Below are positions 1 through 64,000 of a stretch of DNA of 64,000 nucleotides, piece by piece. Source of the DNA: Amphiscolops sp. MND2022. Lineage: Eukaryota. Position numbers and translations under genes: made by a program. The notes below the pieces were generated by a model. That model saw only the letters and a program-made list of their open reading frames with translations, had not been told where the DNA came from and searched no databases. Each line of letters starts with the position of its first letter. The first letter of the stretch is position 1. The stretch is from contig OZ076409.1 of assembly GCA_964187785.1 (NCBI GenBank), positions 15,688,001 through 15,752,000 on the forward strand. Direction: 5' to 3'.

Positions 1-376
1 TTTAGCATGCAGGCCAGCAGCATGTGAATTTTGTTTAAAAAATGGGCCTTCGAATTAGGGCGACCGGCATTTTCGAAGTATAGTGACGGATTTCAATTAT
101 GGTTTTGACGGCTGATTAGGTAGCCTAGTTTTAAACACTGCAAAATAAAATTTAGTAGGTTCGTTTTTGTCATCACCCAATGAAGTATTCGTGGCAAGTT
201 GAGCTGTACTAATCCCCTCTATAACGTGATGAAATTTGGTTACAACATATGTCATTCAGTTTAACTTGGTTCAAAAAGTCAAAACTCGGTATAGTAAATA
301 GTTTGTCAATGCGTAAAAATATAGGATTTGGGGAAAATTTGGATGTTATAAGATCCACGATCCGTGGAATTATTCG

Positions 377-529
377 ATTACAGCCCCAATTGAAATGAAG
401 ATTTTAATTGACAATTTTTTAAAGTGACCTCTTCAGATTTCTAAGTTTTGTAAAGCAGAATAAAAAAAAACGAGGATCCGATTTTAGAAAATTGACAATT
501 AAAATCTTCATTTCAATTGGGGCTGTAAT
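377..529. repeat. Small inverted-repeat (MITE-like) element, ~41-bp arms
   Basis: attacagccccaattgaaatgaagattttaattgacaattt (from 377) is the reverse complement, with 1 mismatch, of aaattgacaattaaaatcttcatttcaattggggctgtaat (ending 529). Confidence 0.6.
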
Positions 530-866
530 TAAAACGTTTTAGACCTTTTCCCCCCAGATACACCTTGTTTCTTATTCCCCAATACGAAGTTGTTTCGACT
601 CATCAGGATTTTTTGATAATTTTTTGACGAAAGAGCAAAAATTCCCCCAACAATCTTGGGAGAACAAACTTGAATTGTGTTTCACCGGTAGGACTGAAAA
701 TATACCATTACTCAATAGGCGCCTTGATGAGATGATTTGAATGCAATTAACTTTTTGACTCAATTTTGGTGTCAAAATGAAATTTGTTCCTAAGATCTCA
801 TTTTAATAATTAAATAATTGAACAATTCAAATGATATCTTTTGGTGAACGCTGTTATTCTAATCAA

Positions 867-982
867 TACGACGAAATTTCTGACGACGAATTTTCTGACG
901 ACGAAGTTTCTGGATTTGCTAATACGACGAAATTTCCTACGACGAAATTTCTGACGACGAAATTTCTGACGACGAAATTTCC
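867..982. repeat. 15-bp tandem repeat (GACGACGAAATTTCT)n
   Basis: About 7 imperfect copies in two blocks, directly visible. Confidence 0.8.
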
Positions 983-1159
983 GCCTCCCGTGAAATCACC
1001 TGGATGATCTTATCTGGAGGTACACCACGACCATAAGCATACTATTGTTTGTACCATGTTCATAGTAATTGTAGAATGACGTTGAAAGCCTCCTCCAATT
1101 TCGAGCATTATTTGTATCATAACAGGTTTCTGCATTTTTGATTTTTTGTTTCATTTTAA

Positions 1160-1620
1160 ACGTAAAGCGACAATCCCAAGAGGCGATTCGTCCCAAATTG
1201 CAAAAAGCGACAATTCACCCGAAGCGTCAATTCGTCCCATTATGAAAAAGCGGTAATTCGTCCCCAATTTAAGTGCCAAATAGTAATGAATCCGGAAATT
1301 TTACATTTAGTGGTAGAAACTAACCATTGACACCAATTGACAGGGTCGCATTTTGGCAAACTTGATATTCTTCATGCACATTCTTCAGTATTTCAAGATT
1401 AGTGCACTCCGTCATTTCTACTTTTGGAACTATTTGTTCTATCAGTTGAATTCAATCTTCAAAAAGTTGTTAATAAGTTGGGATCATATAAACATCAAAT
1501 AAACAATTTGGGACGTATTGTTGCCGTTTCAAAATGGGGCGAACTGCCGCTTGCGACAAATTGTCGCTTTTTGGAATTTAGGACGAATTGGCGTTTGGGA
1601 CGATTTGTCGCTCATCCCAT
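1160..1620. mobile_element. Degenerate MITE-like element with imperfect inverted ends
   Basis: Left-end motifs gcgacaat / ttcgtccc / aaaaagcgacaatt are mirrored on the right by aattgtcgcttttt / ggacgaa / ttgtcgc. Boundaries are approximate. Confidence 0.4.
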
Positions 1621-2207
1621 TTTAAATGAGGTTGCCAAAATTAGATGAATTCTACGAATCTTGCCTTTTTACTCGAACTTTCATCTCGTATAGTTCTCTA
1701 GATGTGATTAACGTTTGTGTCCTTAAAATTAGTTTGCACATTCTGAATGGAAACGCGACTATTGATTTGGTTTTTCATTCCTGTCGAAATGGCAAAAAAA
1801 TCAACAAATACAAAACGGCTAGGTTCTGAAGAGAGCCAAAATCCTTCAAAGAGCTCTTCTTCTCAGCATGTTGTTTTCAACATTTTGATTTGGGTTACAA
1901 AGCAATATATGTGTCTTTAGGTACTATGCAACTTTTTATTGAACATTTCCTCAAAATGTTCAGAGCGCAAGCTTGGCGCTGACTTGTTGCCTTTCCCGAT
2001 ATTTCAAACCTAATGTTATTCCAGGTCTTTATAGTGTATACTAGGCGCGATGGGAAAACCCTCATGGGTTCTTCACGCGTTTTTTTTCAGCCCGGCATTG
2101 ATCCATGTCAGGAAGGTTCAGTTCCAGAGCGCATCCTCAAGAGTTAGGCAAGTCCGGTGACTTATCTCAAGAGTCCGTGTAAGGACAAATTTTTCCTTCA
2201 AAAGTTC

Positions 2208-2296
2208 AAAATAAAAATTCTGCTTCACGTGTATGAGTCTCCCGGTTTGGTCACCAAACCGGGAGACTCATACACGTGAACCAGAATTTTTATTTT
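2208..2296. repeat. Near-perfect palindrome (44-bp arms, 1-nt spacer)
   Basis: aaaataaaaattctg...cccggtttggt-c-accaaaccggg...cagaatttttatttt, centre 2252, one mismatch. Confidence 0.85.
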
Positions 2297-2953
2297 CGAC
2301 GGTCGATGAACTAGAATGGTCCCAAAACTTCGCCGCTCAGTAGGTCAACCCACTGACCCGACTTCACTAATAGTTAGATGGCTTTTCCTTCGACAATGTG
2401 CATGGATTGCATTACAGCTGGAGAACCCACCATTAATCACCCGGGAACAACGTTCTGGCAAAATTGGGATCTTTTTAAGAAAAAGTATCCTTCTTATCAA
2501 CACGTTGCTGGTCAATGAAATTCATCTTCGTGGTTTAATATGCTTTGAAATTTTCCACATCATCCTGCAGACGCTGGGATTATTTTTCCTGCAGATCATC
2601 GATGCAGTGGGGTTATTTTTTAAGAATTGTACGATACGGTTCTTAGTATCATGATCCATCAAACGCCTCCTGTGATCGGGAAAATTCAGAAATCTGTTTC
2701 ACCATCTTTGGAAACCTTGAGGTTGATATTTCATCGTTTTTTGCCCAGTAGTACCGTTTTCCATACAAAAAAGTCTAATGAGGGATCCTTTTCTGCTATC
2801 CTGAACAATATTAAATATGAACTGTTCATCGGTAAATTTGAAAGAGCGATTTGATAGTTGCATTTTCACAGCAAATGTGCAAATTTTCGAAAACTTAAGA
2901 AAATGGGAAATATGATCAAACTAACATTCAAACTAACATCCGGTGGAAGCTAA

Positions 2954-4069
2954 CCCAGTGTAAAATATAGTGAAACTCTTGCCAAGATCTTGGATTTTCC
3001 CGCAAATTCCCGTTACCTCTTGAAACCCTTGATAAGATCTTGAATTATCTTGGACCGTTGAAAAAGCTTGAAATTCTTGAGAAGAATCTTGCCAAGATTC
3101 TTGTCAAGAAATCCGGGAGGTGGAACTGCATTTAGCAAGTCTGTTATAATTTATGCATTTCATGAAACACCAACCAGGAGCGTTCGTATGGAACGAATTT
3201 TGTTTGTAATGAAATTTCCAGCGGAAATATGGAAAAATATCAAATATGAAATCGGGGAAACCTCCCAAAAGTATTTTGGAGCCAAATTGTTGAATCAGAT
3301 TGATGACGTAATACAAAACAAAGTTTGGTACCAATTGACATATTGTCTATTTAGACCTGGAACTGTAGTATACTAATACATTATACTAATTTCAGTTCAC
3401 CAATTCTCTATTTTAGTGGTGCTTAAGAGCATTACTTTTACTAAATATAAATGAAAGTTAAGGCCTTTTTCTTGGATTTTCCCGGATTTCTTGGGAAGAT
3501 TCTTGGTATTTCTTGGATTTCTTGACAACTTGTCAAGAAATCCAAGAAATACCAAGAATCTTCCCAAGAAATCCGGGAAAATCCAAGAAAAAGGCCTTAA
3601 CTTTCATTTATATTTAGTAAAAGTAATGCTCTTAAGCACCACTAAAATAGAGAATTGGTGAACTGAAATTAGTATAATGTATTAGTATACTACAGTTCAA
3701 GAAAAATACCTAATTTTTTTGACTGAAAAAATGCACAAAAAGTGTTTTTAGTGCAAAAAACCTCTCGGGAAAAACCAAGAATCTTGTCAAGAAATCCAAG
3801 AAAAATCAAGAATCTTGAAGATTCTTGATTTTTCTTGGATTTCTTGACAAGATTCTTGGTTTTTCCCGAGAGGTTTTTTGCACTAAAAACACTTTTTGTG
3901 CATTTTTTCAGTCAAAAAAATTAGGTATTTTTCTTGAAGTTCTTGGCAAGATCTTGCAAGATTGTACATATTCTTGGCGCTCTTAGTAAGAATCTTGTCA
4001 GGATTCTTACCAAGGCTTTGAGGAAATTTGAACATTCTTGGCAAGAGTTTCAAGATATTTTCCACTGGG
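2954..4069. mobile_element. Non-autonomous TIR DNA transposon with CCCAGTG termini (EnSpm/CACTA-like)
   Basis: Left end cccagtgtaaaatatagtgaaactcttgccaaga; right end reads cccagtggaaaatatcttgaaactcttgccaaga on the minus strand. AAGCTAA flanks both sides (2947-2953, 4070-4076), which also fits a 2-bp AA TSD. Many internal TCTTG/CAAGA motifs. Confidence 0.7.
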
Positions 4070-4175
4070 AAGCTAATATAAAGTCTAAAGTCAACGTTCA
4101 GTCAGTTCCATCAAGTTTGAGAATACTGTCCCAAACTTTTTGGGAACTGACAATTGTCAAAGCAACAACATTTTC

Positions 4176-4579
4176 AAACAAGCCGGGAATGTCATCAGTC
4201 GTCGCCACACTTAACGCTCAAAAATAGCACAAGGACTTCAAAGTGTCATGTATTCTCTTCCACAGTACCCGAAAAAACCCAAGGGGACCGTCTGAGCTGT
4301 TAAACTTCCATTCTGTTGGAAAATATCACAAAAGAAGGGGGTCTTTAGAAATAATGGAAAAATTCGTAAAAAAAGTCTCACTGTTCCGAAAAAAATTGAA
4401 GGGGACCCTTTAGTCGCTAAGAATTAACAACTATTATAATTCAGTTCCATGGGTCAGATGGTACGTTTTGGCCCCTTAAAATTCCTTAGAACCTGGAGAA
4501 CTCTTTTGGTCAGTTCGTGTGGATTGAAAAAAAGGATCACTATTATAGCCGCGTTTCACTTCATGAAGTGTCGACTAAA
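4176..4579 (-). mobile_element. Helentron/DINE-1-like (HINE) interspersed repeat copy
   Basis: Begins aacaagccgggaa...gtcgtcgcc and ends gtgtcgactaaa, like the copies at ~28888, ~36758, 16581 and 39426. Confidence 0.55.
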
Positions 4580-7212
4580 GATTCTTGGTGAAATTTCCAA
4601 ATCTCTTAAACATAGATACAAAAGTTGACATTAATATGCTATGTATTCGTTTTGGATGAATTGAGTTGTTTCAGTCAAATATTTTTTCATAGCGGCAAAA
4701 ATGTTATGATAACAAGCTGAAACAAAACTATTATACACTAGGGTACCAAAACGCTGAGAACATTCGATTTCACGAACGAAAATTTTTAAATCGCAAAGGA
4801 GTAAAATCTCAAATTTCGATCAGAATTAGGGGATACAGACAAAAAAACTACAAAAGGGACCACCTTTGGCTAATTTTCGACGATCGGCATTTCCTTAATC
4901 TATTCGACGATCGGCATTTCCTTAATCTATCATCCAATACCTCGGAAACAGCTGTTCCTAACAAACAAAGTTAAGGACAAACTTTGTATCTTTGATTCAG
5001 ATCTATAACTTCTGACTAACACTTGCGCCCTCCTTAAGAGTTTACCCCGCGAAATGATAAAAAATGCGAATTCTTCATTTTTTACTCCATTTGGACGGAA
5101 TTGTTGTTTTTGGCTGCTCATTTTCCAAGAAAGCATTTTCAGGTAAGGGCAAGTGTTAAAAATAAACGTTAAAGAATGGTGTGACGACTGCAAGAGTGAT
5201 CGACAGTTTTTTTCTGACCAGTAGTTTCTGACATATTGCCTAATAAGGTTCAAAATGTTCCGAAACTTCTCAAAATACCATGTGATATAATCTCGAAATT
5301 TTTGATTCGACTTCAAAACTAAAACAACCGTTGTAATTCTGATCGATGATTCTACTAGTGAGATTTTTTTGTGAAATGAATATCATAACAGATATTGCTT
5401 TTTGTCTTCAACTTTTTAGTGCATTTGAACAAAAACAAAAAGCTAAAACTAACGTTCAATGTTTTATGATCGCTGCAAAAATGCCAATGACGATGAATTT
5501 CAATCTGTTTTGAGGTGAAAATTACATTCAATAGATGGGTTGGAGGAGCTTTGTTGATATTGATGTCTGATTGATGCTTCAAAGAAAATTTGAACTGCAA
5601 AATTGTGTGAATCAATCGTCTAATTCTTTTCTTTTTCATTTTCCCGCTAGATTAAAAAAATCGGAGAATAAATTGAAATTTCAACTACAGGCAAAACTTC
5701 AAATTTTTTGAAGGCTTAATTACTACGCTAGTTATTGATTTGATTTTTGGAAATAATCAACCTTTCAATTTTGCACCTTCTATCAGGAAATTAAGTCTTT
5801 TGAAAAATTGGAAAAAGATAAAGTTCATTTCCAAGATGATTGTTTTTCTCAATTCAGATATCAACAATAAGACAACGTCACAAGGTTTAATATAATATCA
5901 AAAATCGACTAGGAGAATTTTGTATTTTGACTTCATTATACCAATAGTCAAATGTAATTTTCAAGGTAATTCAGAACATAGGGAATATACAGATTTCCAT
6001 TTGATCTTGGTTTTCGGAAACTGCGTGACCCTGAGACTCTGTATTTGTTACGACTTCGGTTAGGGTCATTGTTTTGTACATTTCTGATTATTTTCGTTGC
6101 TTTCATGAAAGACCGACATTTCTTCTCTCTTGATTTCTCGATGAAAAGATTTTCGAGTTTGTTGATTTTGAATTGAGGTCTGTAAAATTGTTGTTTTAAC
6201 AAAACAAAGTTGAGCTTAATGAAAGTTCGCAGATTGAAACACAAACAGAATGAACAATTTTACAAGTACAAGCTATATATACCCTCTTAGCATCATCTGT
6301 TCAAACTAGCGTACTTCGATTTCCATCGAGATAGTCACTTCCTGTAAATTTGCGGCAAAATTTTGATCTGCGTTAGCATTTCGTCAATTTTTGTGGTATT
6401 TCCATAGTTAGATTGATATTAGTCATCAGCCAGTGCCAAATCATTTCATTCCGGCGTTCTTTTATTTCCTCCAAAGCAGGAAGTAGATATTATTACTTCA
6501 GTCTGCCAAACCGGAAAAGTTTCCCTGTTTTACAGCTTTGGTTCGCAGTATTGAACAACTAATACCTGATTTTGAATTTCAATTTGAAAAATTATGACTA
6601 TTTTCTTGATTTAGGCAATTTGGTGATGCTAAGAGAGTGATTGATTTACATGAGGCTAAACAATTAAATATTTCAACCATTAACAATTATTTATCTATTA
6701 AAAGTTAAGAGCAACACCTTTGAGCAACAATAAAGGACGACGTGACATGGTCAAACAGCCAATGAATTTATTAAATTAGGTAATCAAAGCATACATTTAA
6801 AAAGCCTGCTTAGACTGCCTTTTATTAACACAAATTGAATATAACCTGTGACTCTCCAATTTAAATTGTGTAAAAACACTGTTAGTTTAAGTTAGTATGT
6901 AAATTCCAGGCATAAATACCATTTTCCGCTCAAGTTCAATCTTAGTTGACGCAATACTGACGTAGAAATGTGTTTTGTTAACTTCTTGTACATTAGTTGA
7001 TGTAGCGTTGACGCAGATTCAAAATCTGTCCTAATTGGTGACTTTGCGACATAGTGTTGACGCAAATTCTAATTCAGTTCTAGCTAGCAATTTCTGCTGA
7101 CTCAGCACTTCCGTAAATTCAAAATCCGTCATCTTTAGTAATTTTGCGACGTAGTGTTGACACGTTTTATTGGCAAACTTGGCAGCGTGACTAGTTTGAC
7201 GCAATGCTGACA

Positions 7213-7390
7213 AGTATTTAGAATGATTTCCTAGCTAGCTGCCAAGGCGGTGACGTAGCGTTGGCGGGTATTTGGAGTGATTTCCTAGCTAGCGGCCAAG
7301 GCGGTGACGTAGCGTTGGCGGATATTTGGAATGAAGTTGTAGCTAGCTGCCACGCTAGTGACGTAGTGATGACGAGTATTTTGGAATGAA
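7213..7390. repeat. 54-bp minisatellite (~3 copies); also at ~11356-11533 and ~14420-14597
   Basis: Unit tgatttcctagctagctgccaaggcggtgacgtagcgttggcgggtatttggag starts at 7224, 7278 and 7332. Confidence 0.8.
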
Positions 7391-8012
7391 TTCTAGAGAT
7401 TGAATTTTAGATTGTTTTCAACCTAACCCAGTCCGGACGCGGACTGGGACAGTATTTGTTGGGGATCAGTGTTTAAGTAGTCCTAATTAGCGATGCTTGA
7501 TCAGATCAATGGCCAGAAAACTACAAGGGTTGACCATTTTGCTAGCATTTTAGTCACCATGGCAAGATCATAACAATTTCTCATTTTCTACTGGCGGCCA
7601 TGGATTCATGACAAGATCCTATCCATCCCTCAGTGTATGACTGGAAATGTGTGAAGTTGTTTCGGAATGTTTTAGTTCTGGAATCGTTCATCATTTTAGA
7701 TTTTGATGGTCTTATTTGGTCACAGTTTATTTTGTGTTAATAATATAGTCTAACGTTTTTCATAATGCATCCATGACCACGGCCAAACTGCTTCTCTTGG
7801 CAACCACAATCAAGGCCGGGCGAGGACAGTGACAGAGCCACTGTCATGGGACGAAGAGATCTCGTGGGGTTGTCGAAATTTAAGAGAGGATTCTTTGGGT
7901 TGTACGCTTTCCAAGAGGAATGTGAGATTTCCGGTACCACTCTGTGATTCGGTGTAGCACTCTTTGGGAGGGCGTAGTAGCTGTCTTTTAAATCCTTTGT
8001 AATCCCAGGTGT

Positions 8013-8260
8013 TGACGTTTTGCTGACGTCAATTCCGTTAGCGATTAGCCAACTTCAATTTTATTTGTCACCGTTTTGATGACGTCATTTTCGTTAGCGA
8101 TTAGCCAACTTCAACTTTGTCTGTCACCGTTTTGATGACGTCATTTTCGTTAGGGATTAGCCAACTTCAATTTTGTTTGTCACCGTTTTGATGACGTGAA
8201 TTTCGTTAGCCATTAGCCAACTTCAATTTTGTTTGTCACCGTTTTGGTGACGTCAATTTT
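8013..8260. repeat. 56-bp minisatellite (~4.5 copies); also at ~12156-12403
   Basis: Unit gttagcgattagccaacttcaattttgtttgtcaccgttttgatgacgtcattttc starts at 8037, 8093, 8149 and 8205. Confidence 0.85.
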
Positions 8261-11200
8261 GTGTTTGTTAGCGTTTTGCTAACGTTTGTTTAAATTTGTT
8301 ATTTTTCCTTTTTTTAGCTTCGGTCACTGTCGACGTCATAATGCCGTTTTATCAGTATTGGACTGTTTTAACCCTGGTCATTTAAGACGTCAATCTTGCG
8401 TCTTTGTTTATGGGCTGTTTGAAACCGGTCATTCTCAGATCCACTTGATCTTAAGAGACAATGATCTGCAAAGTGATAAATGGACTCATTTTTGTTCTCT
8501 GAGGGAGATGTGCGTATTAGTGACGCTGAAGCGCTGGTTATTCCACAACCCTTAGGTTTGTAACATTCCCCGTTCCATTTGTCTTTTTTGAATCATACAA
8601 AATTGCAGAAAGGCCTTTTCTGTCATTGTATCTTCACAGCTTAGATTTTCTGACGCGTCTATTCAGGAATGTGTGCTTCAGAGACTATGTCATTGTCATT
8701 TTTCGAACGCACATCTGAGCCTAGGAAGAGTGTACTTTTTTTACTTTCCAATGTGAGCTAATTCACCCGTCTCTCGGCAAAGATAACACCCCAGAGAGTA
8801 TGTTTCCAGCTTTTGGAACCTCGTTTTGCGGTAATCGATGTCCTCAACAAGTGCTGGACTGCATCTGACGATGTCCTGACGGGTTGGTTGTTGTTGGTCT
8901 AGTCGTCGAATTCGAATTTTAACTCGTTTATTATCAGTAGTCTCCATTTGGCGGTTGGGTTGCGTTGCTCAATTAGTGTAAGTTCGTCTTTATTTCCAGT
9001 GCGGAGAATATACGCGATGTGGAGGGACGCTCTTTGGACGGTAGGCGGTTCTGCGTTTTTCTTGGAAACATTTTTTGAGTGGTCCAAAACTCCTGTCACC
9101 ATGTTACGTCTTCGGTTAGGGTTGTTGTTTTGTACAATTCTGGGTATTTCTGTTGCTTTCATGAAGGACATTTCTTCTCCTTTGACTGCTCGATGAAACG
9201 ACTTTGGGATGCGAATTCTTCATTTTTTACTCCATTTGGACGGAATTGTTGTTTTTGGCTGCTCATTTTCCAAGAAAGCATTTTCAGGTAAGGGCAAGTG
9301 TTAAAAATAAACGTTAAAGAATGGTGTGACGACTGCAAGAGTGATCGACAGTTTTTTTCTGACCAGTAGTTTCTGACATATTGCCTAATAAGGTTCAAAA
9401 TGTTCCGAAACTTCTCAAAATACCATGTGATATAATCTCGAAAATTTTGATTCGACTTCAAAACTAAAACAACCGTTGTAATTCTGATCGATGATTCTAC
9501 TAGTGAGATTTTTTTGTGAAATGAATATCATAACAGATATTGCTTTTTGTCTTCAACTTTTTAGTGCATTTGAACAAAAACAAAAAGCTAAAACTAACGT
9601 TCAATGTTTTATGATCGCTGCAAAAATGCCAATGACGATGAATTTCAATCTGTTTTGAGGTGAAAATTACATTCAATAGATGGGTTGGAGGAGGTTTGTT
9701 GATATTGATGTCTGATTGATGCTTCAAAGAAAATTTGAACTGCAAAATTGTGTGAATCATTCGTCTAATTCTTTTCTTTTTCATTTTCCCGCTAGATTAA
9801 AAAAATCGGAGAATAAATTGAAATTTCAACTACAGGCAAAACTTCAAATTTTTTGAAGGCCTAATTACTACGCTAGTTATTGATTTGATTTTTGGAAATA
9901 ATCAACCTTTCAATTTTGCACCTTCTATCAGGAAATTAAGTCTTTTGAAAAATTGGAAAAAGATAAAGTTCATTTCCAAGATGATTGTTTTTCTCAATTC
10001 AGATATCAACAATAAGACAACGTCACAAGGTTTAATATAATATCAAAAATCGACTAGGAGAATTTTGTATTTTGACTTCATTATACCAATAGTCAAATGT
10101 AATTTTCAAGGTAGGGAATATACAGATTTCCATTTGATCTTGGTTTTCGGAAACTGCGTGACCCTGAGACTCTGTATTTGTTACGACTTCGGTTAGGGTC
10201 ATTGTTTTGTACATTTCTGATTATTTTCGTTGCTTTCATGAAAGACCGACATTTCTTCTCTCTTGATTTCTCGATGAAAAGATTTTCGAGTTTGTTGATT
10301 TTGAATTGAGGTCTGTAAAATTGTTGTTTTAACAAAACAAAGTTGAGCTTAATGAAAGTTCGCAGATTGAAATACAAACAGAATGAACAATTTTACAAGT
10401 ACAAGCTATATATACCCTCTTAGCATCATCTGTTCAAACTAGCGTACTTTGATTTCCATCGAGATAGTCACTTCCTGTAAATTTGCGGCAAAATTTTGAT
10501 CTGCGTTAGCATTTCGTCAATTTTTGTGGTATTTCCATAGTTAGATTGATATTAGTCATCAGCCAGTGCCAAATCATTTCATTCCGGCGTTCTTTTATTT
10601 CCTCCAAAGCAGGAAGTAGATATTATTACTTCAGTCTGCCAAACCGGAAAAGTTTCCCTGTTTTACAGCTTTGGTTCGCAGTATTGAACAACTAATACCT
10701 GATTTTGAATTTCAATTTGAAAAATTATGACTAATTTTCTTGATTTAGGCAATTTGGTGATGCTAAGAGAGTGATTGATTTACATGAGGCTAAACAATTA
10801 AACATTTCAACCATTAACAATTATTTATCTATTAAAAGTTAAGAGCAACACCTTTGAGCAACAATAAAGGACGACGTGACATGGTCAAACAGCCAATGAA
10901 TTTATTAAATTAGGTAATCAAAGCATACATTTAAAAAGCCTGCTTAGACTGCCTTTTATTAACACAAATTGAATATAACCTGTGACTCTCCAATTTAAAT
11001 TGTGTAAAAACACTGTTAGTTTAAGTTAGTATGTAAATTCCAGGCATAAATACCATTTTCCGCTCAAGTTCAATCTTAGTTGACGCAATACTGACGTAGA
11101 AATGTGTTTTGTTAACTTCTTGTACATTAGTTGATGTAGCGTTGACGCAGATTCAAAATCTGTCCTAATTGGTGACTTTGCGACATAGTGTTGACGCAAA

Positions 11201-13246
11201 TTCTAATTCAGTTCTAGCTAGCAATTTCTGCTGACGCAGCACTTCCGTAAATTCAAAATCCGTCATCTTTAGTAATTTTGCGACGTAGTGTTGACACGTT
11301 TTATTGGCAAACTTGGCAAACTTGGCAGCGTGACTAGTTTGACGCAATGCTGACAAGTATTTAGAATGATTTCCTAGCTAGCTGCCAAGGCGGTGACGTA
11401 GCGTTGGCGGGTATTTGGAGTGATTTCCTAGCTAGCGGCCAAGGCGGTGACGTAGCGTTGGCGGATATTTGAATTGAAGTTGTAGCTAGCTGCCACGCTA
11501 GTGACGTAGTGATGACGAGTATTTTGGAATGAATTCTAGAGATTGAATTTTAGATTGTTTTCAACCTAACCCAGTCCGGACGCGGACTGGGACAGTATTT
11601 GTTGGGGATCAGTGTTTAAGTAGTCCTAATTAGCGATGCTTGATCAGATCAATGGCCAGAAAACTACAAGGGTTGACCATTTTGCTAGCATTTTAGTCAC
11701 CATGGCAAGATCATAACAATTTCTCATTTTCTACTGGCGGCCATGGATTCATGACAAGATCCTATCCATCCCTCAGTGTATGACTGGAAATGTGTGAAGT
11801 TGTTTCGGAATGTTTTAGTTCTGGAATCGTTCATCATTTTAGATTTTGATGGTCTTATTTGGTCACAGTTTATTTTGTGTTAATAATATAGTCTAACGTT
11901 TTTCATAATGCATCCATGACCACGGCCAAACTGCTTCTCTTGGCAACCACAATCAAGGCCGGGCGAGGACAGTGACAGAGCCACTGTCATGGGACGAAGA
12001 GATCTCGTGGGGTTGTCGAAATTTAAGAGAGGATTCTTTGGGTTGTACGCTTTCCAAGAGGAATGTGAGATTTCCGGTACCACTCTGTGATTCGGTGTAG
12101 CACTCTTTGGTAGGGCGTAGTAGCTGTCTTTTAAATCCTTTGTAATCCCAGGTGTTGACGTTTTGCTGACGTCAATTCCGTTAGCGATTAGCCAACTTCA
12201 ATTTTATTTGTCACCGTTTTGATGACGTCATTTTCGTTAGCGATTAGCCAACTTCAACTTTGTCTGTCACCGTTTTGATGACGTCATTTTCGTTAGGGAT
12301 TTGCCAACTTCAATTTTGTTTGTCACCGTTTTGATGACGTGAATTTCGTTAGCCATTAGCCAACTTCAATTTTGTTTGTCACCGTTTTGGTGACGTCAAT
12401 TTTGTGTTTGTTAGCGTTTTGCTAACGTTTGTTTAAATTTGTTATTTTTCCTTTTTTTTTAGCTTCGGTCACTGTCGACGTCATAATGCCGTTTTATCAG
12501 TATTGGACTGTTTTAACCCTGGTCATTTAAGACGTCAATCTTGCGTCTTTGTTTATGGGCTGTTTGAAACCGGTCATTCTCAGATCCACTTGATCTTAAG
12601 AGACAATGATCTGCAAAGTGATAAATGGACTCATTTTTGTTCTCTGAGGGAGATGTGCGTATTAGTGACGCTGAAGCGCTGGTTATTCCACAACCCTTAG
12701 GTTTGTAACATTCCCCGTTCCATTTGTCTTTTTTGAATCATACAAAATTGCAGAAAGGCCTTTTCTGTCATTGTATCTTCACAGCTTAGATTTTCTGACG
12801 CGTCTATTCAGGAATGTGTGCTTCAGAGACTATGTCATTGTCATTTTTCGAACGCACATCTGAGCCTAGGAAGAGTGTACTTTTTTTACTTACCAATGTG
12901 AGCTAATTCACCCGTCTCTCGGCAAAGATAACACCCCAGAGAGTATGTTTCCAGCTTTTGGAACCTCGTTTTGCGGTAATCGATGTCCTCAACAAGTGCT
13001 GGACTGCATCTGACGATGTCCTGACGGGTTGGTTGTTGTTGGTCTAGTCGTCGAATTCGAATTTTAACTCGTTTATTATCAGTGGTCTCCATTTGGCGGT
13101 TGGGTTGCGTTGCTCAATTAGTGTAAGTTCGTCTTTATTTCCAGTGCGGAGAATATACGCGATGTGGAGGGACGCTCTTTGGACGGTAGGCGGTTCTGCG
13201 TTTTTCTTGGAAACACTTTTTGAGTGGTCCAAAACTCCTGTCACCA

Positions 13247-14830
13247 TGTTACGACTTCGGTTAGGGTTGTTGTTTTGTACAATTCTGGGTATTTCTGTTG
13301 CTTTCATGAAGGACATTTCTTCTCCTTTGACTTCTCGATGAAACGACTTTGGAGTTTGTTGAATTTGAATTGAGGTGCGTAAAATTGTTATTTTAACAAA
13401 ACAGAGTAGTTGAGCCTAATGAAAGATCGCAGATTGAAATACAAATTGAATGAACAATGTTACAAGTACAAGCTACATTTACCCTCCTAGCATCATCTGT
13501 TCAAACTCGCGTACTTCAATTTCCATCGGGATATCAGTCACTTCCTGTAATTTTGCGGCAAAATTTCGGTCTGCGTTAGCATTTCGTCAAATTTTGCGTT
13601 ATTTCCACAGTTAGATTGATATTAGTCATCACCCAGTGGCAAATCATTTCATTCCGGCGTCTTCTTATTTCTCCCAAGCAGGAAGTAGATTTTACTTCAG
13701 TCTGCCAAACCGGAAAAGTTTCCCTGTTTTACAGCTTTGGTTCGCAGTACTGAACAACTAATACCTGATTTTGAATTTCAATTTGAAAAATTATGACTAA
13801 TTTTCTTTATTTAGGCAATTTGGTGATGCTAAGAGAGTGATTGATTTACATAAGGATAAACAATTAAATATTTCAACCACTAGCAAGTTTTTATCTGTTA
13901 AAAGTTAATAGCAACATCTTTGAGCAACAATAAAGAACGACGTGACATGGTCAAACAGCCAATGAATTCATTAAATTAGGTAATCAAAGCATACACTTAA
14001 AAAACCTGCTTAGACAGCACTTTATTAAGACAATTGAATTTAAACTGTGACTCTCCAATATAAATTGTGTAAAAACACTGTTAGTTTAAGTTAGTATAAA
14101 AAGTCCTGGCATAAATACCATTTTCCGCTCAAATTCAATCTTAGTTGACGCAATACTGCCGTAGAAATGTGTTTTCTTAACTTCTTGTACATTAGTTGAC
14201 GTAGCGTTGACGCAGATTCAAAATCTGTCCTAATTGTGACTTTGCGACGTAGTGTTCAAGCAAATTCTCATTCAGTTCTAGCTAGCAATTTCTGCTGACG
14301 CAGCACTTCCGTAAATTCAAAATCCGTCATCTTTAGTAATTTTGCGACGTAGTGTTGACACGTTTTATTGGCAAACTTGGCAAACTTGGCAGCGTGACTA
14401 GTTTGACGCAATGCTGACAAGTATTTAGAATGATGTCCTAGCTAGCTTCAAAGGCGGTGACGTAGGGTTGTCGGATATTTGGAATGATTTCTTAGCTAGC
14501 GGCCAAGACGGTGACGTAGCGTTGGCGGATATTTGGAATGAATTGTAGCTAGCTGCCACGCTAGTGACGTAGTGATGACGAGTAATTTGGAATGAATTCT
14601 AGAGATTGAATTTTAGTTTGTTTTCAACCTAACCCAGTCCGGACGCGGACTGTGACAGTATTTGTTGGGGATCAGTGATTATTTAGTCTTATTTAGCGAT
14701 GCTTGATCAGATCAATGGCCAAAAAACAACAAGAGTTGACCATTTTGCTAGCTTTTTAGTTACCATGGCAAGATCATGACAAATTCTCATTTTCTCCTGG
14801 CGGCCATAGATTCATGACAAGATCCTATCC
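13247..14830. repeat. Older, diverged third copy of a ~1.6-kb module (cf. ~6046-7625 and ~10179-11768)
   Basis: Colinear similarity with scattered substitutions, from tgttacgacttcggttaggg to gacaagatcctatcc. Confidence 0.85.
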
Positions 14831-15230
14831 TTGGAAAGATTTTAATTAAATGATTTGATTTTCCGAGATCGATTCTTGTTAAAGTGGACAGACGTTTAAT
14901 GTTTTGAAATTTGGATTCTGAAATGCAAAAAAAATTCTATGCGTGCGTTGCGGCTACTGTGTACGAATTCGGTTATTACTGTGTGAACTTATCCTAAGGC
15001 AATTCAGATTCGAAATACCTGTATTTCACAAACAGACCATATTGTAATGAAAAACTTTTTTATGGAGCGCAGTTGGGTTGGCACACGACCTGTTAATCTT
15101 TTGACACTTTGCGGAAGGTCTGCAATGTGTGAACGCTAGCACTCTACCACATCCCCCACATTAATTGAACAAAGATCAAGTCTCTATTTTTACAACAAAT
15201 CTGATTTTATACTACTTCAACGATCATAAT

Positions 15231-16156
15231 CAGGGATGAGAATTTATTGTGAACGCAATAAAGCATTTTCTACTCAATTTTAGACCTTTCCATTTTTACG
15301 GAATAACGCGTTTTACGGCAGTTTCTAGACAAATTGAGAAATGTGCCAAGATGTCCCGCAATGCTAAAAAACATTCCTATGGAAAAATATGCATTTCTGA
15401 GAATGGTTTAAGTTATTAAAGACACTTGTAACCGTGCTTTTCGTTTCAGAGTTATGTTTGGCAATTTGTCATACACATGCCGAAGCAACGCCCAAGCCCA
15501 ATCCTTGACCCCAAACCATTACTCGCGGTTGAAAATTTTGGATATATAACAGCGCAAATGAAATGACCAGGTTTCTTGTATGACGTGCGGATGACCGAAA
15601 CGTTGATACACTGAAAGCTCAAGTAACATTTGTTGCAGCAACTTTCCAATTTTGGCCATTTTCGATTGAAAAATTGCAAAAACGTATGCCGGTAGGTGAT
15701 GCGTTTGTGATTATAAACGAGGTGACATTGAAAGTTACTCTGAATCTGTACAAACAAAAGGGAAATTCTGCTGTCAAAACATCCGGATTTTCAAATTGTG
15801 AAAGAGCATGCCAACGTGTTAATGGGTAACTGCTTTCAGATAAGATTTACCCCAGTAAATTCACTGAAATACAAAATTTCGCTGATTGTAAACGCAGATA
15901 TTGAGCGAGTGTTCTCGAGGACAACGGCAATTTTGACGCCTCAATGACAAAAACTTACCTTTACCTTGCTAAAGATGCATCTTTTATAAATTGGAAGACC
16001 GATGATATTTTAGATGAAGATATTGAACAAATGTTGGGTAAAACACTTAGGTTTTTTTAGCAATTTCTTTCTGTTTTTATGGTCAATTTTAGTCATTTTT
16101 GAGGTAAACACATTGCGCAGCTTTTCAATATTTTACCACAAAATTTCTCTTCCCTG
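15231..16156 (+). mobile_element. Internally deleted hAT transposon
   Basis: TIRs CAGGGATGAGAATTT and CAGGGAAGAGAAATTT (minus strand). Flanks atcataat/attaaaat match 6/8 as an 8-bp TSD. A relic hAT dimerisation motif KYKISLIVNADIERVFSRTTAILTPQ*QKLTFTLLKMHL lies at ~15868-15984. Confidence 0.7.
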
Positions 16157-16580
16157 ATTAAAATAAAAGTGTATATAGAAACACAAGAGTTTCAATTATA
16201 GTAACAATCAACAAAAGTTGTCCGTAATGGTATACGTGCATTTCATGTAGTTTTCAGGTTTTAGTCTCTACTCAATACTCTGGCGAGTTTTCTTTTTCTT
16301 TGGTGACACTTGGGTAGGTATTACGTTCTGCCCATTAAAGTTGGGTTTAGCTTAGCTGCGCTGTCCACGCCGTGCTTTGTATGGCAATTGCGTCTTGTCT
16401 TCCTACGTTTTCTCTTCCTTTTCTGAATGTTGTTGTTGCCCTTCTTCTAATCCCCCGTTTTGTTCCGGGGTTTGTGACAACTTTCTCTCTTCCCCTCTTT
16501 TCGCTGAAGATTCTTTTTTTTCTAAGTTGTAAGGGATTCTTTCATCTTGTAGATTTCGGTGATTGCCGCCTTCTTCCTTT

Positions 16581-17071
16581 TTAGTCGGCGCTTTTCTTAA
16601 GAAATGAGCCCGACTACTACAGTCACTCGTTTTTTTTCCTTTTTTTTATTTAAGACAGACTCGAAGCGACGAACGTTAAAATTAACGTTCAACTACTAAA
16701 TAAGTACTAAACTACTGGACCGCTAAAGGCAAACGGGGAGCGCATTCATTTACTTTTTCAACGTTACATACAAGCCCGGACGGGACTAAAGTTTCGTACC
16801 CCCCCCTTTCGATTTTTTTCGGCGCTGTGAGATTTTTTTTGAATTTTTTTTAATGTCCCCAAAGGGTCCCCCCTTTGAGTTTTTTGTTATTTTGCTACAG
16901 AATGCGTGTTTATAAATCAAAAAGGGTCCCCCCTTTTACATTTTTCGGCACTGTGCGACATTTTCCGAAAGAAATTTTTTTTTCGAAAATTTCAAGTTTT
17001 TTTCCAAAAAAAACGTTTTGCGCTTTTTGAGCCTTAGATATAGCGCCGACTTGAGGCGTTCTCGTCTTGTT
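16581..17071 (+). mobile_element. Helentron/DINE-1-like (HINE) copy inserted in the Gypsy relic
   Basis: Sub-terminal inverted repeats AGTCGGCGC ... GCGCCGACT, then a short hairpin and terminal CTTGTT, in T-rich flanks. Confidence 0.6.
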
Positions 17072-20000
17072 TGCTTTTCTGCCGTGAGTTGTCGCTTTCT
17101 GATCATTTCTTGCGATGAAATTAAGACTGTTGCCTGCTTCTTTCTGATTGGCCTAGTCTTTTGAGCAAAGGTTTTGGCCTCGTGTCGTTGCTCTACTGTT
17201 GACGGTTACGTTGAGTTGGACTCAGTTTCGCTTTCTGCTATTCCGCGCTCAAATACGCCACCTTTGTCGTTTTTTGCGCATTCTTTGTTTGTTGCCATCT
17301 TCAACATCCCAGTTTGTTTGCGTGTCCTTTACCTCTTTTAAGTTTTACTGTCGCTTGTGAGCGTCCAGTTGGCAGGAACGTATTTGTTTGATTGCTCTGC
17401 TCAAGCAATACACCTTTCTTCATCTAAGTTGATCCAGTTTGGAGCCTCTCGCACGTTCCTTGACCAGAATTGTGGAATCTTTTATCTATAATTCAAAAAC
17501 GTTTCTCTTTCTTTGGCCTTGGTCGGACGAAAATTGCGTCCACTTTGAGCACCTTTAGTAAGTCCGCTTTGGTAAAAATTGTGATTGGCGAACATGAATC
17601 AAACATAGCGGTAAATGGTTCTTCGTCTTTATTACCTTTCTTTACGAATAGTTAGTTGACTACCATTGCCGTTTACATGTAAGACCATGATTTCTTCTTC
17701 CGTCTCATTGCTAGATTTGATTGGTCGCCCTCTCGTCCAACCAGATTGACTCGTCGCATTCCGGCCCACAATCTATTTTTGGCTCTTCGTTTGAAGGTAC
17801 AAGACGTCGGATTTCAGCACATCCTCTGAGAAAAATTTGCTATGCCACAATTTCTACATTTCGTCTTCTGGTAATTTGAACTCTAGTGTTCCTGAAATGA
17901 ACAAGGGCGGTTACTTAATAACCTTTTTGTCGCGTTAGTCTCTTGTCTCGTAGATCTTTCGTAAGGTGATTTATTCTTGGCAGACGGGTTCATCAGGAGT
18001 GCGAACGAAGTTTCCGATAGCTCTGATGTATCCCTTTGATTTACTATTTTCTTGTTGGCACTTAGTCTTTCATTTTTTGTCCGGATCGAATTGTCTGTTT
18101 TCCTGGTCTTTCGTTGTCGCTAATGGGACGTTCTCATGTTTTGTTAATCTTTTCTCGTAACATTCCTTGGATTTTCTATTCCTTAGAATTGCTCCTGGAT
18201 CTGTTCTATGGTTTGCAGCATACCATGTCTCGCTGTGTATTCTTTAAAAACTGAATTACTTTTCGGTATTTGGCTTCTTTAAACGTTCCCCTCGGCCCAT
18301 CCATTATAATGGTCTGTTTGGACCAGTAACAAATTCCTAGCTTGAACGGAGTTTTGATACTATTGGCTTTATTGGAAAAAAGTGAAGACTTCGCAAAATG
18401 ATTGACAGTAACGCCTTTCGGACTGCCAATTGCTCATCCATATATGAGAAATCGTTGCTTTCCAAGCTGAAACATCTGAATTTGTCTCGCCATTGTTCCG
18501 GATGTTGAATCATGCTGGTGTATTTTGGTCCTTCCATAAGGTTTATTATTTTTTGTACAAAATCGTCGGTCTCGAAATGTGCTGTAAAGGAAAATATTCC
18601 AAAGTCTGGAGAATTTCTGCTCTATTTATGGAGTAACAGATATGAGTTGGTAACGGTGGTTTGTTCCCAAATTCAATAGTGCTGTTTTTGCTTTCCGAAT
18701 TCACTTTAGAATCGTATGGGCTCATTTTCTTTCAGTCGGCGTTGCTTTCAATTGAATTAAATGAGGCATTTATGATCTTTCTTGCTTCCACGCTTTGTTT
18801 GCTTTCTTCTTTCTCACATGCCACCTCACGCCTGTCCGTCTGCTTGCTTGAATCTGCCACTTCGCCTCCGAGTGGCTAACTCTAAGCTTCGTTCCTTTCT
18901 GCTTCATCTAAAACAGGCTTTTAACAATTTTTATCATTGACCGTTAACCAGATGTTCCAAAGTTCTTCTGCGTCTAGCTCTTTGCTTTTATTACCGGGTG
19001 ATAGATGCCCGGATAAATAATCAACCATTTAGGCCTTCTCTATGCTTCATGTTTTTACCGTGAATTGGAATGGCAACATCCTGTATATCCACATGCTTGA
19101 TAGTCTACTAAGAATGTTTTCTTGGCTCGGTTCCTTCTAAGGATCCATATTAATGCTTCATGATTGAACATAATTTCATTTTCCATCTGGTATGCATTGT
19201 TTTTAAATCTTTTCGCTGCCCCTACTACCGCTAAAAATTCTAATTCTTTTATCGATTACTTTTGTTAAAGGTTGACAACAATCTCGATCAAATTGGACCG
19301 CTCCCTAACCCTGCTTTGTGTTTTGTAGCAGTACTGCACCCAATCAGTCTCTGCTGGCATCGAACACATTTCTCATTGGTGGGCTTTATGACAATTTGTA
19401 ATAATATTAGTTCAAGTTCTGCTCTATTGATTTTTTGAAATGCCTTGTCGCTTTCTTCCGTCCATTCCCATTCCTTGTTCCGCTCGATAAAGGTGTAAAG
19501 GGTGCACCTAGTGTGCGAGATTCGGAATGAATTTATTCATATTGTTTATGGCACCCATCAATGACCGCATTTCTTTCAAGTTTCTCAGTTTACTTCTGCC
19601 CTTTATCGCTTGGAGTTTTCCATCTATCGGTTTGCTTCCATTTTGTGATCATCATCTGAATCACAACCGTTCCGTGTCCACTAGTGCGACACGACAATTC
19701 TCTCATCCCGTATGTTTCGTCCAATATCCGTATATTTCGCCGTATCCCTGTTTCGTCCAATGTTCTCAACACCTCCTGTACTTTCTTCATGCGCTTGTTG
19801 CTTTTCATTGCAATCAAGATTTCGTGGTTGAATGCGAAGGTGATTGGGAAATTCTGCAGAAATCGTGATTTTCTGGAACTCTGGCGGCATTATTGTCAGT
19901 CCGTAGTAGCCTGTTTTAAAAGGTCTGCCTCTGATTTTGCAGTGCTTGGCAGGAAATGACTGTGCTTGGCAGGAAATGGTAGTGCTTGCCAGGAAATGGC

Positions 20001-21793
20001 AGTGCATGGCAGTCTACGGGTGCAAGTCGTTTTGGCCGTGTGCGAACAACATGTCCAATGATGTAGACATTACCGTCCCCTCCTCTTTTGCGTTGATGAT
20101 TTCCGCGTCTTGTTCCATTAAATTCTCCAGATTTGGCATCTGGTATTTATTCTTTTGAAATGCGTTATTCAGCGATCTGGCATACTGGGCTATATTGAAA
20201 CATTTTTCCTTCTTCACCGTGACCACCACCGGCTGTATAAAAGTTTCGTCACACGCTTCCTCGACTGGCTTTATGTGTCCATCTTTCAGAATTTTACCAA
20301 TTTCGTTGACCACTGCTTCTCGCAGTTATAGCGGCCCTCTCCTTTCCTCCTGTTGCGTTGATTGGGCATCTTTCTTGAACTCAATTATGATTTGACGTTC
20401 TTTCAAATTTCAAGTCCGAATAAACAATTCTAGAATATTTTTTACATTTTTTGCTATCCAAATTGATCATGTTACTTACAGTGTTATTGTACCCAGTGTA
20501 TTTGTTCGTTGCCTCTACTCTTAAGTTCAATTGTGTGAGCAATTTATCTTGATCATTGACTCGGTTCAGTTTCTCATTCTGACGATGCATGCGTGCATTT
20601 TTGACTAGTTTTTTCCCACTTGCACATCCATATTGATGTATTGATGTATTCCACCAGATTCAACAGGTGGCCATTATAATTCCAAAACGTCTCTTTCTTT
20701 GACCTTGGTCGAAACTAAAATTGCGTCCACTTTGGGCACCTTTAGTAAGTCCGCTTTGGTAGAAATTGTGATTGGCGAACATGAATCAAACATAGCGGTA
20801 AATGGTTCTTCGTCTATATTACATTTCTTTACGAATAGTTAGTTGACTACCATTTCCGTGTACATGTAAGACCATAATTTTTTCTTCCGTCTCATTGCTA
20901 GATTTGATTGGTCGCCCTCTCGTCCAACCAGATTGACTAGTCGCATTCCGGCCCACAATCTATTTTTGACCCTTCGTTTGAAGGTACAAGACGTCGGCTT
21001 TCAGCACATCCTCGGATAAAAATTTGCTATGCCACAGTTTCTAAACTTCTCTCATTTCGTGTCTTACTGCTATCCAGATGATCTAGTGTGAAATCCTATA
21101 CACATCCAGTGCACTGGATCTTATTTCTCTTCGTGAATTCTCTTCAAAATTTATATATTGGTTTATTCCCTCTTCGTACGCTACCGCAAACCGACATGAA
21201 ATCTTGTGCGTCTTCCTCGGCTCGGTTAACAGTCTTTCTTGTACTGTTTTGTTGTTCATTTATTATATGAACGCATCGATTACTAAACTGTCAGTTTATT
21301 CTTCAAATCTGTACTTCGCCGCAGGCACAGCCAATATATCCAAAATTGGCGTAAAGAATGCTCCTCCTTCTGTTTCCGGGAGAATAATTTGTATCTTTCT
21401 TATGTTCGGTTTCATCGTTTTCCGAATGCCTGTTCGCAATTATCTTTCAACTCCTGCAAAGATACTGTCGGCACTATCATTTGCGAAAGCTTGTCTGTTA
21501 TACTTTCCTGGGCTGCTGTTCCCAACGATAACAAGTGGGTACTGACTTTTCTTCTAGCAGCTTGCTCATTCATGTTATTGATGAATGCTGTCTTTCCGGT
21601 TCTGTTTTCTGTCACTGCTCGTCATATTTCGTTTACTTATCTCGAGTATCTTGCATTTACTGCCACCATGAAAAAGCCCACCAATCCTCCTTATCTGCTT
21701 TAGCTGCTACATCTGCCCTATCTCAGTATGCTGGCAATCCCGACACTGCTTATGCCTCTCCTGCTTTTGTCACATTTCCGCTGGTTGAAGAAT

Positions 21794-21805
21794 CTCACAG
21801 CGCCA
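21794..21805 (-). promoter_or_regulatory. Primer-binding site of the decayed Gypsy element (tRNA-Ser-like)
   Basis: Minus strand TAACA|TGGCGCTGTGAG, complementary to the CTCACAGCG-CCA 3' end of metazoan tRNA-Ser(CGA) as recalled. Confidence 0.6.
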
Positions 21806-23199
21806 TGTTATAGCTGTGTGATCTCAGAATAAAACAATTCAGATTGGAAGAAGTAACTGTATTTTAACGAACAAACCATATTTTAATAGTAATCTCATTT
21901 TCTTGAGTAGGCACTTTGAAGAGGGTCTGCATTGTGTGATCGCTGCGCTCTGCCACAAATTCAATCACACGTTTCGTAGATAGATCGAAGTACATCACGC
22001 CAATCGAAGTACAAATCGTGGCACAGTGACGACCCTTGAGTTGCCTAGTTGGGACTAATTTGAGAGTATTCTGCACACATCCGTTTCTTTGAACTCAAAG
22101 AGATGCTAAATTGGAGCGGCGATTTCTGAGCTCGAACTATTAGGCGTTCCGTCATTCTGGGAAACGTTTCCCGTCGAATTACGTCAATACAACTGCGTCT
22201 GATTCCTTGTCATATGCCCAATCTGTAGTGGTAGAAGCTAAAAATTAAAGTACCGTTCTTAACTCGGGGCGTCGAATTACATGCCTTCCGGTCTTGTTTT
22301 ATCACCAGAATTTGAGAATACTGCCCCAGTTTTTTGGGATATGACAAAGAAATGCAACTAGAACATTCGCTTCAGCATGGCTAGAGCCATTTCATCAATG
22401 TATGGTCCAACAATTGGGAACACAATTTTCCAATTCAATTTAACAGCTGTTTTTGGATATAAATAGTTCCAAATGGAGACATTGCAGGATATTGTTAATA
22501 ACGTGTAACATTTATTTTTTGATTTCAACAAACATGTTTCAACTCAAACATTCAAAAGTGTCCCATTTGTTCTACTGAGATAGTTCTCAACGTCGGTATA
22601 GTTGAAGAGATTTTCAAAAACATTTGAAATTAATTATTGTCAAAATTGAATTGGAAGCTAATTTCTCGCACTTCCGTTTTTTTTTCGAACTCTGAGAAAA
22701 TATTCCTTTCCTCAATTTGTACTGATTCTTCGTTTACAATCACTTCACTTTCACCACAGTGTTTCCAAAAACAGTCGAATGCACAATTGGTGCTTTCGAG
22801 GATGAATGATTTTTCAGCGTCGGAAACTGAGAACCAAATTTTTGTAAGAGTGATTGAAAAAGACGACGTATCTCCAACAATAATAATTTTTTAAGTGTCT
22901 CTTTCAAACTGACTGAAAAACATCGAATTTTTAGGCAGTTTGTAAAGCGAATTGTAATGAAATGGATTAAGCAGATATGGTTCCTAAATCAGGATAACTG
23001 GTTTCAAGGAAAGTGTAAATTTCGAAATACCTTTGCAGCATTTGAAAAAATGATGACCGTATGGTTGCGTTCCGTTGAATAGGTCGTAATTTGGTTTTCT
23101 TCCGTAATTCAGCAGACTTCATGAGTCCCACACCACTAATTTGTCGACGTTAACGATTGTCATTTTCATAGTGATGACTACTAACAACACAATGTTTGA

Positions 23200-23700
23200 C
23201 TTCTAAATGGAGTCGGTGGCTTTCACACCCTATAAGCGATACCCCTAACTTATCAGCAACATCTTTATTCAACCAAAAACACAATGTTGTTCAAAGATTT
23301 TCTATAAACACCCAATGCATAAGATATCCAACATGACTTTCAGCATTCAGAGAAGTTTCGCCAATCGTTGGCGCGAAAGCAAACACGCCTGTCTCTCTTA
23401 TTTTTTGCACAGAATAGACAGCAAAAAGGCCCACAGTGTGCTGATGTACCCATTTCAGACCATCCGTCTACCAGTTGTCCAAAATTCGTCGGCAAAGTTT
23501 TGGCAATTTTGGTTTCAACTGTTTCTGTGAGCTCCGTCATGTAAAAAACCAGCTTTTTAGAGGATACGGGTTTAGATTTTGCATATCTCTTAGTTGTTTC
23601 TATGTCGACAAAGTTTAAAGGAAGTCCTTCAGTACTAATCCATTTTAACTAACCGTGAATACTGCGAGCTTTTTCTTCAACGAACAAGTTTTCCTAAGAT
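23200..23700 (-). pseudogene. hAT-type transposase fragment
   Basis: WISTEGLPLNFVDIETTKRY...LTETVETKIAKTLPTNFGQLVDGWSEMGTSAH (ORF 23340-23540) contains the first catalytic Asp in a DGWS motif. Confidence 0.55.
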
Positions 23701-23849
23701 CGCAGATATAATGACAAGGAATCGGTTCACCCAACCAACTACTATCACACTTACATTTCGTTGATAATACAGATGCGTCCATTGACCGTAATGATGGACC
23801 GTCCATGGAGCCGAGGTTGTTTTAAATTTTTGTGACTCTCCTTTCCAGA

Positions 23850-24845
23850 TAATTGGCCTTACAAAATATTTGCGGGCAATTTTTCACAAGTCTCCGTCTG
23901 GTTCAAACATCAACAGAACGAGGCCTTCTGTTCGCTGGAACTGTCCAGGAAAATCGTCTTCAAAAAGAGAAGTTCGACGATGAAAAAAAGTTCGACGTGG
24001 ATCATGGCATGCGAAGCACTTGAAAGACAACATAGCTGGTGTTGCATGGTAGGACAACCGAAGAGTGCTACTCATTTCAAATTATGTAGCCGTGGAGCCT
24101 GTAATCAGAAGATGGGACAAAAAATCTGATAGTTATGAAAAAAATTTGTAGACCAGCCGTGGTGGCTGAATATAACAAATTTATGGGAGGAGTTGACCTA
24201 ATATATATGCTAACTTCTTTGTATAAACCAACTCTTTGCTCACGCCGATGGTATCTATACATATTTCGCCATCTGATTCATCTAACCACGTGTAATTCTT
24301 GGATTCTTCATGGGGAGGAAGCACGAATAATGAAAGAACCAACGATTCCTTTGAGAGATTTTATTGCTGATTTGGCTTCATGTTTATGCAACATTGGAAT
24401 TCGCTAACGCGGGAGACCACCATTGGGTTCTCCAATAATGAAAAAACAATCATTTCCAATAAACATTCCAACGTCTACACTAGATGTGCGAAAAGATGGT
24501 TTACACCATTGGCCAAAGTTACCTCAGAAACGCCTCAGATGCAAAATGTGTGCTCCAAGTGCATTCACTTACGTTTCTTGTGAAATATGTGATGTGTAAT
24601 TGTGTTTTACCACAAGGACCGCAATTAATTCTATCAATTTGATAACTAACATCGTTGGTAATTGAAATTTTCTTGAAACTGTTTTTTCCCAATGTATCAT
24701 ATCTGATACACTCCACAACTCAAGAGTAGAATATGTTTTGAATTGAATCTATGTTTCAAGGTGTTATTTAACTTGCTACTAGTCCAGTTTTACCAGAAAA
24801 TATTTTTCAACGACTGAATTGCAGACTTGGTCCTTAAAAGGTTAA
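23850..24845 (+). mobile_element. piggyBac transposon 3' relic (PGBD-like transposase pseudogene)
   Basis: YKIFAGNFFTS; W*DNRRVLLISN; RPAVVAEYNKFMGGVDL...RRWYLYIF (ORF 24135-24407). C-terminal Cys-rich RCKMC...CEICDV*LC. End ...aaaagg|TTAA at 24841-24845. Confidence 0.8.
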
Positions 24846-26977
24846 ATAAAATGAAAACTAGCCACGCATTAGTTTATTGTTGAATAATGAAGGCCACATC
24901 ACAATTTTGCTTTGCCAATACTTGATTGCAAAAGCTGAAGAGCTGCACTGAAGTTTATGTTATCTGGTAGGAAAAACAACTGAACGAGAAGAGCTTTTAA
25001 TTTTTAAAATCTACTGATGTATTTGGTTCATATTGTGATAACGCTCTCCTTTTCGGAGTTCGCCCTTGTCATTATCTCTCGATTGCGTCAAAGTAGCCTT
25101 GAGTAACCAAAAAATCTTGAATATTGTTCGATAAACATGGATGAAGAAAGTTCAAAATTTGGAAACTTTTGTTTCCAGTGGAGTTCTTTTCCATGTTTTT
25201 GTTCTGCCCCAAAAACAGAAATTGTTAGAATTCAAAAGATAGTTTTTACATGAGTTTGTCTATGGAGCCTGGACGAAACAAAAATACATCAAAAAGTCTG
25301 TCTTTTGTTTCAACAACATTGTCCTAGAAAGGATTCTTGTTTCAAAACATCCCGAGTTTTTAGATTCCGCTCTATGTTGTCTATGGTGTCTTGCTGAATC
25401 CATTGAGTGTCAGACGACGTAGAAGAAACAGAATTGAGAGAATGACATTTGGAACGCGGCAAGTCAGAAAACCCTACAGTCATTTAGTCGATTTTTTAAC
25501 TGCATGCGCTAAATTTGAATATCTTTCTCAAATGATAGCTACAATTGATTATGGTACACTTGTTATCTTTTGGAACCAAATAATGCACATCCGTTAGGTG
25601 TGAAGTTCAGTGCTGTTCAACTTATGTTGGGTTTTGTACGGCATGCCAGTTAGTAGAGCCTATTTCAAAACAATTAAAAAGGATTTGAAAAAAATTCAGC
25701 GTTAGCCAGTTTATCCACTTTCTGCATGAAAAGCTGAAAAAAGAATGATAGATATCCCAGATATGTACTATATAACTCTAGAATTTACCTCTCACCTGAA
25801 CAATTTTACGGTTCCACAGCAACAAAAAGATGTTCGGATCGTAGGTTCGGATGTTATTCGCAAACAACAATTTCCTCACTCAAACGCCATGAGGTCATAC
25901 CACCTTTTGTGTCCTTTCAAGTTCAGAATTCGTTACCCAAGCTCTGGTAAAGATTGACTGATAGAAACAAGAACAAAAACGACCACAATGACACTAAAAT
26001 TCTTTATTTCGTCCATGGAAACCAGCAAAAAACGAATCTTGCTCAAATAAAAATTTGCCGTTCAAAGTCATCTTAGAGACTTTTTGCGAGAAAAACTTTG
26101 CGAATCCTTTTCTCACACTGGTCCACTTCTTGAGTACAAATTGACGCGCTTACTCCTTTCAGATCTTGAGTTATAAAGCAATTTATTTGCGAAATGTCTC
26201 TCTGAGTTTAGCTTACAGTAATAATGTTCCTAAAATCAACAAAGTTGGAAGGCTTTGAAATTTTCAAAATGTACTAACGCAAATCAGAAACAAGATACAT
26301 AGGGTCTGTGAAATTTGAAAATCATTGATTACGTTTCGGTGGTCCGGGCAATATCCCTACCACAATTTGGCGGGCGACAGCAGGGAACTTTTCACCGATC
26401 CAATTAGATGAAACTTTGCATACCCTTAGCGCAAAACAGCAGAGCAATTTTTTGGCTATTGACATTAAAAGTGACTTTTCACCGTTTTTGCGTTATTTTG
26501 TTGCTTTTCTTACGCCGTTTTTGTTTTTGTCGTCATAACTTTTCCCCACGGCATCCTAGCCATATTTGTTGCTCTTACGTTGTGTTGCACTATCTGAAAA
26601 TACGTCTGCCTAGAAATCTTGGTTGCAATCGGATCAGCCCCGCTGTGATAGAAAAGGACCCCCCGTCCGATTTTACTCGGCAAATTTGGAAAACTGTCAA
26701 TTCTGAACAAGAAGGCGTTTCCATATTTCGGAAATTTTTGCTCTTGAGCAAAACCATCTGAGGCTTCAGACAAAATAAACAGCTAGGAAGGTTAGAATTG
26801 AGATCAATTTTAAGAACATTGTTAAGCATAGAGCATGGGACTACAACCTTTCGAAGGGATGATTTATTAATGTTTAATGTTACATCTTATGATTCAACTA
26901 TCAGGTCAAATGTGTTCAAGTTCGGTATGTAGGTTACATGTTTTTGCATGCAATCGCATGTTCTCGTTCCTTGGGAC

Positions 26978-27136
26978 TCATTTGATTGAATGTTTTCGCT
27001 GACTCGGAGGAACTTTTGCCACTTCTCCTTTTGTTTCTTCTTTCCGGAACATGAGGAAAAACTGTTTCCGGAAGTGGCTGCTGGCGAACATGTAAGAGAA
27101 GAAGTTCACAGAGTGGTTCAAGCACGACAAAAGTCC
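26978..27136 (-). CDS. Class A (rhodopsin-like) GPCR paralog 1, last exon (TM7 and C-tail)
   Basis: Acceptor tttcag| then GLLSCLNHSVNFFSYMFASSHFRKQFFLMFRKEETKGEVAKVPPSQRKHSIK*. NxxNFFxY TM7 motif, phase 0. Confidence 0.8.
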   Translation of the reverse strand, partial: GLLSCLNHSVNFFSYMFASSHFRKQFFLMFRKEETKGEVAKVPPSQRKHSIK

Positions 27137-28151
27137 CTGAAATTATAAAAAAACTCTTAGAGCCAAACTGGAAATGTTTTTTTTTCACTTCTTCACATGA
27201 GTCTGTGAAATTAGGACCAAATTATAAACTTGAAAAATTTCAAATTCCGCTGATTTGTATTCACACGATCGCATGCTCATTCGTTAAATGAAGCGTTTTT
27301 ACTTAGGAAGAGCTCAAATTCCAAGAAATTATTCGCTTTCTTAAACAGGCAAAGTGAAGAAACAAGCGAATCAAAAGGCTCGATGCTGACCTATAGGTGA
27401 GGGAACAACAAGTGTTTATTTGTCATTAATTTGGATGATTTTGTAATGATCCAAAAATTTATTAATTCTTTGGAGCTCTTATCGAGTTAAGATCATCTTT
27501 TCGAAAACTATGATTTACACCTCCAATTGTTATCATCAGTTTTATCTAGGCTCATTTCGTACACCAGAACAAAACAGCAGTTTCTCATGAAAACTTTTGC
27601 AAGTCTTCAACAAAATGTAAAATTGATTTGATCTTATGATTTTTCAAACAATCTGTGAAAGGAATAATTTCGGTTTTCCTGTAACGATACTCTAGTGAAC
27701 CTAATGACTGCTAAGCCTAACTCAAGTTTCTGAAGTGTCTCAACCTCTTGCCAATTCTGAAAGAGTCCTTTTCCGAACCTGAAAAAAGTATATCATTTTG
27801 TTGAATAATCAATGCACTCCTTCAAATGTTTCTTCTGAAACAATATTAAACTCGAATCTTTCGGCCCTAGTCTAGTCGTTACCAGTCCTTGGCAATCAAT
27901 CCTTGACAGTCCTTGAATTCGCTTTTTTCATAGCTACGGGTCAAACGAATTACTCAGAAGTTATTATTTTTGAACTCTGCAAGGTTTTGGGTAATTAGGT
28001 TTTTTCAACAGCAATGAAATCTCGGAAAACAACCCCAGCAACGTTTAGTAAGTTTTGAAACACACGAATATTTTTTCAAGAATATCTGATCCATCATTAT
28101 AGATCTCAAAACATTAAAATTTACGTCCGAATGACCAATGAATTTACTTAC

Positions 28152-28642
28152 ACCCAATACGTTCAACACTTCGTTGACCACAAGCTGCCGATAACTATCG
28201 GTTTCGAAAATGGCCGTGGTAAGTAAACAGCTTGAAACTCCTATGTTCAAAATCAGGAAACACAGTGTTGCAATCAGCAGAGAAATTGAAATTTCTCTTT
28301 CCCGCCGTCTTACTGTTCCTTTCATTGTCTTCAATTTGTAAACTATGAGAATGTCGGAAAACAGGATGCTCAAAAACGGTGCTCCCATCATCCAGACAAA
28401 TATTGTCCCAATTGCATACAAATCGCCCTGCGTCTCCGAGAAAAACCATTTATTAGCCACTAAGCAGTCAGCTTCCAAAAGATCATAGATACCAAATAAT
28501 GGGACAAACAAGACCGTTGTGATGAAATGTATAATTGCGGTTGACCAAACAGGTACGTTTGGTTTGCCATATGTTTTATAGGTGATAGGAAACCACAAAG
28601 CGGCGACTCTGTCAAATGATGAAAAGGCAAGAACATAGTTGG
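28152..28642 (-). CDS. GPCR paralog 1, middle exon (TM3-TM6), 491 bp
   Basis: Acceptor ttttag| then (A)NYVLAFSSFDRVAALWFP... (DRY-like DRV), ending at donor |GTAAGT. Overlaps ORF 28005-28598. Confidence 0.85.
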
Positions 28643-28887
28643 CTAAAACAAAAATTGTGAAACGCAGGTAACATCGACATCAGTTGAAATAACATAAATG
28701 AAAAAGCAAAGTTCTTAAATTTTCAAATTCTTTTAACTCTTTCAATTGAATACGTGTCCTCGCTGGATATGATAAGCTCATTCACATTTTGTGTAAAGTT
28801 GGACAGAATTAAAAAGCACCACTTGACAGCAAGGAACTTGAATTTTTGGCATTAGAAATTCAAAGCTGTTGTTTCTGTGTTATTTAG

Positions 28888-29588
28888 AACAAGCCGGGAA
28901 CAGCATAAGTCGGCGCCATGTCTAGGCTCAAAAGTAGCGAAAAGACTTCAAAGTGCCAAGTATTCTCTTTTTCAGAACTCAAGGAAGAACCCAAAAGGTG
29001 GACCGAATTGGAGCTACCGTGGGCCCCTGTCGCGCTAAAAGGGGGGAACCCTTTCGGATTTTTTACCATCCATTCTGTTGCAAAATATCACAAAAATGAA
29101 GTTGACCTTTTGGAGATATCGAATTTCTTTTTATTCCCGAAAAAAATGTTTGAAAAAAAGCAAAAATGAGAATCTTGAACAGTCTCATAGTGCCAAAAAA
29201 TGTAAAACGTGGAAACCCTTGGGATTTTTTAACATCCTTTCTGTTGAAAAATAGCAAAAAATGAAGGGGGACCCTTTAGAGGCGTTAGAAAAGTTTTTAA
29301 AATACGTTTCACAATGCCAAAAAAAGTGATGGGGGACCCTTTAGTGTCGCGCGAACTTGTATGTTACGCTGAAAAAAGTACAACCTTTATAATTCAGTTC
29401 CCTGAGCCAAATGGTCCAATTAGACATTTTAAAGTTTCGTAGAACTTTCTAGAACTATTTTGGTCAGTTCGTATGGATTGAAAAAAGTAACTAGGAGAGT
29501 CACAATTCACTTCATAAAGCACCGACTAAAACAGGAGTCACTGTTTTAGTCGTTAGTCGCATTTCACTTCATGAAGCGCCGACTAAAA
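28888..29588 (-). mobile_element. Helentron/DINE-1-like (HINE) copy in GPCR1 intron
   Basis: aacaagccgggaac...agtcggcgcc ... gcgccgactaaaaa. Confidence 0.6.
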
Positions 29589-29843
29589 AGTCTGGTTATC
29601 TGGTTTGCTTCGCTGATCAATTATGGATGAATTCAAAAAATTCGCTCTATGTTCAACTCAACTGATTGACGGATAAATTTTGTCTCCAGATTAGAAAATA
29701 TTTTCTGCATTTTACTATTCTCAAAAATTTGACGAATCTCAGGATTTGCAGAAGTAATCAAGCTATTCGAAACAAACCAACAGATGATTTTTTTCAAACA
29801 CGAAAATGTTAGTTGTTCAATTTTGTTTGAAATTGTTTCTAAC

Positions 29844-30179
29844 CCGTAGACGACGATGCACCTGTGAGAAAAAACCACAACTTGCACGTGTACCGGTTGA
29901 TCAGCGTGAAAGGGGCTTGAAACAGGAACGAGCCAGAGGCTAGTACGCCAACCATGAACACTGGGAAGGTGTCAGCCACCGCCAGGCACTTAATGAACGT
30001 GGTACCTGATGTTTGCGAGCCCAAACGAGAAGCAGTCAAGTACGCCAAGCAGTTGCTAATCAGTCCAGTTAGAGCTACTATCACACTCAGGACCGATAAC
30101 GCGTACTGGGTTATCAACAGATCCAGAGCAGACTCAGGTTCTGGTGAATAGGAGGTTGAATTGCTGTCACTAACACAAC
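29844..30179 (-). CDS. GPCR paralog 1, exon with TM1-TM3 start (upstream coding exon not identified)
   Basis: Acceptor ttttgtag|. GLISNCLAY (TM1 Asn), LAVAD (TM2), TCKLW (TM3 Cys). Donor G|GTTAG, phase 1, joins the next exon in frame. Confidence 0.8.
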
Positions 30180-32722
30180 CTACAAAAGAAACGTTTTGGG
30201 CGTTGTATTTTCGGTAATTACAAACACTTTTCAGAAGTGGGTTTCTTTGCAAACCGTACTATACCATCGAGTAACTGTGAGAAAACCAAAAAAGCAAGTT
30301 TCACGTGTTTTAGACAGCAAAAAAATGTCAAAATTAGATTCTTTTTGAATCTACAAAGCAATCATAAGCTAATCATTCAACAATCACTTCTATTATGACA
30401 GCATACACAGAGGAACTGAGACTTTTCAACATAACTTTTGTTTTTTAATAGTATCAGAAAATGTAGTCTTTGAAAATGAAGCGCATTCTTCATTAGCATC
30501 AGTAATTTGCTGTAATGTTTTCTTGAGCTTCCATAATTAAATAAATTTCAACGCGTGTTTCTTCAACAGATACTATTTTGTGTCACACCTTGGAACAAAT
30601 TTGAATGATTACTTTTCACATACTTTTCACCTACGATCTGCAAAAGTGGGACCGAAATTAGTCAAAGTGCCCTCTTTAATTAAATCCGAATCTGAGTCAG
30701 ATTTTCCTTGAATTAGAAAGCTTCCCTTCCTAGGTTTTCGACACAATGCGATTTTTATAAACATTTTTGAACCGAGGGGCCGACCTTTGGTGTTTGTATA
30801 GATGTTTCCAGTTAGAAAAGATTTTTTGAGCTTTATTTGAATTCAAAAACAGCACTGCAGCAACAAAGCATTACGTCTTCGAATCAGGTCATAAAAGCTT
30901 TTCAACTTAAAAAACTATTTAAATAATATTTATCTGCACTTGTTGTGAACAAATTCAAAAAAAGTGCTGCATAGTTCATTAGAGTTTCATAAATTTTCAA
31001 ACCAGTTTGCTTGAAATATTTTCGATGAGAAAAAATGTTTTGTCTGCAACTTACAACTACTAACAAGGGACTTCAACATGTCGATCGTACTCATGGCTGA
31101 AGGTTCATTAAAAAAATTTCCGTATGCGTTTTCAATGGTAGCCTACTGTGTTACTATAGTGGGACAGTAATTTGGCAACCAGTTGCTGAGCTATTAGTAT
31201 ATTAGTGAAATTACTTTTTTCAAATGTCATAAACGCTATAATTTATAAAAAAGACAAGCCAAACAAACGAACATCCAAAACGGACGACGAATGAGCGTAA
31301 TCGCTCTTCAAATCCTCCCCTCGAAAACTCATTTTTAGTATTTTCATTCATTTATTGAGTTTTTTTTCTGAAGTACACTTACATATTTCTCACATAGAAG
31401 AAAATGAAATACAGTTGCTTGTTGTTTATAATATACAGAGAACCCAATTTAGTAATATAGACCCGCATTTGCGTTGAACTGAATATTCACATTTCATTAG
31501 GTATCAAGACATCAAACACTCGTAAGTTTTGCTTGAAGAAGTTTCAATTGATTTTCGCACCGTTACGGTTCTGGTATAGTTAGTTCTAAAGACTCTTTTT
31601 GCCCGACAACGGGTTTACATAATTCTAATACACATTTGGTATTTCTTGGATACTGAACTGCTGATATATTACGCAATTGTTTATAAAGTTGTTCATTTTT
31701 TTCAATAATACAGAGTATTCGAGGAAAAACATTTTTCAAAAATAATTTTTTTCAAATTCTCCTTTTTTCAGTTTTTTTGCCGATGGCTCGTGGCTCGAAA
31801 AAAGCTGTATTGACACAAATAACATCTAAACCCAGATAGTTCAATTAATTGCTGATGAGAAATCTTTGTGGCTCCTCTATAATTTATTTGTGGTTCGAAA
31901 TAGATTTAACGACACCCTCTGCTACACAATTTCCGTCAATAATAGAATTGGAATATGTTCAGAAGTTTGGTGAAATATTCCAATCCGATGTGTTGTGTGA
32001 CGTGGCACTAAGCATGTCCTTGCTCTTTTCGCTGTCTCCGACATTTTGAATGCAGAACGACGAGAAGAACAAACCGAGAGAGAACACGGAGACTGAATTA
32101 GAATGGGAGCTTGTACAAATTGTGAAAAACTCCGGAAAGACTCTTTTATATGTGCAGGAAATCGGGTTTTATTCATTTTAGCATTATGCAACCTTAATTG
32201 ACAAAAACCGGAAAAATGAGCCTTTTCGCCTAAAAATCCTCGTTTGACAGTTGGAGCACCAGCTTGTAGCTGTACGGCCAGCCATAATGAAATTTTCTTT
32301 CATGTATTTCAACTGTTTGTTGCCTTATTTTCTAGCCCGAAAGCAACTTTGGCTATTTTAGACGCTTTCCATGTCCCCTGAAAATGGAATTTAACTTTTT
32401 CCTTTAGAATTGTTTTTATATGCAACTTAAACGGTGGTCTTCACAAAGTCAGAAAGATGCCCATTACTATCAGCAATGATAGACTAGGACCGTTTGGTAG
32501 GTATTCCGACATTGCACCTACGGCGTCGGGACATGTTTCACCCTGGAGGCAAATTGAGCTTGTTGTGATGGAAGCCTGTCCCGGTCGATCCACCCACTTC
32601 GCAGGCTCAGGTTCTTCCACCTCCGTTAAGGCGTTAAATAGCCTTTCACTGCTTGTCGTTATGTTCTATGTTCAACCGCTGTCCACATTTGACAGGATGA
32701 AATCACTGTCGACGGTATATTT

Positions 32723-32724
<2 letters not shown>

Positions 32725-32758
<34 letters not shown>

Positions 32759-32759
32759 T
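32725..32759. repeat. (TA)n microsatellite abutting the gap
   Basis: Direct sequence. Confidence 0.9.
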
Positions 32760-32959
32760 NNNNNNNNNNNNNNNNNNNNNNNNNNNNNNNNNNNNNNNNN
32801 NNNNNNNNNNNNNNNNNNNNNNNNNNNNNNNNNNNNNNNNNNNNNNNNNNNNNNNNNNNNNNNNNNNNNNNNNNNNNNNNNNNNNNNNNNNNNNNNNNNN
32901 NNNNNNNNNNNNNNNNNNNNNNNNNNNNNNNNNNNNNNNNNNNNNNNNNNNNNNNNNNN
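32760..32959. other. Assembly gap (200 N)
   Basis: Run of N. Confidence 1.
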
Positions 32960-33563
32960 GTACTTCGACAACAAGAGCGAAGATCGAGAAAAAACATAAG
33001 GCCACCCGCCTGAACAGACGCCAGAGACTACAAAAAATCTCTGAAATTAGACTCTTTCGATGGTGCTAACCTTGATTTCAGCAGTATGCTACCGTAAGTA
33101 GCGAAAACCGTAAAAATGAGTCTTCTCATCTAATTAACAAATCTGTGCCTGTGGTGCCCCAGCTTGCGAGCTGAATGTGGATGATGCCAAATCGCTCTTG
33201 TGGAGGAGATTGCTGCAGATTGCTGTATATTGTTGTAAGTTTATTCCCCAATTTTAGAAATTATTCCCAAGTCACCCTAATAACGAAAATTTAACATAAT
33301 TTCCTTTTGGAACGTTTTTAAAGGCTGTCTAAGCGGTAGTTTTGAGAAAAAAGCGTAATTCGCGCTACTGACAGCAATTAAAGACTGGATCTGGCCGGCG
33401 AGCACTTCACAAGAAGCGGAATCCTCCTCTGACGGGACAGTTTTTACCCGAAGGAGGCAAAATGAGCTCATGGTCATGGGCGCCTGTCCCGGGCAAATAC
33501 CTATATCATGTGTTCCTCCAACTCTAATGGTTACGGCGACAATGGTGAAAGCTTGTCGTTACA
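32960..33563 (+). mobile_element. LTR of a sister family of the 19-kb Gypsy element (5' part lost in the gap)
   Basis: 33315-33563 closely matches 43718-43967 and ends in the same ...GCTTGTCGTTACA. The upstream part does not align obviously. Confidence 0.75.
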
Positions 33564-35185
33564 TATATTAGTATAGTTCGCTTAATATCACATCCCTTGG
33601 TGTGCTTAGAAAAGGTGATCTTATAATTATTTATGACTAATCTTAGCTTCAATTCCTAGTTTTTTGGCTAGTTTGTTATTTAGACGCCCCAATTAAACTT
33701 CTAATATGCTGTTCCGCATTCAATGCTCCGTTATTCGGTGCTAATAATTTCCAACACAAACAGTATCTCTGAATTCTGAACTGGGGAAGGTAGTTACCTG
33801 TTGATGCTATTGTGGGTTCCAGTGTCCCATTTTCGGCAGAGTTATTAGAGGAGTTGCTACAGACCACAGCTAGAATCTCTATGTCCATTTCTAAGATCTA
33901 AAATTACTGGTTATCAACATCTTTTAAAACAATGGCTTTCAATGCACGAATCCTCGGACTAATATTTCACCGATGAACTGGCTCATTACGCAACATTTTT
34001 TCCCCAAGAACCAATTAATCAGCTAGCTACATTTGTCTTTACACTTAATGTGCAATATTGGCTTCTTGGTGTGAGGCTCAGAAGTATTAACGTCAAATGG
34101 GTTGTTTTGAGTGGAGAAATCTTGCTATGTATGCTACAGAACTTGATGCGATTTTTTTAGTTGAAAAAAATTTCGACAGGATAACCTATGTCCATGGCAA
34201 AAACCATGAATGGAATTGACAGAAACTACTGAAAAAATACATTTTTCTTAAAAACTTTCATTTCAAACAAATAAATGTTGGCTACTTACTACTTGATGCA
34301 ACGATTCCAGTCACTTTGCTTTGAGGTGAAAATGAGATTCAATAGATGGGTTGGAAAATGAATTCGATTTTCCAACTGATGAAATATCGATGCTCCAAAG
34401 ACAACATGAACTGCAAATATGTTTGAATTTGCCTCTTCAACGAATAATTAATCTTTTTAGCTAGATTCATAAAATTGAGGAAAATTATTGAAGTAACGTG
34501 AAAGTTGAACTTTTTCGAAGGCATGATTATCACGGTACAAATTGATCGGTTTCTGGAAAAAATCCGCCCCCGAAAAAATCAATTTGTTTCTTTTAATTAG
34601 ATAATTCTCTGTTAAAAATTATAGACACTTTCCAGCTCTGCTTTTGTGATCATTAAGAATTTTTGTCAATTTAGATGATGAATGAAGAAAATGCTTTCAC
34701 ACTGAGACATTGCTCGTTTCAATAACGATGATTCAAACGAGCATAAAAGGAATACACTCCGATTATTCAAAAAGTGAATTCGAAACGAAAAATTGACAGC
34801 TGAGCATGTTGCCCTTTTTGGGGATGTTTTGAAAACGCGGATTTTTTTCTTTCCCACTCTTTCTAACAGACTACTCGATAAATCATGTAGTAATATTGAA
34901 AATTAATCATAAACTAGATGATTTTGTATGTGACCGTGATATCATCAAAGTGTGGTAAGAAATTTATTTCAAGACATGTCAGAAAAACTTTCTGAACAAT
35001 TCATTGAGCTAAACCAACGCTTAAGCAGCCATTTCAGTATATGAGAAGATATTCTGGTGGGTTTAGAACTTGTACCATTGGAACAACTACTAATAAACAG
35101 CAAATAAAGATCTGAAGTCAGAAAATGTTCTCACTTTTACGAGGTACATCTAAAACTTTTCGTTGAAACAATATTCATATGTTAA

Positions 35186-35982
35186 CCCCAGTCGAACTTC
35201 CCAACATTTTGTACAAGGATCTGTCAGATGTCTCTTCCAAGATCTTGAAAGACAATGCATTCTTCTTCCAGGCATCTTGGAAGGTCTTGGAAGCCAATGT
35301 CTGATCTTGCAAGATCTTGTAAGAAATGCCTGAATCTTGGAAAATCTCTGAACAAAATGCTTGAACTTGGAGGTAACTTGAGAAAAATGCCTGAATCTTG
35401 AAAGTAACTTGGGAAATGAGTTTGAAATTTTTAAATTGAAAATTTACAGCATCAGCAAAACCAAAATAAAAATAAATATAAATATGTACACATATTTAAA
35501 GATTACGCGTCTCAAACGGCTGTCCTGGGTCACCATCGCTGCAAACGTGCAGCTCCCAAAGCCGGTAGTTCTGAAATATACAATTTATCTTTCACCAACG
35601 TCGGTCACATTTAAGTTCGAAGGACAACAAATACAAGAATACATGAAATGTTCCATTTCTTTACATGTAATTGTGTCGTGTTCTACGTTTGCATTATGTT
35701 GTACATGCAATTTGAACATATTCTTAGCCTAAAATTGAAAGAAACAATCTTGATGTTTCCTGTACATTCTAGATATTATTTCTGCAATTTTTTTTCAATT
35801 TTCAGAGATTGTCTTGCAAGATTCTTGGACGGACATGTCTGTACCTGCAAGAAATGACTGATCTGACTGAATCTGACAGGTGTATCTGAAATGTAAGATA
35901 CTTGCAATATTCTTCCAGATAATGTCTGATATGTTCTACTTCTACAAGATTCTTGCGAAAAATGTATGGAGTTTGACTGGGG
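35186..35982. mobile_element. Non-autonomous TIR element with CCCCAGTC termini (similar to 2954-4069)
   Basis: aa|ccccagtcgaact ... agtttgactgggg|aa, with internal TCTTG/CAAGA motifs. Confidence 0.6.
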
Positions 35983-36120
35983 AAGGAACTTCTGAATACG
36001 CCTAGACATTGATTCGTAAAAAATCACATGATTAGTGTCATTGAGTATGAGAAAATGACTCATCTTGGTACAGCAATTTTCACAGAGTTCTCCGCTGGAT
36101 CTTTGGGGGAAATTTGTCTC

Positions 36121-39100
36121 TGCTTCTTTTTGCTTCTTTTGACGCGCGTATCATTAATTAAGATCGAAAACAGCGTCTTTAACGTTTCTCATAAGAAAGT
36201 CGGAGGTAGGACCTGGGTTTTTGAGTATTTGAAGAAAAAAGAAAGAAATGTGGAACGTAGCAGCATAAATGCGATAAAATATGTTAAGCACACGTTTTGA
36301 AATGACAATACCGCAGTATATTGAAGCGTCCATCGGGTGAAATATATGTATTCGCGGATTTTGGAAAATGTTTGTGGCTCCATAGAATAAGAGCCTGTTC
36401 CTGAGCAAAAAATCTTTGAGAATGAATTATCATCTTGAGTAAATTTTCATGCAGTTTCTTCATTTTAGGCTTTTCACCTATTCTTTTTCTCTGTTTGTGA
36501 CCATTTTTTTGGTTTTTGACTGGTTGCCATCCCACACAGGTAAACTTCGTTTTCTCAGCCACGCTGATTTGTTATCTCGGTTGTGTCGAGGTCAGCTCGT
36601 CTTTTTGCGCCTATCACATCGTTCAAATTGGCCTTTACAGTTGCTTTATGAAACGATGCAGTCATAGATTGCTCCGCGGAAGCCATTTGACGGAGTTTAT
36701 TTTCAGTCAGGCATTATGAGGCTTTTCCGAAATGGGAATCCTTATCTGTCCAGTTAGAAACAAGCCGGGAACGACCCAATCGGCGCCATATCTAAGGCTC
36801 AAAAATAGCAAGGACTTCAAATATCTAAGGACTTCAAAGTGTCAAGTATTCTCTTCTACAGTACCCACATGAGGAAAAAAATTGAAAAAAATCCACATTT
36901 TGGTCTCCGGTAAGTCGCATCCTTTGGGAGTTTTTGAACATCCATTCTTTTGCAAAATAGAAAAAAATTGAAGAGGGGACCCTTTGGAGACTTTAAAAAA
37001 AAATACAAAAAAGTATCACAAAGCCGAAAAAAACATGCACGAAAAATTTTTGGTCAAGCGCGGGACTCGAACCCACGTCCTTCTGCTTGTCAGACCTCAA
37101 AAAATCCTCAAAATCAGAAGCAGAAGAAGCTACATTAGTGTGGCAGTTAGTCACTTCGGCAAAATCTGGCAAAATCTGTCACTTCGCTGGTCTTAAAAAA
37201 GTTGCCACTATAGTCTGCGTTTTTCTACGAAACAAGAAAAGTCTTTACTAAAGTCTGCGTTTTTCTACGAAAAGCGCCGACTAAAAAGGGGTAATTTTTT
37301 TGATATTTTGCACTTAAACTGGATTCTCAAAAAGCCCAAAGGATCTCCTCTTTTGAATTTTTTGGCTCTATGAGACTTTTTCGAAATTCCGATTTTTCAT
37401 TTTTTTTCGGAAACTTTTTATAGTCTCCAAAGGGTCCCTCCTTCATTTTTTGGATATTTTGCAACAAACTGGACTTTCAAAAAACCCAAAGAGTTTTTTT
37501 TTACAATTTTAAAAACTTTGCGCTTTTTGAGCCTTCGATATAGCGCCGATTTTAGACGTTCCCGTCTTGTTTAGCACTTTATGATCATCGAAAAGTTTCA
37601 ATAGTTGGCCCCTGAATATTTCAAACAATTTTCACTTTTTGAAGTTTGAGCGGGGTGCTTCTTTTTGCTTCTTTTGACGCGCGTATCATTAATTAAGATC
37701 GAAAACAGCGTCTTTAACGTTTCTCATAAGAAAGTCGGAGGTAGGACCTGGGTTTTTGAGTATTTGAAGAAAAAAGAAAGAAATGTGGAACGTAGCAGCA
37801 TAAATGCGATAAAATATGTTAAGCACACGTTTTGAAATGACAATACCGCAGTATATTGAAGCGTCCATCGGGTGAAATATATGTATTCGCGGATTTTGGA
37901 AAATGTTTGTGGCTCCATAGAATAAGAGCCTGTTCCTGAGCAAAAAATCTTTGAGAATGAATTATCATCTTGAGTAAATTTTCATGCAGTTTCTTCATTT
38001 TAGGCTTTTCACCTATTCTTTTTCTCTGTTTGTGACCATTTTTTTGGTTTTTGACTGGTTGCCATCCCACACAGGTAAACTTCGTTTTCTCAGCCACGCT
38101 GATTTGTTATCTCGGTTGTGTCGAGGTCAGCTCGTCTTTTTGCGCCTATCACATCGTTCAAATTGGCCTTTACAGTTGCTTTATGAAACGATGCAGTCAT
38201 AGATTGCTCCGCGGAAGCCATTTGACGGAGTTTATTTTCAGTCAGGCATTATGAGGCTTTTCCGAAATGGGAATCCTTATCTGTCCAGTTAGAAACAAGC
38301 CGGGAACGACCCAAGTCGGCGCCATATCTAAGGCTCAAAAATAGCAAGGACTTCAAATATCTAAGGACTTCAAAGTGTCAAGTATTCTCTTCTACAGTAC
38401 CCACATGAGGAAAAAAATTGAAAAAAATCCACATTTTGGTCTCCGGTAAGTCGCATCCTTTGGGAGTTTTTGAACATCCATTCTTTTGCAAAATAGAAAA
38501 AAATTGAAGAGGGGACCCTTTGGAGACTTTAAAAAAAATACAAAAAAGTATCACAAAGCCGAAAAAAAACATGCACGAAAAATTTTTGGTCAAGCGCGGG
38601 ACTCGAACCCACGTCCTTCTGCTTGTCAGACCTCAAAAAATCCTCAAAATCAGAAGCAGAAGAAGCTACATTAGTGTGGCAGTTAGTCACTTCGGCAAAA
38701 TCTGGCAAAATCTGTCACTTCGCTGGTCTTAAAAAAGTTGCCACTATAGTCTGCGTTTTTCTACGAAACAAGAAAAGTCTTTACTAAAGTCTGCGTTTTT
38801 CTACGAAAAGCGCCGACTAAAAAGGGGTAATTTTTTGATATTTTGCACTTAAACTGGATTCTCAAAAAGCCCAAAGGATCTCCTCTTTTGAATTTTTTGG
38901 CTCTATGAGACTTTTTCGAAATTCCGATTTTTCATTTTTTTTCGGAAACTTTTTATAGTCTCCAAAGGGTCCCTCCTTCATTTTTTGGATATTTTGCAAC
39001 AAACTGGACTTTCAAAAAACCCAAAGAGTTTTTTTTACAATTTTAAAAACTTTGCGCTTTTTGAGCCTTCGATATAGCGCCGATTTTAGACGTTCCCGTC

Positions 39101-39192
39101 TTGTTTAGCACTTTATGATCATCGAAAAGTTTCAATAGTTGGCCCCTGAATATTTCAAACAATTTTCACTTTTTGAAGTTTGAGCGGGGTGC
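36121..39192. repeat. Recent tandem duplication, ~1535-bp unit x2
   Basis: 36121-37655 is nearly identical to 37656-39189, with 3-bp TGC microhomology at the junction. ORFs 36154/37689 and 36284/37819 are duplicated. Confidence 0.93.
36758..37572. mobile_element. Two oppositely oriented HINE-like segments (duplicated at ~38293-39106)
   Basis: aaacaagccgggaac...gcgccgactaaaaa (to ~37286), followed by a segment ending gcgccgattttagacgttcccgtcttgttt. Confidence 0.55.
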
Positions 39193-39425
39193 CGACTTGG
39201 TTCATCCTTGCTTGTTTTGCACAGACATAGGTTTCTGAGATATTTCATAATGAATTTTGAAATTGGTCAAATGTCAACAATTAGAAAAATTCTATAACTT
39301 TTGTAGTTTTGGTTTGATTTCGAAACGAAAAATACCCCTGTAAATCTGATCTAAATTTGAGACACTTTTCCATTTGAGATTTGTGTGTCTATCGATCAAG
39401 TGAAAATTCATTGCGGTTCTCATTT

Positions 39426-39962
39426 TTAGTCGGCGCCTTTTCCCTTAAGGAAAAAAGCCCGACTCTTACAGTGAGTAGTTTTTTTTTTCAGTTGACAATC
39501 TCACTCTGAGTGGTCCACTTTTCTTACAATCTTTGTTCACATTTTTTCACATTTGTTCAACTAATTTTCTGAAAAGCAGGAGATCGTGGGTTCGATTCTC
39601 GCACTAAACCACAAATTTTTTATGTTTCCAAAAGTAGATGCGAGACCAAAGCTTTGTTTCGTTTCGTTTGATTTTTTTCGTTTTTTTTCGGCACTATGCG
39701 ACTTTTTTTTCGAAAATTTTCGGATTCTATCAATTGCATTTTTTTGAAGTTTTCGGTTTGTAAAAACGTTCAATGAGCCTGAATGGCCTCTTTTTGAGTT
39801 TTTGTGGCATTGTGCGATTTTCTAAAAAAAATACTTTTTTCGAAAAAAAAATTCAAAAATAATTTTTTTCGAAAAAAAAATTTCCAAAAATTTCCAATAG
39901 CTGTTCCTTGAATATTTTTGAGCCTAAGATATGGCGCCGACTTGGGACGTTCCCGTCTTGTT
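39426..39962 (+). mobile_element. Helentron/DINE-1-like (HINE) copy
   Basis: ttttAGTCGGCGCC ... GGCGCCGACT-tGGGAcgtTCCC-gtCTTGTT (subTIRs plus 3' hairpin). Confidence 0.65.
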
Positions 39963-41055
39963 TTCGTTAGCGGAACTGAGTCTCTTCAGCGTTTTGGTAA
40001 GATTGTGTATATACGTCATAACAGAAAACAGCATTGTCAAAACTCAATTTGTATACAAAAAAAAACGATTAAATTCAAATCGCACTTTTTCCTTGCGAGA
40101 CCTAAAAGCGTTTCCCGAAAAAATGTCATTTATTGGGAATGAGCTATTTCTTATAGCTACAGACGTCAAAACAGAGAGAAAAACAATGACAGAGTTCAAC
40201 TCGAAGACAGAAAAATGTTCGATAGTGATTGGATGTCAAATCCTGCCTACTTCATGACAAGATGTAATAAAATTTGGACACCGCGTCAGCCATGCGGATT
40301 TAGAGCTATAAAAATTAAAACAGTCAATATACACGAGAACGGTATTACGATAGTTCAATTTGAAAAGATACAGAAGTTCAACACTTCTTTGTTGCGATTT
40401 TATTTCCGCGCAGGGCACAATTTCGAAGAAATTCGAAAAACAATTACTAGGGAAAAATCCAAAATAGGGACCTTTCAGGATTAGAAAATTTTTTTGTCTA
40501 CTTGAAAACAAAACGACACCCGAATTTTTGGGGAAATGTTCCATTATTTTTTTCTGAAAGTCGCATCGTGCCAAAAAAGTTCCATTAGACGAACCTAAAG
40601 GCTCGATAAAAGCCTATAAACCTCATCGAATCATTTCTATTTATTAATGAAGTTTATTATATGGGTCTTTTATAACGAAAACAAAAACGTGATGTAAGGT
40701 AGTTTTATTTTTCAAAAGGTGAAACGCTGAAAGTTGGACTAAGAGGAGAAGAATTGATTCTTGCATACCCAAAAAAGGTAAATTTTGTTGAAAGGGGAAA
40801 ATCTGATGCCAAATAAATATATGGAGTTTTCATTTGTTCAGGAGGTTATATAATAAAAACTGTCGGATCATTGTTCGATTAAAATTCCTGGATAACAGGG
40901 TTCAGCTAGAGTATGTACAATGAAGGTCATTCATGCACTCGTGTGAAAATTTCGTATGCTTTTGAAGTTTTATTTTCCATCTCCTTTCTGATTTGAGTAA
41001 GTATGCAAGTTCATGAAGTTGATAGTGATTATAACAGATGATTATATTGATGACG

Positions 41056-41166
41056 TCATTTGGTTTCCTCTTTGCGGAACATGAGGAAAAACTGCCTTCG
41101 AAAGTGACTGCTCGCCGTCACGTAGGAAAAGAAGTTCAAAGAGTTGTTCAAACACGCAAGAAACCC
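41056..41166 (-). CDS. Class A GPCR paralog 2, last exon
   Basis: Acceptor tttcag| then GFLACLNNSLNFFSYVTASSHFRRQFFLMFRKEETK*, homologous to 26978-27136. Confidence 0.8.
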   Translation of the reverse strand, partial: GFLACLNNSLNFFSYVTASSHFRRQFFLMFRKEETK

Positions 41167-41793
41167 CTGAAATTAAAACCTGAATGTAACGATCCCCCTT
41201 AGGCATAACCATAACATGTACCACATGTGTTTTGCCGAACTCTCACGCTTAACGCAGCCAGAATATAGCATGGACTTAACTATCTTATACTTCATAGTTC
41301 GAACTTTTGATTGTTCATCAAACTTTATTTCAACTGGGTATTACTACGCTCTGAAACAAGTCATAACTTGTAGTCGCTGCTACTTTTGAAACATTTTTCC
41401 TTGGTGAACCAATTAAATGCGACACGAAAACTGAAACTTCTTGTTTCTAGGGTAACATTATTCCAAAAGAATTTTCTATTCAGGTTTGTATTTGGCTGTT
41501 TTGTCTGCTTCTTCAAGTCTTTAAAATTTTAATCTTCGGTACTTTTTGAATTTTGTTGATTTTGTCGACTAAATCAGAAAAATTTCAATTGACTGATCAC
41601 AAAAAAACGATCAGTAAAATTTTCAGTTCAAATTTTCAGTCGGAATTTAGTAGTAGCGAATTTGATTGCAAAGTCGTTAAAATAAACATACATACCTCCA
41701 TAAAAAATTTCATGATCGAAGTATTTATTTTCGAGGCTTCCGTATGTGCAAGAACTGAAAATACTCATCTAGCGTTTAGGCAAAAATACTAAC

Positions 41794-42284
41794 TGCCAAA
41801 ACGTTTAAAACTCCAATGATGTGGTACTGGCGATACGTGTCGCTCTTGAAAACTGCAGTTGTCACCAGACAGCTTCCAATACCCAAATTCAAAACGAGGA
41901 AACATATTGTCGCAAACACCAGGGAAACTGTTATCTCCTTTTCTTGCCGACTTACAGCTCCTTTCAGTTTCTTCAATTTGAAAATTATCAAAATGTCGGA
42001 TACCGAAATGATGCAAAATGGCACACCAATTAGACCAACAAATATAATCCAGAATACATAGATATCTTTTTGTTTTTCGGTAAGTATTCCACTACTAGCC
42101 ACGAAACAGTCATCGTTGAGAATTTCATACATGGTTAGTACAGGAAAGCACATTATGATACCGAAGCATTGCAGAGCTAGTGTTACCCAAACAGCTATGT
42201 TCGGTCTGCCGTATGTTTTATATTTGATAGGGATCCAAAGAGCAGCCACCCTGTCAAGTGACAGAAATGCCAGCACGTAGTTAG
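41794..42284 (-). CDS. GPCR paralog 2, middle exon, 491 bp
   Basis: Acceptor ttttcag| then (A)NYVLAFLSLDRVAALWIP...NVLA, donor |GTTAGT. Same length as the paralog 1 exon. ORF 41776-42276. Confidence 0.85.
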
Positions 42285-43232
42285 CTGAAAAAGAGCAAAG
42301 ATGAACTGGTTTGAGCTAATGACGGTATTAGATTCTTCTTAGACACCATTGAAATTACTCAAAGTTACTTTCGATAAAAAATCCCCTCATGAAATACCCA
42401 TTCAATCCGAGTTCTGCATCCGGAACCATAACAGTGACCGTTCCACGATTCGTACCAAGCTTTCAAGTATTTACAAGATGCGAAGGCGTCTAGAAGATCT
42501 TATTAATTTGAATAATTTATGCAACTTAATTGTCATGCTACAATTATCAGAGAAATCTTAACGGCATTCCGTAATACGAATGGTAGTCTGAGATCCATGA
42601 TTAATCACAATTTTACTACCATACTGTAATAAATGAATTGGACCTCTGATTGCAAAAAATGATTTGGACTCGATTAAAGGAGACCAAAATCTTCTGAACG
42701 AAAGAGTATTTTGGAAAACTGTAAAACTAAAAGTTTAACAAATTTTAACGTTGATTACAAACATTTTTGTCTGAAAATTCTGAGATCAATATACAAAAAC
42801 TTAGAAACTATGCATTTCACTACTAATTTCGTCTCTTACTTGATTTAGTTCAAATTTCGAAAGCCTTGAGCGTTGAAAAAAAATAGTTTTTAATCTTTCG
42901 GACGCTTTTTCAACAAAAGTATCCACTAAAATATTTTTGATTGCAGAACTTTGAAAAGAAACTTTCTTGAACAGGACATTTCAAACAAAGAAACTGAATG
43001 CAATGTATTAAGATAGGGCATAAAATTATTTTTGAAAGAACCCTTATATAATTACAGTTTTCTTCAAGTTTTCTGTAAACAAAACGTATTATCGTCATTA
43101 GTGGATGGATTAGTCTTTGTCAACATTACAAAATTGCAAAATTGCGTCTGTGATACGTCTAATTTTGCAAAAATTTGCTCCTAGATCAAAATTTAGTAGT
43201 AGATACAAGTTGCTGAAAAAGATAATACAAAG

Positions 43233-43967
43233 TGTAGCGATTACCTATCGAGTGCACGATTTCGAAAATTTCGATGAAAATTTCGTTCAAGGGACTATAT
43301 CTCCTCTACTAAAGAGTCATATTCCGCTAGACGGCAGCGTGTCTTTATTCAAGTACCTGCCCACAGAATTGAAGAGAATTTGAGCAAAAGACTCGAGAGA
43401 GACCCCAACCGAACAAGAAGATTGCAGAAAAATACGGCCACTGTCAAAAAAAAAGACTCAAATTCCTGCCAAAACGGACTGAACTTTATTCTAACCAGTG
43501 CTTTCTCCAGCGAAGCGTTACAAGACGCTGTGATTACCAAAATGAGTCAATTAGCTTGACCAAGCATCCGTGCTTGTGTCCCCGGCTAATTGCTGCCTCA
43601 AAAGTGCAAATTATGTAGTAATTTTCGTATTTTCTTGTTGTAACAGCTCGTGAGCTACTCATTTCGATCTCCTGTGTAACTTCGAAAAAACTTGATTTTT
43701 CCTTTCCACCACTTGCATTTTTTAAAGGCTGTCTAAGTGTTGGTTTCGAAGAAAAAGCGTAATGCGCACTACTGATAGCAATTACAGACTGGATCAGGCC
43801 GGCGAGCACTTCACAAGAAGCGGAATCCTCCTCTGACGGGACAGTTTTTACCCGAAAGAGGCAAAATGAGCTCATGGTCATGGGCGCCTGTCCCGGGCAA
43901 ATACCCATATCATGTGTTCCTCTAACTCTTATGGTTACGGCGACAATGGTGAGAGCTTGTCGTTACA
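43233..43967 (+). repeat. 5' LTR
   Basis: TG...CA termini with imperfect terminal inverted repeat (TGTAGCGA vs TGTAACGA). Matches 61728-62462. Confidence 0.95.
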
Positions 43968-43983
43968 TAGAGACATCATTTTT

Positions 43984-44000
43984 TGGCGACCACAGAGGGA
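43984..44000 (+). promoter_or_regulatory. Primer-binding site (tRNA-Arg-like)
   Basis: TGGCGACCACAGAGGGA resembles the complement of the metazoan tRNA-Arg(TCG) 3' end (TGGCGACCACGAAGGGA, recalled). Confidence 0.7.
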
Positions 44001-46358
44001 TCGCTTCGAAGTGCTTCCCTTAATGGTTTTAAAATAGCCGACCCTCTGGTGATTGACGCCAAGTACGACCCGACTCTGATGGAAAGAGGAGAGAAGCAGA
44101 GTTTTTCCATATTTTTACCCTGTGTGTGTTATTGAAGACTTCAACCCCGGTGGATAAAGGTAAATCTTGTAAAAAAGCGTTGTATGTTGTGATTTTCATG
44201 CTTTTTTAGTAGTTGACAGGTAACGATCGAAATAGCCTACCCTCTTAACGGGTCACTCATAAAATTGGTCTAGCAAGCCGCTGGGAGGCTGCTAGAAGTG
44301 TTAACAGGTGTTTTCTAGCCTTTTTCAGCTTTTTATGACCAATGAAGTGAGTGTTGAGAAGAGGATGATCCTTGCTCAGAGGAATCTTACAATCTGCCGA
44401 AACGAGTTATACGACTCACCGATCCCATTTCCCGTACAGGCAACCTAGAGAAATGAAATTTGGTGGAGACGTACTACAAATGCTGACGTGTCTAATGGTG
44501 CAACCTGTTTGTCTCTGGCTGTTCTGGGTGATGAGCAAAAAGAACGAGAAGACACGATTCGTCAGTCCGGGTTGTATGATATTTTTGAGTCAGGTTGAAA
44601 AAATTTTTTGAGTCGCTCAAAATTTTGTGTACGACCATTTGCCAATGTTTTTACGAGCCTTCTGCAACTAAGTGTGTGCTTTTGCACCTATTTTGTGCGA
44701 AAAAAGTGCGTTTTTCATGTATTTTCGACGAAAAGTGCCAAATTTGGCCATTTTGAGGCGAAACACCTACATGAGCGCGAGCGCTCTTGGTGCTAGCCAC
44801 GCACCTGCAGAAATTAAATAAAAGTAGCTCAGGACTCTAACGAGTTCGCAAAAAACGCGACGAAGTACTCAAAGTTGCCCGAGAAGGCACTTAGTATAAG
44901 TTTTGTGAGGAAAAAACCCCGTTTTTGAAAAACTGAACATTTTAGCACTTTGAACTTGTGGGGGAATTTGTGTGGAAGCTTTTAAACACCCCCGTATGGT
45001 TGCAATTAGGTTGGGGTACACCTGCCGGTACCCAACAATACCCATTTTGGTAATTATAACCACTACTTCTTAAAAAAAGTTACGAGAACTGTGATTTTGA
45101 AGTTTTTCTATAGTACTCTTAGAAGAAACCCAACTTGACTATTGACGAACACTTTTACGCTTAGAACAGCCCCAGGGCTATTGTTTTCAGTTTATTCGGT
45201 AAATTTAACGATCTACAGTAAAGACCGCATCCCAAAATTCCTTTTCAGTGCTGAGAAAAGTAGAAAAATGCACTGAAAAACCTCCATTTTCCTAAAATCC
45301 GGACTGTCTCTGAGCTAAGGTCGGGTCATTGATTCTTGGACCTTAGCCAAAAGGTGGTTGCACTTTCATAACCACCACTAAAAATAACGCTAGTGCCGAA
45401 AATTTGGTGGACGTAACTTTCACCAAAATCGAGAAAAGTTCTCTAACATTTCAACTTCAGAGGACTGTAAAACTGCCGAAATAATCTAAAACTGAAGGAC
45501 TGTCGGTGCCTTGTGTTTAACAGACACACCTAATCGAGGGTTTACCCTAGTGCTACGAGTAGTGGGGCAACACGTAGATCCCATTTTTTCAGCCCTACCA
45601 CTTTTTGAGGTGACCCTCTTAGCCAATTTGTAAAAAAAAAAGTAGTCCAAAATTGTTTTTCTTTATGAGTGTTGTCCAAGTAAGGTCGAAACATCAAATA
45701 AGCGTCCGCGCTTTCTTTTGATGGTTTCACCGGCATTGTACACACTCATCGGCTGTAACCACAAAGTTTCATGTCAATCCAACTGGTACTTGATGAGAAA
45801 ATAGAAAAAACGTACCACTCAAAAAGTTGGGCATAGAGGGTAATTTTTCAAATTTTTCCTGAGTGATCCGAGTACCTTAATTGAAAAACGAGGTTGAATT
45901 GCAGTTCATTTCTATCATTTGTACCAGATATTACGTTGTTTTGCAAATTTTGAGCCCGCTAGCTTTTTTCAATGGAGAATAATCTTGAAGTAAGCATGAA
46001 AATTGATGTATCTTGATGACTAAGGGTACCGAACGTCCAGATCAGCCTGAATCTTGAAATAAAAACCTTAGCTTAGACTTAATTTTGCTATCGTGTAGTA
46101 CACCTACCACAAGGTTAGGTGGCCAATTTTCAAGTGTTTCCGACGATTAGACGTTGCGTTCGAGGCATCTTAGTCATTTATAAAGAAATATAAAAAACTC
46201 AAAAATTGTCTAAAAACCCAATTGTTTGCGAATCAGCTATTCCGTAAGCCCCAAACGCACGGTTTCCGGCCCCACACCACGGTATCAACGCGCTGTGTAA
46301 GTTTCACGCCGGTACGACCCCTAGATCGATTTTTGACTTTTTCGAGACGTGCGAAGTC

Positions 46359-49300
46359 ATGAAGCCCAACAGTTTGCGTAACCTTTGGATTTCTATAACG
46401 AGAACATTAAGCCGCACGAACACCCAACGACGCTCTAATCATTCAAAAGGGGGGAGGAAGGACACCTCGCGATGCACTGAAGCATCAAAGACACCAGACC
46501 CAACGGGGTGCGAGACAAATCTCAGTGCGATATCAGACCTGACCTCAGACCCCAGGGAGGAAGATTGGCCAACTGATGACAGTTTCGTTATGGAACCCGA
46601 TTTTTCAGACCCTATGTCAGACGACGCATCGGAGAAGTATCAGGCCAAGCCAATCGCCAGGACTACCGATGATATCGGAGGTTCAGCCGACGAAACAGGA
46701 AGTCAGGCGCACACGTCCAAATGGTTACAAGAACTCACTAAAGTAGCCGTCACACCTTTTGGTACTGACGAAGCAGGAACATGGCCCAATTCCAACAGGA
46801 CAAACGCTGAAGAGGAAGCTGAAATGAGTTGCTTGAATGCCACTGGACAACTCAAAGCTCCCAGCATGGCCAGCGAGAGCACTGCAAACACGGCAGAGAT
46901 ATTGCAACAAATGTCTTATGTCGGGGGTATGAATTATGCCAGGGCACGTCTTCAAGAAGCTACGGCCCCCCGAGCATCTGGGAAGGGTAAGCAAGTACGG
47001 CCTCCAGCCTTACTAGCACAGACCGGCACTACGGGACCTCATGGCGACTCGCGCTCATCCTCACCTTCATCAAAAGCTGCATCTGCCCGATCCTCAGCAT
47101 ATCGAGCCGTACATGAAGCAGCGAAAGCGCGCAAAGCTCTGTTAGATGCCCAGATAGGCGTGAAGCAAGCTGCTTCACAACTGTCTGAGCGTAAAGCAAG
47201 GTGCGATAGAGAGCATCAGTCAATAATGGAGGAGATAGAAGCCGTACAAACTGAACTGCGAACATCAACTGAGCGACAAGCGCAAGGACATGAAATTCAG
47301 GCAGCCCGAATGGATGCCGTGGGTTATCGAATGGCTGAAATAAAGGACATGGTGACCGAAAGAGAGGTGCGCATGGAAGCTCAACTGCAAGAGGTATGTT
47401 CACAGATACAAGCAATGGGCACTATGTTGAAGAATATCCAACCTCAACCCGCACCAGTAAGCAACACTATCAAAGAATTGCTGCAAGACACTGATATATC
47501 ACTGCCAAAACCCATGAAAAGCGTCTCCCTCAAACCAAAAGAGAGTGTGACGATTTCAACAAACCCATCTGGCTCTAAACAACACTTGGCCAGGTACGCG
47601 CCCTTGCCACAAACTCTGGTCTCAAATGGAGAAGCTGCGTCAACATCGACGAAATTTATCCCATCCGCGGTATCAACAAAAAATGTTCCACCCACGACCA
47701 AAACTCACAAGAAAGAACCAACGTGCGAGGTGATAACTATCGACACTTCAAGCATGGGTATCAGCGACCTGCGAGAGCCCACACGCACAAACGTGCTAAC
47801 CGAAGTCACTAGCACCTTCCAAACAGCAAATGCAACTTTGGGAGAATCAGCAGCAGAATTCCAAACCGCGAACGACGAATTACCCCCGGGCAACCCATGC
47901 GCCAGCAGCACTCGACGCCGAGAAGTGACTCTCCCCGAGAACACCGATGACTCTGTCAACTCAACGCGAGGCAGCAGTATCCCGCCACCAGCCATCAGTG
48001 AAGAAGCGCCTATATCACCGGAGCAACTCAGGTTTACCGAGGCAATATCCAAAGCCATGTCCAAGGAACTGGCGCCGCTGATTGCTAATCGAGATCAAAC
48101 TAGGGTGCGCCCTACGATATACAAAGGCACTAAAGATGGTTCTGTCGATGGATGGCTCCCAGTGATGAAGCGATTTCTAGAAAGGGTACATGCAAAATCC
48201 CCAAAGATCGACAGAGCCTGGGCTATCATCGATCACCTGGAAGGAGAGGCAAGAAATTATATAATCAACAAATCTGAACCTGAACGTGACGAGCCCGACA
48301 AGGTATTCTCTCTCTTGGCCAGCAGATTTGGAACCGGTGGAAATCGCATGCACGTCAGGCAAACCTTCATGTCTCGTGTCCAACAGGAAAAAGAGGATTG
48401 GATGCAATTCTTGGACGCATTAGAAGGTCTGCGCACCCAAGGTTTCCCAGACGAGCCTATCACTACGCGTCGTTATGAAATCCTGCAACGTTTTATAGAT
48501 GGTATAAATGACCCGACGCTGCGACGAGAGTTGGCCGTGGTGTACGCTGCAGAGTCATATCTGACCGAGCCACCAACTGTAGAATCCCTAAGGTTCACCA
48601 CGAGACAATTACAACGGCATCGCCCAAACGCGTCAAAACCTTACGACCCAAGGTATGCAATGAGATCGAGGCCTCACCCTTTCGTGCCAGGAAAATTGGT
48701 TCATCCAGCACCAGGCCTACCGCAAAACGTACTACCTCCAAACCAAGGACAACGAGAGGCTAAACCCCAAATGGCTCCACCAGGCCCTGCATCGGTAAAA
48801 CAGGCTCCTGCACAACAGCAACCAGCGAGAGTGATTCCCCAAGGAGCATGCTTCAACTGTGGACTACCAGGTCACTTTGCAAGGGAATGCCCAAGTCGAG
48901 ACCTAGCAAGGAAACCAGCGGCTCGCGCTGCACCCGAAGAGCGAGTAAACTTATGCGAGAATAATGTGGCCTCTGCATGTTCTGGCCCCGTATTCTGTGT
49001 AAATTGTGGCATGACCGAACACTCTGCATCACAGTGCCAAAATGTTCCAGTACATGAGGATTTGGCCTACAGCCTCTGGGCTGAACAGCCATCTGCTTCT
49101 CAAACAATGAGTGACAGCGAAATGGTACTCATGCTTCGCCCTGCTGAAGCCGCTCACGTGACGACGCCCCTTACCGTCACATGTGGCAAAATCCAAATCC
49201 AGACGAACCCGGAGCCAACTACTTTTGATCCCTCGGGACGCACTATCATGTCTGTCCGATTACTATTGGCGATTGAGAGAGAAACCCGCCCAGAACTCAC

Positions 49301-52300
49301 CATAGACGCTCTGATAGACGAGATAACCGCAAACAAGAATTGCCGACAATTGACCCTGCCCCAACCGGAAGAATGGCAGGTAAAAGGCGTCACTTCGACG
49401 TATCATGCCTATTCTCCGATTCCAGTCAAAGTTTGCATAGATGGTGTTGACATGCGTTTTGGTGCCACTATCATTACTGACGCGTTTCCTCCTGGAATCT
49501 GCTTGGGACCGCAGGAGCTGCGCTGCTATAACATTGATGCTCAAGAACCAACTGGTGAAGCGAGAATCGATGAGCGTGCGTCGCTCGTAGTTTCATTCGT
49601 GGTTCCCGATGCTGCTCCCGTGCCATTACGTGGTCTGATAGACACTGGATCAGGAGTGTCCATCCTCACCTTCTCAGCCTACAATCGAGTCGCCGTGCGC
49701 ACTGGGACACTCTTACGACCTTATGGTATTGACTTATATGCCGCGAATGGGAAGACGATCAAAACTTTTGGTCTAGCGGAGAAAGTCAAATTCCAATTGG
49801 GAGGCTACGAATTGGAAACTAACTTCGTGGTAGTCGATGACGCCATGGGAGTGGAAGACTTCCTCCTGGGCAGAAACTTCCTAAGAGCTTATCAAGTCTT
49901 AGTGGATTTAACCGCGATGAAGGTCATTGTCCGAGCTCCGTCTGAACCAGTGTGGTACCATGCCCACACACAAGTAAGTAACGAATCACTCAATTCGTCG
50001 GTAGCGATTGCACAGGACGTAGTGTTGCAACCTTTTGAACGCGCAATACTACGCGCTAAATTGCTTGTAGACAACTTAGAACCTTTCATGTTTCGGACCG
50101 TGCTAATCAATTTTCAAACACCTAACCGAATGTTAAAAAACGCCATCTTTTTAGAGGACACCGTGGCGACCGTGGGGGAGACTGGCTTCCTTTACGTCAG
50201 TTTAGGAAATCTTACCAGCAACGTGCAGCGGATTAAAAAGGGCACCCTTTTAGGAACCGCGGTACCTGTAACGATGGTTCATAAAGCCATCCCCCAAATT
50301 GTCCCCGGACAATCAAGTGAAACTCAGCAGTCAAATGCAAATTATGTTTGTAAAGTTTACGAACAGATGAACCTTGATTCTTCTTCTGAATATAGTTCTT
50401 CATCTGAATTTGAGTTTTTGTCCTCTACCGAACCGTCAGAACTAGGCTTGTCCGAGCGCGAAGTAAAAAGACGAACCGATCCGGCGTTAATGGCTCCGAT
50501 ACCGGGCCCGGAAGCACAACTCGACGAGGTGCGCGGTTTGTGGGGATCGACCGCCAGCGACACGCTTAGTAAACTTTTGAACGAATTTGATGATTTGTTT
50601 ATGAAATTCAAAGCCGACATTGGCAAGTGTAAAATCGCTAAGCACCCGGTGGAAGTAGAGCCAGGGGCTGTACCCCACCGCGAAGGTGCAAGACGAATGT
50701 CGCCTGACAAGGCAGAACGTGCTAACCAAGAAGTTCGTGACTTGCTAGCTTTGGGAATGATACAACCTTCCTTATCCCCTTGGGCGAGTGGAATTGTTAT
50801 GGTCAAAAAGAAGAGTGGTGAATTGCGATTCTGTTGTGATTTTCGGCCACTTAATGAAGTGACCATCAAAGACGCTTATCCCTTGCCACGCATCGATGAA
50901 AGTCTATCCCGATTGGGCAAGGCCAAAATCTATACTAGTATTGACTTGGCATGGGCATTCTGGCAAATTCCTGTCCGAAAAGCCGATCGTCAAAAGACTG
51001 CCTTCGCTTGTGAACTTGGGTTATTTGAGTGGCGGCGTATGCCTTTTGGTATGTGTAACGCATCAGCAACATTTCAACGGGCAATAGCGCGAGCGCTACA
51101 AAGAATAGTGAACCGTGAAGGAAGTATGGTTATGGCCTACATCGATGACATTGTGATTGCTACCGAGACCATCGAGGATCACATGGATAGACTACGCGAA
51201 GTATTCCAATGCCTGCGTGAGGCCGGGTTCAAAATGAGAGTCTCCAAGTGTGACTTCATGAAATCGGAGATCAAATATTTGGGCCGGGTCGTATCCGCAG
51301 ATGGTATCAAGCCAGATCCAAAAGCTGTCACCAAGCTGAAAGAATGGGATATCCCGCGAACCAAGACTGAATTGCAGAGTTTCTTGGGTTTTGCCAACTA
51401 CTATCGGGATTTTATCCCGTGGCATGCAAAACTAGTTGCCCCTTTACACGCGATAACGGGAGGAGCCTCTTCATTTTTATGGGGGGAGGAGCAGCAGCGA
51501 GCCTTCAACAGCATCAAAGTGGCACTAATGGAAGCCACTGCTCTGGCGCAACCCGACACTGAAGGCGAATTTGTTCTCGACACAGATGCTAGTGGTGTAG
51601 CTATATCGGGTATTCTGCACCAATGGCAAGGACCACCTGAGAGTCGCAAACTGCGACCGATTGTATTCGGAAGCAAAAAATTAACTGCTACGCAAGCAAA
51701 GTATGGAGCCCCAAAATTGGAAATGTATGCTGCATACTATTTCATCTTGAAAAACCACAGTTATCTCTGTCCACGAAAGTTCACACTGAGGGTAGATAAT
51801 CAGGCCCTATCCTGGCTAAAAACATATTCGATGGATCAGGCGATTATCGGTCGATGGATTATGGCTCTTGAAAAATATCACTTCAGTATTGAGCACCGAC
51901 CCAGAACGCAACATCGAAATGCTGACGGTCTTAGCAAACGAACAAATGATTACAAAAAACACGAAAAGCAACTAAAGGGTTTACCCGCAATTGCAGACAA
52001 ATGGGATTTCCTATCACAGGAGGAATATAACAAACTCCCGCTAGCCCCATGGTTCGATGTCCACGGACGTGTGATACCAAATCACCCAGAATTGCCTGCA
52101 CACTTGCAGAGGTTGGGTAGCCAAAGTTCACCCGAGACCACAGTTGCCGTTCCCACGCGAAGGAGCGGACGAAGCAAACGAAATGCGACCATACGCGACG
52201 AAGCCATGAGAGCGCCCCTACCTACATTGCCAAAACCAGAATTGACACTGCCTGCCGAACTTTATCCAGAATATCCTGAGGATTGGTTGGAACTGACCGA

Positions 52301-55300
52301 GGAATATCAACGAGACTATTTACTCCCCACGCATGCTGCTAACGTACCATCAAGAACCACTTACCCATTGACGGAAAAGCAAGCAACTAGCACTGCACCA
52401 GAGCACGTGAAACAAGCCGCGTTCGTGGTAAACAGCATATCAATGGAACTGCATGAACATGCTAACACAGTACATGGGTTGAAGGATCTACTACTAGCAC
52501 AAAACCGTGACGTCCATATATTGGCTATCAAGAAATTGGTAATGCAAGAATCAATAGATAATGACGTCTTTCCGGAGAATGTACGTGCCTTTGCCAAAAA
52601 CTACCACAAACAGAAGAAGAACCTTCTACTAATAAACACCAACGGGATTTTGTGTGTAAAATACTCCAAAAGTCAAAGAGCTTTGCATGAACGCCCCTGC
52701 ATGATAGTGATGCCACAATTGTATCAGCATGAGATACTATTCAAGGCCCATGACGCGATGGGACATCAGGGCATCGCGAAAGACTTGGCCAGAATTCAAG
52801 AGCGCCACACTTGGCCAGGCATCCGCCGCACCATTGGACAATACGTCAGCCAATGCATCACTTGTCAACAAGTACGCGACAAGCCTGGTGATGTACGCTT
52901 TCACTTGAAGAATATCCAAAGCGGTTATTTCAACGAGCTAGTCCAATATGACCACATGAAAATTTGTCCCTCTGATGATGGTAACACAGGGATATTGGTT
53001 ATTATCGATCATTTCTCTAAACTCGCAGAAGCTGTGCCGTGCAACCACGATGAGTATGATGCAGCGACCACTTCAAAGTTGTTGTTGCAGAAGTGGTTTG
53101 CCCGCCATGGAACACCGACGAGGATGCAGTCAGACAATGCTCCCAATTTCACCGCGGCAGTATCTGCTGAGTTTATGAAAGCAGCCCAAGTGACCAAAGT
53201 AACCTCAACTGCTGGCCACCCCAGGACTCAAGGGTTGGTAGAGCGACAAAACCGAACGCTACTCACCCTACTGCGTGTATTCTGCTCTAGACGAATGCGT
53301 GACTGGGATCAGTACCTAGATGAAGTTATGGGTGCATACAACTCCACACGTCATGCCACGACTGGATTCTCCCCGTATATGCTGACCAGAGGCATGGAAA
53401 AAGCTATACCCCTGACTTTCTTGTATCCAGAATTTGCAACTCAGTCATTCGAATCACACGAAGCCTATGTGGAACATGTGCTGGCTCGACAACAAGAGAT
53501 TCATGACTTAGTCCGTCGCAACACGCATCAAGCCCAGCAACGACAAAAATTGAAGTACGACAGAGCAATTCGTGCTAAAGCCTACGAAGTGGGCGAACCT
53601 GTTTGGGTATTCTGCCGATACATTCCTCAAAAGGGATCTCCTAAATTGATGAGAGCGTGGCGTGGTCCTCACAAGGTAGCACGAGTGCTACAAGAGGGAC
53701 GTGTCTACATACTTGACACTGGTCAGAAGGTGCATTTCGAACGATTGAAACCGCATCATGGTGGTCCAACAGAATGGGCAGCTGTTCCTGCGCATAACGG
53801 CGAGGTTGCTATCATCATGGACCCTGATCCAGAACAATCCCATGAGGAGGTGAGAGACGATGCTTCGCAACCTTCTTACCGTGCAGAGGAACCAATTTCA
53901 GAAGCCAGTAATGCCTCTTTGCCTTCTCGACAAAGACATTGGATGGACACACGGTTACGCACACACATGCGCGCAGGTGGCAGCCGCCTACACTATCAAC
54001 AATTTGGCTACTCTTCGACTGAGTCTGACGATGAACGTTCTGATGTACTCCTATCGAGTGTTCAGGCCAGTCCTGATGAAAGTGTTATCTTGTCATCACA
54101 TGTAGATGAACCTGCGCCTATTCCCGAAATGCCAATATCACCACTACCTGCTATGGAGGCTCTGTTCTCAGAGAATGAAGCAGTACCCGACGCATTGGAC
54201 ATCACCCCGGATCCTACTATCCACGTACCCACCAAAAGTGCCGCCACCTCTTTGACCGGTACATCCGCCCCATTATTGACAAATCCATCTCTTACGGATA
54301 TGTTGAGTAACTTTCCCATTTGGCCCCTAATCGATGACAATGTTCTCAACCCAACCCTAGACGACAACGGTGCTGAAATACCAACAACCAATAACGAAAA
54401 GGGATCGATTCCCCCTGCGACAGTTCCCACCAACAACAATGCAGCTACTACCACGAAACTCTCCAATGCTCCTAGAGGGCGTGGACCCCGGGGACGTCCG
54501 CCAGGCAGAGCGAGGCCGCGAGCCTCGCTGCCACGTGGTCACCAACGGAGAGGTGCTATTAGAGGCGCTCGCAAAAGAGGCCGTCCCAGAGGTAGACCTC
54601 CTCGTATAACGCACGCCAGACCTAACACTCCTACCCGTGTTCGTAGCACTCCATCTATGGACACTGACTCTTCTGCCCCTAGCGCGGCGGTTACCTCAGA
54701 TCAAGCAGCACCGCCAGAATCAACCAACGCTCGTTATGGACTGCGACACAATCGTATTCCCAGATATCGTTGCGGAACATGTGGCCTACGAGACTGCGAA
54801 TGTAACTACATGGTCCACGCGGGCTTCCCAATCAAACCCCAGGGAGTCCTGCTAGCACGTGAACAGGAAAAATCGCTTCCAAGCGGAACGGTTGACCGTT
54901 TGGTTATTCGGGCCGAGAAGACTTATACTGGGCTACAACGCAGCGACACTCCATATCCCGTGGACTATATCCTATCCAAAATGAAAGATTCTACGATAGC
55001 AAAGGCCCCGTGCCCAAGGTTCAAGGAGTGGACCTATGATCTTGTTGGTTTGGAGTTCACCTTACCCATCACTGTTCCCCCTTTGCCTACAAATATTGCC
55101 TTTGGTCCTTTCAACTACGAGCGAGAGCCTATCCAAATGATACGCTGTATTCCTGCTGACCTCTTGTATGACAAATACAACGTCACCGCAAAACCAGGAG
55201 ACGTTTATCAGCCTACAAGCAACTGGTGGCTACTAGTTACGGCCAAACAAACATCCGACCTGGTTCATCCCTCTAACTTGAACACCTGTCTGGAGAGTTT

Positions 55301-56126
55301 GCGGACGATGGCCTCTCCTGATAGAATCACTTGTTTCCACACCATAGACCTATATCGTGGTAAAATTAAGTTTGAATGGTGGCTGGAACTTATTATAGCG
55401 GTCTTATCGAATTTTTCACGAATCAGATTCCTGGACGAATGGACACACTCATTTCCTAGTTCTGTATCGCTCCAATCGGCCCTGCACGCACTGGATACAT
55501 GGTCCAGGGCTAATATTGATAATCAATCATTGCCGCGATCTGTGTGGCAAGACTTGGGCGCAATCAAAGGCCTCCTCCCGAATACATGTAACGATGCTCT
55601 CTCCAAAGACCCCGGACGAGAGTTAGTGTACCATGGAGCCGTGAGACCTCAATTGGTTGACTATGTGCAGTATGCCAATACGGACTTCCTGCAGACTCCC
55701 CATCACATTGTTTTATGTTGTCCCGCAAATCTGGAAACTAGTTCTGCCGCTCTTCGTTACGTCATTCTTGAGCATGGTGCAGATGCAATCTTTCAACTTC
55801 GACCGGAGGTTGGCAATATTGTAACGCTACCCACATCTTTGATAGACGGCCATCCTCAGACTATCCACCTTTTAATCACACGAGCTACACCTCGCTGCCC
55901 TATGCTCGCTGATATTCTCCTTGGATGTCTTGATCATTTGAAAACGTTACTCGAGCGCTTGGAGGCGATAGAAGTACACTTTGCCATCATTGATCCTGAG
56001 CGCCCAATACGTAATCTTTTCGATTTTTATACCTGTTTGATGGACGTATTCGCCGACACCCCCCTGACCGTCGTTCTTCACGATCGCGTTTACGTATCTA
56101 TTGCAAGCGTCGCTAGCTTTCCGTAA
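46359..56126 (+). CDS. Gag-Pol polyprotein, 3255 aa, with accessory C-terminal domains
   Basis: Capsid-like ~48110-48620. Two CCHC knuckles (48849-48890, 48996-49037). Protease LIDTGS (49641). RT YIDD (51138). RNase H DTDASG...NADGLS (~51570-51935). Integrase HHCC and D(52950)-D(53133)-35-E(53241). GPY/F-like WRGPHKV (~53660). About 780 further aa follow. Confidence 0.97.
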   Translation: MKPNSLRNLWISITRTLSRTNTQRRSNHSKGGRKDTSRCTEASKTPDPTGCETNLSAISDLTSDPREEDWPTDDSFVMEPDFSDPMSDDASEKYQAKPIARTTDDIGGSADETGSQAHTSKWLQELTKVAVTPFGTDEAGTWPNSNRTNAEEEAEMSCLNATGQLKAPSMASESTANTAEILQQMSYVGGMNYARARLQEATAPRASGKGKQVRPPALLAQTGTTGPHGDSRSSSPSSKAASARSSAYRAVHEAAKARKALLDAQIGVKQAASQLSERKARCDREHQSIMEEIEAVQTELRTSTERQAQGHEIQAARMDAVGYRMAEIKDMVTEREVRMEAQLQEVCSQIQAMGTMLKNIQPQPAPVSNTIKELLQDTDISLPKPMKSVSLKPKESVTISTNPSGSKQHLARYAPLPQTLVSNGEAASTSTKFIPSAVSTKNVPPTTKTHKKEPTCEVITIDTSSMGISDLREPTRTNVLTEVTSTFQTANATLGESAAEFQTANDELPPGNPCASSTRRREVTLPENTDDSVNSTRGSSIPPPAISEEAPISPEQLRFTEAISKAMSKELAPLIANRDQTRVRPTIYKGTKDGSVDGWLPVMKRFLERVHAKSPKIDRAWAIIDHLEGEARNYIINKSEPERDEPDKVFSLLASRFGTGGNRMHVRQTFMSRVQQEKEDWMQFLDALEGLRTQGFPDEPITTRRYEILQRFIDGINDPTLRRELAVVYAAESYLTEPPTVESLRFTTRQLQRHRPNASKPYDPRYAMRSRPHPFVPGKLVHPAPGLPQNVLPPNQGQREAKPQMAPPGPASVKQAPAQQQPARVIPQGACFNCGLPGHFARECPSRDLARKPAARAAPEERVNLCENNVASACSGPVFCVNCGMTEHSASQCQNVPVHEDLAYSLWAEQPSASQTMSDSEMVLMLRPAEAAHVTTPLTVTCGKIQIQTNPEPTTFDPSGRTIMSVRLLLAIERETRPELTIDALIDEITANKNCRQLTLPQPEEWQVKGVTSTYHAYSPIPVKVCIDGVDMRFGATIITDAFPPGICLGPQELRCYNIDAQEPTGEARIDERASLVVSFVVPDAAPVPLRGLIDTGSGVSILTFSAYNRVAVRTGTLLRPYGIDLYAANGKTIKTFGLAEKVKFQLGGYELETNFVVVDDAMGVEDFLLGRNFLRAYQVLVDLTAMKVIVRAPSEPVWYHAHTQVSNESLNSSVAIAQDVVLQPFERAILRAKLLVDNLEPFMFRTVLINFQTPNRMLKNAIFLEDTVATVGETGFLYVSLGNLTSNVQRIKKGTLLGTAVPVTMVHKAIPQIVPGQSSETQQSNANYVCKVYEQMNLDSSSEYSSSSEFEFLSSTEPSELGLSEREVKRRTDPALMAPIPGPEAQLDEVRGLWGSTASDTLSKLLNEFDDLFMKFKADIGKCKIAKHPVEVEPGAVPHREGARRMSPDKAERANQEVRDLLALGMIQPSLSPWASGIVMVKKKSGELRFCCDFRPLNEVTIKDAYPLPRIDESLSRLGKAKIYTSIDLAWAFWQIPVRKADRQKTAFACELGLFEWRRMPFGMCNASATFQRAIARALQRIVNREGSMVMAYIDDIVIATETIEDHMDRLREVFQCLREAGFKMRVSKCDFMKSEIKYLGRVVSADGIKPDPKAVTKLKEWDIPRTKTELQSFLGFANYYRDFIPWHAKLVAPLHAITGGASSFLWGEEQQRAFNSIKVALMEATALAQPDTEGEFVLDTDASGVAISGILHQWQGPPESRKLRPIVFGSKKLTATQAKYGAPKLEMYAAYYFILKNHSYLCPRKFTLRVDNQALSWLKTYSMDQAIIGRWIMALEKYHFSIEHRPRTQHRNADGLSKRTNDYKKHEKQLKGLPAIADKWDFLSQEEYNKLPLAPWFDVHGRVIPNHPELPAHLQRLGSQSSPETTVAVPTRRSGRSKRNATIRDEAMRAPLPTLPKPELTLPAELYPEYPEDWLELTEEYQRDYLLPTHAANVPSRTTYPLTEKQATSTAPEHVKQAAFVVNSISMELHEHANTVHGLKDLLLAQNRDVHILAIKKLVMQESIDNDVFPENVRAFAKNYHKQKKNLLLINTNGILCVKYSKSQRALHERPCMIVMPQLYQHEILFKAHDAMGHQGIAKDLARIQERHTWPGIRRTIGQYVSQCITCQQVRDKPGDVRFHLKNIQSGYFNELVQYDHMKICPSDDGNTGILVIIDHFSKLAEAVPCNHDEYDAATTSKLLLQKWFARHGTPTRMQSDNAPNFTAAVSAEFMKAAQVTKVTSTAGHPRTQGLVERQNRTLLTLLRVFCSRRMRDWDQYLDEVMGAYNSTRHATTGFSPYMLTRGMEKAIPLTFLYPEFATQSFESHEAYVEHVLARQQEIHDLVRRNTHQAQQRQKLKYDRAIRAKAYEVGEPVWVFCRYIPQKGSPKLMRAWRGPHKVARVLQEGRVYILDTGQKVHFERLKPHHGGPTEWAAVPAHNGEVAIIMDPDPEQSHEEVRDDASQPSYRAEEPISEASNASLPSRQRHWMDTRLRTHMRAGGSRLHYQQFGYSSTESDDERSDVLLSSVQASPDESVILSSHVDEPAPIPEMPISPLPAMEALFSENEAVPDALDITPDPTIHVPTKSAATSLTGTSAPLLTNPSLTDMLSNFPIWPLIDDNVLNPTLDDNGAEIPTTNNEKGSIPPATVPTNNNAATTTKLSNAPRGRGPRGRPPGRARPRASLPRGHQRRGAIRGARKRGRPRGRPPRITHARPNTPTRVRSTPSMDTDSSAPSAAVTSDQAAPPESTNARYGLRHNRIPRYRCGTCGLRDCECNYMVHAGFPIKPQGVLLAREQEKSLPSGTVDRLVIRAEKTYTGLQRSDTPYPVDYILSKMKDSTIAKAPCPRFKEWTYDLVGLEFTLPITVPPLPTNIAFGPFNYEREPIQMIRCIPADLLYDKYNVTAKPGDVYQPTSNWWLLVTAKQTSDLVHPSNLNTCLESLRTMASPDRITCFHTIDLYRGKIKFEWWLELIIAVLSNFSRIRFLDEWTHSFPSSVSLQSALHALDTWSRANIDNQSLPRSVWQDLGAIKGLLPNTCNDALSKDPGRELVYHGAVRPQLVDYVQYANTDFLQTPHHIVLCCPANLETSSAALRYVILEHGADAIFQLRPEVGNIVTLPTSLIDGHPQTIHLLITRATPRCPMLADILLGCLDHLKTLLERLEAIEVHFAIIDPERPIRNLFDFYTCLMDVFADTPLTVVLHDRVYVSIASVASFP

Positions 56127-56348
56127 AGCTTTTGTTTTTCCGCTTTTTTTTGTTTTTGTTTTTTATCCGCTCGATTAAGTTTAGTGAGTCGACACGGAGT
56201 TTATGTGAAACTGTTACGTTACCATTTTCTTTAATGTTAGTGTGTGACATTATATTACTTTCCCTGATATTACCCTTAAAATGACCTATGGTGTTGCCCA
56301 ACTATCAAGTGTGCTACAATCGACCTGCACTCTTTCAGAATTGTCGTC

Positions 56349-59300
56349 ATGAACCAAGATAACGATAGAAGCAACAACGTCCCGCCAAGGTCTACAGATA
56401 ACTCTCCTGCCTTGGGGCAACGCGTCTATGACACTGCGCGTGTCCAACGCACCCCACAAATTGCCTTTATTCGAGACAGACTCGACCAAGGTCTGTCGCC
56501 AGCTACAGTTGCCGGGGTGGCGGCAATCATTGCCCAGATGGAATCACAATTGCAAGCCCCAATGCTGACGATATCAATTACTTCAGGGTTTCCTGGGTTC
56601 CAACGATCCATGACATACCAAGATGGAGTGTGGCACGGCCATGATCTCACGCATCACTTCACGGATGATCGTGCGGCGATCTCATACAGTCCTGCGAATG
56701 GCGGAGTCCATCAGACTAGACCTCTACAGATCCCTTCTTGCCCGCCTCCACCTCCACCGCCACCTCCTGCATCAACACCACAAGCAGTAGTGCGTGCGCG
56801 CACTCCTGCTCCTACAGTGCCTGACTTGCCCAATCAATCTATGGCGGAGCAAGCAGTCATCTCAGCACTGCAAGCAGTGGCTGCCAACCCCAATTACGAT
56901 GATTTCATGCGATCCATGGAGCAGTGTTGGCCAGAACTACGTCGAATTGCTCTGCCCACTGTCACTATTCGCAACGACAATGTGACTTCAACTGAAACAC
57001 GTCAAGGTGTCATCACTATTCCCCACATCAATCCTCAGTCTGAACAGCCAGGACACTCTCGCACCGTGACTGTAGAGCGCAGTCGTTCGCCTTCCCGCTC
57101 TTCTCAAAAGGGGGGAGGAGAGAGCCGCCCTGCCTCAAGAAAACGCAACGACCCTTCTCCAACAAAAAAGACTCAACAACCACTGACTGCCCGTGACAGT
57201 CCCTCGAGCAAGCCACCACCCGACAAAAAGATCTCCAACGAGAAGGCCACAACCTCCAAAGCGCCAGACCAAACAAAATCAAAAGTGTCGGAAGCATGCG
57301 TGCTTCCCTCACCCCAATCACAACCGGACGTAACAGGCGAACAACAAGGACTGCCGCAACCACCATCCACGCAGTCTACAACACGCGAGTCGCTGGCTCA
57401 ACGAGCGACTCCTAAGCCTTCCACATCAAGACAGCCACAAACGGAGCAAACTGTGGGTTATCAAGGCACCCCTGAATCTCAGCGAACTGTCAAGGACATA
57501 ATGGGTGATTACCCAGGGTTGAAGGTAACCAACAGTGGTCCAACTGGAACCCCACTCCGCAAACAGGCGATTCAACACCCAACTAAGAGAACCTTTACGA
57601 AACAGCCGACGTACCTGAGTCCAATGCAAAACACAAAGGGCACACTGGTCACCAAGGATTCCCGACGTATCTGGGAATCGGCAGTTATAGTATCGCCCGA
57701 ATGGCTATTTGAGAAGAACATGTGTCCTCCGAATGACGAAGAGCATGCGAAATTGAAGAAGGCGAATGTACCTGCATTCATGAATCGTCCAATCCGCCCC
57801 GACCACACCCCTACCAATGAGCCGCCATGGCTAGGGAAGGCAATGAATATGCTGCCAAACGTGGAAGACAATTACTTGGACGCCGTCAACATTGACCTTC
57901 GTGGGCAATTCGCTGATCGATATTTCCTCAACGCTGGAGAGACCTTCGAGATCAACCCACGGTACGCCCGTGACCTCGAAGCCCAGCTACCAATGCCAAA
58001 AGAAAGGTTGCAGCGTGCGCGCTTCGCCTTACTTATAGACTCAACATTCCTCAAGAATGTCCCCATTGACAATGTGCTGTCAGACGTGATGGTTTTTACT
58101 CTACCGCTGTCACGTATTCCCGAGATGGCCGAAGTGTTGGTCACCATGTTTGACCCTGAGATGACAGGAACCTTCAAAGAGCCACCCCCACGCAGAGTGA
58201 TCATCAGCAACGTTTTCGATCACATGGCCTGTGAAGGACTAATGGCCCAGATCGCGAACGTTGAAATTATAAATCCAAGTCCAGCACAGCGAACAACAGT
58301 ACGCAATGCAGCATTGAACATGGCCCGAGCCATGGAAAAAGCCCAAAACATCTTAAAGGATAAACTCAAGGTGCCAGCCCTGTTCGTGACACCCCCAGGT
58401 TTCTGCCAATGGCCTCCCGCCTTGCAGAGATTTATCTACATGGTAACAGAAGTTTGCAAGTGTAGAGAAATAGACTTTGCGATCTGCGCGCCCAATATGC
58501 GGATCGGCTCCAACGACTTTCGTCCCTCCTGGCTTTCCTACATGGGGTATGTTGCCTCAGTGTCTAAAGTGCTACAGTCAGTGGAAAAGACTGGGAACGC
58601 GCAGCTGACAATCGATGATGCCATCTACTTTGATCACGGCACTCGTATGGGATTATTAGTATTCAATAACGACGGAGAAAGGCGAGTCCCAGAACCCAGT
58701 ACGGCTGAATGTGAGGCAATCCGCCTGAATAACTGGATAGAGCGCGCGCGCTCCTCCGGTGGAAAGACTTGCATTAAAACTGATCTTGCGGAAGTCACTG
58801 CCATGATGAGCAAAGTCCCCAGTGACCGAGAAGTAGAACGAGCCATCCCGCGAGTTCAATTTGCCAAGGACCTCACAATTGATCAATTATCAGTGGGAAT
58901 GAAGTACATTGCTGCAAAATTGACGAGCGAGACTCAGGCTGAAATACAAGCCTTCAGCAGCACCTACGACGCCTGGTACCAGCGGCTACAAACTACCACT
59001 GTAGCAGACATTGCAAAAGAACTTGGGATGTCAACCGACCAATTTGCCATCTGTTTGGGATTGGGTTGGAGTCCCGATGTTATTCGAGTTGAGTTCGATT
59101 TAGACGAGAACTGGTTGATCGAAATCAGCAAGATTATCGGTACCATGCAGATAAACGAACTCTTTGCACTGATGCTCACTTTCGGGCAGAAACGCTTTGT
59201 AGCTGGCCCAATGATGATATTAACCGACCTGGTTACCGAGTGTAATCTGGAATGGCTATTTTCATACTTAGTGATTGCACGAGGGAATATCTCAGGCCTC

Positions 59301-60716
59301 GCCGCCTTAGCCAAGTTGTTGCAACGAAAAGACGCTCAGGATTATCCCGCTCACCTGGAGCGCATGACAACTTCGTTACATCACTGGATATATTGCAGTC
59401 TGGTCTTTGCCTCGGGACTTTTCGTGGGGGTGGATAAGCACCAACCATTATATGACGGACGTCAGCTAGTGACCGAGGTAGCCGGATTTTTGACACCTAA
59501 CCAGCTGGCAGATTTCACTTTGGCTGAAGTCGAAGATCTCGTACCGGTGTTAGCACCCGTGCTAACTCCGATATTTGGCCCAACCGGGATACTTCGCTAT
59601 CCCACCAAGCCTCTGCGACTGGCCTCGGAGACACTAACAGTATCCATCCTGACTTATCTGAAGAACGTGAAACCGCACAACTATCAACAGATGCTTGAAC
59701 GTGGGCTGTTTCTGCTAGTACCCCGCATGTATACCACCATAAAGAATGAGACGCAGCAAGACGAAAACCTGGCCGGTATTCTCAAAGCCCGAACAAAGAA
59801 GGCGTGCCCTTTACCTCGCGAATACGGCCCGGTGAATTGGTACAATTCGCCCCTAGATCACCTTGGAATCCCACAGCGATTCAATTGGAGTTTCGCACAC
59901 CTCAGGAAGTACGTGACTGAATGCGTGCAAACCATGGGCGGTCACACAAATCAGGAGTATAATTTTCAAATGATCAAGCTTCCAGCCAGGTACTGGCGAG
60001 GACCCATCGGTTATATCCGGGCTAAGCCAATCAGCATGGTCGAGAAGGGCTTTGATGAGCAGTACGCCTATCGCGATCACTACAAACTAGGCGTGTGGAT
60101 GTCAAGGACCCTGGAGGAACGCCAAGGGCGCCTAAAAGGTTTGATCATCCCCCCACTGACAATGCCTGTTTGGAATCCAGAGGCGAGGGTTACTATGGGA
60201 AGCGACATGCCAGCGGAGACTTGCTACCACGTCATGGAATTGCTGAATGATCCCCTCGGACCCGAATGGGAAGCCTCCAGGCAAATTATAGAACATGCAA
60301 ACAGGGACAACTGGTCCAGAGCCTGCGGGCTCTGGGGCCGACCTGATCTACGTCCGAAACTCAGTGCGAAACAGAAACGACCCATTGCCACCCGCAATAG
60401 ACCGCTGGATCTACCGCACCTGTTTAATGCCAGTAGATTGGATGTGCAGATCCCAATCTCCACGTCGACCACAAGTTCTGCCAATGTTAGCGGCTCAGCC
60501 AATGCAGCGCAAGAACATTCGCCAGAAGCCTCAACTCCTGTAGCCGCAGAAAATGGCCCTAGTGGCTCAAACACGGCTCCCAGGACCCATGAAACTACCA
60601 GCGCCGAACCAAAGCCAGTCCTGCGAGAAGGAAATGCGCGAAGAGGATCTCTATCCGAACTGCAACCAAAGGCCGACGTCTCCCCCAGAGCGCGTCACTC
60701 CTCCGCCACCCAGTAA
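56349..60716 (+). CDS. Second ORF, 1455 aa, function unknown; Pro-rich disordered N-terminus and a central SGNH/GDSL-like fold
   Basis: Uninterrupted 4.4-kb ORF between pol and the 3' LTR. Block-like motifs FALLIDS / VFTLPLSRI / VIISNVFDH / SNDFRPSWLSY at 58020-58573. Confidence 0.85.
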   Translation: MNQDNDRSNNVPPRSTDNSPALGQRVYDTARVQRTPQIAFIRDRLDQGLSPATVAGVAAIIAQMESQLQAPMLTISITSGFPGFQRSMTYQDGVWHGHDLTHHFTDDRAAISYSPANGGVHQTRPLQIPSCPPPPPPPPPASTPQAVVRARTPAPTVPDLPNQSMAEQAVISALQAVAANPNYDDFMRSMEQCWPELRRIALPTVTIRNDNVTSTETRQGVITIPHINPQSEQPGHSRTVTVERSRSPSRSSQKGGGESRPASRKRNDPSPTKKTQQPLTARDSPSSKPPPDKKISNEKATTSKAPDQTKSKVSEACVLPSPQSQPDVTGEQQGLPQPPSTQSTTRESLAQRATPKPSTSRQPQTEQTVGYQGTPESQRTVKDIMGDYPGLKVTNSGPTGTPLRKQAIQHPTKRTFTKQPTYLSPMQNTKGTLVTKDSRRIWESAVIVSPEWLFEKNMCPPNDEEHAKLKKANVPAFMNRPIRPDHTPTNEPPWLGKAMNMLPNVEDNYLDAVNIDLRGQFADRYFLNAGETFEINPRYARDLEAQLPMPKERLQRARFALLIDSTFLKNVPIDNVLSDVMVFTLPLSRIPEMAEVLVTMFDPEMTGTFKEPPPRRVIISNVFDHMACEGLMAQIANVEIINPSPAQRTTVRNAALNMARAMEKAQNILKDKLKVPALFVTPPGFCQWPPALQRFIYMVTEVCKCREIDFAICAPNMRIGSNDFRPSWLSYMGYVASVSKVLQSVEKTGNAQLTIDDAIYFDHGTRMGLLVFNNDGERRVPEPSTAECEAIRLNNWIERARSSGGKTCIKTDLAEVTAMMSKVPSDREVERAIPRVQFAKDLTIDQLSVGMKYIAAKLTSETQAEIQAFSSTYDAWYQRLQTTTVADIAKELGMSTDQFAICLGLGWSPDVIRVEFDLDENWLIEISKIIGTMQINELFALMLTFGQKRFVAGPMMILTDLVTECNLEWLFSYLVIARGNISGLAALAKLLQRKDAQDYPAHLERMTTSLHHWIYCSLVFASGLFVGVDKHQPLYDGRQLVTEVAGFLTPNQLADFTLAEVEDLVPVLAPVLTPIFGPTGILRYPTKPLRLASETLTVSILTYLKNVKPHNYQQMLERGLFLLVPRMYTTIKNETQQDENLAGILKARTKKACPLPREYGPVNWYNSPLDHLGIPQRFNWSFAHLRKYVTECVQTMGGHTNQEYNFQMIKLPARYWRGPIGYIRAKPISMVEKGFDEQYAYRDHYKLGVWMSRTLEERQGRLKGLIIPPLTMPVWNPEARVTMGSDMPAETCYHVMELLNDPLGPEWEASRQIIEHANRDNWSRACGLWGRPDLRPKLSAKQKRPIATRNRPLDLPHLFNASRLDVQIPISTSTTSSANVSGSANAAQEHSPEASTPVAAENGPSGSNTAPRTHETTSAEPKPVLREGNARRGSLSELQPKADVSPRARHSSATQ

Positions 60717-61717
60717 AACAAACCTAACATTGTCGTCATTCGATTTCCAACTTCAATAGTCTTATGCTAGATGAACTTTTGCGAAATCTCATGGTTTCAA
60801 TCTCTGTTGTTGCTAAACTTCGATTATGGAAGTGCCAATTGGTCATGGGTAAAAATCTCCAAGTGGAGATGAAGCCCCCGGGCTTCATCCTCCTTATTAT
60901 TCCGTTTTGGGACCGGCAACCCAACCATGAAACTGCGTCTTTGCCTTGCCTTAGTTAGATGCAATATTCAATTTGCAATTTGTGTTTGCAGTTAGTGCTT
61001 TTTCATGCTACCTTATGCTACATGTGGATGCGCTGTGCGCACTCCGTGCTCTAAATTTTCGGTGCTATTACACCCTTTCAGTTACTAGTTATTGTTTACA
61101 CTGTTGCCATTGTCGAAAAAGACAAAAAGAAAAGATGAAGGAAAAGGAAACAAAAAGGGAGAGATGAGAAATGAATAGAATAAAAAGATTGATGAACCTC
61201 GACCATTGTTTTTCTTGAGCTACCTGATAGGATCGAGAGTAAGTCTCGCAAAAGAAATTTTAAATTGACCGTACTAATTGATTGATTTTATGGCAACTGC
61301 TTACCAAAAGAACTTTTATCAAACGCCAAGCAGTGCGAAGCTCCCGAGCTTCGGAAAATATGTTTCGAACAGTCATGTGATGGTCGTTGACCTTAAAACA
61401 AGTTTTAACACTAACGGCAAATAAAGAATTTTTTTTGAATGGCCGAAAAGAAATTTTAACGCCTGAATTGCTCACGACAGGCTACAAAAAGTAATGACCT
61501 TGCCGTATAAGATTTGTATACAAAATTGTATTGATTTGATCAAAATGCAGCAACGCTGGGTCAAAAACAATTCCACGAGGCCAACTTGACGATGTCTCAA
61601 TGAACTGCCCAGCGCTACTTGATGTGCACTCTACCTCCTCAGTGGGACACAGATGACTCTGGGTACAGACTCGATGACGCCAACCCACACTTGACGGGGA
61701 CGTCAAGACTAGACCCC

Positions 61718-61727
61718 GGGGAGTGTA
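61718..61727 (+). promoter_or_regulatory. Polypurine tract (short)
   Basis: GGGGAGTGTA immediately before the 3' LTR. Confidence 0.6.
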
Positions 61728-62462
61728 TGTAGCGATTACCTATCGAGTGCACGATTTCGAAAATTTCGATGAAAATTTCGTTCAAGGGACTATATCTCCT
61801 CTACTAAAGAGTCATATTCCGCTAGACGGCAGCGTGTCTTTATTCAAGTACCTGCCCACAGAATTGAAGAGAATTTGAGCAAAAGACTCGAGAGAGACCC
61901 CAACCGAACAAGAAGATTGCAGAAAAATACGGCCACTGTCAAAAAAAAAGACTCAAATTCCTGCCAAAACGGACTGAACTTTATTCTAACCAGTGCTTTC
62001 TCCAGCGAAGCGTTACAAGACGCTGTGATTACCAAAATGAGTCAATTAGCTTGACCAAGCATCCGTGCTTGTGTCCCCGGCTAATTGCTGCCTCAAAAGT
62101 GCTAATTATGTAGTAATTTTCGTATTTTCTTGTTGTAACAGCTCGTGAGCTACTCATTTCGATCTCCTGTGTAACTTCGAAAAAACTTGATTTTTCCTTT
62201 CCACCACTTGCATTTTTTAAAGGCTGTCTAAGTGTTGGTTTCGAAGAAAAAGCGTAATGCGCACTACTGATAGCAATTACAGACTGGATCAGGCCGGCGA
62301 GCACTTCACAAGAAGCGGAATCCTCCTCTGACGGGACAGTTTTTACCCGAAAGAGGCAAAATGAGCTCATGGTCATGGGCGCCTGTCCCGGGCAAATACC
62401 CATATCATGTGTTCCTCTAACTCTTATGGTTACGGCGACAATGGTGAGAGCTTGTCGTTACA
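61728..62462 (+). repeat. 3' LTR
   Basis: 735 bp. One substitution seen versus the 5' LTR (gtgcaaatt vs gtgctaatt). Confidence 0.95.
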
Positions 62463-63747
62463 AAGCTCCAAAATTGTTTGCAAAACAGATTCTGAAGTGT
62501 TTTCACAAATTTAATAATATTTGATCAAGCGTTTTTTGATTACCTTCAAAATCATTCGGGTTTCGAGCTAATTTATTTTCAGACCAAATCATTTTTTACA
62601 ATCAGGGGTCCAATTCATTTATTACAGTATGGTACGTTTTCACTGCGATAAAAACTATAGTATTGCGTCGAGTGAATAAAATCAGCATCCAAAGGAGTTA
62701 GCAAATAAGAATCACCAACGACTCATTCAAATTAAACAAACGACGACCAAAGAATGTTACATGTGCACAAAATCATATGCGGCGTTCGCTTCCACTTTCA
62801 ACCCAAGCTACCATTTCGTTAACATTAGTTGAGATTTGCTGTAACAAGCTAATCAATTTCTACTGGTTGTTCGTTCAACATATGCTTCATTTAACGCGGA
62901 ACGGTGTATGTGGGGAAACATGTACACTTTTTTGTTTGTACCTGTAACTGAAGGACCAAAGAGTTGAATAGAAGGGTCACTTGTTCATTAGAATGCGATT
63001 GCGTTTAGCGCCGCGCATCCAACTTGAAAGGCACGAGAAAGTAACATAAAGAACACAATGGAAAAATCTTGAACGGATTGGAATTACAAATTTAGGTCGG
63101 TCTTACAGCCACAAACGTCAAAGATACTGCAGCGTTCGGCAGTTTTTTTGACGCTTTATCATCTCTTAGAAAAACGATGTTGATAGGATTTAAGCATGTG
63201 ATCAAAAAAACTGCCGCACTCTACATCATCTTTGACGTATTTGGTGGCTGTCAGGCCTTACATTTGTAAGACCAATAAATTCATGTTTTATGTGATACTT
63301 AAATTGTTACTGAAAAATTATATTGATAAGAATCAACCTCTCGTGGTAAGATCACGATTGGCAGTTTTGGCAATATAATTGAAGTATACCCAACTGGAAT
63401 CAGTCATTCGTATCAGATCAAAAAATACCGTAAAATACAGAATACCGTAAACCCCTTGGAAAATTTTACAATGCATTTTGAAAGTTGTGAATGATTTATT
63501 TTCGTATTATGACTTGAATTCTCACAATATTAGCATCGCGGATATGCTGTTTTCGGTCACATCTCGTATAATCTCGGAGTATTTGACCTCGGAAACATCT
63601 TTGGTGAAAACAATTCAAACGTTTGATTGAAACATTTGTCGATAAAAAATTCCTTTCCTCAGAATGAAAAAGTGTTCAAAGGAGGGATGTTTTTTCCCAA
63701 AAAAGCAGTCAAATGGTTGTTCATCAACAGTTTATATCAAGGCTAAC

Positions 63748-64000
63748 CACCGAACGATGATGTTGATGTCAGGTAGAAGTAAAATTTGCACGTGTATCGG
63801 TTGATCAGCGTGAAAGGGGATTGAAACAGGGAAGAAGAAGCAGCTTGGATCCCAATCAGCACAATAGGGAATGAATCAGCCACTGCCAGACTTTTAATGA
63901 ACGTAGTGCCTGATGTTGGTGAGCCCAAACGAGAAGCAGTCAGAAATGCGAAGCAGTTGCTGATCAGTCCAATCATCGCAACTATCACGCTCAAGACCCA
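63748..64000 (-). CDS. GPCR paralog 2, TM1-TM3 exon (continues beyond the window)
   Basis: SVIVAMIGLISNCFAFLTASRLGSPTSGTTFIKSLAVAD...RYTCKFY...SSFG, donor G|GTTAG. Homologous to 29844-30179 and splices in frame to 42284. Confidence 0.85.

Follow-up and report, generated by a model that had tools for sequence, protein, structure and literature searches.

The window, i.e., the whole stretch of 64,000 nucleotides analysed here from Amphiscolops sp. MND2022 (contig OZ076409.1), contains a Ty3/Gypsy element of 19,230 bp (43233..62462) with an interior of 17.8 kb, the features of which are listed in Table 1. As proposed in an original prediction made from the sequence, the two 735-bp LTRs differ at only one A/T site (99.86% identity), while the leader expected to measure about 2.4 kb spans 2391 nt (43968-46358), and the predicted Gag-Pol frame of 3255 aa and the extra frame of 1455 aa are both uninterrupted and share one reading frame. 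Direct LTRs ending with TG…CA, a polypurine tract and a primer-binding site are all present as features of the Metaviridae, the latter displaced by 16 nt.

Table 1. Positions of the features of the element and its flanks within the window.
Feature	Position	Strand	Remarks
Left target-site duplication AAG, 3 bp	43230..43232	+	duplicated sequence flanking the element
5' LTR, 735 bp, TG...CA	43233..43967	+
Spacer between LTR and primer-binding site, 16 nt	43968..43983	+	T-run at end
Primer-binding site, 18 nt	43984..44001	+	complementary to 3' end of host tRNA-Arg(UCG) with CCA
Long AT-rich non-coding leader	44002..46358	+
ORF1, single Gag-Pol polyprotein, 3255 aa	46359..56126	+	ATG 46359, stop 56126
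Gag: capsid-like region and two CX2CX4HX4C knuckles	47991..49037	+	PNMA-type match in relatives
Pseudo-protease, retropepsin homologue without DTG	49161..49538	+	hhalign prob 91.8, E 7.5e-7; reversed control 0.3
Aspartic protease, active site intact (DTG)	49584..49928	+
dUTPase-like region	49971..50288	+	weak: solved dUTPases at E 0.34-1.3
Reverse transcriptase and RNase H	50571..51938	+
Integrase (HHCC, D-D35-E)	52713..53768	+	GPH = GPY/F-like motif at aa 2436
Integrase core loop with clade-specific 2-residue insertion	53043..53063	+
Basic AT-hook-like region, then conserved CxxCxxxxCxC	54456..54818	+	two strict GRP motifs
First tail domain, probably degenerate macro fold	55071..55508	+	moderate support
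C-terminal TARG1/DarG-like macrodomain	55638..56093	+	Foldseek E 1.7e-8; Z 16.1, rmsd 2.5 A over 137 aa
Putative splice acceptor (pyrimidine tract and AG)	56325..56338	+	10 nt before ORF2 ATG; inferred
ORF2, 1455 aa, non-env	56349..60716	+	ATG 56349, stop 60716
ORF2 N-terminal domain, small, conserved	56448..56732	+
ORF2 SGNH-hydrolase fold	57993..58598	+	Z 10.2, rmsd 3.8 A over 179 aa
ORF2 helical domain, conserved	58848..59393	+
Polypurine-tract region, abutting 3' LTR	61712..61727	+
3' LTR, 735 bp	61728..62462	+
Right target-site duplication AAG, 3 bp	62463..62465	+	duplicated sequence flanking the element

Copies and domain organization of Gag-Pol

The clade to which the element belongs is young and high in copy number, and about ten sister families share the 1.07-Gb genome with it. 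All 125 scored ORF2 matches across this genome are 97-100% identical, the patterns of the LTR ends were found 529 and 645 times, and 40 of the 73 scored Pol loci are contained in open frames of at least 3267 aa, which together exclude a chance or assembly artefact. Among ten full-length copies fetched, both ORFs are open in three, with stops or frameshifts in the other seven, and the LTR pairs differ at only 0-7 sites per copy, in agreement with the recent activity proposed originally. About 3,300 ORF2 candidates were counted in the genome; as a rough inference, the clade may therefore make up a few percent of it. The dN/dS values obtained against family L are 0.02-0.28 for the regions of ORF1 and 0.10-0.35 for those of ORF2, and comparison of family D with families E, F, and K gave 0.03-0.27 (ORF1). 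With values well below 1 throughout the accessory regions, and near or above 1 in no region, these sequence comparisons indicate that every accessory region is under purifying selection rather than evolving neutrally. Taken as a whole, the element is likely an autonomous, recently active LTR retrotransposon of the Ty3/Gypsy type (Metaviridae), representing a lineage with altered integration geometry.

The domain order is Gag-PR-RT-RH-IN, and Pfam searches with ORF1 retrieved zf-CCHC (aa 830-846), aspartic protease (aa 1089-1176), RT (aa 1482-1642, E 6e-36), RNase H (aa 1708-1840), and integrase (aa 2119-2331). The catalytic motifs announced as intact were all located (DTG at 1095, YIDD at 1594, DTDAS at 1741, and D, D(35)E of the integrase), and the integrase core is followed by a GPY/F-like motif, which reads WRGPH at aa 2434 and WRGPF in the relative P0471. 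RT-RH is 37-38% identical to that of ordinary Gypsy elements, and the closest clusters in the ESM Atlas consist of Gypsy-type Pol. A quick RT-RH tree comprised 78 rows without named references or outgroup, leaving out 49 near-identical sister-family polyproteins out of 120 and rows covering less than 80% of RT-RH. Rfam matches were found nowhere in the element.

The pseudo-protease, another predicted feature, is recognizable by profile alignment (hhalign probability 91.8) and occurs across the wider clade. A structural model of its complex with the protease reached a score of 0.61, compared to 0.00 for the best of three controls. The mark applied is one that 51 of 78 solved complexes attain, as do 2 of 108 mismatched pairs; at least 77% of the contacts recur between the model runs, with a partner pLDDT of at least 62. 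This pass may reflect the likeness to solved retropepsin dimers. With a probability that we put slightly short of even, the pseudo-protease would form a one-Asp pseudo-dimer together with the protease and delay processing of the polyprotein. The proposed dUTPase-like fold is weakly supported (E 0.3), and the relative P0471 shows a PF04797 match at E 0.046.

The tail of Pol had been predicted to carry two macrodomains. This holds for the C-terminal one (Foldseek E 1.7e-8), while the first repeat reaches moderate support only, as judged from its match to the PARP14 macro1-2 tandem (E 1e-7), from a separate structural comparison (Z 6.8), and from its profile comparison with the second (probability 60, E 8.8e-5). 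The last ~150 aa of Pol adopt the same fold as TARG1/OARD1 and DarG, but share only 12-14% identity with them, contain altered glycine-rich ligand loops, and are fused behind the integrase, following the probable second, degenerate macro copy. Because the glycine-rich loop of TARG1 aligns to 'ldperp' in the tail profile, where the ligand loops diverge, hydrolase activity appears disfavoured, presuming that the catalytic-residue assignments and numbering used for a TARG1-like macrodomain are correct. Instead of acting as a hydrolase, the AT-hook/Cys/macro tail would possibly serve as a tether between the integrase and chromatin or ADP-ribosylated sites, although we consider this somewhat less probable than its converse.

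Target-site duplication, primer-binding site, and integrase

The element is flanked by a 3-bp target-site duplication (TSD) and thereby departs from the 4-6 bp that are the norm for LTR elements (PMC12440569, in excerpt; PMC4005685), a length that is typical rather than taxonomically defining. The same 3 bp were observed for nine of the ten fetched copies, the tenth representing a tandem/deleted junction, and for all 20 insertions paired by hand from LTR-end pattern matches, three of which overlap fetched full-length copies and two of which are solo LTRs. A prospective test of 20 TSDs gave 18 as predicted, two unresolved and none wrong. Overall, 3 bp are seen at all 45 testable insertions of the element's family (occupied sites), and all nine sister elements with both ends resolved (out of twelve) also exhibit 3 bp. 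Duplications of this length characterize the clade as a whole. The primer-binding site is likewise unusual, as every clade member examined has it 15-17 nt away from the LTR, compared to 1 nt in the control Gypsy elements (11/11 resolved); the leader beyond it shows little similarity to that of distant families. Both the 3-bp TSD and the displaced primer site were missed in the original prediction and are judged the more surprising features.

End processing usually removes a dinucleotide, and a primer site 16 nt away from the LTR therefore calls for processing far beyond this. Minus-strand synthesis would begin 16 nt outside U5, and the resulting linear cDNA would quite probably carry an extension of ~16 bp, which would be removed up to CA ahead of joining, in all likelihood through 3'-processing by the integrase. 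The integrase core aligns with those of ordinary Gypsy elements and differs in length only by a 2-residue insertion, which is present in 9/9 rows of the clade, as opposed to 0/17 other proteins, and in 0/14 control loci. It is also absent from a close sister lineage, with P0471, P0240, P0241, P0251, and P0261 all lacking it. The insertion is a candidate cause of the 3-bp TSD, and the loop carrying it may contact target DNA. In this view, the insertion would assist the integrase in making staggered cuts 3 bp apart in target DNA, but a causal role of the loop seems to us rather less than evenly probable, and the correlation of loop and TSD amounts to a single data point because the insertion is one inherited event. 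Residues contacting target DNA were sought in PMC4005685 and not found there.

Two other origins of the 3-bp duplication may be considered. Misplaced boundaries or a host effect such as trimming during repair found no supporting point and are hardly credible: LTR-to-LTR identity stops exactly at TG and CA, no match extending to 4 bp occurred among the pairs checked, and host-caused trimming was rejected because other Gypsy elements of the same genome, taken from two other young groups, show 5-bp TSDs in all eleven cases (of twelve) with both ends resolved. Alternatively, the element may be a Troyka or carry a Troyka-derived integrase, with the 3-bp TSD inherited rather than convergent. According to excerpts of its description (Kojima 2025, PMC12440569), Troyka, which is confined to aquatic animals, is the sole LTR group for which 3-bp TSDs have been described, and shares the single Gag-Pol, the PR-RT-RH-IN order, and the lack of env. 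However, as described there, its termini are CG…CG (TG…CA in the window, all copies, and all sister elements with resolved ends), its LTRs measure 100-400 bp and its interior 1.5-7.7 kb, its knuckle is CX2CX8-10HX4C rather than two CX2CX4HX4C, it contains no GPY/F motif, and it lies outside Gypsy, whereas a GPY/F-like motif occurs in our element, which also has a large second ORF. The integrase core argues in the same direction, being alignable with ordinary Gypsy integrases apart from the insertion and 45-56% identical per 100 aa to that of the sister lineage P0240. Troyka membership, which we regard as very improbable, was rejected, since the element fails the other defining features that set Troyka apart by description, and the 3-bp TSD therefore probably had a second origin inside Gypsy.

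ORF2, a probable pseudo-esterase

ORF2 had not been identified in the original prediction. Nearly all of its best 50 structural matches are SGNH proteins (Z 7.2-10.2), obtained with a mediocre model (mean pLDDT 54.7; 458 of 901 residues below 50). Foldseek searches of the model against PDB and BFVD yielded no match at E <= 0.001, the high-probability rows being SGNH proteins, while ORF2 found no match in Pfam, nothing in a profile search against PDB sequences, and no usable match in the ESM Atlas. The Ser of block I is kept in 14/14 rows, the GxND block is altered, and the position of block V is occupied by Arg in 14/14, an assignment made by motif position before the last helix rather than by residue-level structural alignment. 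From these motifs, the SGNH domain is a probable pseudo-enzyme, apparently devoid of the catalytic His. In the sister-lineage ORF2 proteins P0504, P0571, and P0572, the same module is preceded by an intact esterase with the motifs GDS-G-GTND-DGIH. Among 44 scored loci in the genome of our element, none encodes a close version of ORF2 with an active esterase (best 28%). The ORF2 profile matched the chimeric P0247 weakly (probability 2.6), and the link came only with full-length relatives.

We tentatively propose, at close to even probability, that ORF2 would be translated from a spliced message as a cytoplasmic, non-fusogenic adaptor, the dead SGNH domain of which binds membranes or lipid and thereby places particle assembly; RNA binding would be the main alternative role of this domain. 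The splice acceptor could be a chance occurrence in T-rich DNA. Membrane binding is precedented by the ZfL2-1 esterase, which, according to excerpts of its description, binds liposomes even with active-site mutations, i.e., independently of the active site (PMC3905857). The ORF1p esterases of ZfL2-1/CR1/RTEX and the OSK domain of Oskar (PDB 5a4a) share the SGNH fold, but are non-LTR or cellular proteins with a likeness at the fold level only (8-14% identity).

The position of ORF2, that of env, together with the probable splice acceptor, would also fit a functional env stand-in that lets particles cross membranes between cells, turning the element into an infectious, retrovirus-like one. GDSL domains have been proposed to help in membrane crossing (PMC6431247, in excerpt), and some of the helices are hydrophobic, the highest 19-aa hydropathy being 1.73 for ORF2 and 2.07 for P0504. 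As the original prediction rightly stated, ORF2 is nevertheless non-env: 42 aligned members contain no Pfam env or fusion match, the BFVD search returned no viral glycoprotein, and neither a hydrophobic N-terminal signal nor a clear transmembrane anchor is found. Env identity was rejected on these grounds, and as the close relatives found also appear limited to few hosts, we consider the stand-in function quite unlikely. Less remote, but still doubtful, is a role of ORF2 and the macro tail in counter-defence, in which an RNA-binding pseudo-SGNH domain and a tail that erases ADP-ribose or acts as its decoy would blunt host silencing. The OSK domain of Oskar, a non-enzymatic SGNH domain that binds RNA, is among the structural matches of ORF2 (Z 7.9), TARG1 and DarG are the best matches of the tail, and from family to family ORF2 (28-36%) diverges faster than RT does; however, dN/dS is nowhere near or above 1, and the 'ldperp' alignment speaks against hydrolase activity.

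Relation to known elements

The combination of features had been suspected to be undescribed. This part stands insofar as a literature search, a leaky negative with Repbase and GyDB outside its scope, retrieved no described family of the same architecture, and excerpts of acoel genome papers report LTR-rich genomes and describe no element of such kind. The single ingredients are not new, as size, dUTPase, and esterase cargo are each precedented in Burro and bdelloid elements. As far as excerpted, Burro/GYPSM1 of planarians (PMC6431247) is also a giant Gypsy element of high copy number, which encodes a single huge polyprotein of many domains and has a dUTPase-like one placed between PR and RT. 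It exceeds 30 kb, with kilobase-scale LTRs and an ORF1 of ~4,900 aa that carries MATH, BIR, BCL2-like, ankyrin, and env-like domains, none of which were detected here by Pfam, and the excerpts are silent on an SGNH ORF2, a macro tail, and the length of the TSD; membership was rejected in view of the 19.2 kb, the 735-bp LTR, and the absent MATH/BIR/BCL2/env cargo. The bdelloid Vesta and Juno elements (PMC5408684, in excerpt) share the dUTPase between PR and RT and an SGNH/GDSL protein in the env position, but their GDSL ORF3 has intact catalytic residues, whereas the SGNH domain described here is apparently dead and lies within a protein of 1455 aa that also contains a helical domain.

We tentatively regard the elements as an undescribed giant Gypsy clade, a composite view that falls a little below even probability: it would combine independent integration with a 3-bp stagger (the second LTR origin after Troyka, the first with TG…CA), removal of a ~16-nt overhang, dependence on a conserved pseudo-esterase derived from a duplicated GDSL enzyme, and a stagger set by the 2-residue integrase loop insertion. 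The determinant of a 4-, 5- or 6-bp stagger in retroviral-type integrases is usually studied across distant viruses; with a 3-bp clade beside 5-bp Gypsy families and a close sister lineage without the loop insertion, it becomes testable by comparison. The ORF2 proteins form a natural series of short GDSL ORF3, active plus dead tandem, and dead domain only, which is useful for asking why retroelements repeatedly capture SGNH proteins. Curation rules expecting TSDs of 4-6 bp (PMC8969392, in excerpt) would miss or mis-trim such elements.

Copy number and relatives of the element

The giant Ty3/Gypsy element at 43233-62462 (+) spans 19,230 bp, and all of the features described for it earlier are present: two LTRs of 735 bp with TG…CA ends that differ at one base, a leader of 2391 nt, and two open frames of 3255 aa (ORF1, Gag-Pol) and 1455 aa (ORF2, in the position of env). 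ORF1 shows Pfam matches to a zinc knuckle, protease, RT, RNase H and integrase in the order typical of Gypsy, and a Pfam search with ORF2 gave no match. The host genome of 1.07 Gb contains 1833 LTR candidates, with 98-100% identity in all 40 scored, and 3308 ORF2 candidates, with 97-100% identity in all 125 scored; of the 73 Pol loci scored, 40 fall within open frames of 3267 aa or more. The LTR pairs of ten fetched copies differ at 0-7 sites, and three of these copies have both ORFs open. The recent activity proposed in the original prediction is thus borne out by copy identity, LTR pairs and open frames, and the family is young and recently active. LTRs listed on the host contigs C1-C3 mostly belong to paired full-length elements, and of the 20 insertions that could be paired among these matches just 2 are solo LTRs, which suggests either that LTR-LTR recombination is slow or that the burst was very recent.

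Searches with diverged ORF2 homologues exposed several sister families, from which 12 elements were fetched. Eleven of them have an LTR pair; these are about 16-20 kb long, one being internally deleted (15.8 kb), and share the two-ORF layout. Family L is a close relative (83-96% identity), and the other sister families mostly show about 40-52% identity in ORF1, tail included, and 28-36% in the ORF2 core. A quick RT-RH tree, unrooted and built without reference elements, places the sister families within a clade of 38 rows (support 100), all of them unnamed long polyproteins. The element is a member of a clade rather than an isolated case. At least two groups of relatives stem from other species, because the best host-genome matches of the database proteins P0107 and P0479 reach only 28-30% and 47-49%. 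Two polyproteins of the same broad clade, P0256 (3697 aa) and P0261 (3930 aa), carry a C-terminal Upf1-like SF1 helicase (AAA_11, AAA_12).

Integration signature

The element is flanked by a 3-bp target-site duplication (TSD; AAG|TG…CA|AAG), and an exact 3-bp TSD is present in nine of the ten fetched copies, the remaining one being a tandem junction with a deletion. The same holds for 20 of 20 insertions whose flanks were paired by hand among the matches listed (three shared with the ten fetched copies, two solo LTRs). In a prospective test on 20 further insertions, the right flank was predicted correctly from the left in 18, two had no recognisable LTR end and none was mismatched, giving 45 of 45 testable insertions for the family. 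Both ends were found in nine of the 12 sister elements, all with 3-bp TSDs. Among 14 other Gypsy loci fetched from the same genome as controls, 12 were checked for both ends, and all 11 resolved cases have 5-bp TSDs. According to the accessible parts of the respective sources, TSDs of retroviruses measure 4-6 bp (PMC4005685), as do those of LTR retrotransposons except Troyka (PMC12440569). Troyka is the precedent for the 3-bp TSD, but as far as that text describes it, it differs from the element in its CG…CG ends, short LTRs (735 bp here), a zinc knuckle of another type and the lack of a GPY/F motif (PMC12440569). These described features set Troyka apart, and the shared TSD length is likely convergent.

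The primer-binding site (PBS) is likewise unusual: 18 nt complementary to host tRNA-Arg(UCG) plus CCA start at 43984, leaving a gap of 16 nt to the LTR. A spacer of 15-17 nt with a T-run occurs in all ten copies and in all 11 sister elements whose 5' LTR end is present, although the leaders are barely alignable; the spacing is 1 nt in control Gypsy elements. If reverse transcription follows the standard scheme, the cDNA would have an extension of about 16 bp that would need to be removed prior to joining. A narrow literature search, which is weak evidence, found no precedent for a displaced PBS. Members of families D, E, F and K (L024, L027, L030, L045) have PBS sequences differing from the tRNA-Arg(UCG) type at the same 16-nt distance. 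Genes for the primer tRNA form a tandem array on host contig C9 (57.54-57.58 Mb, L058 and L059; unit about 174 bp), which holds 99 of 100 among the matches listed for a pattern with 254 matches genome-wide.

All nine rows of the clade have a two-residue insertion after AVPC in the integrase core. None of 17 other polyproteins, among them those of the closest sister lineage, and none of 14 control loci has it. The loop concerned may face the target DNA, and the insertion may be a candidate cause of the 3-bp TSD, although only as a lead because it has a single evolutionary origin.

Accessory regions and ORF2

All accessory regions of ORF1 are under purifying selection (Nei-Gojobori). The dN/dS values against family L are 0.14 for the pseudo-protease, 0.13 for the dUTPase-like region, 0.04 for the Cys region and 0.13 and 0.15 for the two tail domains, and those of family D against E, F and K range over 0.04-0.27; comparisons of very close copies give higher values (up to 0.37), with shared changes counted repeatedly. 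The proposed pseudo-protease is indeed a retropepsin homologue without DTG preceding the protease (probability 91.8, E 7.5e-7; reversed control 0.3). A model of its complex with the protease scores 0.61 (best of three controls 0.00) against a mark reached by 51 of 78 solved pairs and 2 of 108 mismatched pairs, a pass for which likeness to solved retropepsin dimers could account. The dUTPase-like fold is weakly supported (E 0.34; PF04797 with E 0.046 in a relative). As to the predicted macro-macro tail (model pLDDT 76), the C-terminal macrodomain is clear and TARG1/DarG-like (E 1.7e-8; Z 16.1, rmsd 2.5 A over 137 aa), and also occurs in relatives from other species, whereas the preceding domain is only a probable, degenerate macro copy (probability 60).

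ORF2 is not env-like, as expected: Pfam gave no match among 42 members, and ORF2 shows no viral glycoprotein match and no clear signal or anchor. It is conserved, with a core dN/dS of 0.04-0.15 where estimable. Its model is mediocre overall (pLDDT 55), and aa 549-750 resemble SGNH hydrolases in nearly all of the top 50 structural rows (best match Z 10.2, rmsd 3.8 A over 179 aa). Block I retains its Ser, and Arg occupies the position of the block V His in 14 of 14 rows, suggesting a pseudo-enzyme. ORFs of a sister lineage (2168-2951 aa) encode an intact GDSL esterase followed by an ORF2-type module (profile E 1e-21 to 1e-45 among 85 proteins), and probably belong with the Pol of that lineage, because chimeric proteins such as P0247 exist. 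Ordinary Gypsy elements of the same genome apparently carry GDSL ORFs of about 300 aa just downstream of integrase at three loci (among L113-L116, all with such short ORFs), an arrangement resembling that of bdelloid ORF3. A T-rich tract plus AG upstream of ORF2, in the window and in 11 of 11 sister elements shown, suggests a putative acceptor for a spliced ORF2 message.

The element would act as any autonomous Gypsy element, but with altered end processing and stagger. Its accessory regions might control processing, tether integrase to chromatin or, by analogy to the ORF1p esterase of ZfL2-1 as far as its available description goes (PMC3905857), direct assembly to membranes via the apparently dead esterase; each role is a tentative proposal, somewhat short of even. 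As suggested, the combination may be undescribed. No description of it was found in literature searches that were leaky (Troyka was initially missed), so that a prior database entry is possible, but size, dUTPase, GDSL cargo and 3-bp TSDs each have precedents: as far as the accessible texts go, giant size and a dUTPase-like domain in the planarian Burro (PMC6431247), and dUTPase with a GDSL ORF3 in bdelloid elements (PMC5408684). The element is of interest for its integration signature and for the series of pseudo-esterases rather than for size and cargo.

Neighbourhood and other repeats

Features surrounding the element (window positions)
Feature	Position	Strand	Characteristics
Host rhodopsin-family GPCR fragment	41779-42315	-	Pfam 7tm_1, E 1e-8; about 0.9 kb from 5' LTR
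Probable paralogue of GPCR fragment	about 28008-28679	-	77% DNA matches
Tandem duplication	5064-14830		about 4.1-kb units, 99%; internal 54- and 56-bp arrays
Tandem duplication	36121-39192		two 1.54-kb units, 99.7%
Decayed Gypsy-like pol remnant	about 19500-20400	-	

The pol remnant is flanked by a 380-bp direct repeat (17487-17866 and 20675-21052) without TG…CA ends. Other young Gypsy families of the genome (L060-L092; ORFs of 1420 aa and 1610/1619 aa) are 12-17 kb long, with LTRs of 2-4 kb and 5-bp TSDs. A 249-bp 3' LTR fragment of the element's own family (33315-33563, 93.6% identical) lies near a gap of 200 N at 32760.

Follow-up and report, generated by a model that had tools for sequence, protein, structure and literature searches.

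We describe a retrotransposon from Amphiscolops sp. MND2022 whose Gag-Pol polyprotein ends in two tandem repeats that are predicted to adopt TARG1-type macrodomain folds but have lost the residues on which TARG1-like enzymes depend. We tentatively read the pair as a non-enzymatic docking module that, together with a basic linker, would anchor the integrase complex to host chromatin or to a chromatin protein, a role to which we give slightly less than an even chance. All positions refer to the window, that is, the whole 64,000-nucleotide stretch analyzed (contig OZ076409.1, positions 15,688,001 to 15,752,000, forward strand).

An intact LTR element occupies window positions 43233-62462, and its Pol order (protease, RT, RNase H, integrase) and TG...CA LTR ends place it among the Ty3/Gypsy LTR retrotransposons. 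It bears the following features.

43233..43967, + strand: 5′ LTR, 735 bp, TG...CA, 99.86% identical to the 3′ LTR and preceded by a 3-bp target duplication (43230-43232)
46248..56126, + strand: single Gag-Pol ORF, 3,292 aa stop to stop, with CCHC knuckle, protease, RT, RNase H, integrase, and long tail (Pfam)
52713..53222, + strand: integrase H2C2 and catalytic core (Pfam PF17921, E 9.7e-15; PF00665, E 3.1e-8)
54474..54605, + strand: Arg/Gly/Pro-rich basic patch with AT-hook-like motifs inside the low-complexity linker, as read from the sequence
54768..54803, + strand: four-Cys cluster (C-x2-C-x4-C-x-C), conserved in families A, B, and C
54954..55079, + strand: conserved segment before repeat 1 (alignment), dN/dS 0.04-0.06 between subfamilies, mostly low pLDDT
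55083..55439, + strand: predicted macrodomain repeat 1, a shortened TARG1-type fold, with Ala at the Lys84 position and D-x-x-R-G at the GCGLD position, without the adenine-side Asp
55470..55571, + strand: two predicted helices, conserved inter-repeat linker, low pLDDT, dN/dS 0.06-0.07
55647..56087, + strand: predicted macrodomain repeat 2, a full TARG1-type fold, with Asp at 55683 (adenine side), Arg at 55881 (Lys84 position), and D-P-E-R-P at 55992-56006 (GCGLD position)
56079..56108, + strand: hydrophobic tail after repeat 2, highly conserved in the alignment
56280..60716, + strand: ORF2, 1,478 aa, no family match
61728..62462, + strand: 3′ LTR, followed by a 3-bp target duplication (62463-62465)

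Downstream of the integrase, a low-complexity linker carrying the AT-hook-like patch leads through the four-Cys cluster, a possible zinc site, and the short conserved segment to the two repeats, the low-complexity part between integrase and macrodomain module amounting to about 330 residues. Among 60 homologues, Pfam AT_hook matches only 3, at E 0.2; families B and C also have a basic patch. Families A and B share a conserved ORF2; after Pol, four of four family C copies have no match to it, so it is not an obligate partner of the macrodomain module. Its middle part looks SGNH-like by eye, for which Pfam and PDB profile searches gave no confirmation. Between protease and RT, window positions of about 49995-50280 (Pol about 1250-1345) encode a segment rich in beta structure that by eye resembles a degenerate dUTPase-like domain; it is 31-53% identical between families and has no Pfam match. 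At 43968-43995, and in families A, B, and C alike, the 5′ LTR end and a TGG primer-binding-like motif lie 15-16 nt apart, with a T run closing the spacer; such a spacer is unusually long and may bear on cDNA end processing. Segmental tandem duplications (~4.1 kb and ~1.5 kb) are found in the non-coding left part of the window (5064-14830, 36121-39049, 2208-3938), as are tandem arrays with a 56-bp unit and long palindromes that are nearly perfect. The host genome measures 1.07 Gb and contains a macroH2A-like gene, which makes an animal host probable.

The predicted models of both repeats show the minimal macrodomain fold, and the top five structural ranks for each are filled by TARG1, DarG, Bt_1257, and Poa1p; the relative placement of the two repeats is not predicted (pTM 0.45). 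Repeat 2 additionally matches a TARG1-like profile with a probability of 95% (P 1.6e-8 over 131 profile columns), a score that none of 40 shuffles reached. Since this match is independent of folding, it argues against a chance resemblance of folds. Compared directly with TARG1-like sequences, repeat 1 scores weakly (1 of 40 shuffles reached its score), and it is linked to them through repeat 2. Together, these results support both repeats as predicted TARG1-type macrodomain folds. That the segments might be relics in decay, or an alpha/beta fold of other origin only reminiscent of a macrodomain, is very improbable; this view is largely refuted by the structural ranks, the repeat 2 sequence match, and the strong purifying selection described below. 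The preliminary description had claimed two tandem TARG1-like macrodomains at the Pol C-terminus behind the integrase and had proposed profile and structure searches and a survey of homologous elements: the tandem arrangement is confirmed, the structural ranks and the repeat 2 match bear out the fold and its subclass, the searches returned macro-fold matches with TARG1 among the top ranks, and the survey found the tandem module in several families and in one divergent protein, P0151.

To describe the putative active site, we located Lys84, Asp125, and the loop positions from sequence and profile alignments and counted residues after thinning each set of sequences to 80% identity, which left 42 of 146 rows (repeat 1), 42 of 111 (repeat 2), and 22 of 35 (TARG1-like domains). 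Neither repeat has the catalytic pair of a TARG1-type hydrolase. The Lys84 position is Lys in 22/22 TARG1-like domains, Arg in 38/42 sequences of repeat 2, and Ala or Ser in 36/41 of repeat 1; the Asp125 position is Asp in 22/22 TARG1-like domains, Pro (18/33) or Ser (9/33) in repeat 2, and Gly in 33/37 of repeat 1. The glycine-rich loops for the diphosphate and distal ribose, almost invariant in the TARG1-like set, are likewise lacking, their places being taken by conserved residues with bulky or charged side chains. GCGL has become D-x-x-R in both repeats, with Asp at the first Gly of GCGLD in 34/36 (repeat 2) and 33/38 (repeat 1) and Arg three residues later in 29/33 and 31/37, respectively. 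The Gly of loop 1 is replaced in repeat 2, and in repeat 1 the stretch is deleted, about 20 residues around loop 1 being missing. The Asp after strand 1, which we take to be the residue reading adenine, is present in 31/35 sequences of repeat 2 (and invariant in alignment A1) and absent in repeat 1.

How far do these losses speak against enzymatic activity? TARG1 catalysis uses Lys84 and Asp125 (PMC9411070; PMC7050489 writes Glu125), and in canonical domains the diphosphate sits between the two loops (PMC9411070, PMC7050489). According to the same sources, DarG lacks the catalytic Asp and SCO6735 is an active ALC1-like hydrolase with neither residue, so loss of the pair alone is no proof of inactivity, and this example counts against a non-enzymatic reading. 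Loss of the glycine loops is the stronger argument, because coronavirus SUD domains without the glycine stretch were measured not to bind ADP-ribose; for the IBV X-domain, one Gly-to-Ser change is reported to accompany lost binding (both PMC2674928). From the sequences, we infer that the repeats catalyze no ADP-ribose hydrolysis and that their binding of ADP-ribose is weak or absent. Alternatively, the repeats might be active hydrolases whose site has been rebuilt, with the conserved Asp/Arg loop and neighboring His and Cys residues standing in for the Lys/Asp pair, possibly for another substrate; this would fit the strong conservation of the replacement residues and the mechanistic plasticity of the ALC1-like class, of which DarG and SCO6735 are examples. 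We nevertheless consider it improbable: the TARG1-like set retains both glycine loops almost without exception, SCO6735 still relies on a Gly to position the diphosphate (PMC9411070, PMC7050489), and the residue at the Lys84 position differs between the repeats.

A related question is whether binding of ADP-ribose, or of targets modified with it, persists at least in repeat 2, which would then act as a reader or decoy that guides integration or blunts a PARP-based defense. Its adenine-side Asp, which would be expected if a nucleotide were still bound and to that extent speaks against the docking reading, points this way, as does the conservative change from Lys to Arg, which would stop catalysis and could keep binding. 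Moreover, an intact TARG1-like domain at the same Pol position in another Gypsy element of this genome suggests that ADP-ribose matters to such elements. On the other hand, both glycine loops are replaced in both repeats, a conserved Asp stands where canonical domains contact the diphosphate (for the role of the loop, see PMC9411070), one Gly-to-Ser exchange reportedly goes along with lost binding by the IBV X-domain (PMC2674928), and repeat 1 lacks both the Asp and part of loop 1, all of which make ADP-ribose reading unlikely. The preliminary description had noted the missing ligand loops and suggested divergent or pseudo-enzymatic ADP-ribose-binding modules. The absence of the loops and the pseudo-enzymatic part hold, the latter on the counts at the Lys84 and Asp125 positions, whereas ADP-ribose binding has become doubtful given the replaced loops, the missing Asp of repeat 1, and the SUD parallel (PMC2674928).

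Several comparisons bear on the origin of the pair. Profiles of repeat 1 and repeat 2 match each other with a probability of 65-80% (33% in a thinned run, above all 40 shuffles). The repeat 1 profile scores 59 of 111 repeat 2 sequences above 8 bits, the repeat 2 profile does so for 69 of 146 repeat 1 sequences, and neither does so for any reversed sequence; a TARG1-like profile passes the same threshold for 39 of 111 repeat 2 sequences and for only 3 of 146 repeat 1 sequences. These counts place repeat 1 nearer to repeat 2 than to intact TARG1-like domains, and the Asp at the first Gly of GCGLD, with the Arg three residues on, is common to both. In the simplest history, an ancestor would have taken up an intact TARG1-like eraser of the kind that other Gypsy elements carry, its phosphate loop would have been remodeled, and only then would the domain have been duplicated.

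In the window family, the 105 matches scored, out of 4,545 candidates, are all 97-100% identical, and related families occur in the same genome at about 82%, 52%, 41%, and 40% identity; in two of them, represented by one full copy each, the module is the last part of a Gag-Pol that is 3,115 or 3,192 aa long. When the window copy is compared with the 82% subfamily, dN comes to about 0.10 and pS to 0.65-0.83. With synonymous sites near or at saturation, dN/dS is 0.04-0.05 for repeat 2 and not computable for repeat 1. Within the family, pN/pS pooled from 29 copies amounts to 0.16 and 0.24. These ratios indicate that the module is under strong purifying selection. Its identity between families (43-64%, compared to 81-94% for RT and 67-88% for integrase) shows that it evolves faster than RT and integrase. 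Searched with a profile, 1.84 billion representatives yielded 402 matches, 150 of them listed; the one divergent match examined, P0151, has both repeats at 31% identity, and its best match in this genome is 36%, so the tandem module is probably present in another species too. The clade is very abundant in this genome and the module gives no Pfam match, and similar modules have probably been missed elsewhere.

The docking reading is preferred because of the position of the module, the precedent of the chromodomain, and selection maintained without catalytic residues. The module sits after the integrase tail and adjoins the AT-hook-like motifs; chromoviruses place a chromatin-reading chromodomain at the matching position (bioRxiv 10.1101/2021.11.30.470311), and tandem viral macrodomains without the glycine stretch are described as binding nucleic acid, not ADP-ribose (PMC2674928). 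Mechanistically, the module would stay attached to integrase after polyprotein processing, would bind a new protein or nucleic-acid ligand, and would, together with the basic linker, keep the integrase complex on chromatin or a chromatin protein. Against this, the low-complexity linker is long enough that protease may cut the module off, and the neutral to acidic character of the repeats (pI 6.1 for repeat 1 and 5.1 for repeat 2 in the window copy) speaks against the idea that the folds themselves contact DNA or RNA directly. The flanks of 14 paired insertions on nine chromosomes show no evident common motif by eye, which neither supports nor excludes chromatin tethering. If the dead pair is instead released from Pol, or works in the cytoplasm or inside the particle, it might bind element RNA or a host translation or silencing factor by analogy with SUD. 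We regard this as rather unlikely, as the G-quadruplex pattern is absent from both strands of the element, the repeats are not basic, and SUD structural matches rank far below TARG1.

The target-site duplications set these elements apart from typical Gypsy families, which usually give 4 bp (PMC3276498, PMC2582038). In family A, sampled as 30 LTR loci of which two were unpaired (L065-L094), all 14 paired copies, read by eye, have a 3-bp duplication and none matches at 4 bp; in families B and C (L099-L110), 5 of 7 copies have 3 bp and the other two are mismatched. The family with the intact TARG1-like domain has one copy that appears to carry a 5-bp duplication. We found no report of 3-bp duplications in Gypsy elements in the literature searched. 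The 4-bp length is a typical trait rather than a strict criterion, and filters on duplication length would miss elements such as these.

Taken as a whole, the scenario of a captured eraser reworked into a twin-domain reader that has no catalysis and a new D-x-x-R pocket, serving as an integration tether and counterpart of the chromodomain, convergent with SUD and joined to a 3-bp-stagger intasome, is possible yet doubtful. If true, it would reveal a second fate of captured macrodomains beside intact erasers, namely, dead duplicates that selection retains for their binding. This genome holds both versions at one and the same place in Pol, the intact single domain in one Gypsy lineage and the dead pair in another; they are directly comparable, and such a comparison could ask whether ADP-ribosylation acts on retrotransposons and what ligand replaces it.

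The preliminary description rightly cautioned that single macrodomains might already be known in retroelements. The Pol of an env-bearing Gypsy in the same genome (L035/L037/L038) has, behind integrase and linker, one terminal macrodomain of the TARG1-like kind, which is intact and in L035 matches TARG1 at E 1e-27. This single domain keeps the catalytic and loop residues, and the Pol of its family is only 22-26% identical to the window clade; in L037:3240-10000 plus L038:1-5070 (G000:C12), Gag and the Pol with the intact TARG1-like end are accompanied by two further ORFs, one antisense (382 aa) and one env-like (783 aa). For fish epsilon-like endogenous retroviruses, PMC4977317 cites ORFs with macro domains. 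Further TARG1-like domains are found in fusion with DNA ligase III/BRCT (P0290-P0294, P0296, P0298) or PF10686 (P0295, P0299, P0300), and one belongs to P0301, whose name assigns it to a crayfish-associated tombus-like virus. We found no tandem or dead macrodomain pair in retroelements in a literature search that fell short of most subscription journals; macrodomains in retroelements are thus already known, and the tandem, apparently dead pair would be the new part.

With human TARG1/OARD1 (PDB 2LGR, 4J5R) and the ALC1-like class (DarG, Bt_1257/SCO6735, Poa1p), the repeats share the minimal macrodomain fold. They differ from TARG1 in standing in tandem within a retroelement polyprotein at 14-17% identity, in lacking Lys84, Asp125, and both glycine loops, and, for repeat 1, in being about 20 residues shorter. 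Coronavirus nsp3 SUD-N/SUD-M (Mac2/Mac3) likewise form tandem macrodomains without the glycine stretch in a polyprotein (PMC2674928), but they belong to another macrodomain subclass and to an RNA virus, and their lysines mediate G-quadruplex binding, while the repeats here have a neutral to acidic pI; we read the resemblance as analogy rather than kinship. Chromoviruses, finally, are Gypsy elements whose Pol has an accessory chromodomain behind integrase (bioRxiv 10.1101/2021.11.30.470311). At the integrase C-terminus of the window element, Pfam gives no Chromo match up to E 10; its module has instead a predicted macro fold, lies about 500 residues beyond integrase, and would share a chromatin role by analogy.

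Follow-up and report, generated by a model that had tools for sequence, protein, structure and literature searches.

In bdelloid rotifers, the env slot of certain LTR elements has previously been described as occupied by open reading frames for SGNH/GDSL domains, with catalytic residues reported to be intact (PMC5408684; restated in PMC6431247 and PMC5718144); PMC6338049 and PMC10741241 contribute nothing further on this point. In the Vesta elements the GDSL ORF3 (Rodriguez, Kenefick and Arkhipova 2017, PMC5408684) follows pol in a Ty3/gypsy-like element, lacks a transmembrane (TM) anchor and is thought to be translated from a spliced RNA; catalytically dead GDSL derivatives are noted in that account only for the Penelope-like Athena-L elements. 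The one retroelement SGNH domain described as biochemically studied is the ZfL2-1 ORF1p esterase (PMC3905857; PDB 4c1b), which is reported to bind anionic lipids but no RNA and to have weak enzymatic activity. Oversized, high-copy gypsy-type elements with long polyproteins containing accessory domains, and with extra ORFs, are known in planarians (Burro) and plants (Ogre), and the account cited names an esterase for neither (PMC6431247).

Here we analyze a window of 64,000 nucleotides from Amphiscolops sp. MND2022 (contig OZ076409.1), in which an LTR element carries a 1455-aa second gene, ORF2, in the env slot. As such ORFs were described in rotifers, an SGNH/GDSL protein at this position is of an already known kind. 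What appears to be new, as far as our literature search shows, is a triad-less version with a fixed Arg, set in a protein of about 1450 aa with an unmatched helical domain, and its carriage by several simultaneously amplifying 19-kb families.

Architecture of the host element

The intact element spans 19,230 bp (43233-62462) and includes ORF2; the window contains just one other long ORF. Its 735-nt LTRs (5', TGTA...TACA, 43233-43967; 3', 61728-62462; both + strand) differ by one base and are bounded by a 3-bp target-site duplication, AAG (43230-43232 and 62463-62465). Between them lie, all on the + strand, a PBS-like site, TGGCGACC... (43984-44001, 16 nt past the LTR end), which we take to be tRNA-Arg-like; a 2.4-kb non-coding leader (44002-46358) devoid of ORFs of at least 150 aa; a single-frame Gag-Pol of 3255 aa (46359-56126) with a tail of ~900 aa after the integrase; ORF2 (56349-60716), whose extent and length are as originally predicted; and a polypurine-tract-like GGGGAG (61718-61727) directly 5' of the 3' LTR. 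Pfam searches recover a CCHC knuckle, protease, RT, RNase H and integrase in Gag-Pol, and the order Gag-PR-RT-RNaseH-IN is that of Ty3/gypsy elements, whose LTR hallmarks (paired TG...CA LTRs, PBS-like and PPT-like sites) are also present. ORF2 starts 222 nt past the pol stop, in the slot occupied by env in errantiviruses and retroviruses. The element shares with Burro and Ogre the oversized gypsy-type plan; unlike it, Burro is described as having env-like and apoptosis domains inside Gag-Pol, and Ogre as owing its size to its LTRs (PMC6431247).

The Pol tail (~54400-56126) contains AT-hook-like GRPRGRP motifs, a conserved C-x2-C-x4-C-x-C knuckle and a stretch of ~430 aa, 41-82% identical between families, which by eye resembles two degenerate macro domains; searches of the tail against Pfam and PDB sequences returned no match. 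A segment between protease and RT (~50000-50300) resembles by eye a degenerate dUTPase fold, again with no Pfam match, at the same position as the dUTPase of rotifer and Burro elements. On both sides of the element are 54-nt inverted arms (42617-42670 and 62581-62634, 94% complementary); hence it was likely inserted into a TIR element of roughly 790 bp. Elsewhere in the window are a remnant of an older copy (33315-33565, matching the final 250 nt of the LTR at 93.6% identity), tandem duplications at 5064-13352 (4.1-kb unit, 99.0%) and 36121-39192 (1.5-kb unit, 99.7%), and inverted repeats at 3357-3938.

Copies, selection and descent of ORF2

Searching the 1.07-Gb host assembly with the ORF2 core gave 2,989 first-look candidates, a figure that is not a copy number; all 150 matches scored were 97-100% identical and stop-free within the match. 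A second family (P0003), 44% identical over the core, likewise gave 150 of 150 scored matches at 96-100%, and additional subfamilies and families are present in the genome. Fifteen other copies were examined; they were picked for long open ORF2 frames and so cannot be taken as representative of intactness. All fifteen are elements of 18.5-19.7 kb with paired LTRs (one 5' LTR being partly matched) and ORF2 after pol. These 19-kb elements form a young, high-copy lineage of Ty3/gypsy type in which ORF2 is the conserved second gene.

Between the window copy and a sister copy (dS 0.16-0.24), dN/dS is 0.030 for aa 1-130, 0.097 for the linker, 0.027 for the SGNH part and 0.043 for aa 751-1345; more distant pairs, for which dS is near saturation, give 0.02-0.12 in most segments. 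These ratios indicate that ORF2 is a real, functional gene under purifying selection. In comparisons between copies, RT identities of 97, 92 and 78% correspond to SGNH-part identities of 85, 48 and 35%, and as ORF2 identity drops in step with RT, ORF2 must predate the split of these families and have been inherited with pol. Four points are thereby established by sequence: ORF2 lies after pol, is inherited vertically together with RT, is under purifying selection and has invariant pocket residues, as described below. Across the library, 437 relatives, most of them fragments, reached E 0.001 or better; among the matches listed, those with a source given are all unnamed ENA proteins. One homologue (P0245) has no match above 33% in the host genome, and so the ORF2 family is present in at least one other genome.

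These data largely refute the notion that ORF2 is a passenger or recently captured host gene with no role for the element, which we regard as highly improbable. We found nothing in its support; dN/dS of 0.03-0.04 and divergence that follows RT argue against it, as does the location of all 16 inspected loci inside LTR elements, as a separate ORF downstream of pol. The last result bears on a question raised with the original prediction, namely whether homologues lie only in such elements. The close host-gene match that would have pointed to recent capture was not seen either: the genome has 39 canonical SGNH loci, and the 25 of them that were compared show no sequence similarity to ORF2 (best E 0.06). 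The amplification of several ORF2-bearing families simultaneously to high copy, and the much faster divergence of ORF2 than of RT or integrase between families, would suit an accessory protein that counters host silencing or immunity, with its helical domain contacting a host factor and its SGNH fold offering a protein-binding surface. However, every segment is under strong purifying selection within families, unlike a typical arms-race interface, and we consider such a role quite improbable.

Target-site duplications were read in the window element and the 15 other copies with LTR ends fixed at TG...CA. A 3-bp duplication was found in 14 of the 15 readable copies, in all families, and one of 4, 5 or 6 bp in none; a single copy (98.4% LTRs) has no duplication, and the 5' end of one further copy was unreadable. 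Duplications of Ty3/gypsy elements are usually 4-6 bp, a norm from which these elements depart and which is a usual rather than a defining trait. Our literature search found no report of 3-bp duplications at LTR elements. Were 3-bp duplications to hold genome-wide, annotation tools that by default require 4-6 bp would overlook elements of this type, and their integrase would have an unusual geometry. The PBS-like site begins 15-17 nt past the CA of the LTR in all 16 copies (window spacer 43968-43983), the usual retroviral gap being 0-3 nt, and the PBS of one family group differs from the rest (TGGCGCCCC...).

The predicted SGNH fold and its altered pocket

ORF2 begins with a conserved block (aa ~30-125; 56436-56723, + strand, as are all ORF2 features; dN/dS 0.03) with the signature W-x-G-x-D-L-T-x-x-F-x-D-x-R. 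This is followed by a probably disordered linker that varies between families (aa 131-440; 56739-57668), in which the poly-Pro tract (from aa 132; 56742) and the long S/T/P/Q-rich region (47% over aa 130-440) noted in the original prediction are evident. Beyond it are a predicted SGNH-fold domain (aa 556-747, with an N-terminal extension from aa ~506; 58014-58589), a predicted all-helical domain (aa ~835-1085; 58851-59603; pLDDT 82-97 over most of aa 840-1020) and a weakly modelled region (aa 1086-1455; 59604-60716) with one long helix (aa ~1289-1329) and a low-complexity tail. Downstream of the SGNH segment ~700 aa had been left unassigned, and the helical domain now accounts for a part of them. 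It is marked by family-invariant W, GP, SG, GF-x-x-P, PIFG and RYP motifs, has no match among solved structures and is a candidate new fold.

Kyte-Doolittle scans agree with the earlier observation of no obvious N-terminal signal peptide or C-terminal TM anchor, no hydrophobic segment being found at either end; they also bring out an internal Pro-rich hydrophobic stretch that had been omitted (aa 1064-1082; score 1.73, and 2.3-2.6 in two homologues). A motif scan found no furin-type R-x-K/R-R site, so that the three Env hallmarks sought by hydropathy and motif scans are absent, and no viral fusion glycoprotein is among the structural matches listed for the models, which cover ORF2 from beyond aa 500. 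The lack of Env hallmarks weighs against an envelope substitute that remodels or breaches membranes and lets particles pass from cell to cell. Such a protein would fit the env position and the conserved hydrophobic stretch, a similar role has been proposed for the rotifer GDSL ORF3s (PMC5408684, PMC6431247), and cell-to-cell spread without env is reported in Drosophila (10.1101/2025.03.14.642691). Yet the rotifer authors judged GDSL ORFs with neither TM segment nor coiled coil unlikely to be env-like (PMC5408684), and we hold this role to be very improbable.

Pfam, PDB-sequence and profile searches did not detect the SGNH resemblance of ORF2. Structure prediction did, yielding a five-stranded parallel alpha/beta/alpha fold that matches solved SGNH structures and bears out the degenerate SGNH-like fold guessed from four motifs, all at the places originally reported (LLIDS, aa 561, 58029; PLSRI, aa 586; VIISNVFDH, aa 617; NDFRPS, aa 722). 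Close structural matches include PAF acetylhydrolase Ib catalytic subunits and TesA-like hydrolases, which unlike ORF2 have a full triad and are only 7-13% identical to it; as matches within 1 Z are tied, no SGNH subfamily can be assigned. The ZfL2-1 esterase (4c1b) ranks 14th among the Foldseek matches (prob 0.25). When its profile was compared with that of the canonical SGNH domains from this genome, a thin template (Neff 2.6), the signal did not exceed that of shuffles (prob 0.4). Several of the 39 canonical GDSL/SGNH matches in the host genome are multi-copy ORFs of ~300 aa with intact G-D-S, G-x-N-D and D-x-x-H motifs, and probably belong to other mobile elements.

The structural alignment pairs E. 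coli TesA residues 1 and 179 with model residues 56 and 247, which would place Ser10 on Ser565 and His157 on Arg725, provided that no gaps fall in the first strand and last helix. This is also the register of the original motif assignment; it is derived from the offsets of the aligned ranges and from blocks aligned by eye, not from residue distances. We compared the pocket, with SGNH blocks as defined in PMC10792757, across 15 lineage representatives, 13 of which cover block I. D564 and the nucleophile S565 (58041) are present in 13 of 13. The block II oxyanion Gly is found in one of 15, with Leu587 in the window ORF2; the most distant homologue, P0235, retains it (MPGST) and may be an intermediate between canonical SGNH proteins and the ORF2 family. 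In block III all 15 show N-x-hydrophobic-D in place of G-x-N-D, the oxyanion Asn being replaced and the invariant Asn621 (58209) lying one position away from it, with Asp624 at 58218. In block V the replacement of His by Arg, already spotted in the original prediction, extends in this register to all 15 (Arg725, 58521), and the conserved acid is absent. These changes suggest that the canonical triad and oxyanion hole have been lost and that standard esterase catalysis is likely lacking. The site-lining residues are nevertheless fixed among proteins only ~25-45% alike, which argues for changed function, not decay. As the two Asp residues are reported to be structural in all SGNH folds (PMC10792757), evidence for a ligand is limited to Ser, Asn621 and Arg.

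The same residues allow for a non-canonical enzyme, in which Ser565 still acts as nucleophile or acyl carrier of an acyltransferase or deacylase directed at a lipid or host defence protein, with Arg725/Asn621, or a base from the helical domain, a partner or the substrate, standing in for His-Asp. Ser565 is invariant although the His and oxyanion positions have changed, whereas OSK, a known dead SGNH domain, has lost its Ser (PMC10792757); Asn621 is next to the usual oxyanion position, and His625 is retained in 13 of 15 representatives. On the other hand, the canonical position offers no general base, the oxyanion Gly and Asn are missing, and His625 is Asp or Tyr in the other two, so that we regard this enzyme as unlikely.

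Possible roles of ORF2

The Vesta ORF3s are said to keep S, G, N and H (PMC5408684); compared by description, ORF2 has His, Gly and Asn replaced and Arg fixed, and its SGNH domain forms only ~200 aa of a multi-domain protein of 1430-1500 aa encoded by 19-kb, high-copy elements. ZfL2-1 ORF1p also brings an SGNH fold into a retroelement and differs in being a small, active enzyme (S143/D279/H282) with a basic membrane-binding face, encoded in the Gag-position ORF of a LINE (PMC3905857). Since that domain is a lipid binder and poor enzyme, loss of the triad with retention of a Ser/Arg pocket would be a short step, and the probable change of His to Arg would favour lipid binding over cleavage. We therefore favour, tentatively, a soluble, non-catalytic SGNH scaffold that binds acyl chains or phospholipid and keeps the element's RNA-protein particles tethered to membranes while they are assembled or transported; the disordered linker and the helical domain would serve as scaffold. 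Two points tell against it: the SGNH domain (23 K/R versus 19 D/E) has no marked basic excess of the kind described for ZfL2-1, and half of ORF2, which could hold the main function, has no assigned fold. The original interpretation, an RNA- or lipid-binding accessory protein, is as a whole partly supported, its guess of an SGNH fold having proved correct by structure prediction.

RNA binding is the core of another, rather unlikely, reading, wherein a dead SGNH domain and disordered linker nucleate granules that protect and package the 19-kb genomic RNA. The OSK domain of Drosophila Oskar (PDB 5a4a) has an SGNH fold without a catalytic triad, as ORF2 is predicted to have, and the long low-complexity linker and the very long RNA with its 2.4-kb leader are consistent with such granules. 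The various readings are not fully exclusive, as the helical domain may have yet another task.

The membrane-tethering scaffold would be a cytoplasmic protein translated, as env is, from a spliced subgenomic RNA. A putative splice acceptor, a pyrimidine tract with CAG (56325-56338, + strand), ends 10 nt 5' of the ORF2 ATG, and TTT(T/C)AG occurs 6-12 nt 5' of this ATG in all five copies examined, each family group being represented by one or two. Three of the five pass a cut-off of 7 pyrimidines in 10, as do 8-10% of random leader windows. Splicing, as for env and the rotifer ORF3s, would be the simplest reading. A more far-reaching and distinctly unlikely proposal is that of a separate clade of giant LTR elements, combining a 3-bp-stagger integrase with a third kind of env-slot protein, in which a Ser/Arg SGNH domain of new chemistry or lipid specificity and a new-fold helical domain together stand in for an envelope by transporting or assembling 19-kb particles on membranes.

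The repeated capture of SGNH esterases by retroelements (LINE ORF1, rotifer ORF3, Terminons) still calls for an explanation that separates catalysis from lipid binding. In the ORF2 families evolution has apparently removed the triad and fixed the pocket while the elements continue to amplify, and 'binding, not hydrolysis' is therefore directly testable on a small soluble domain.
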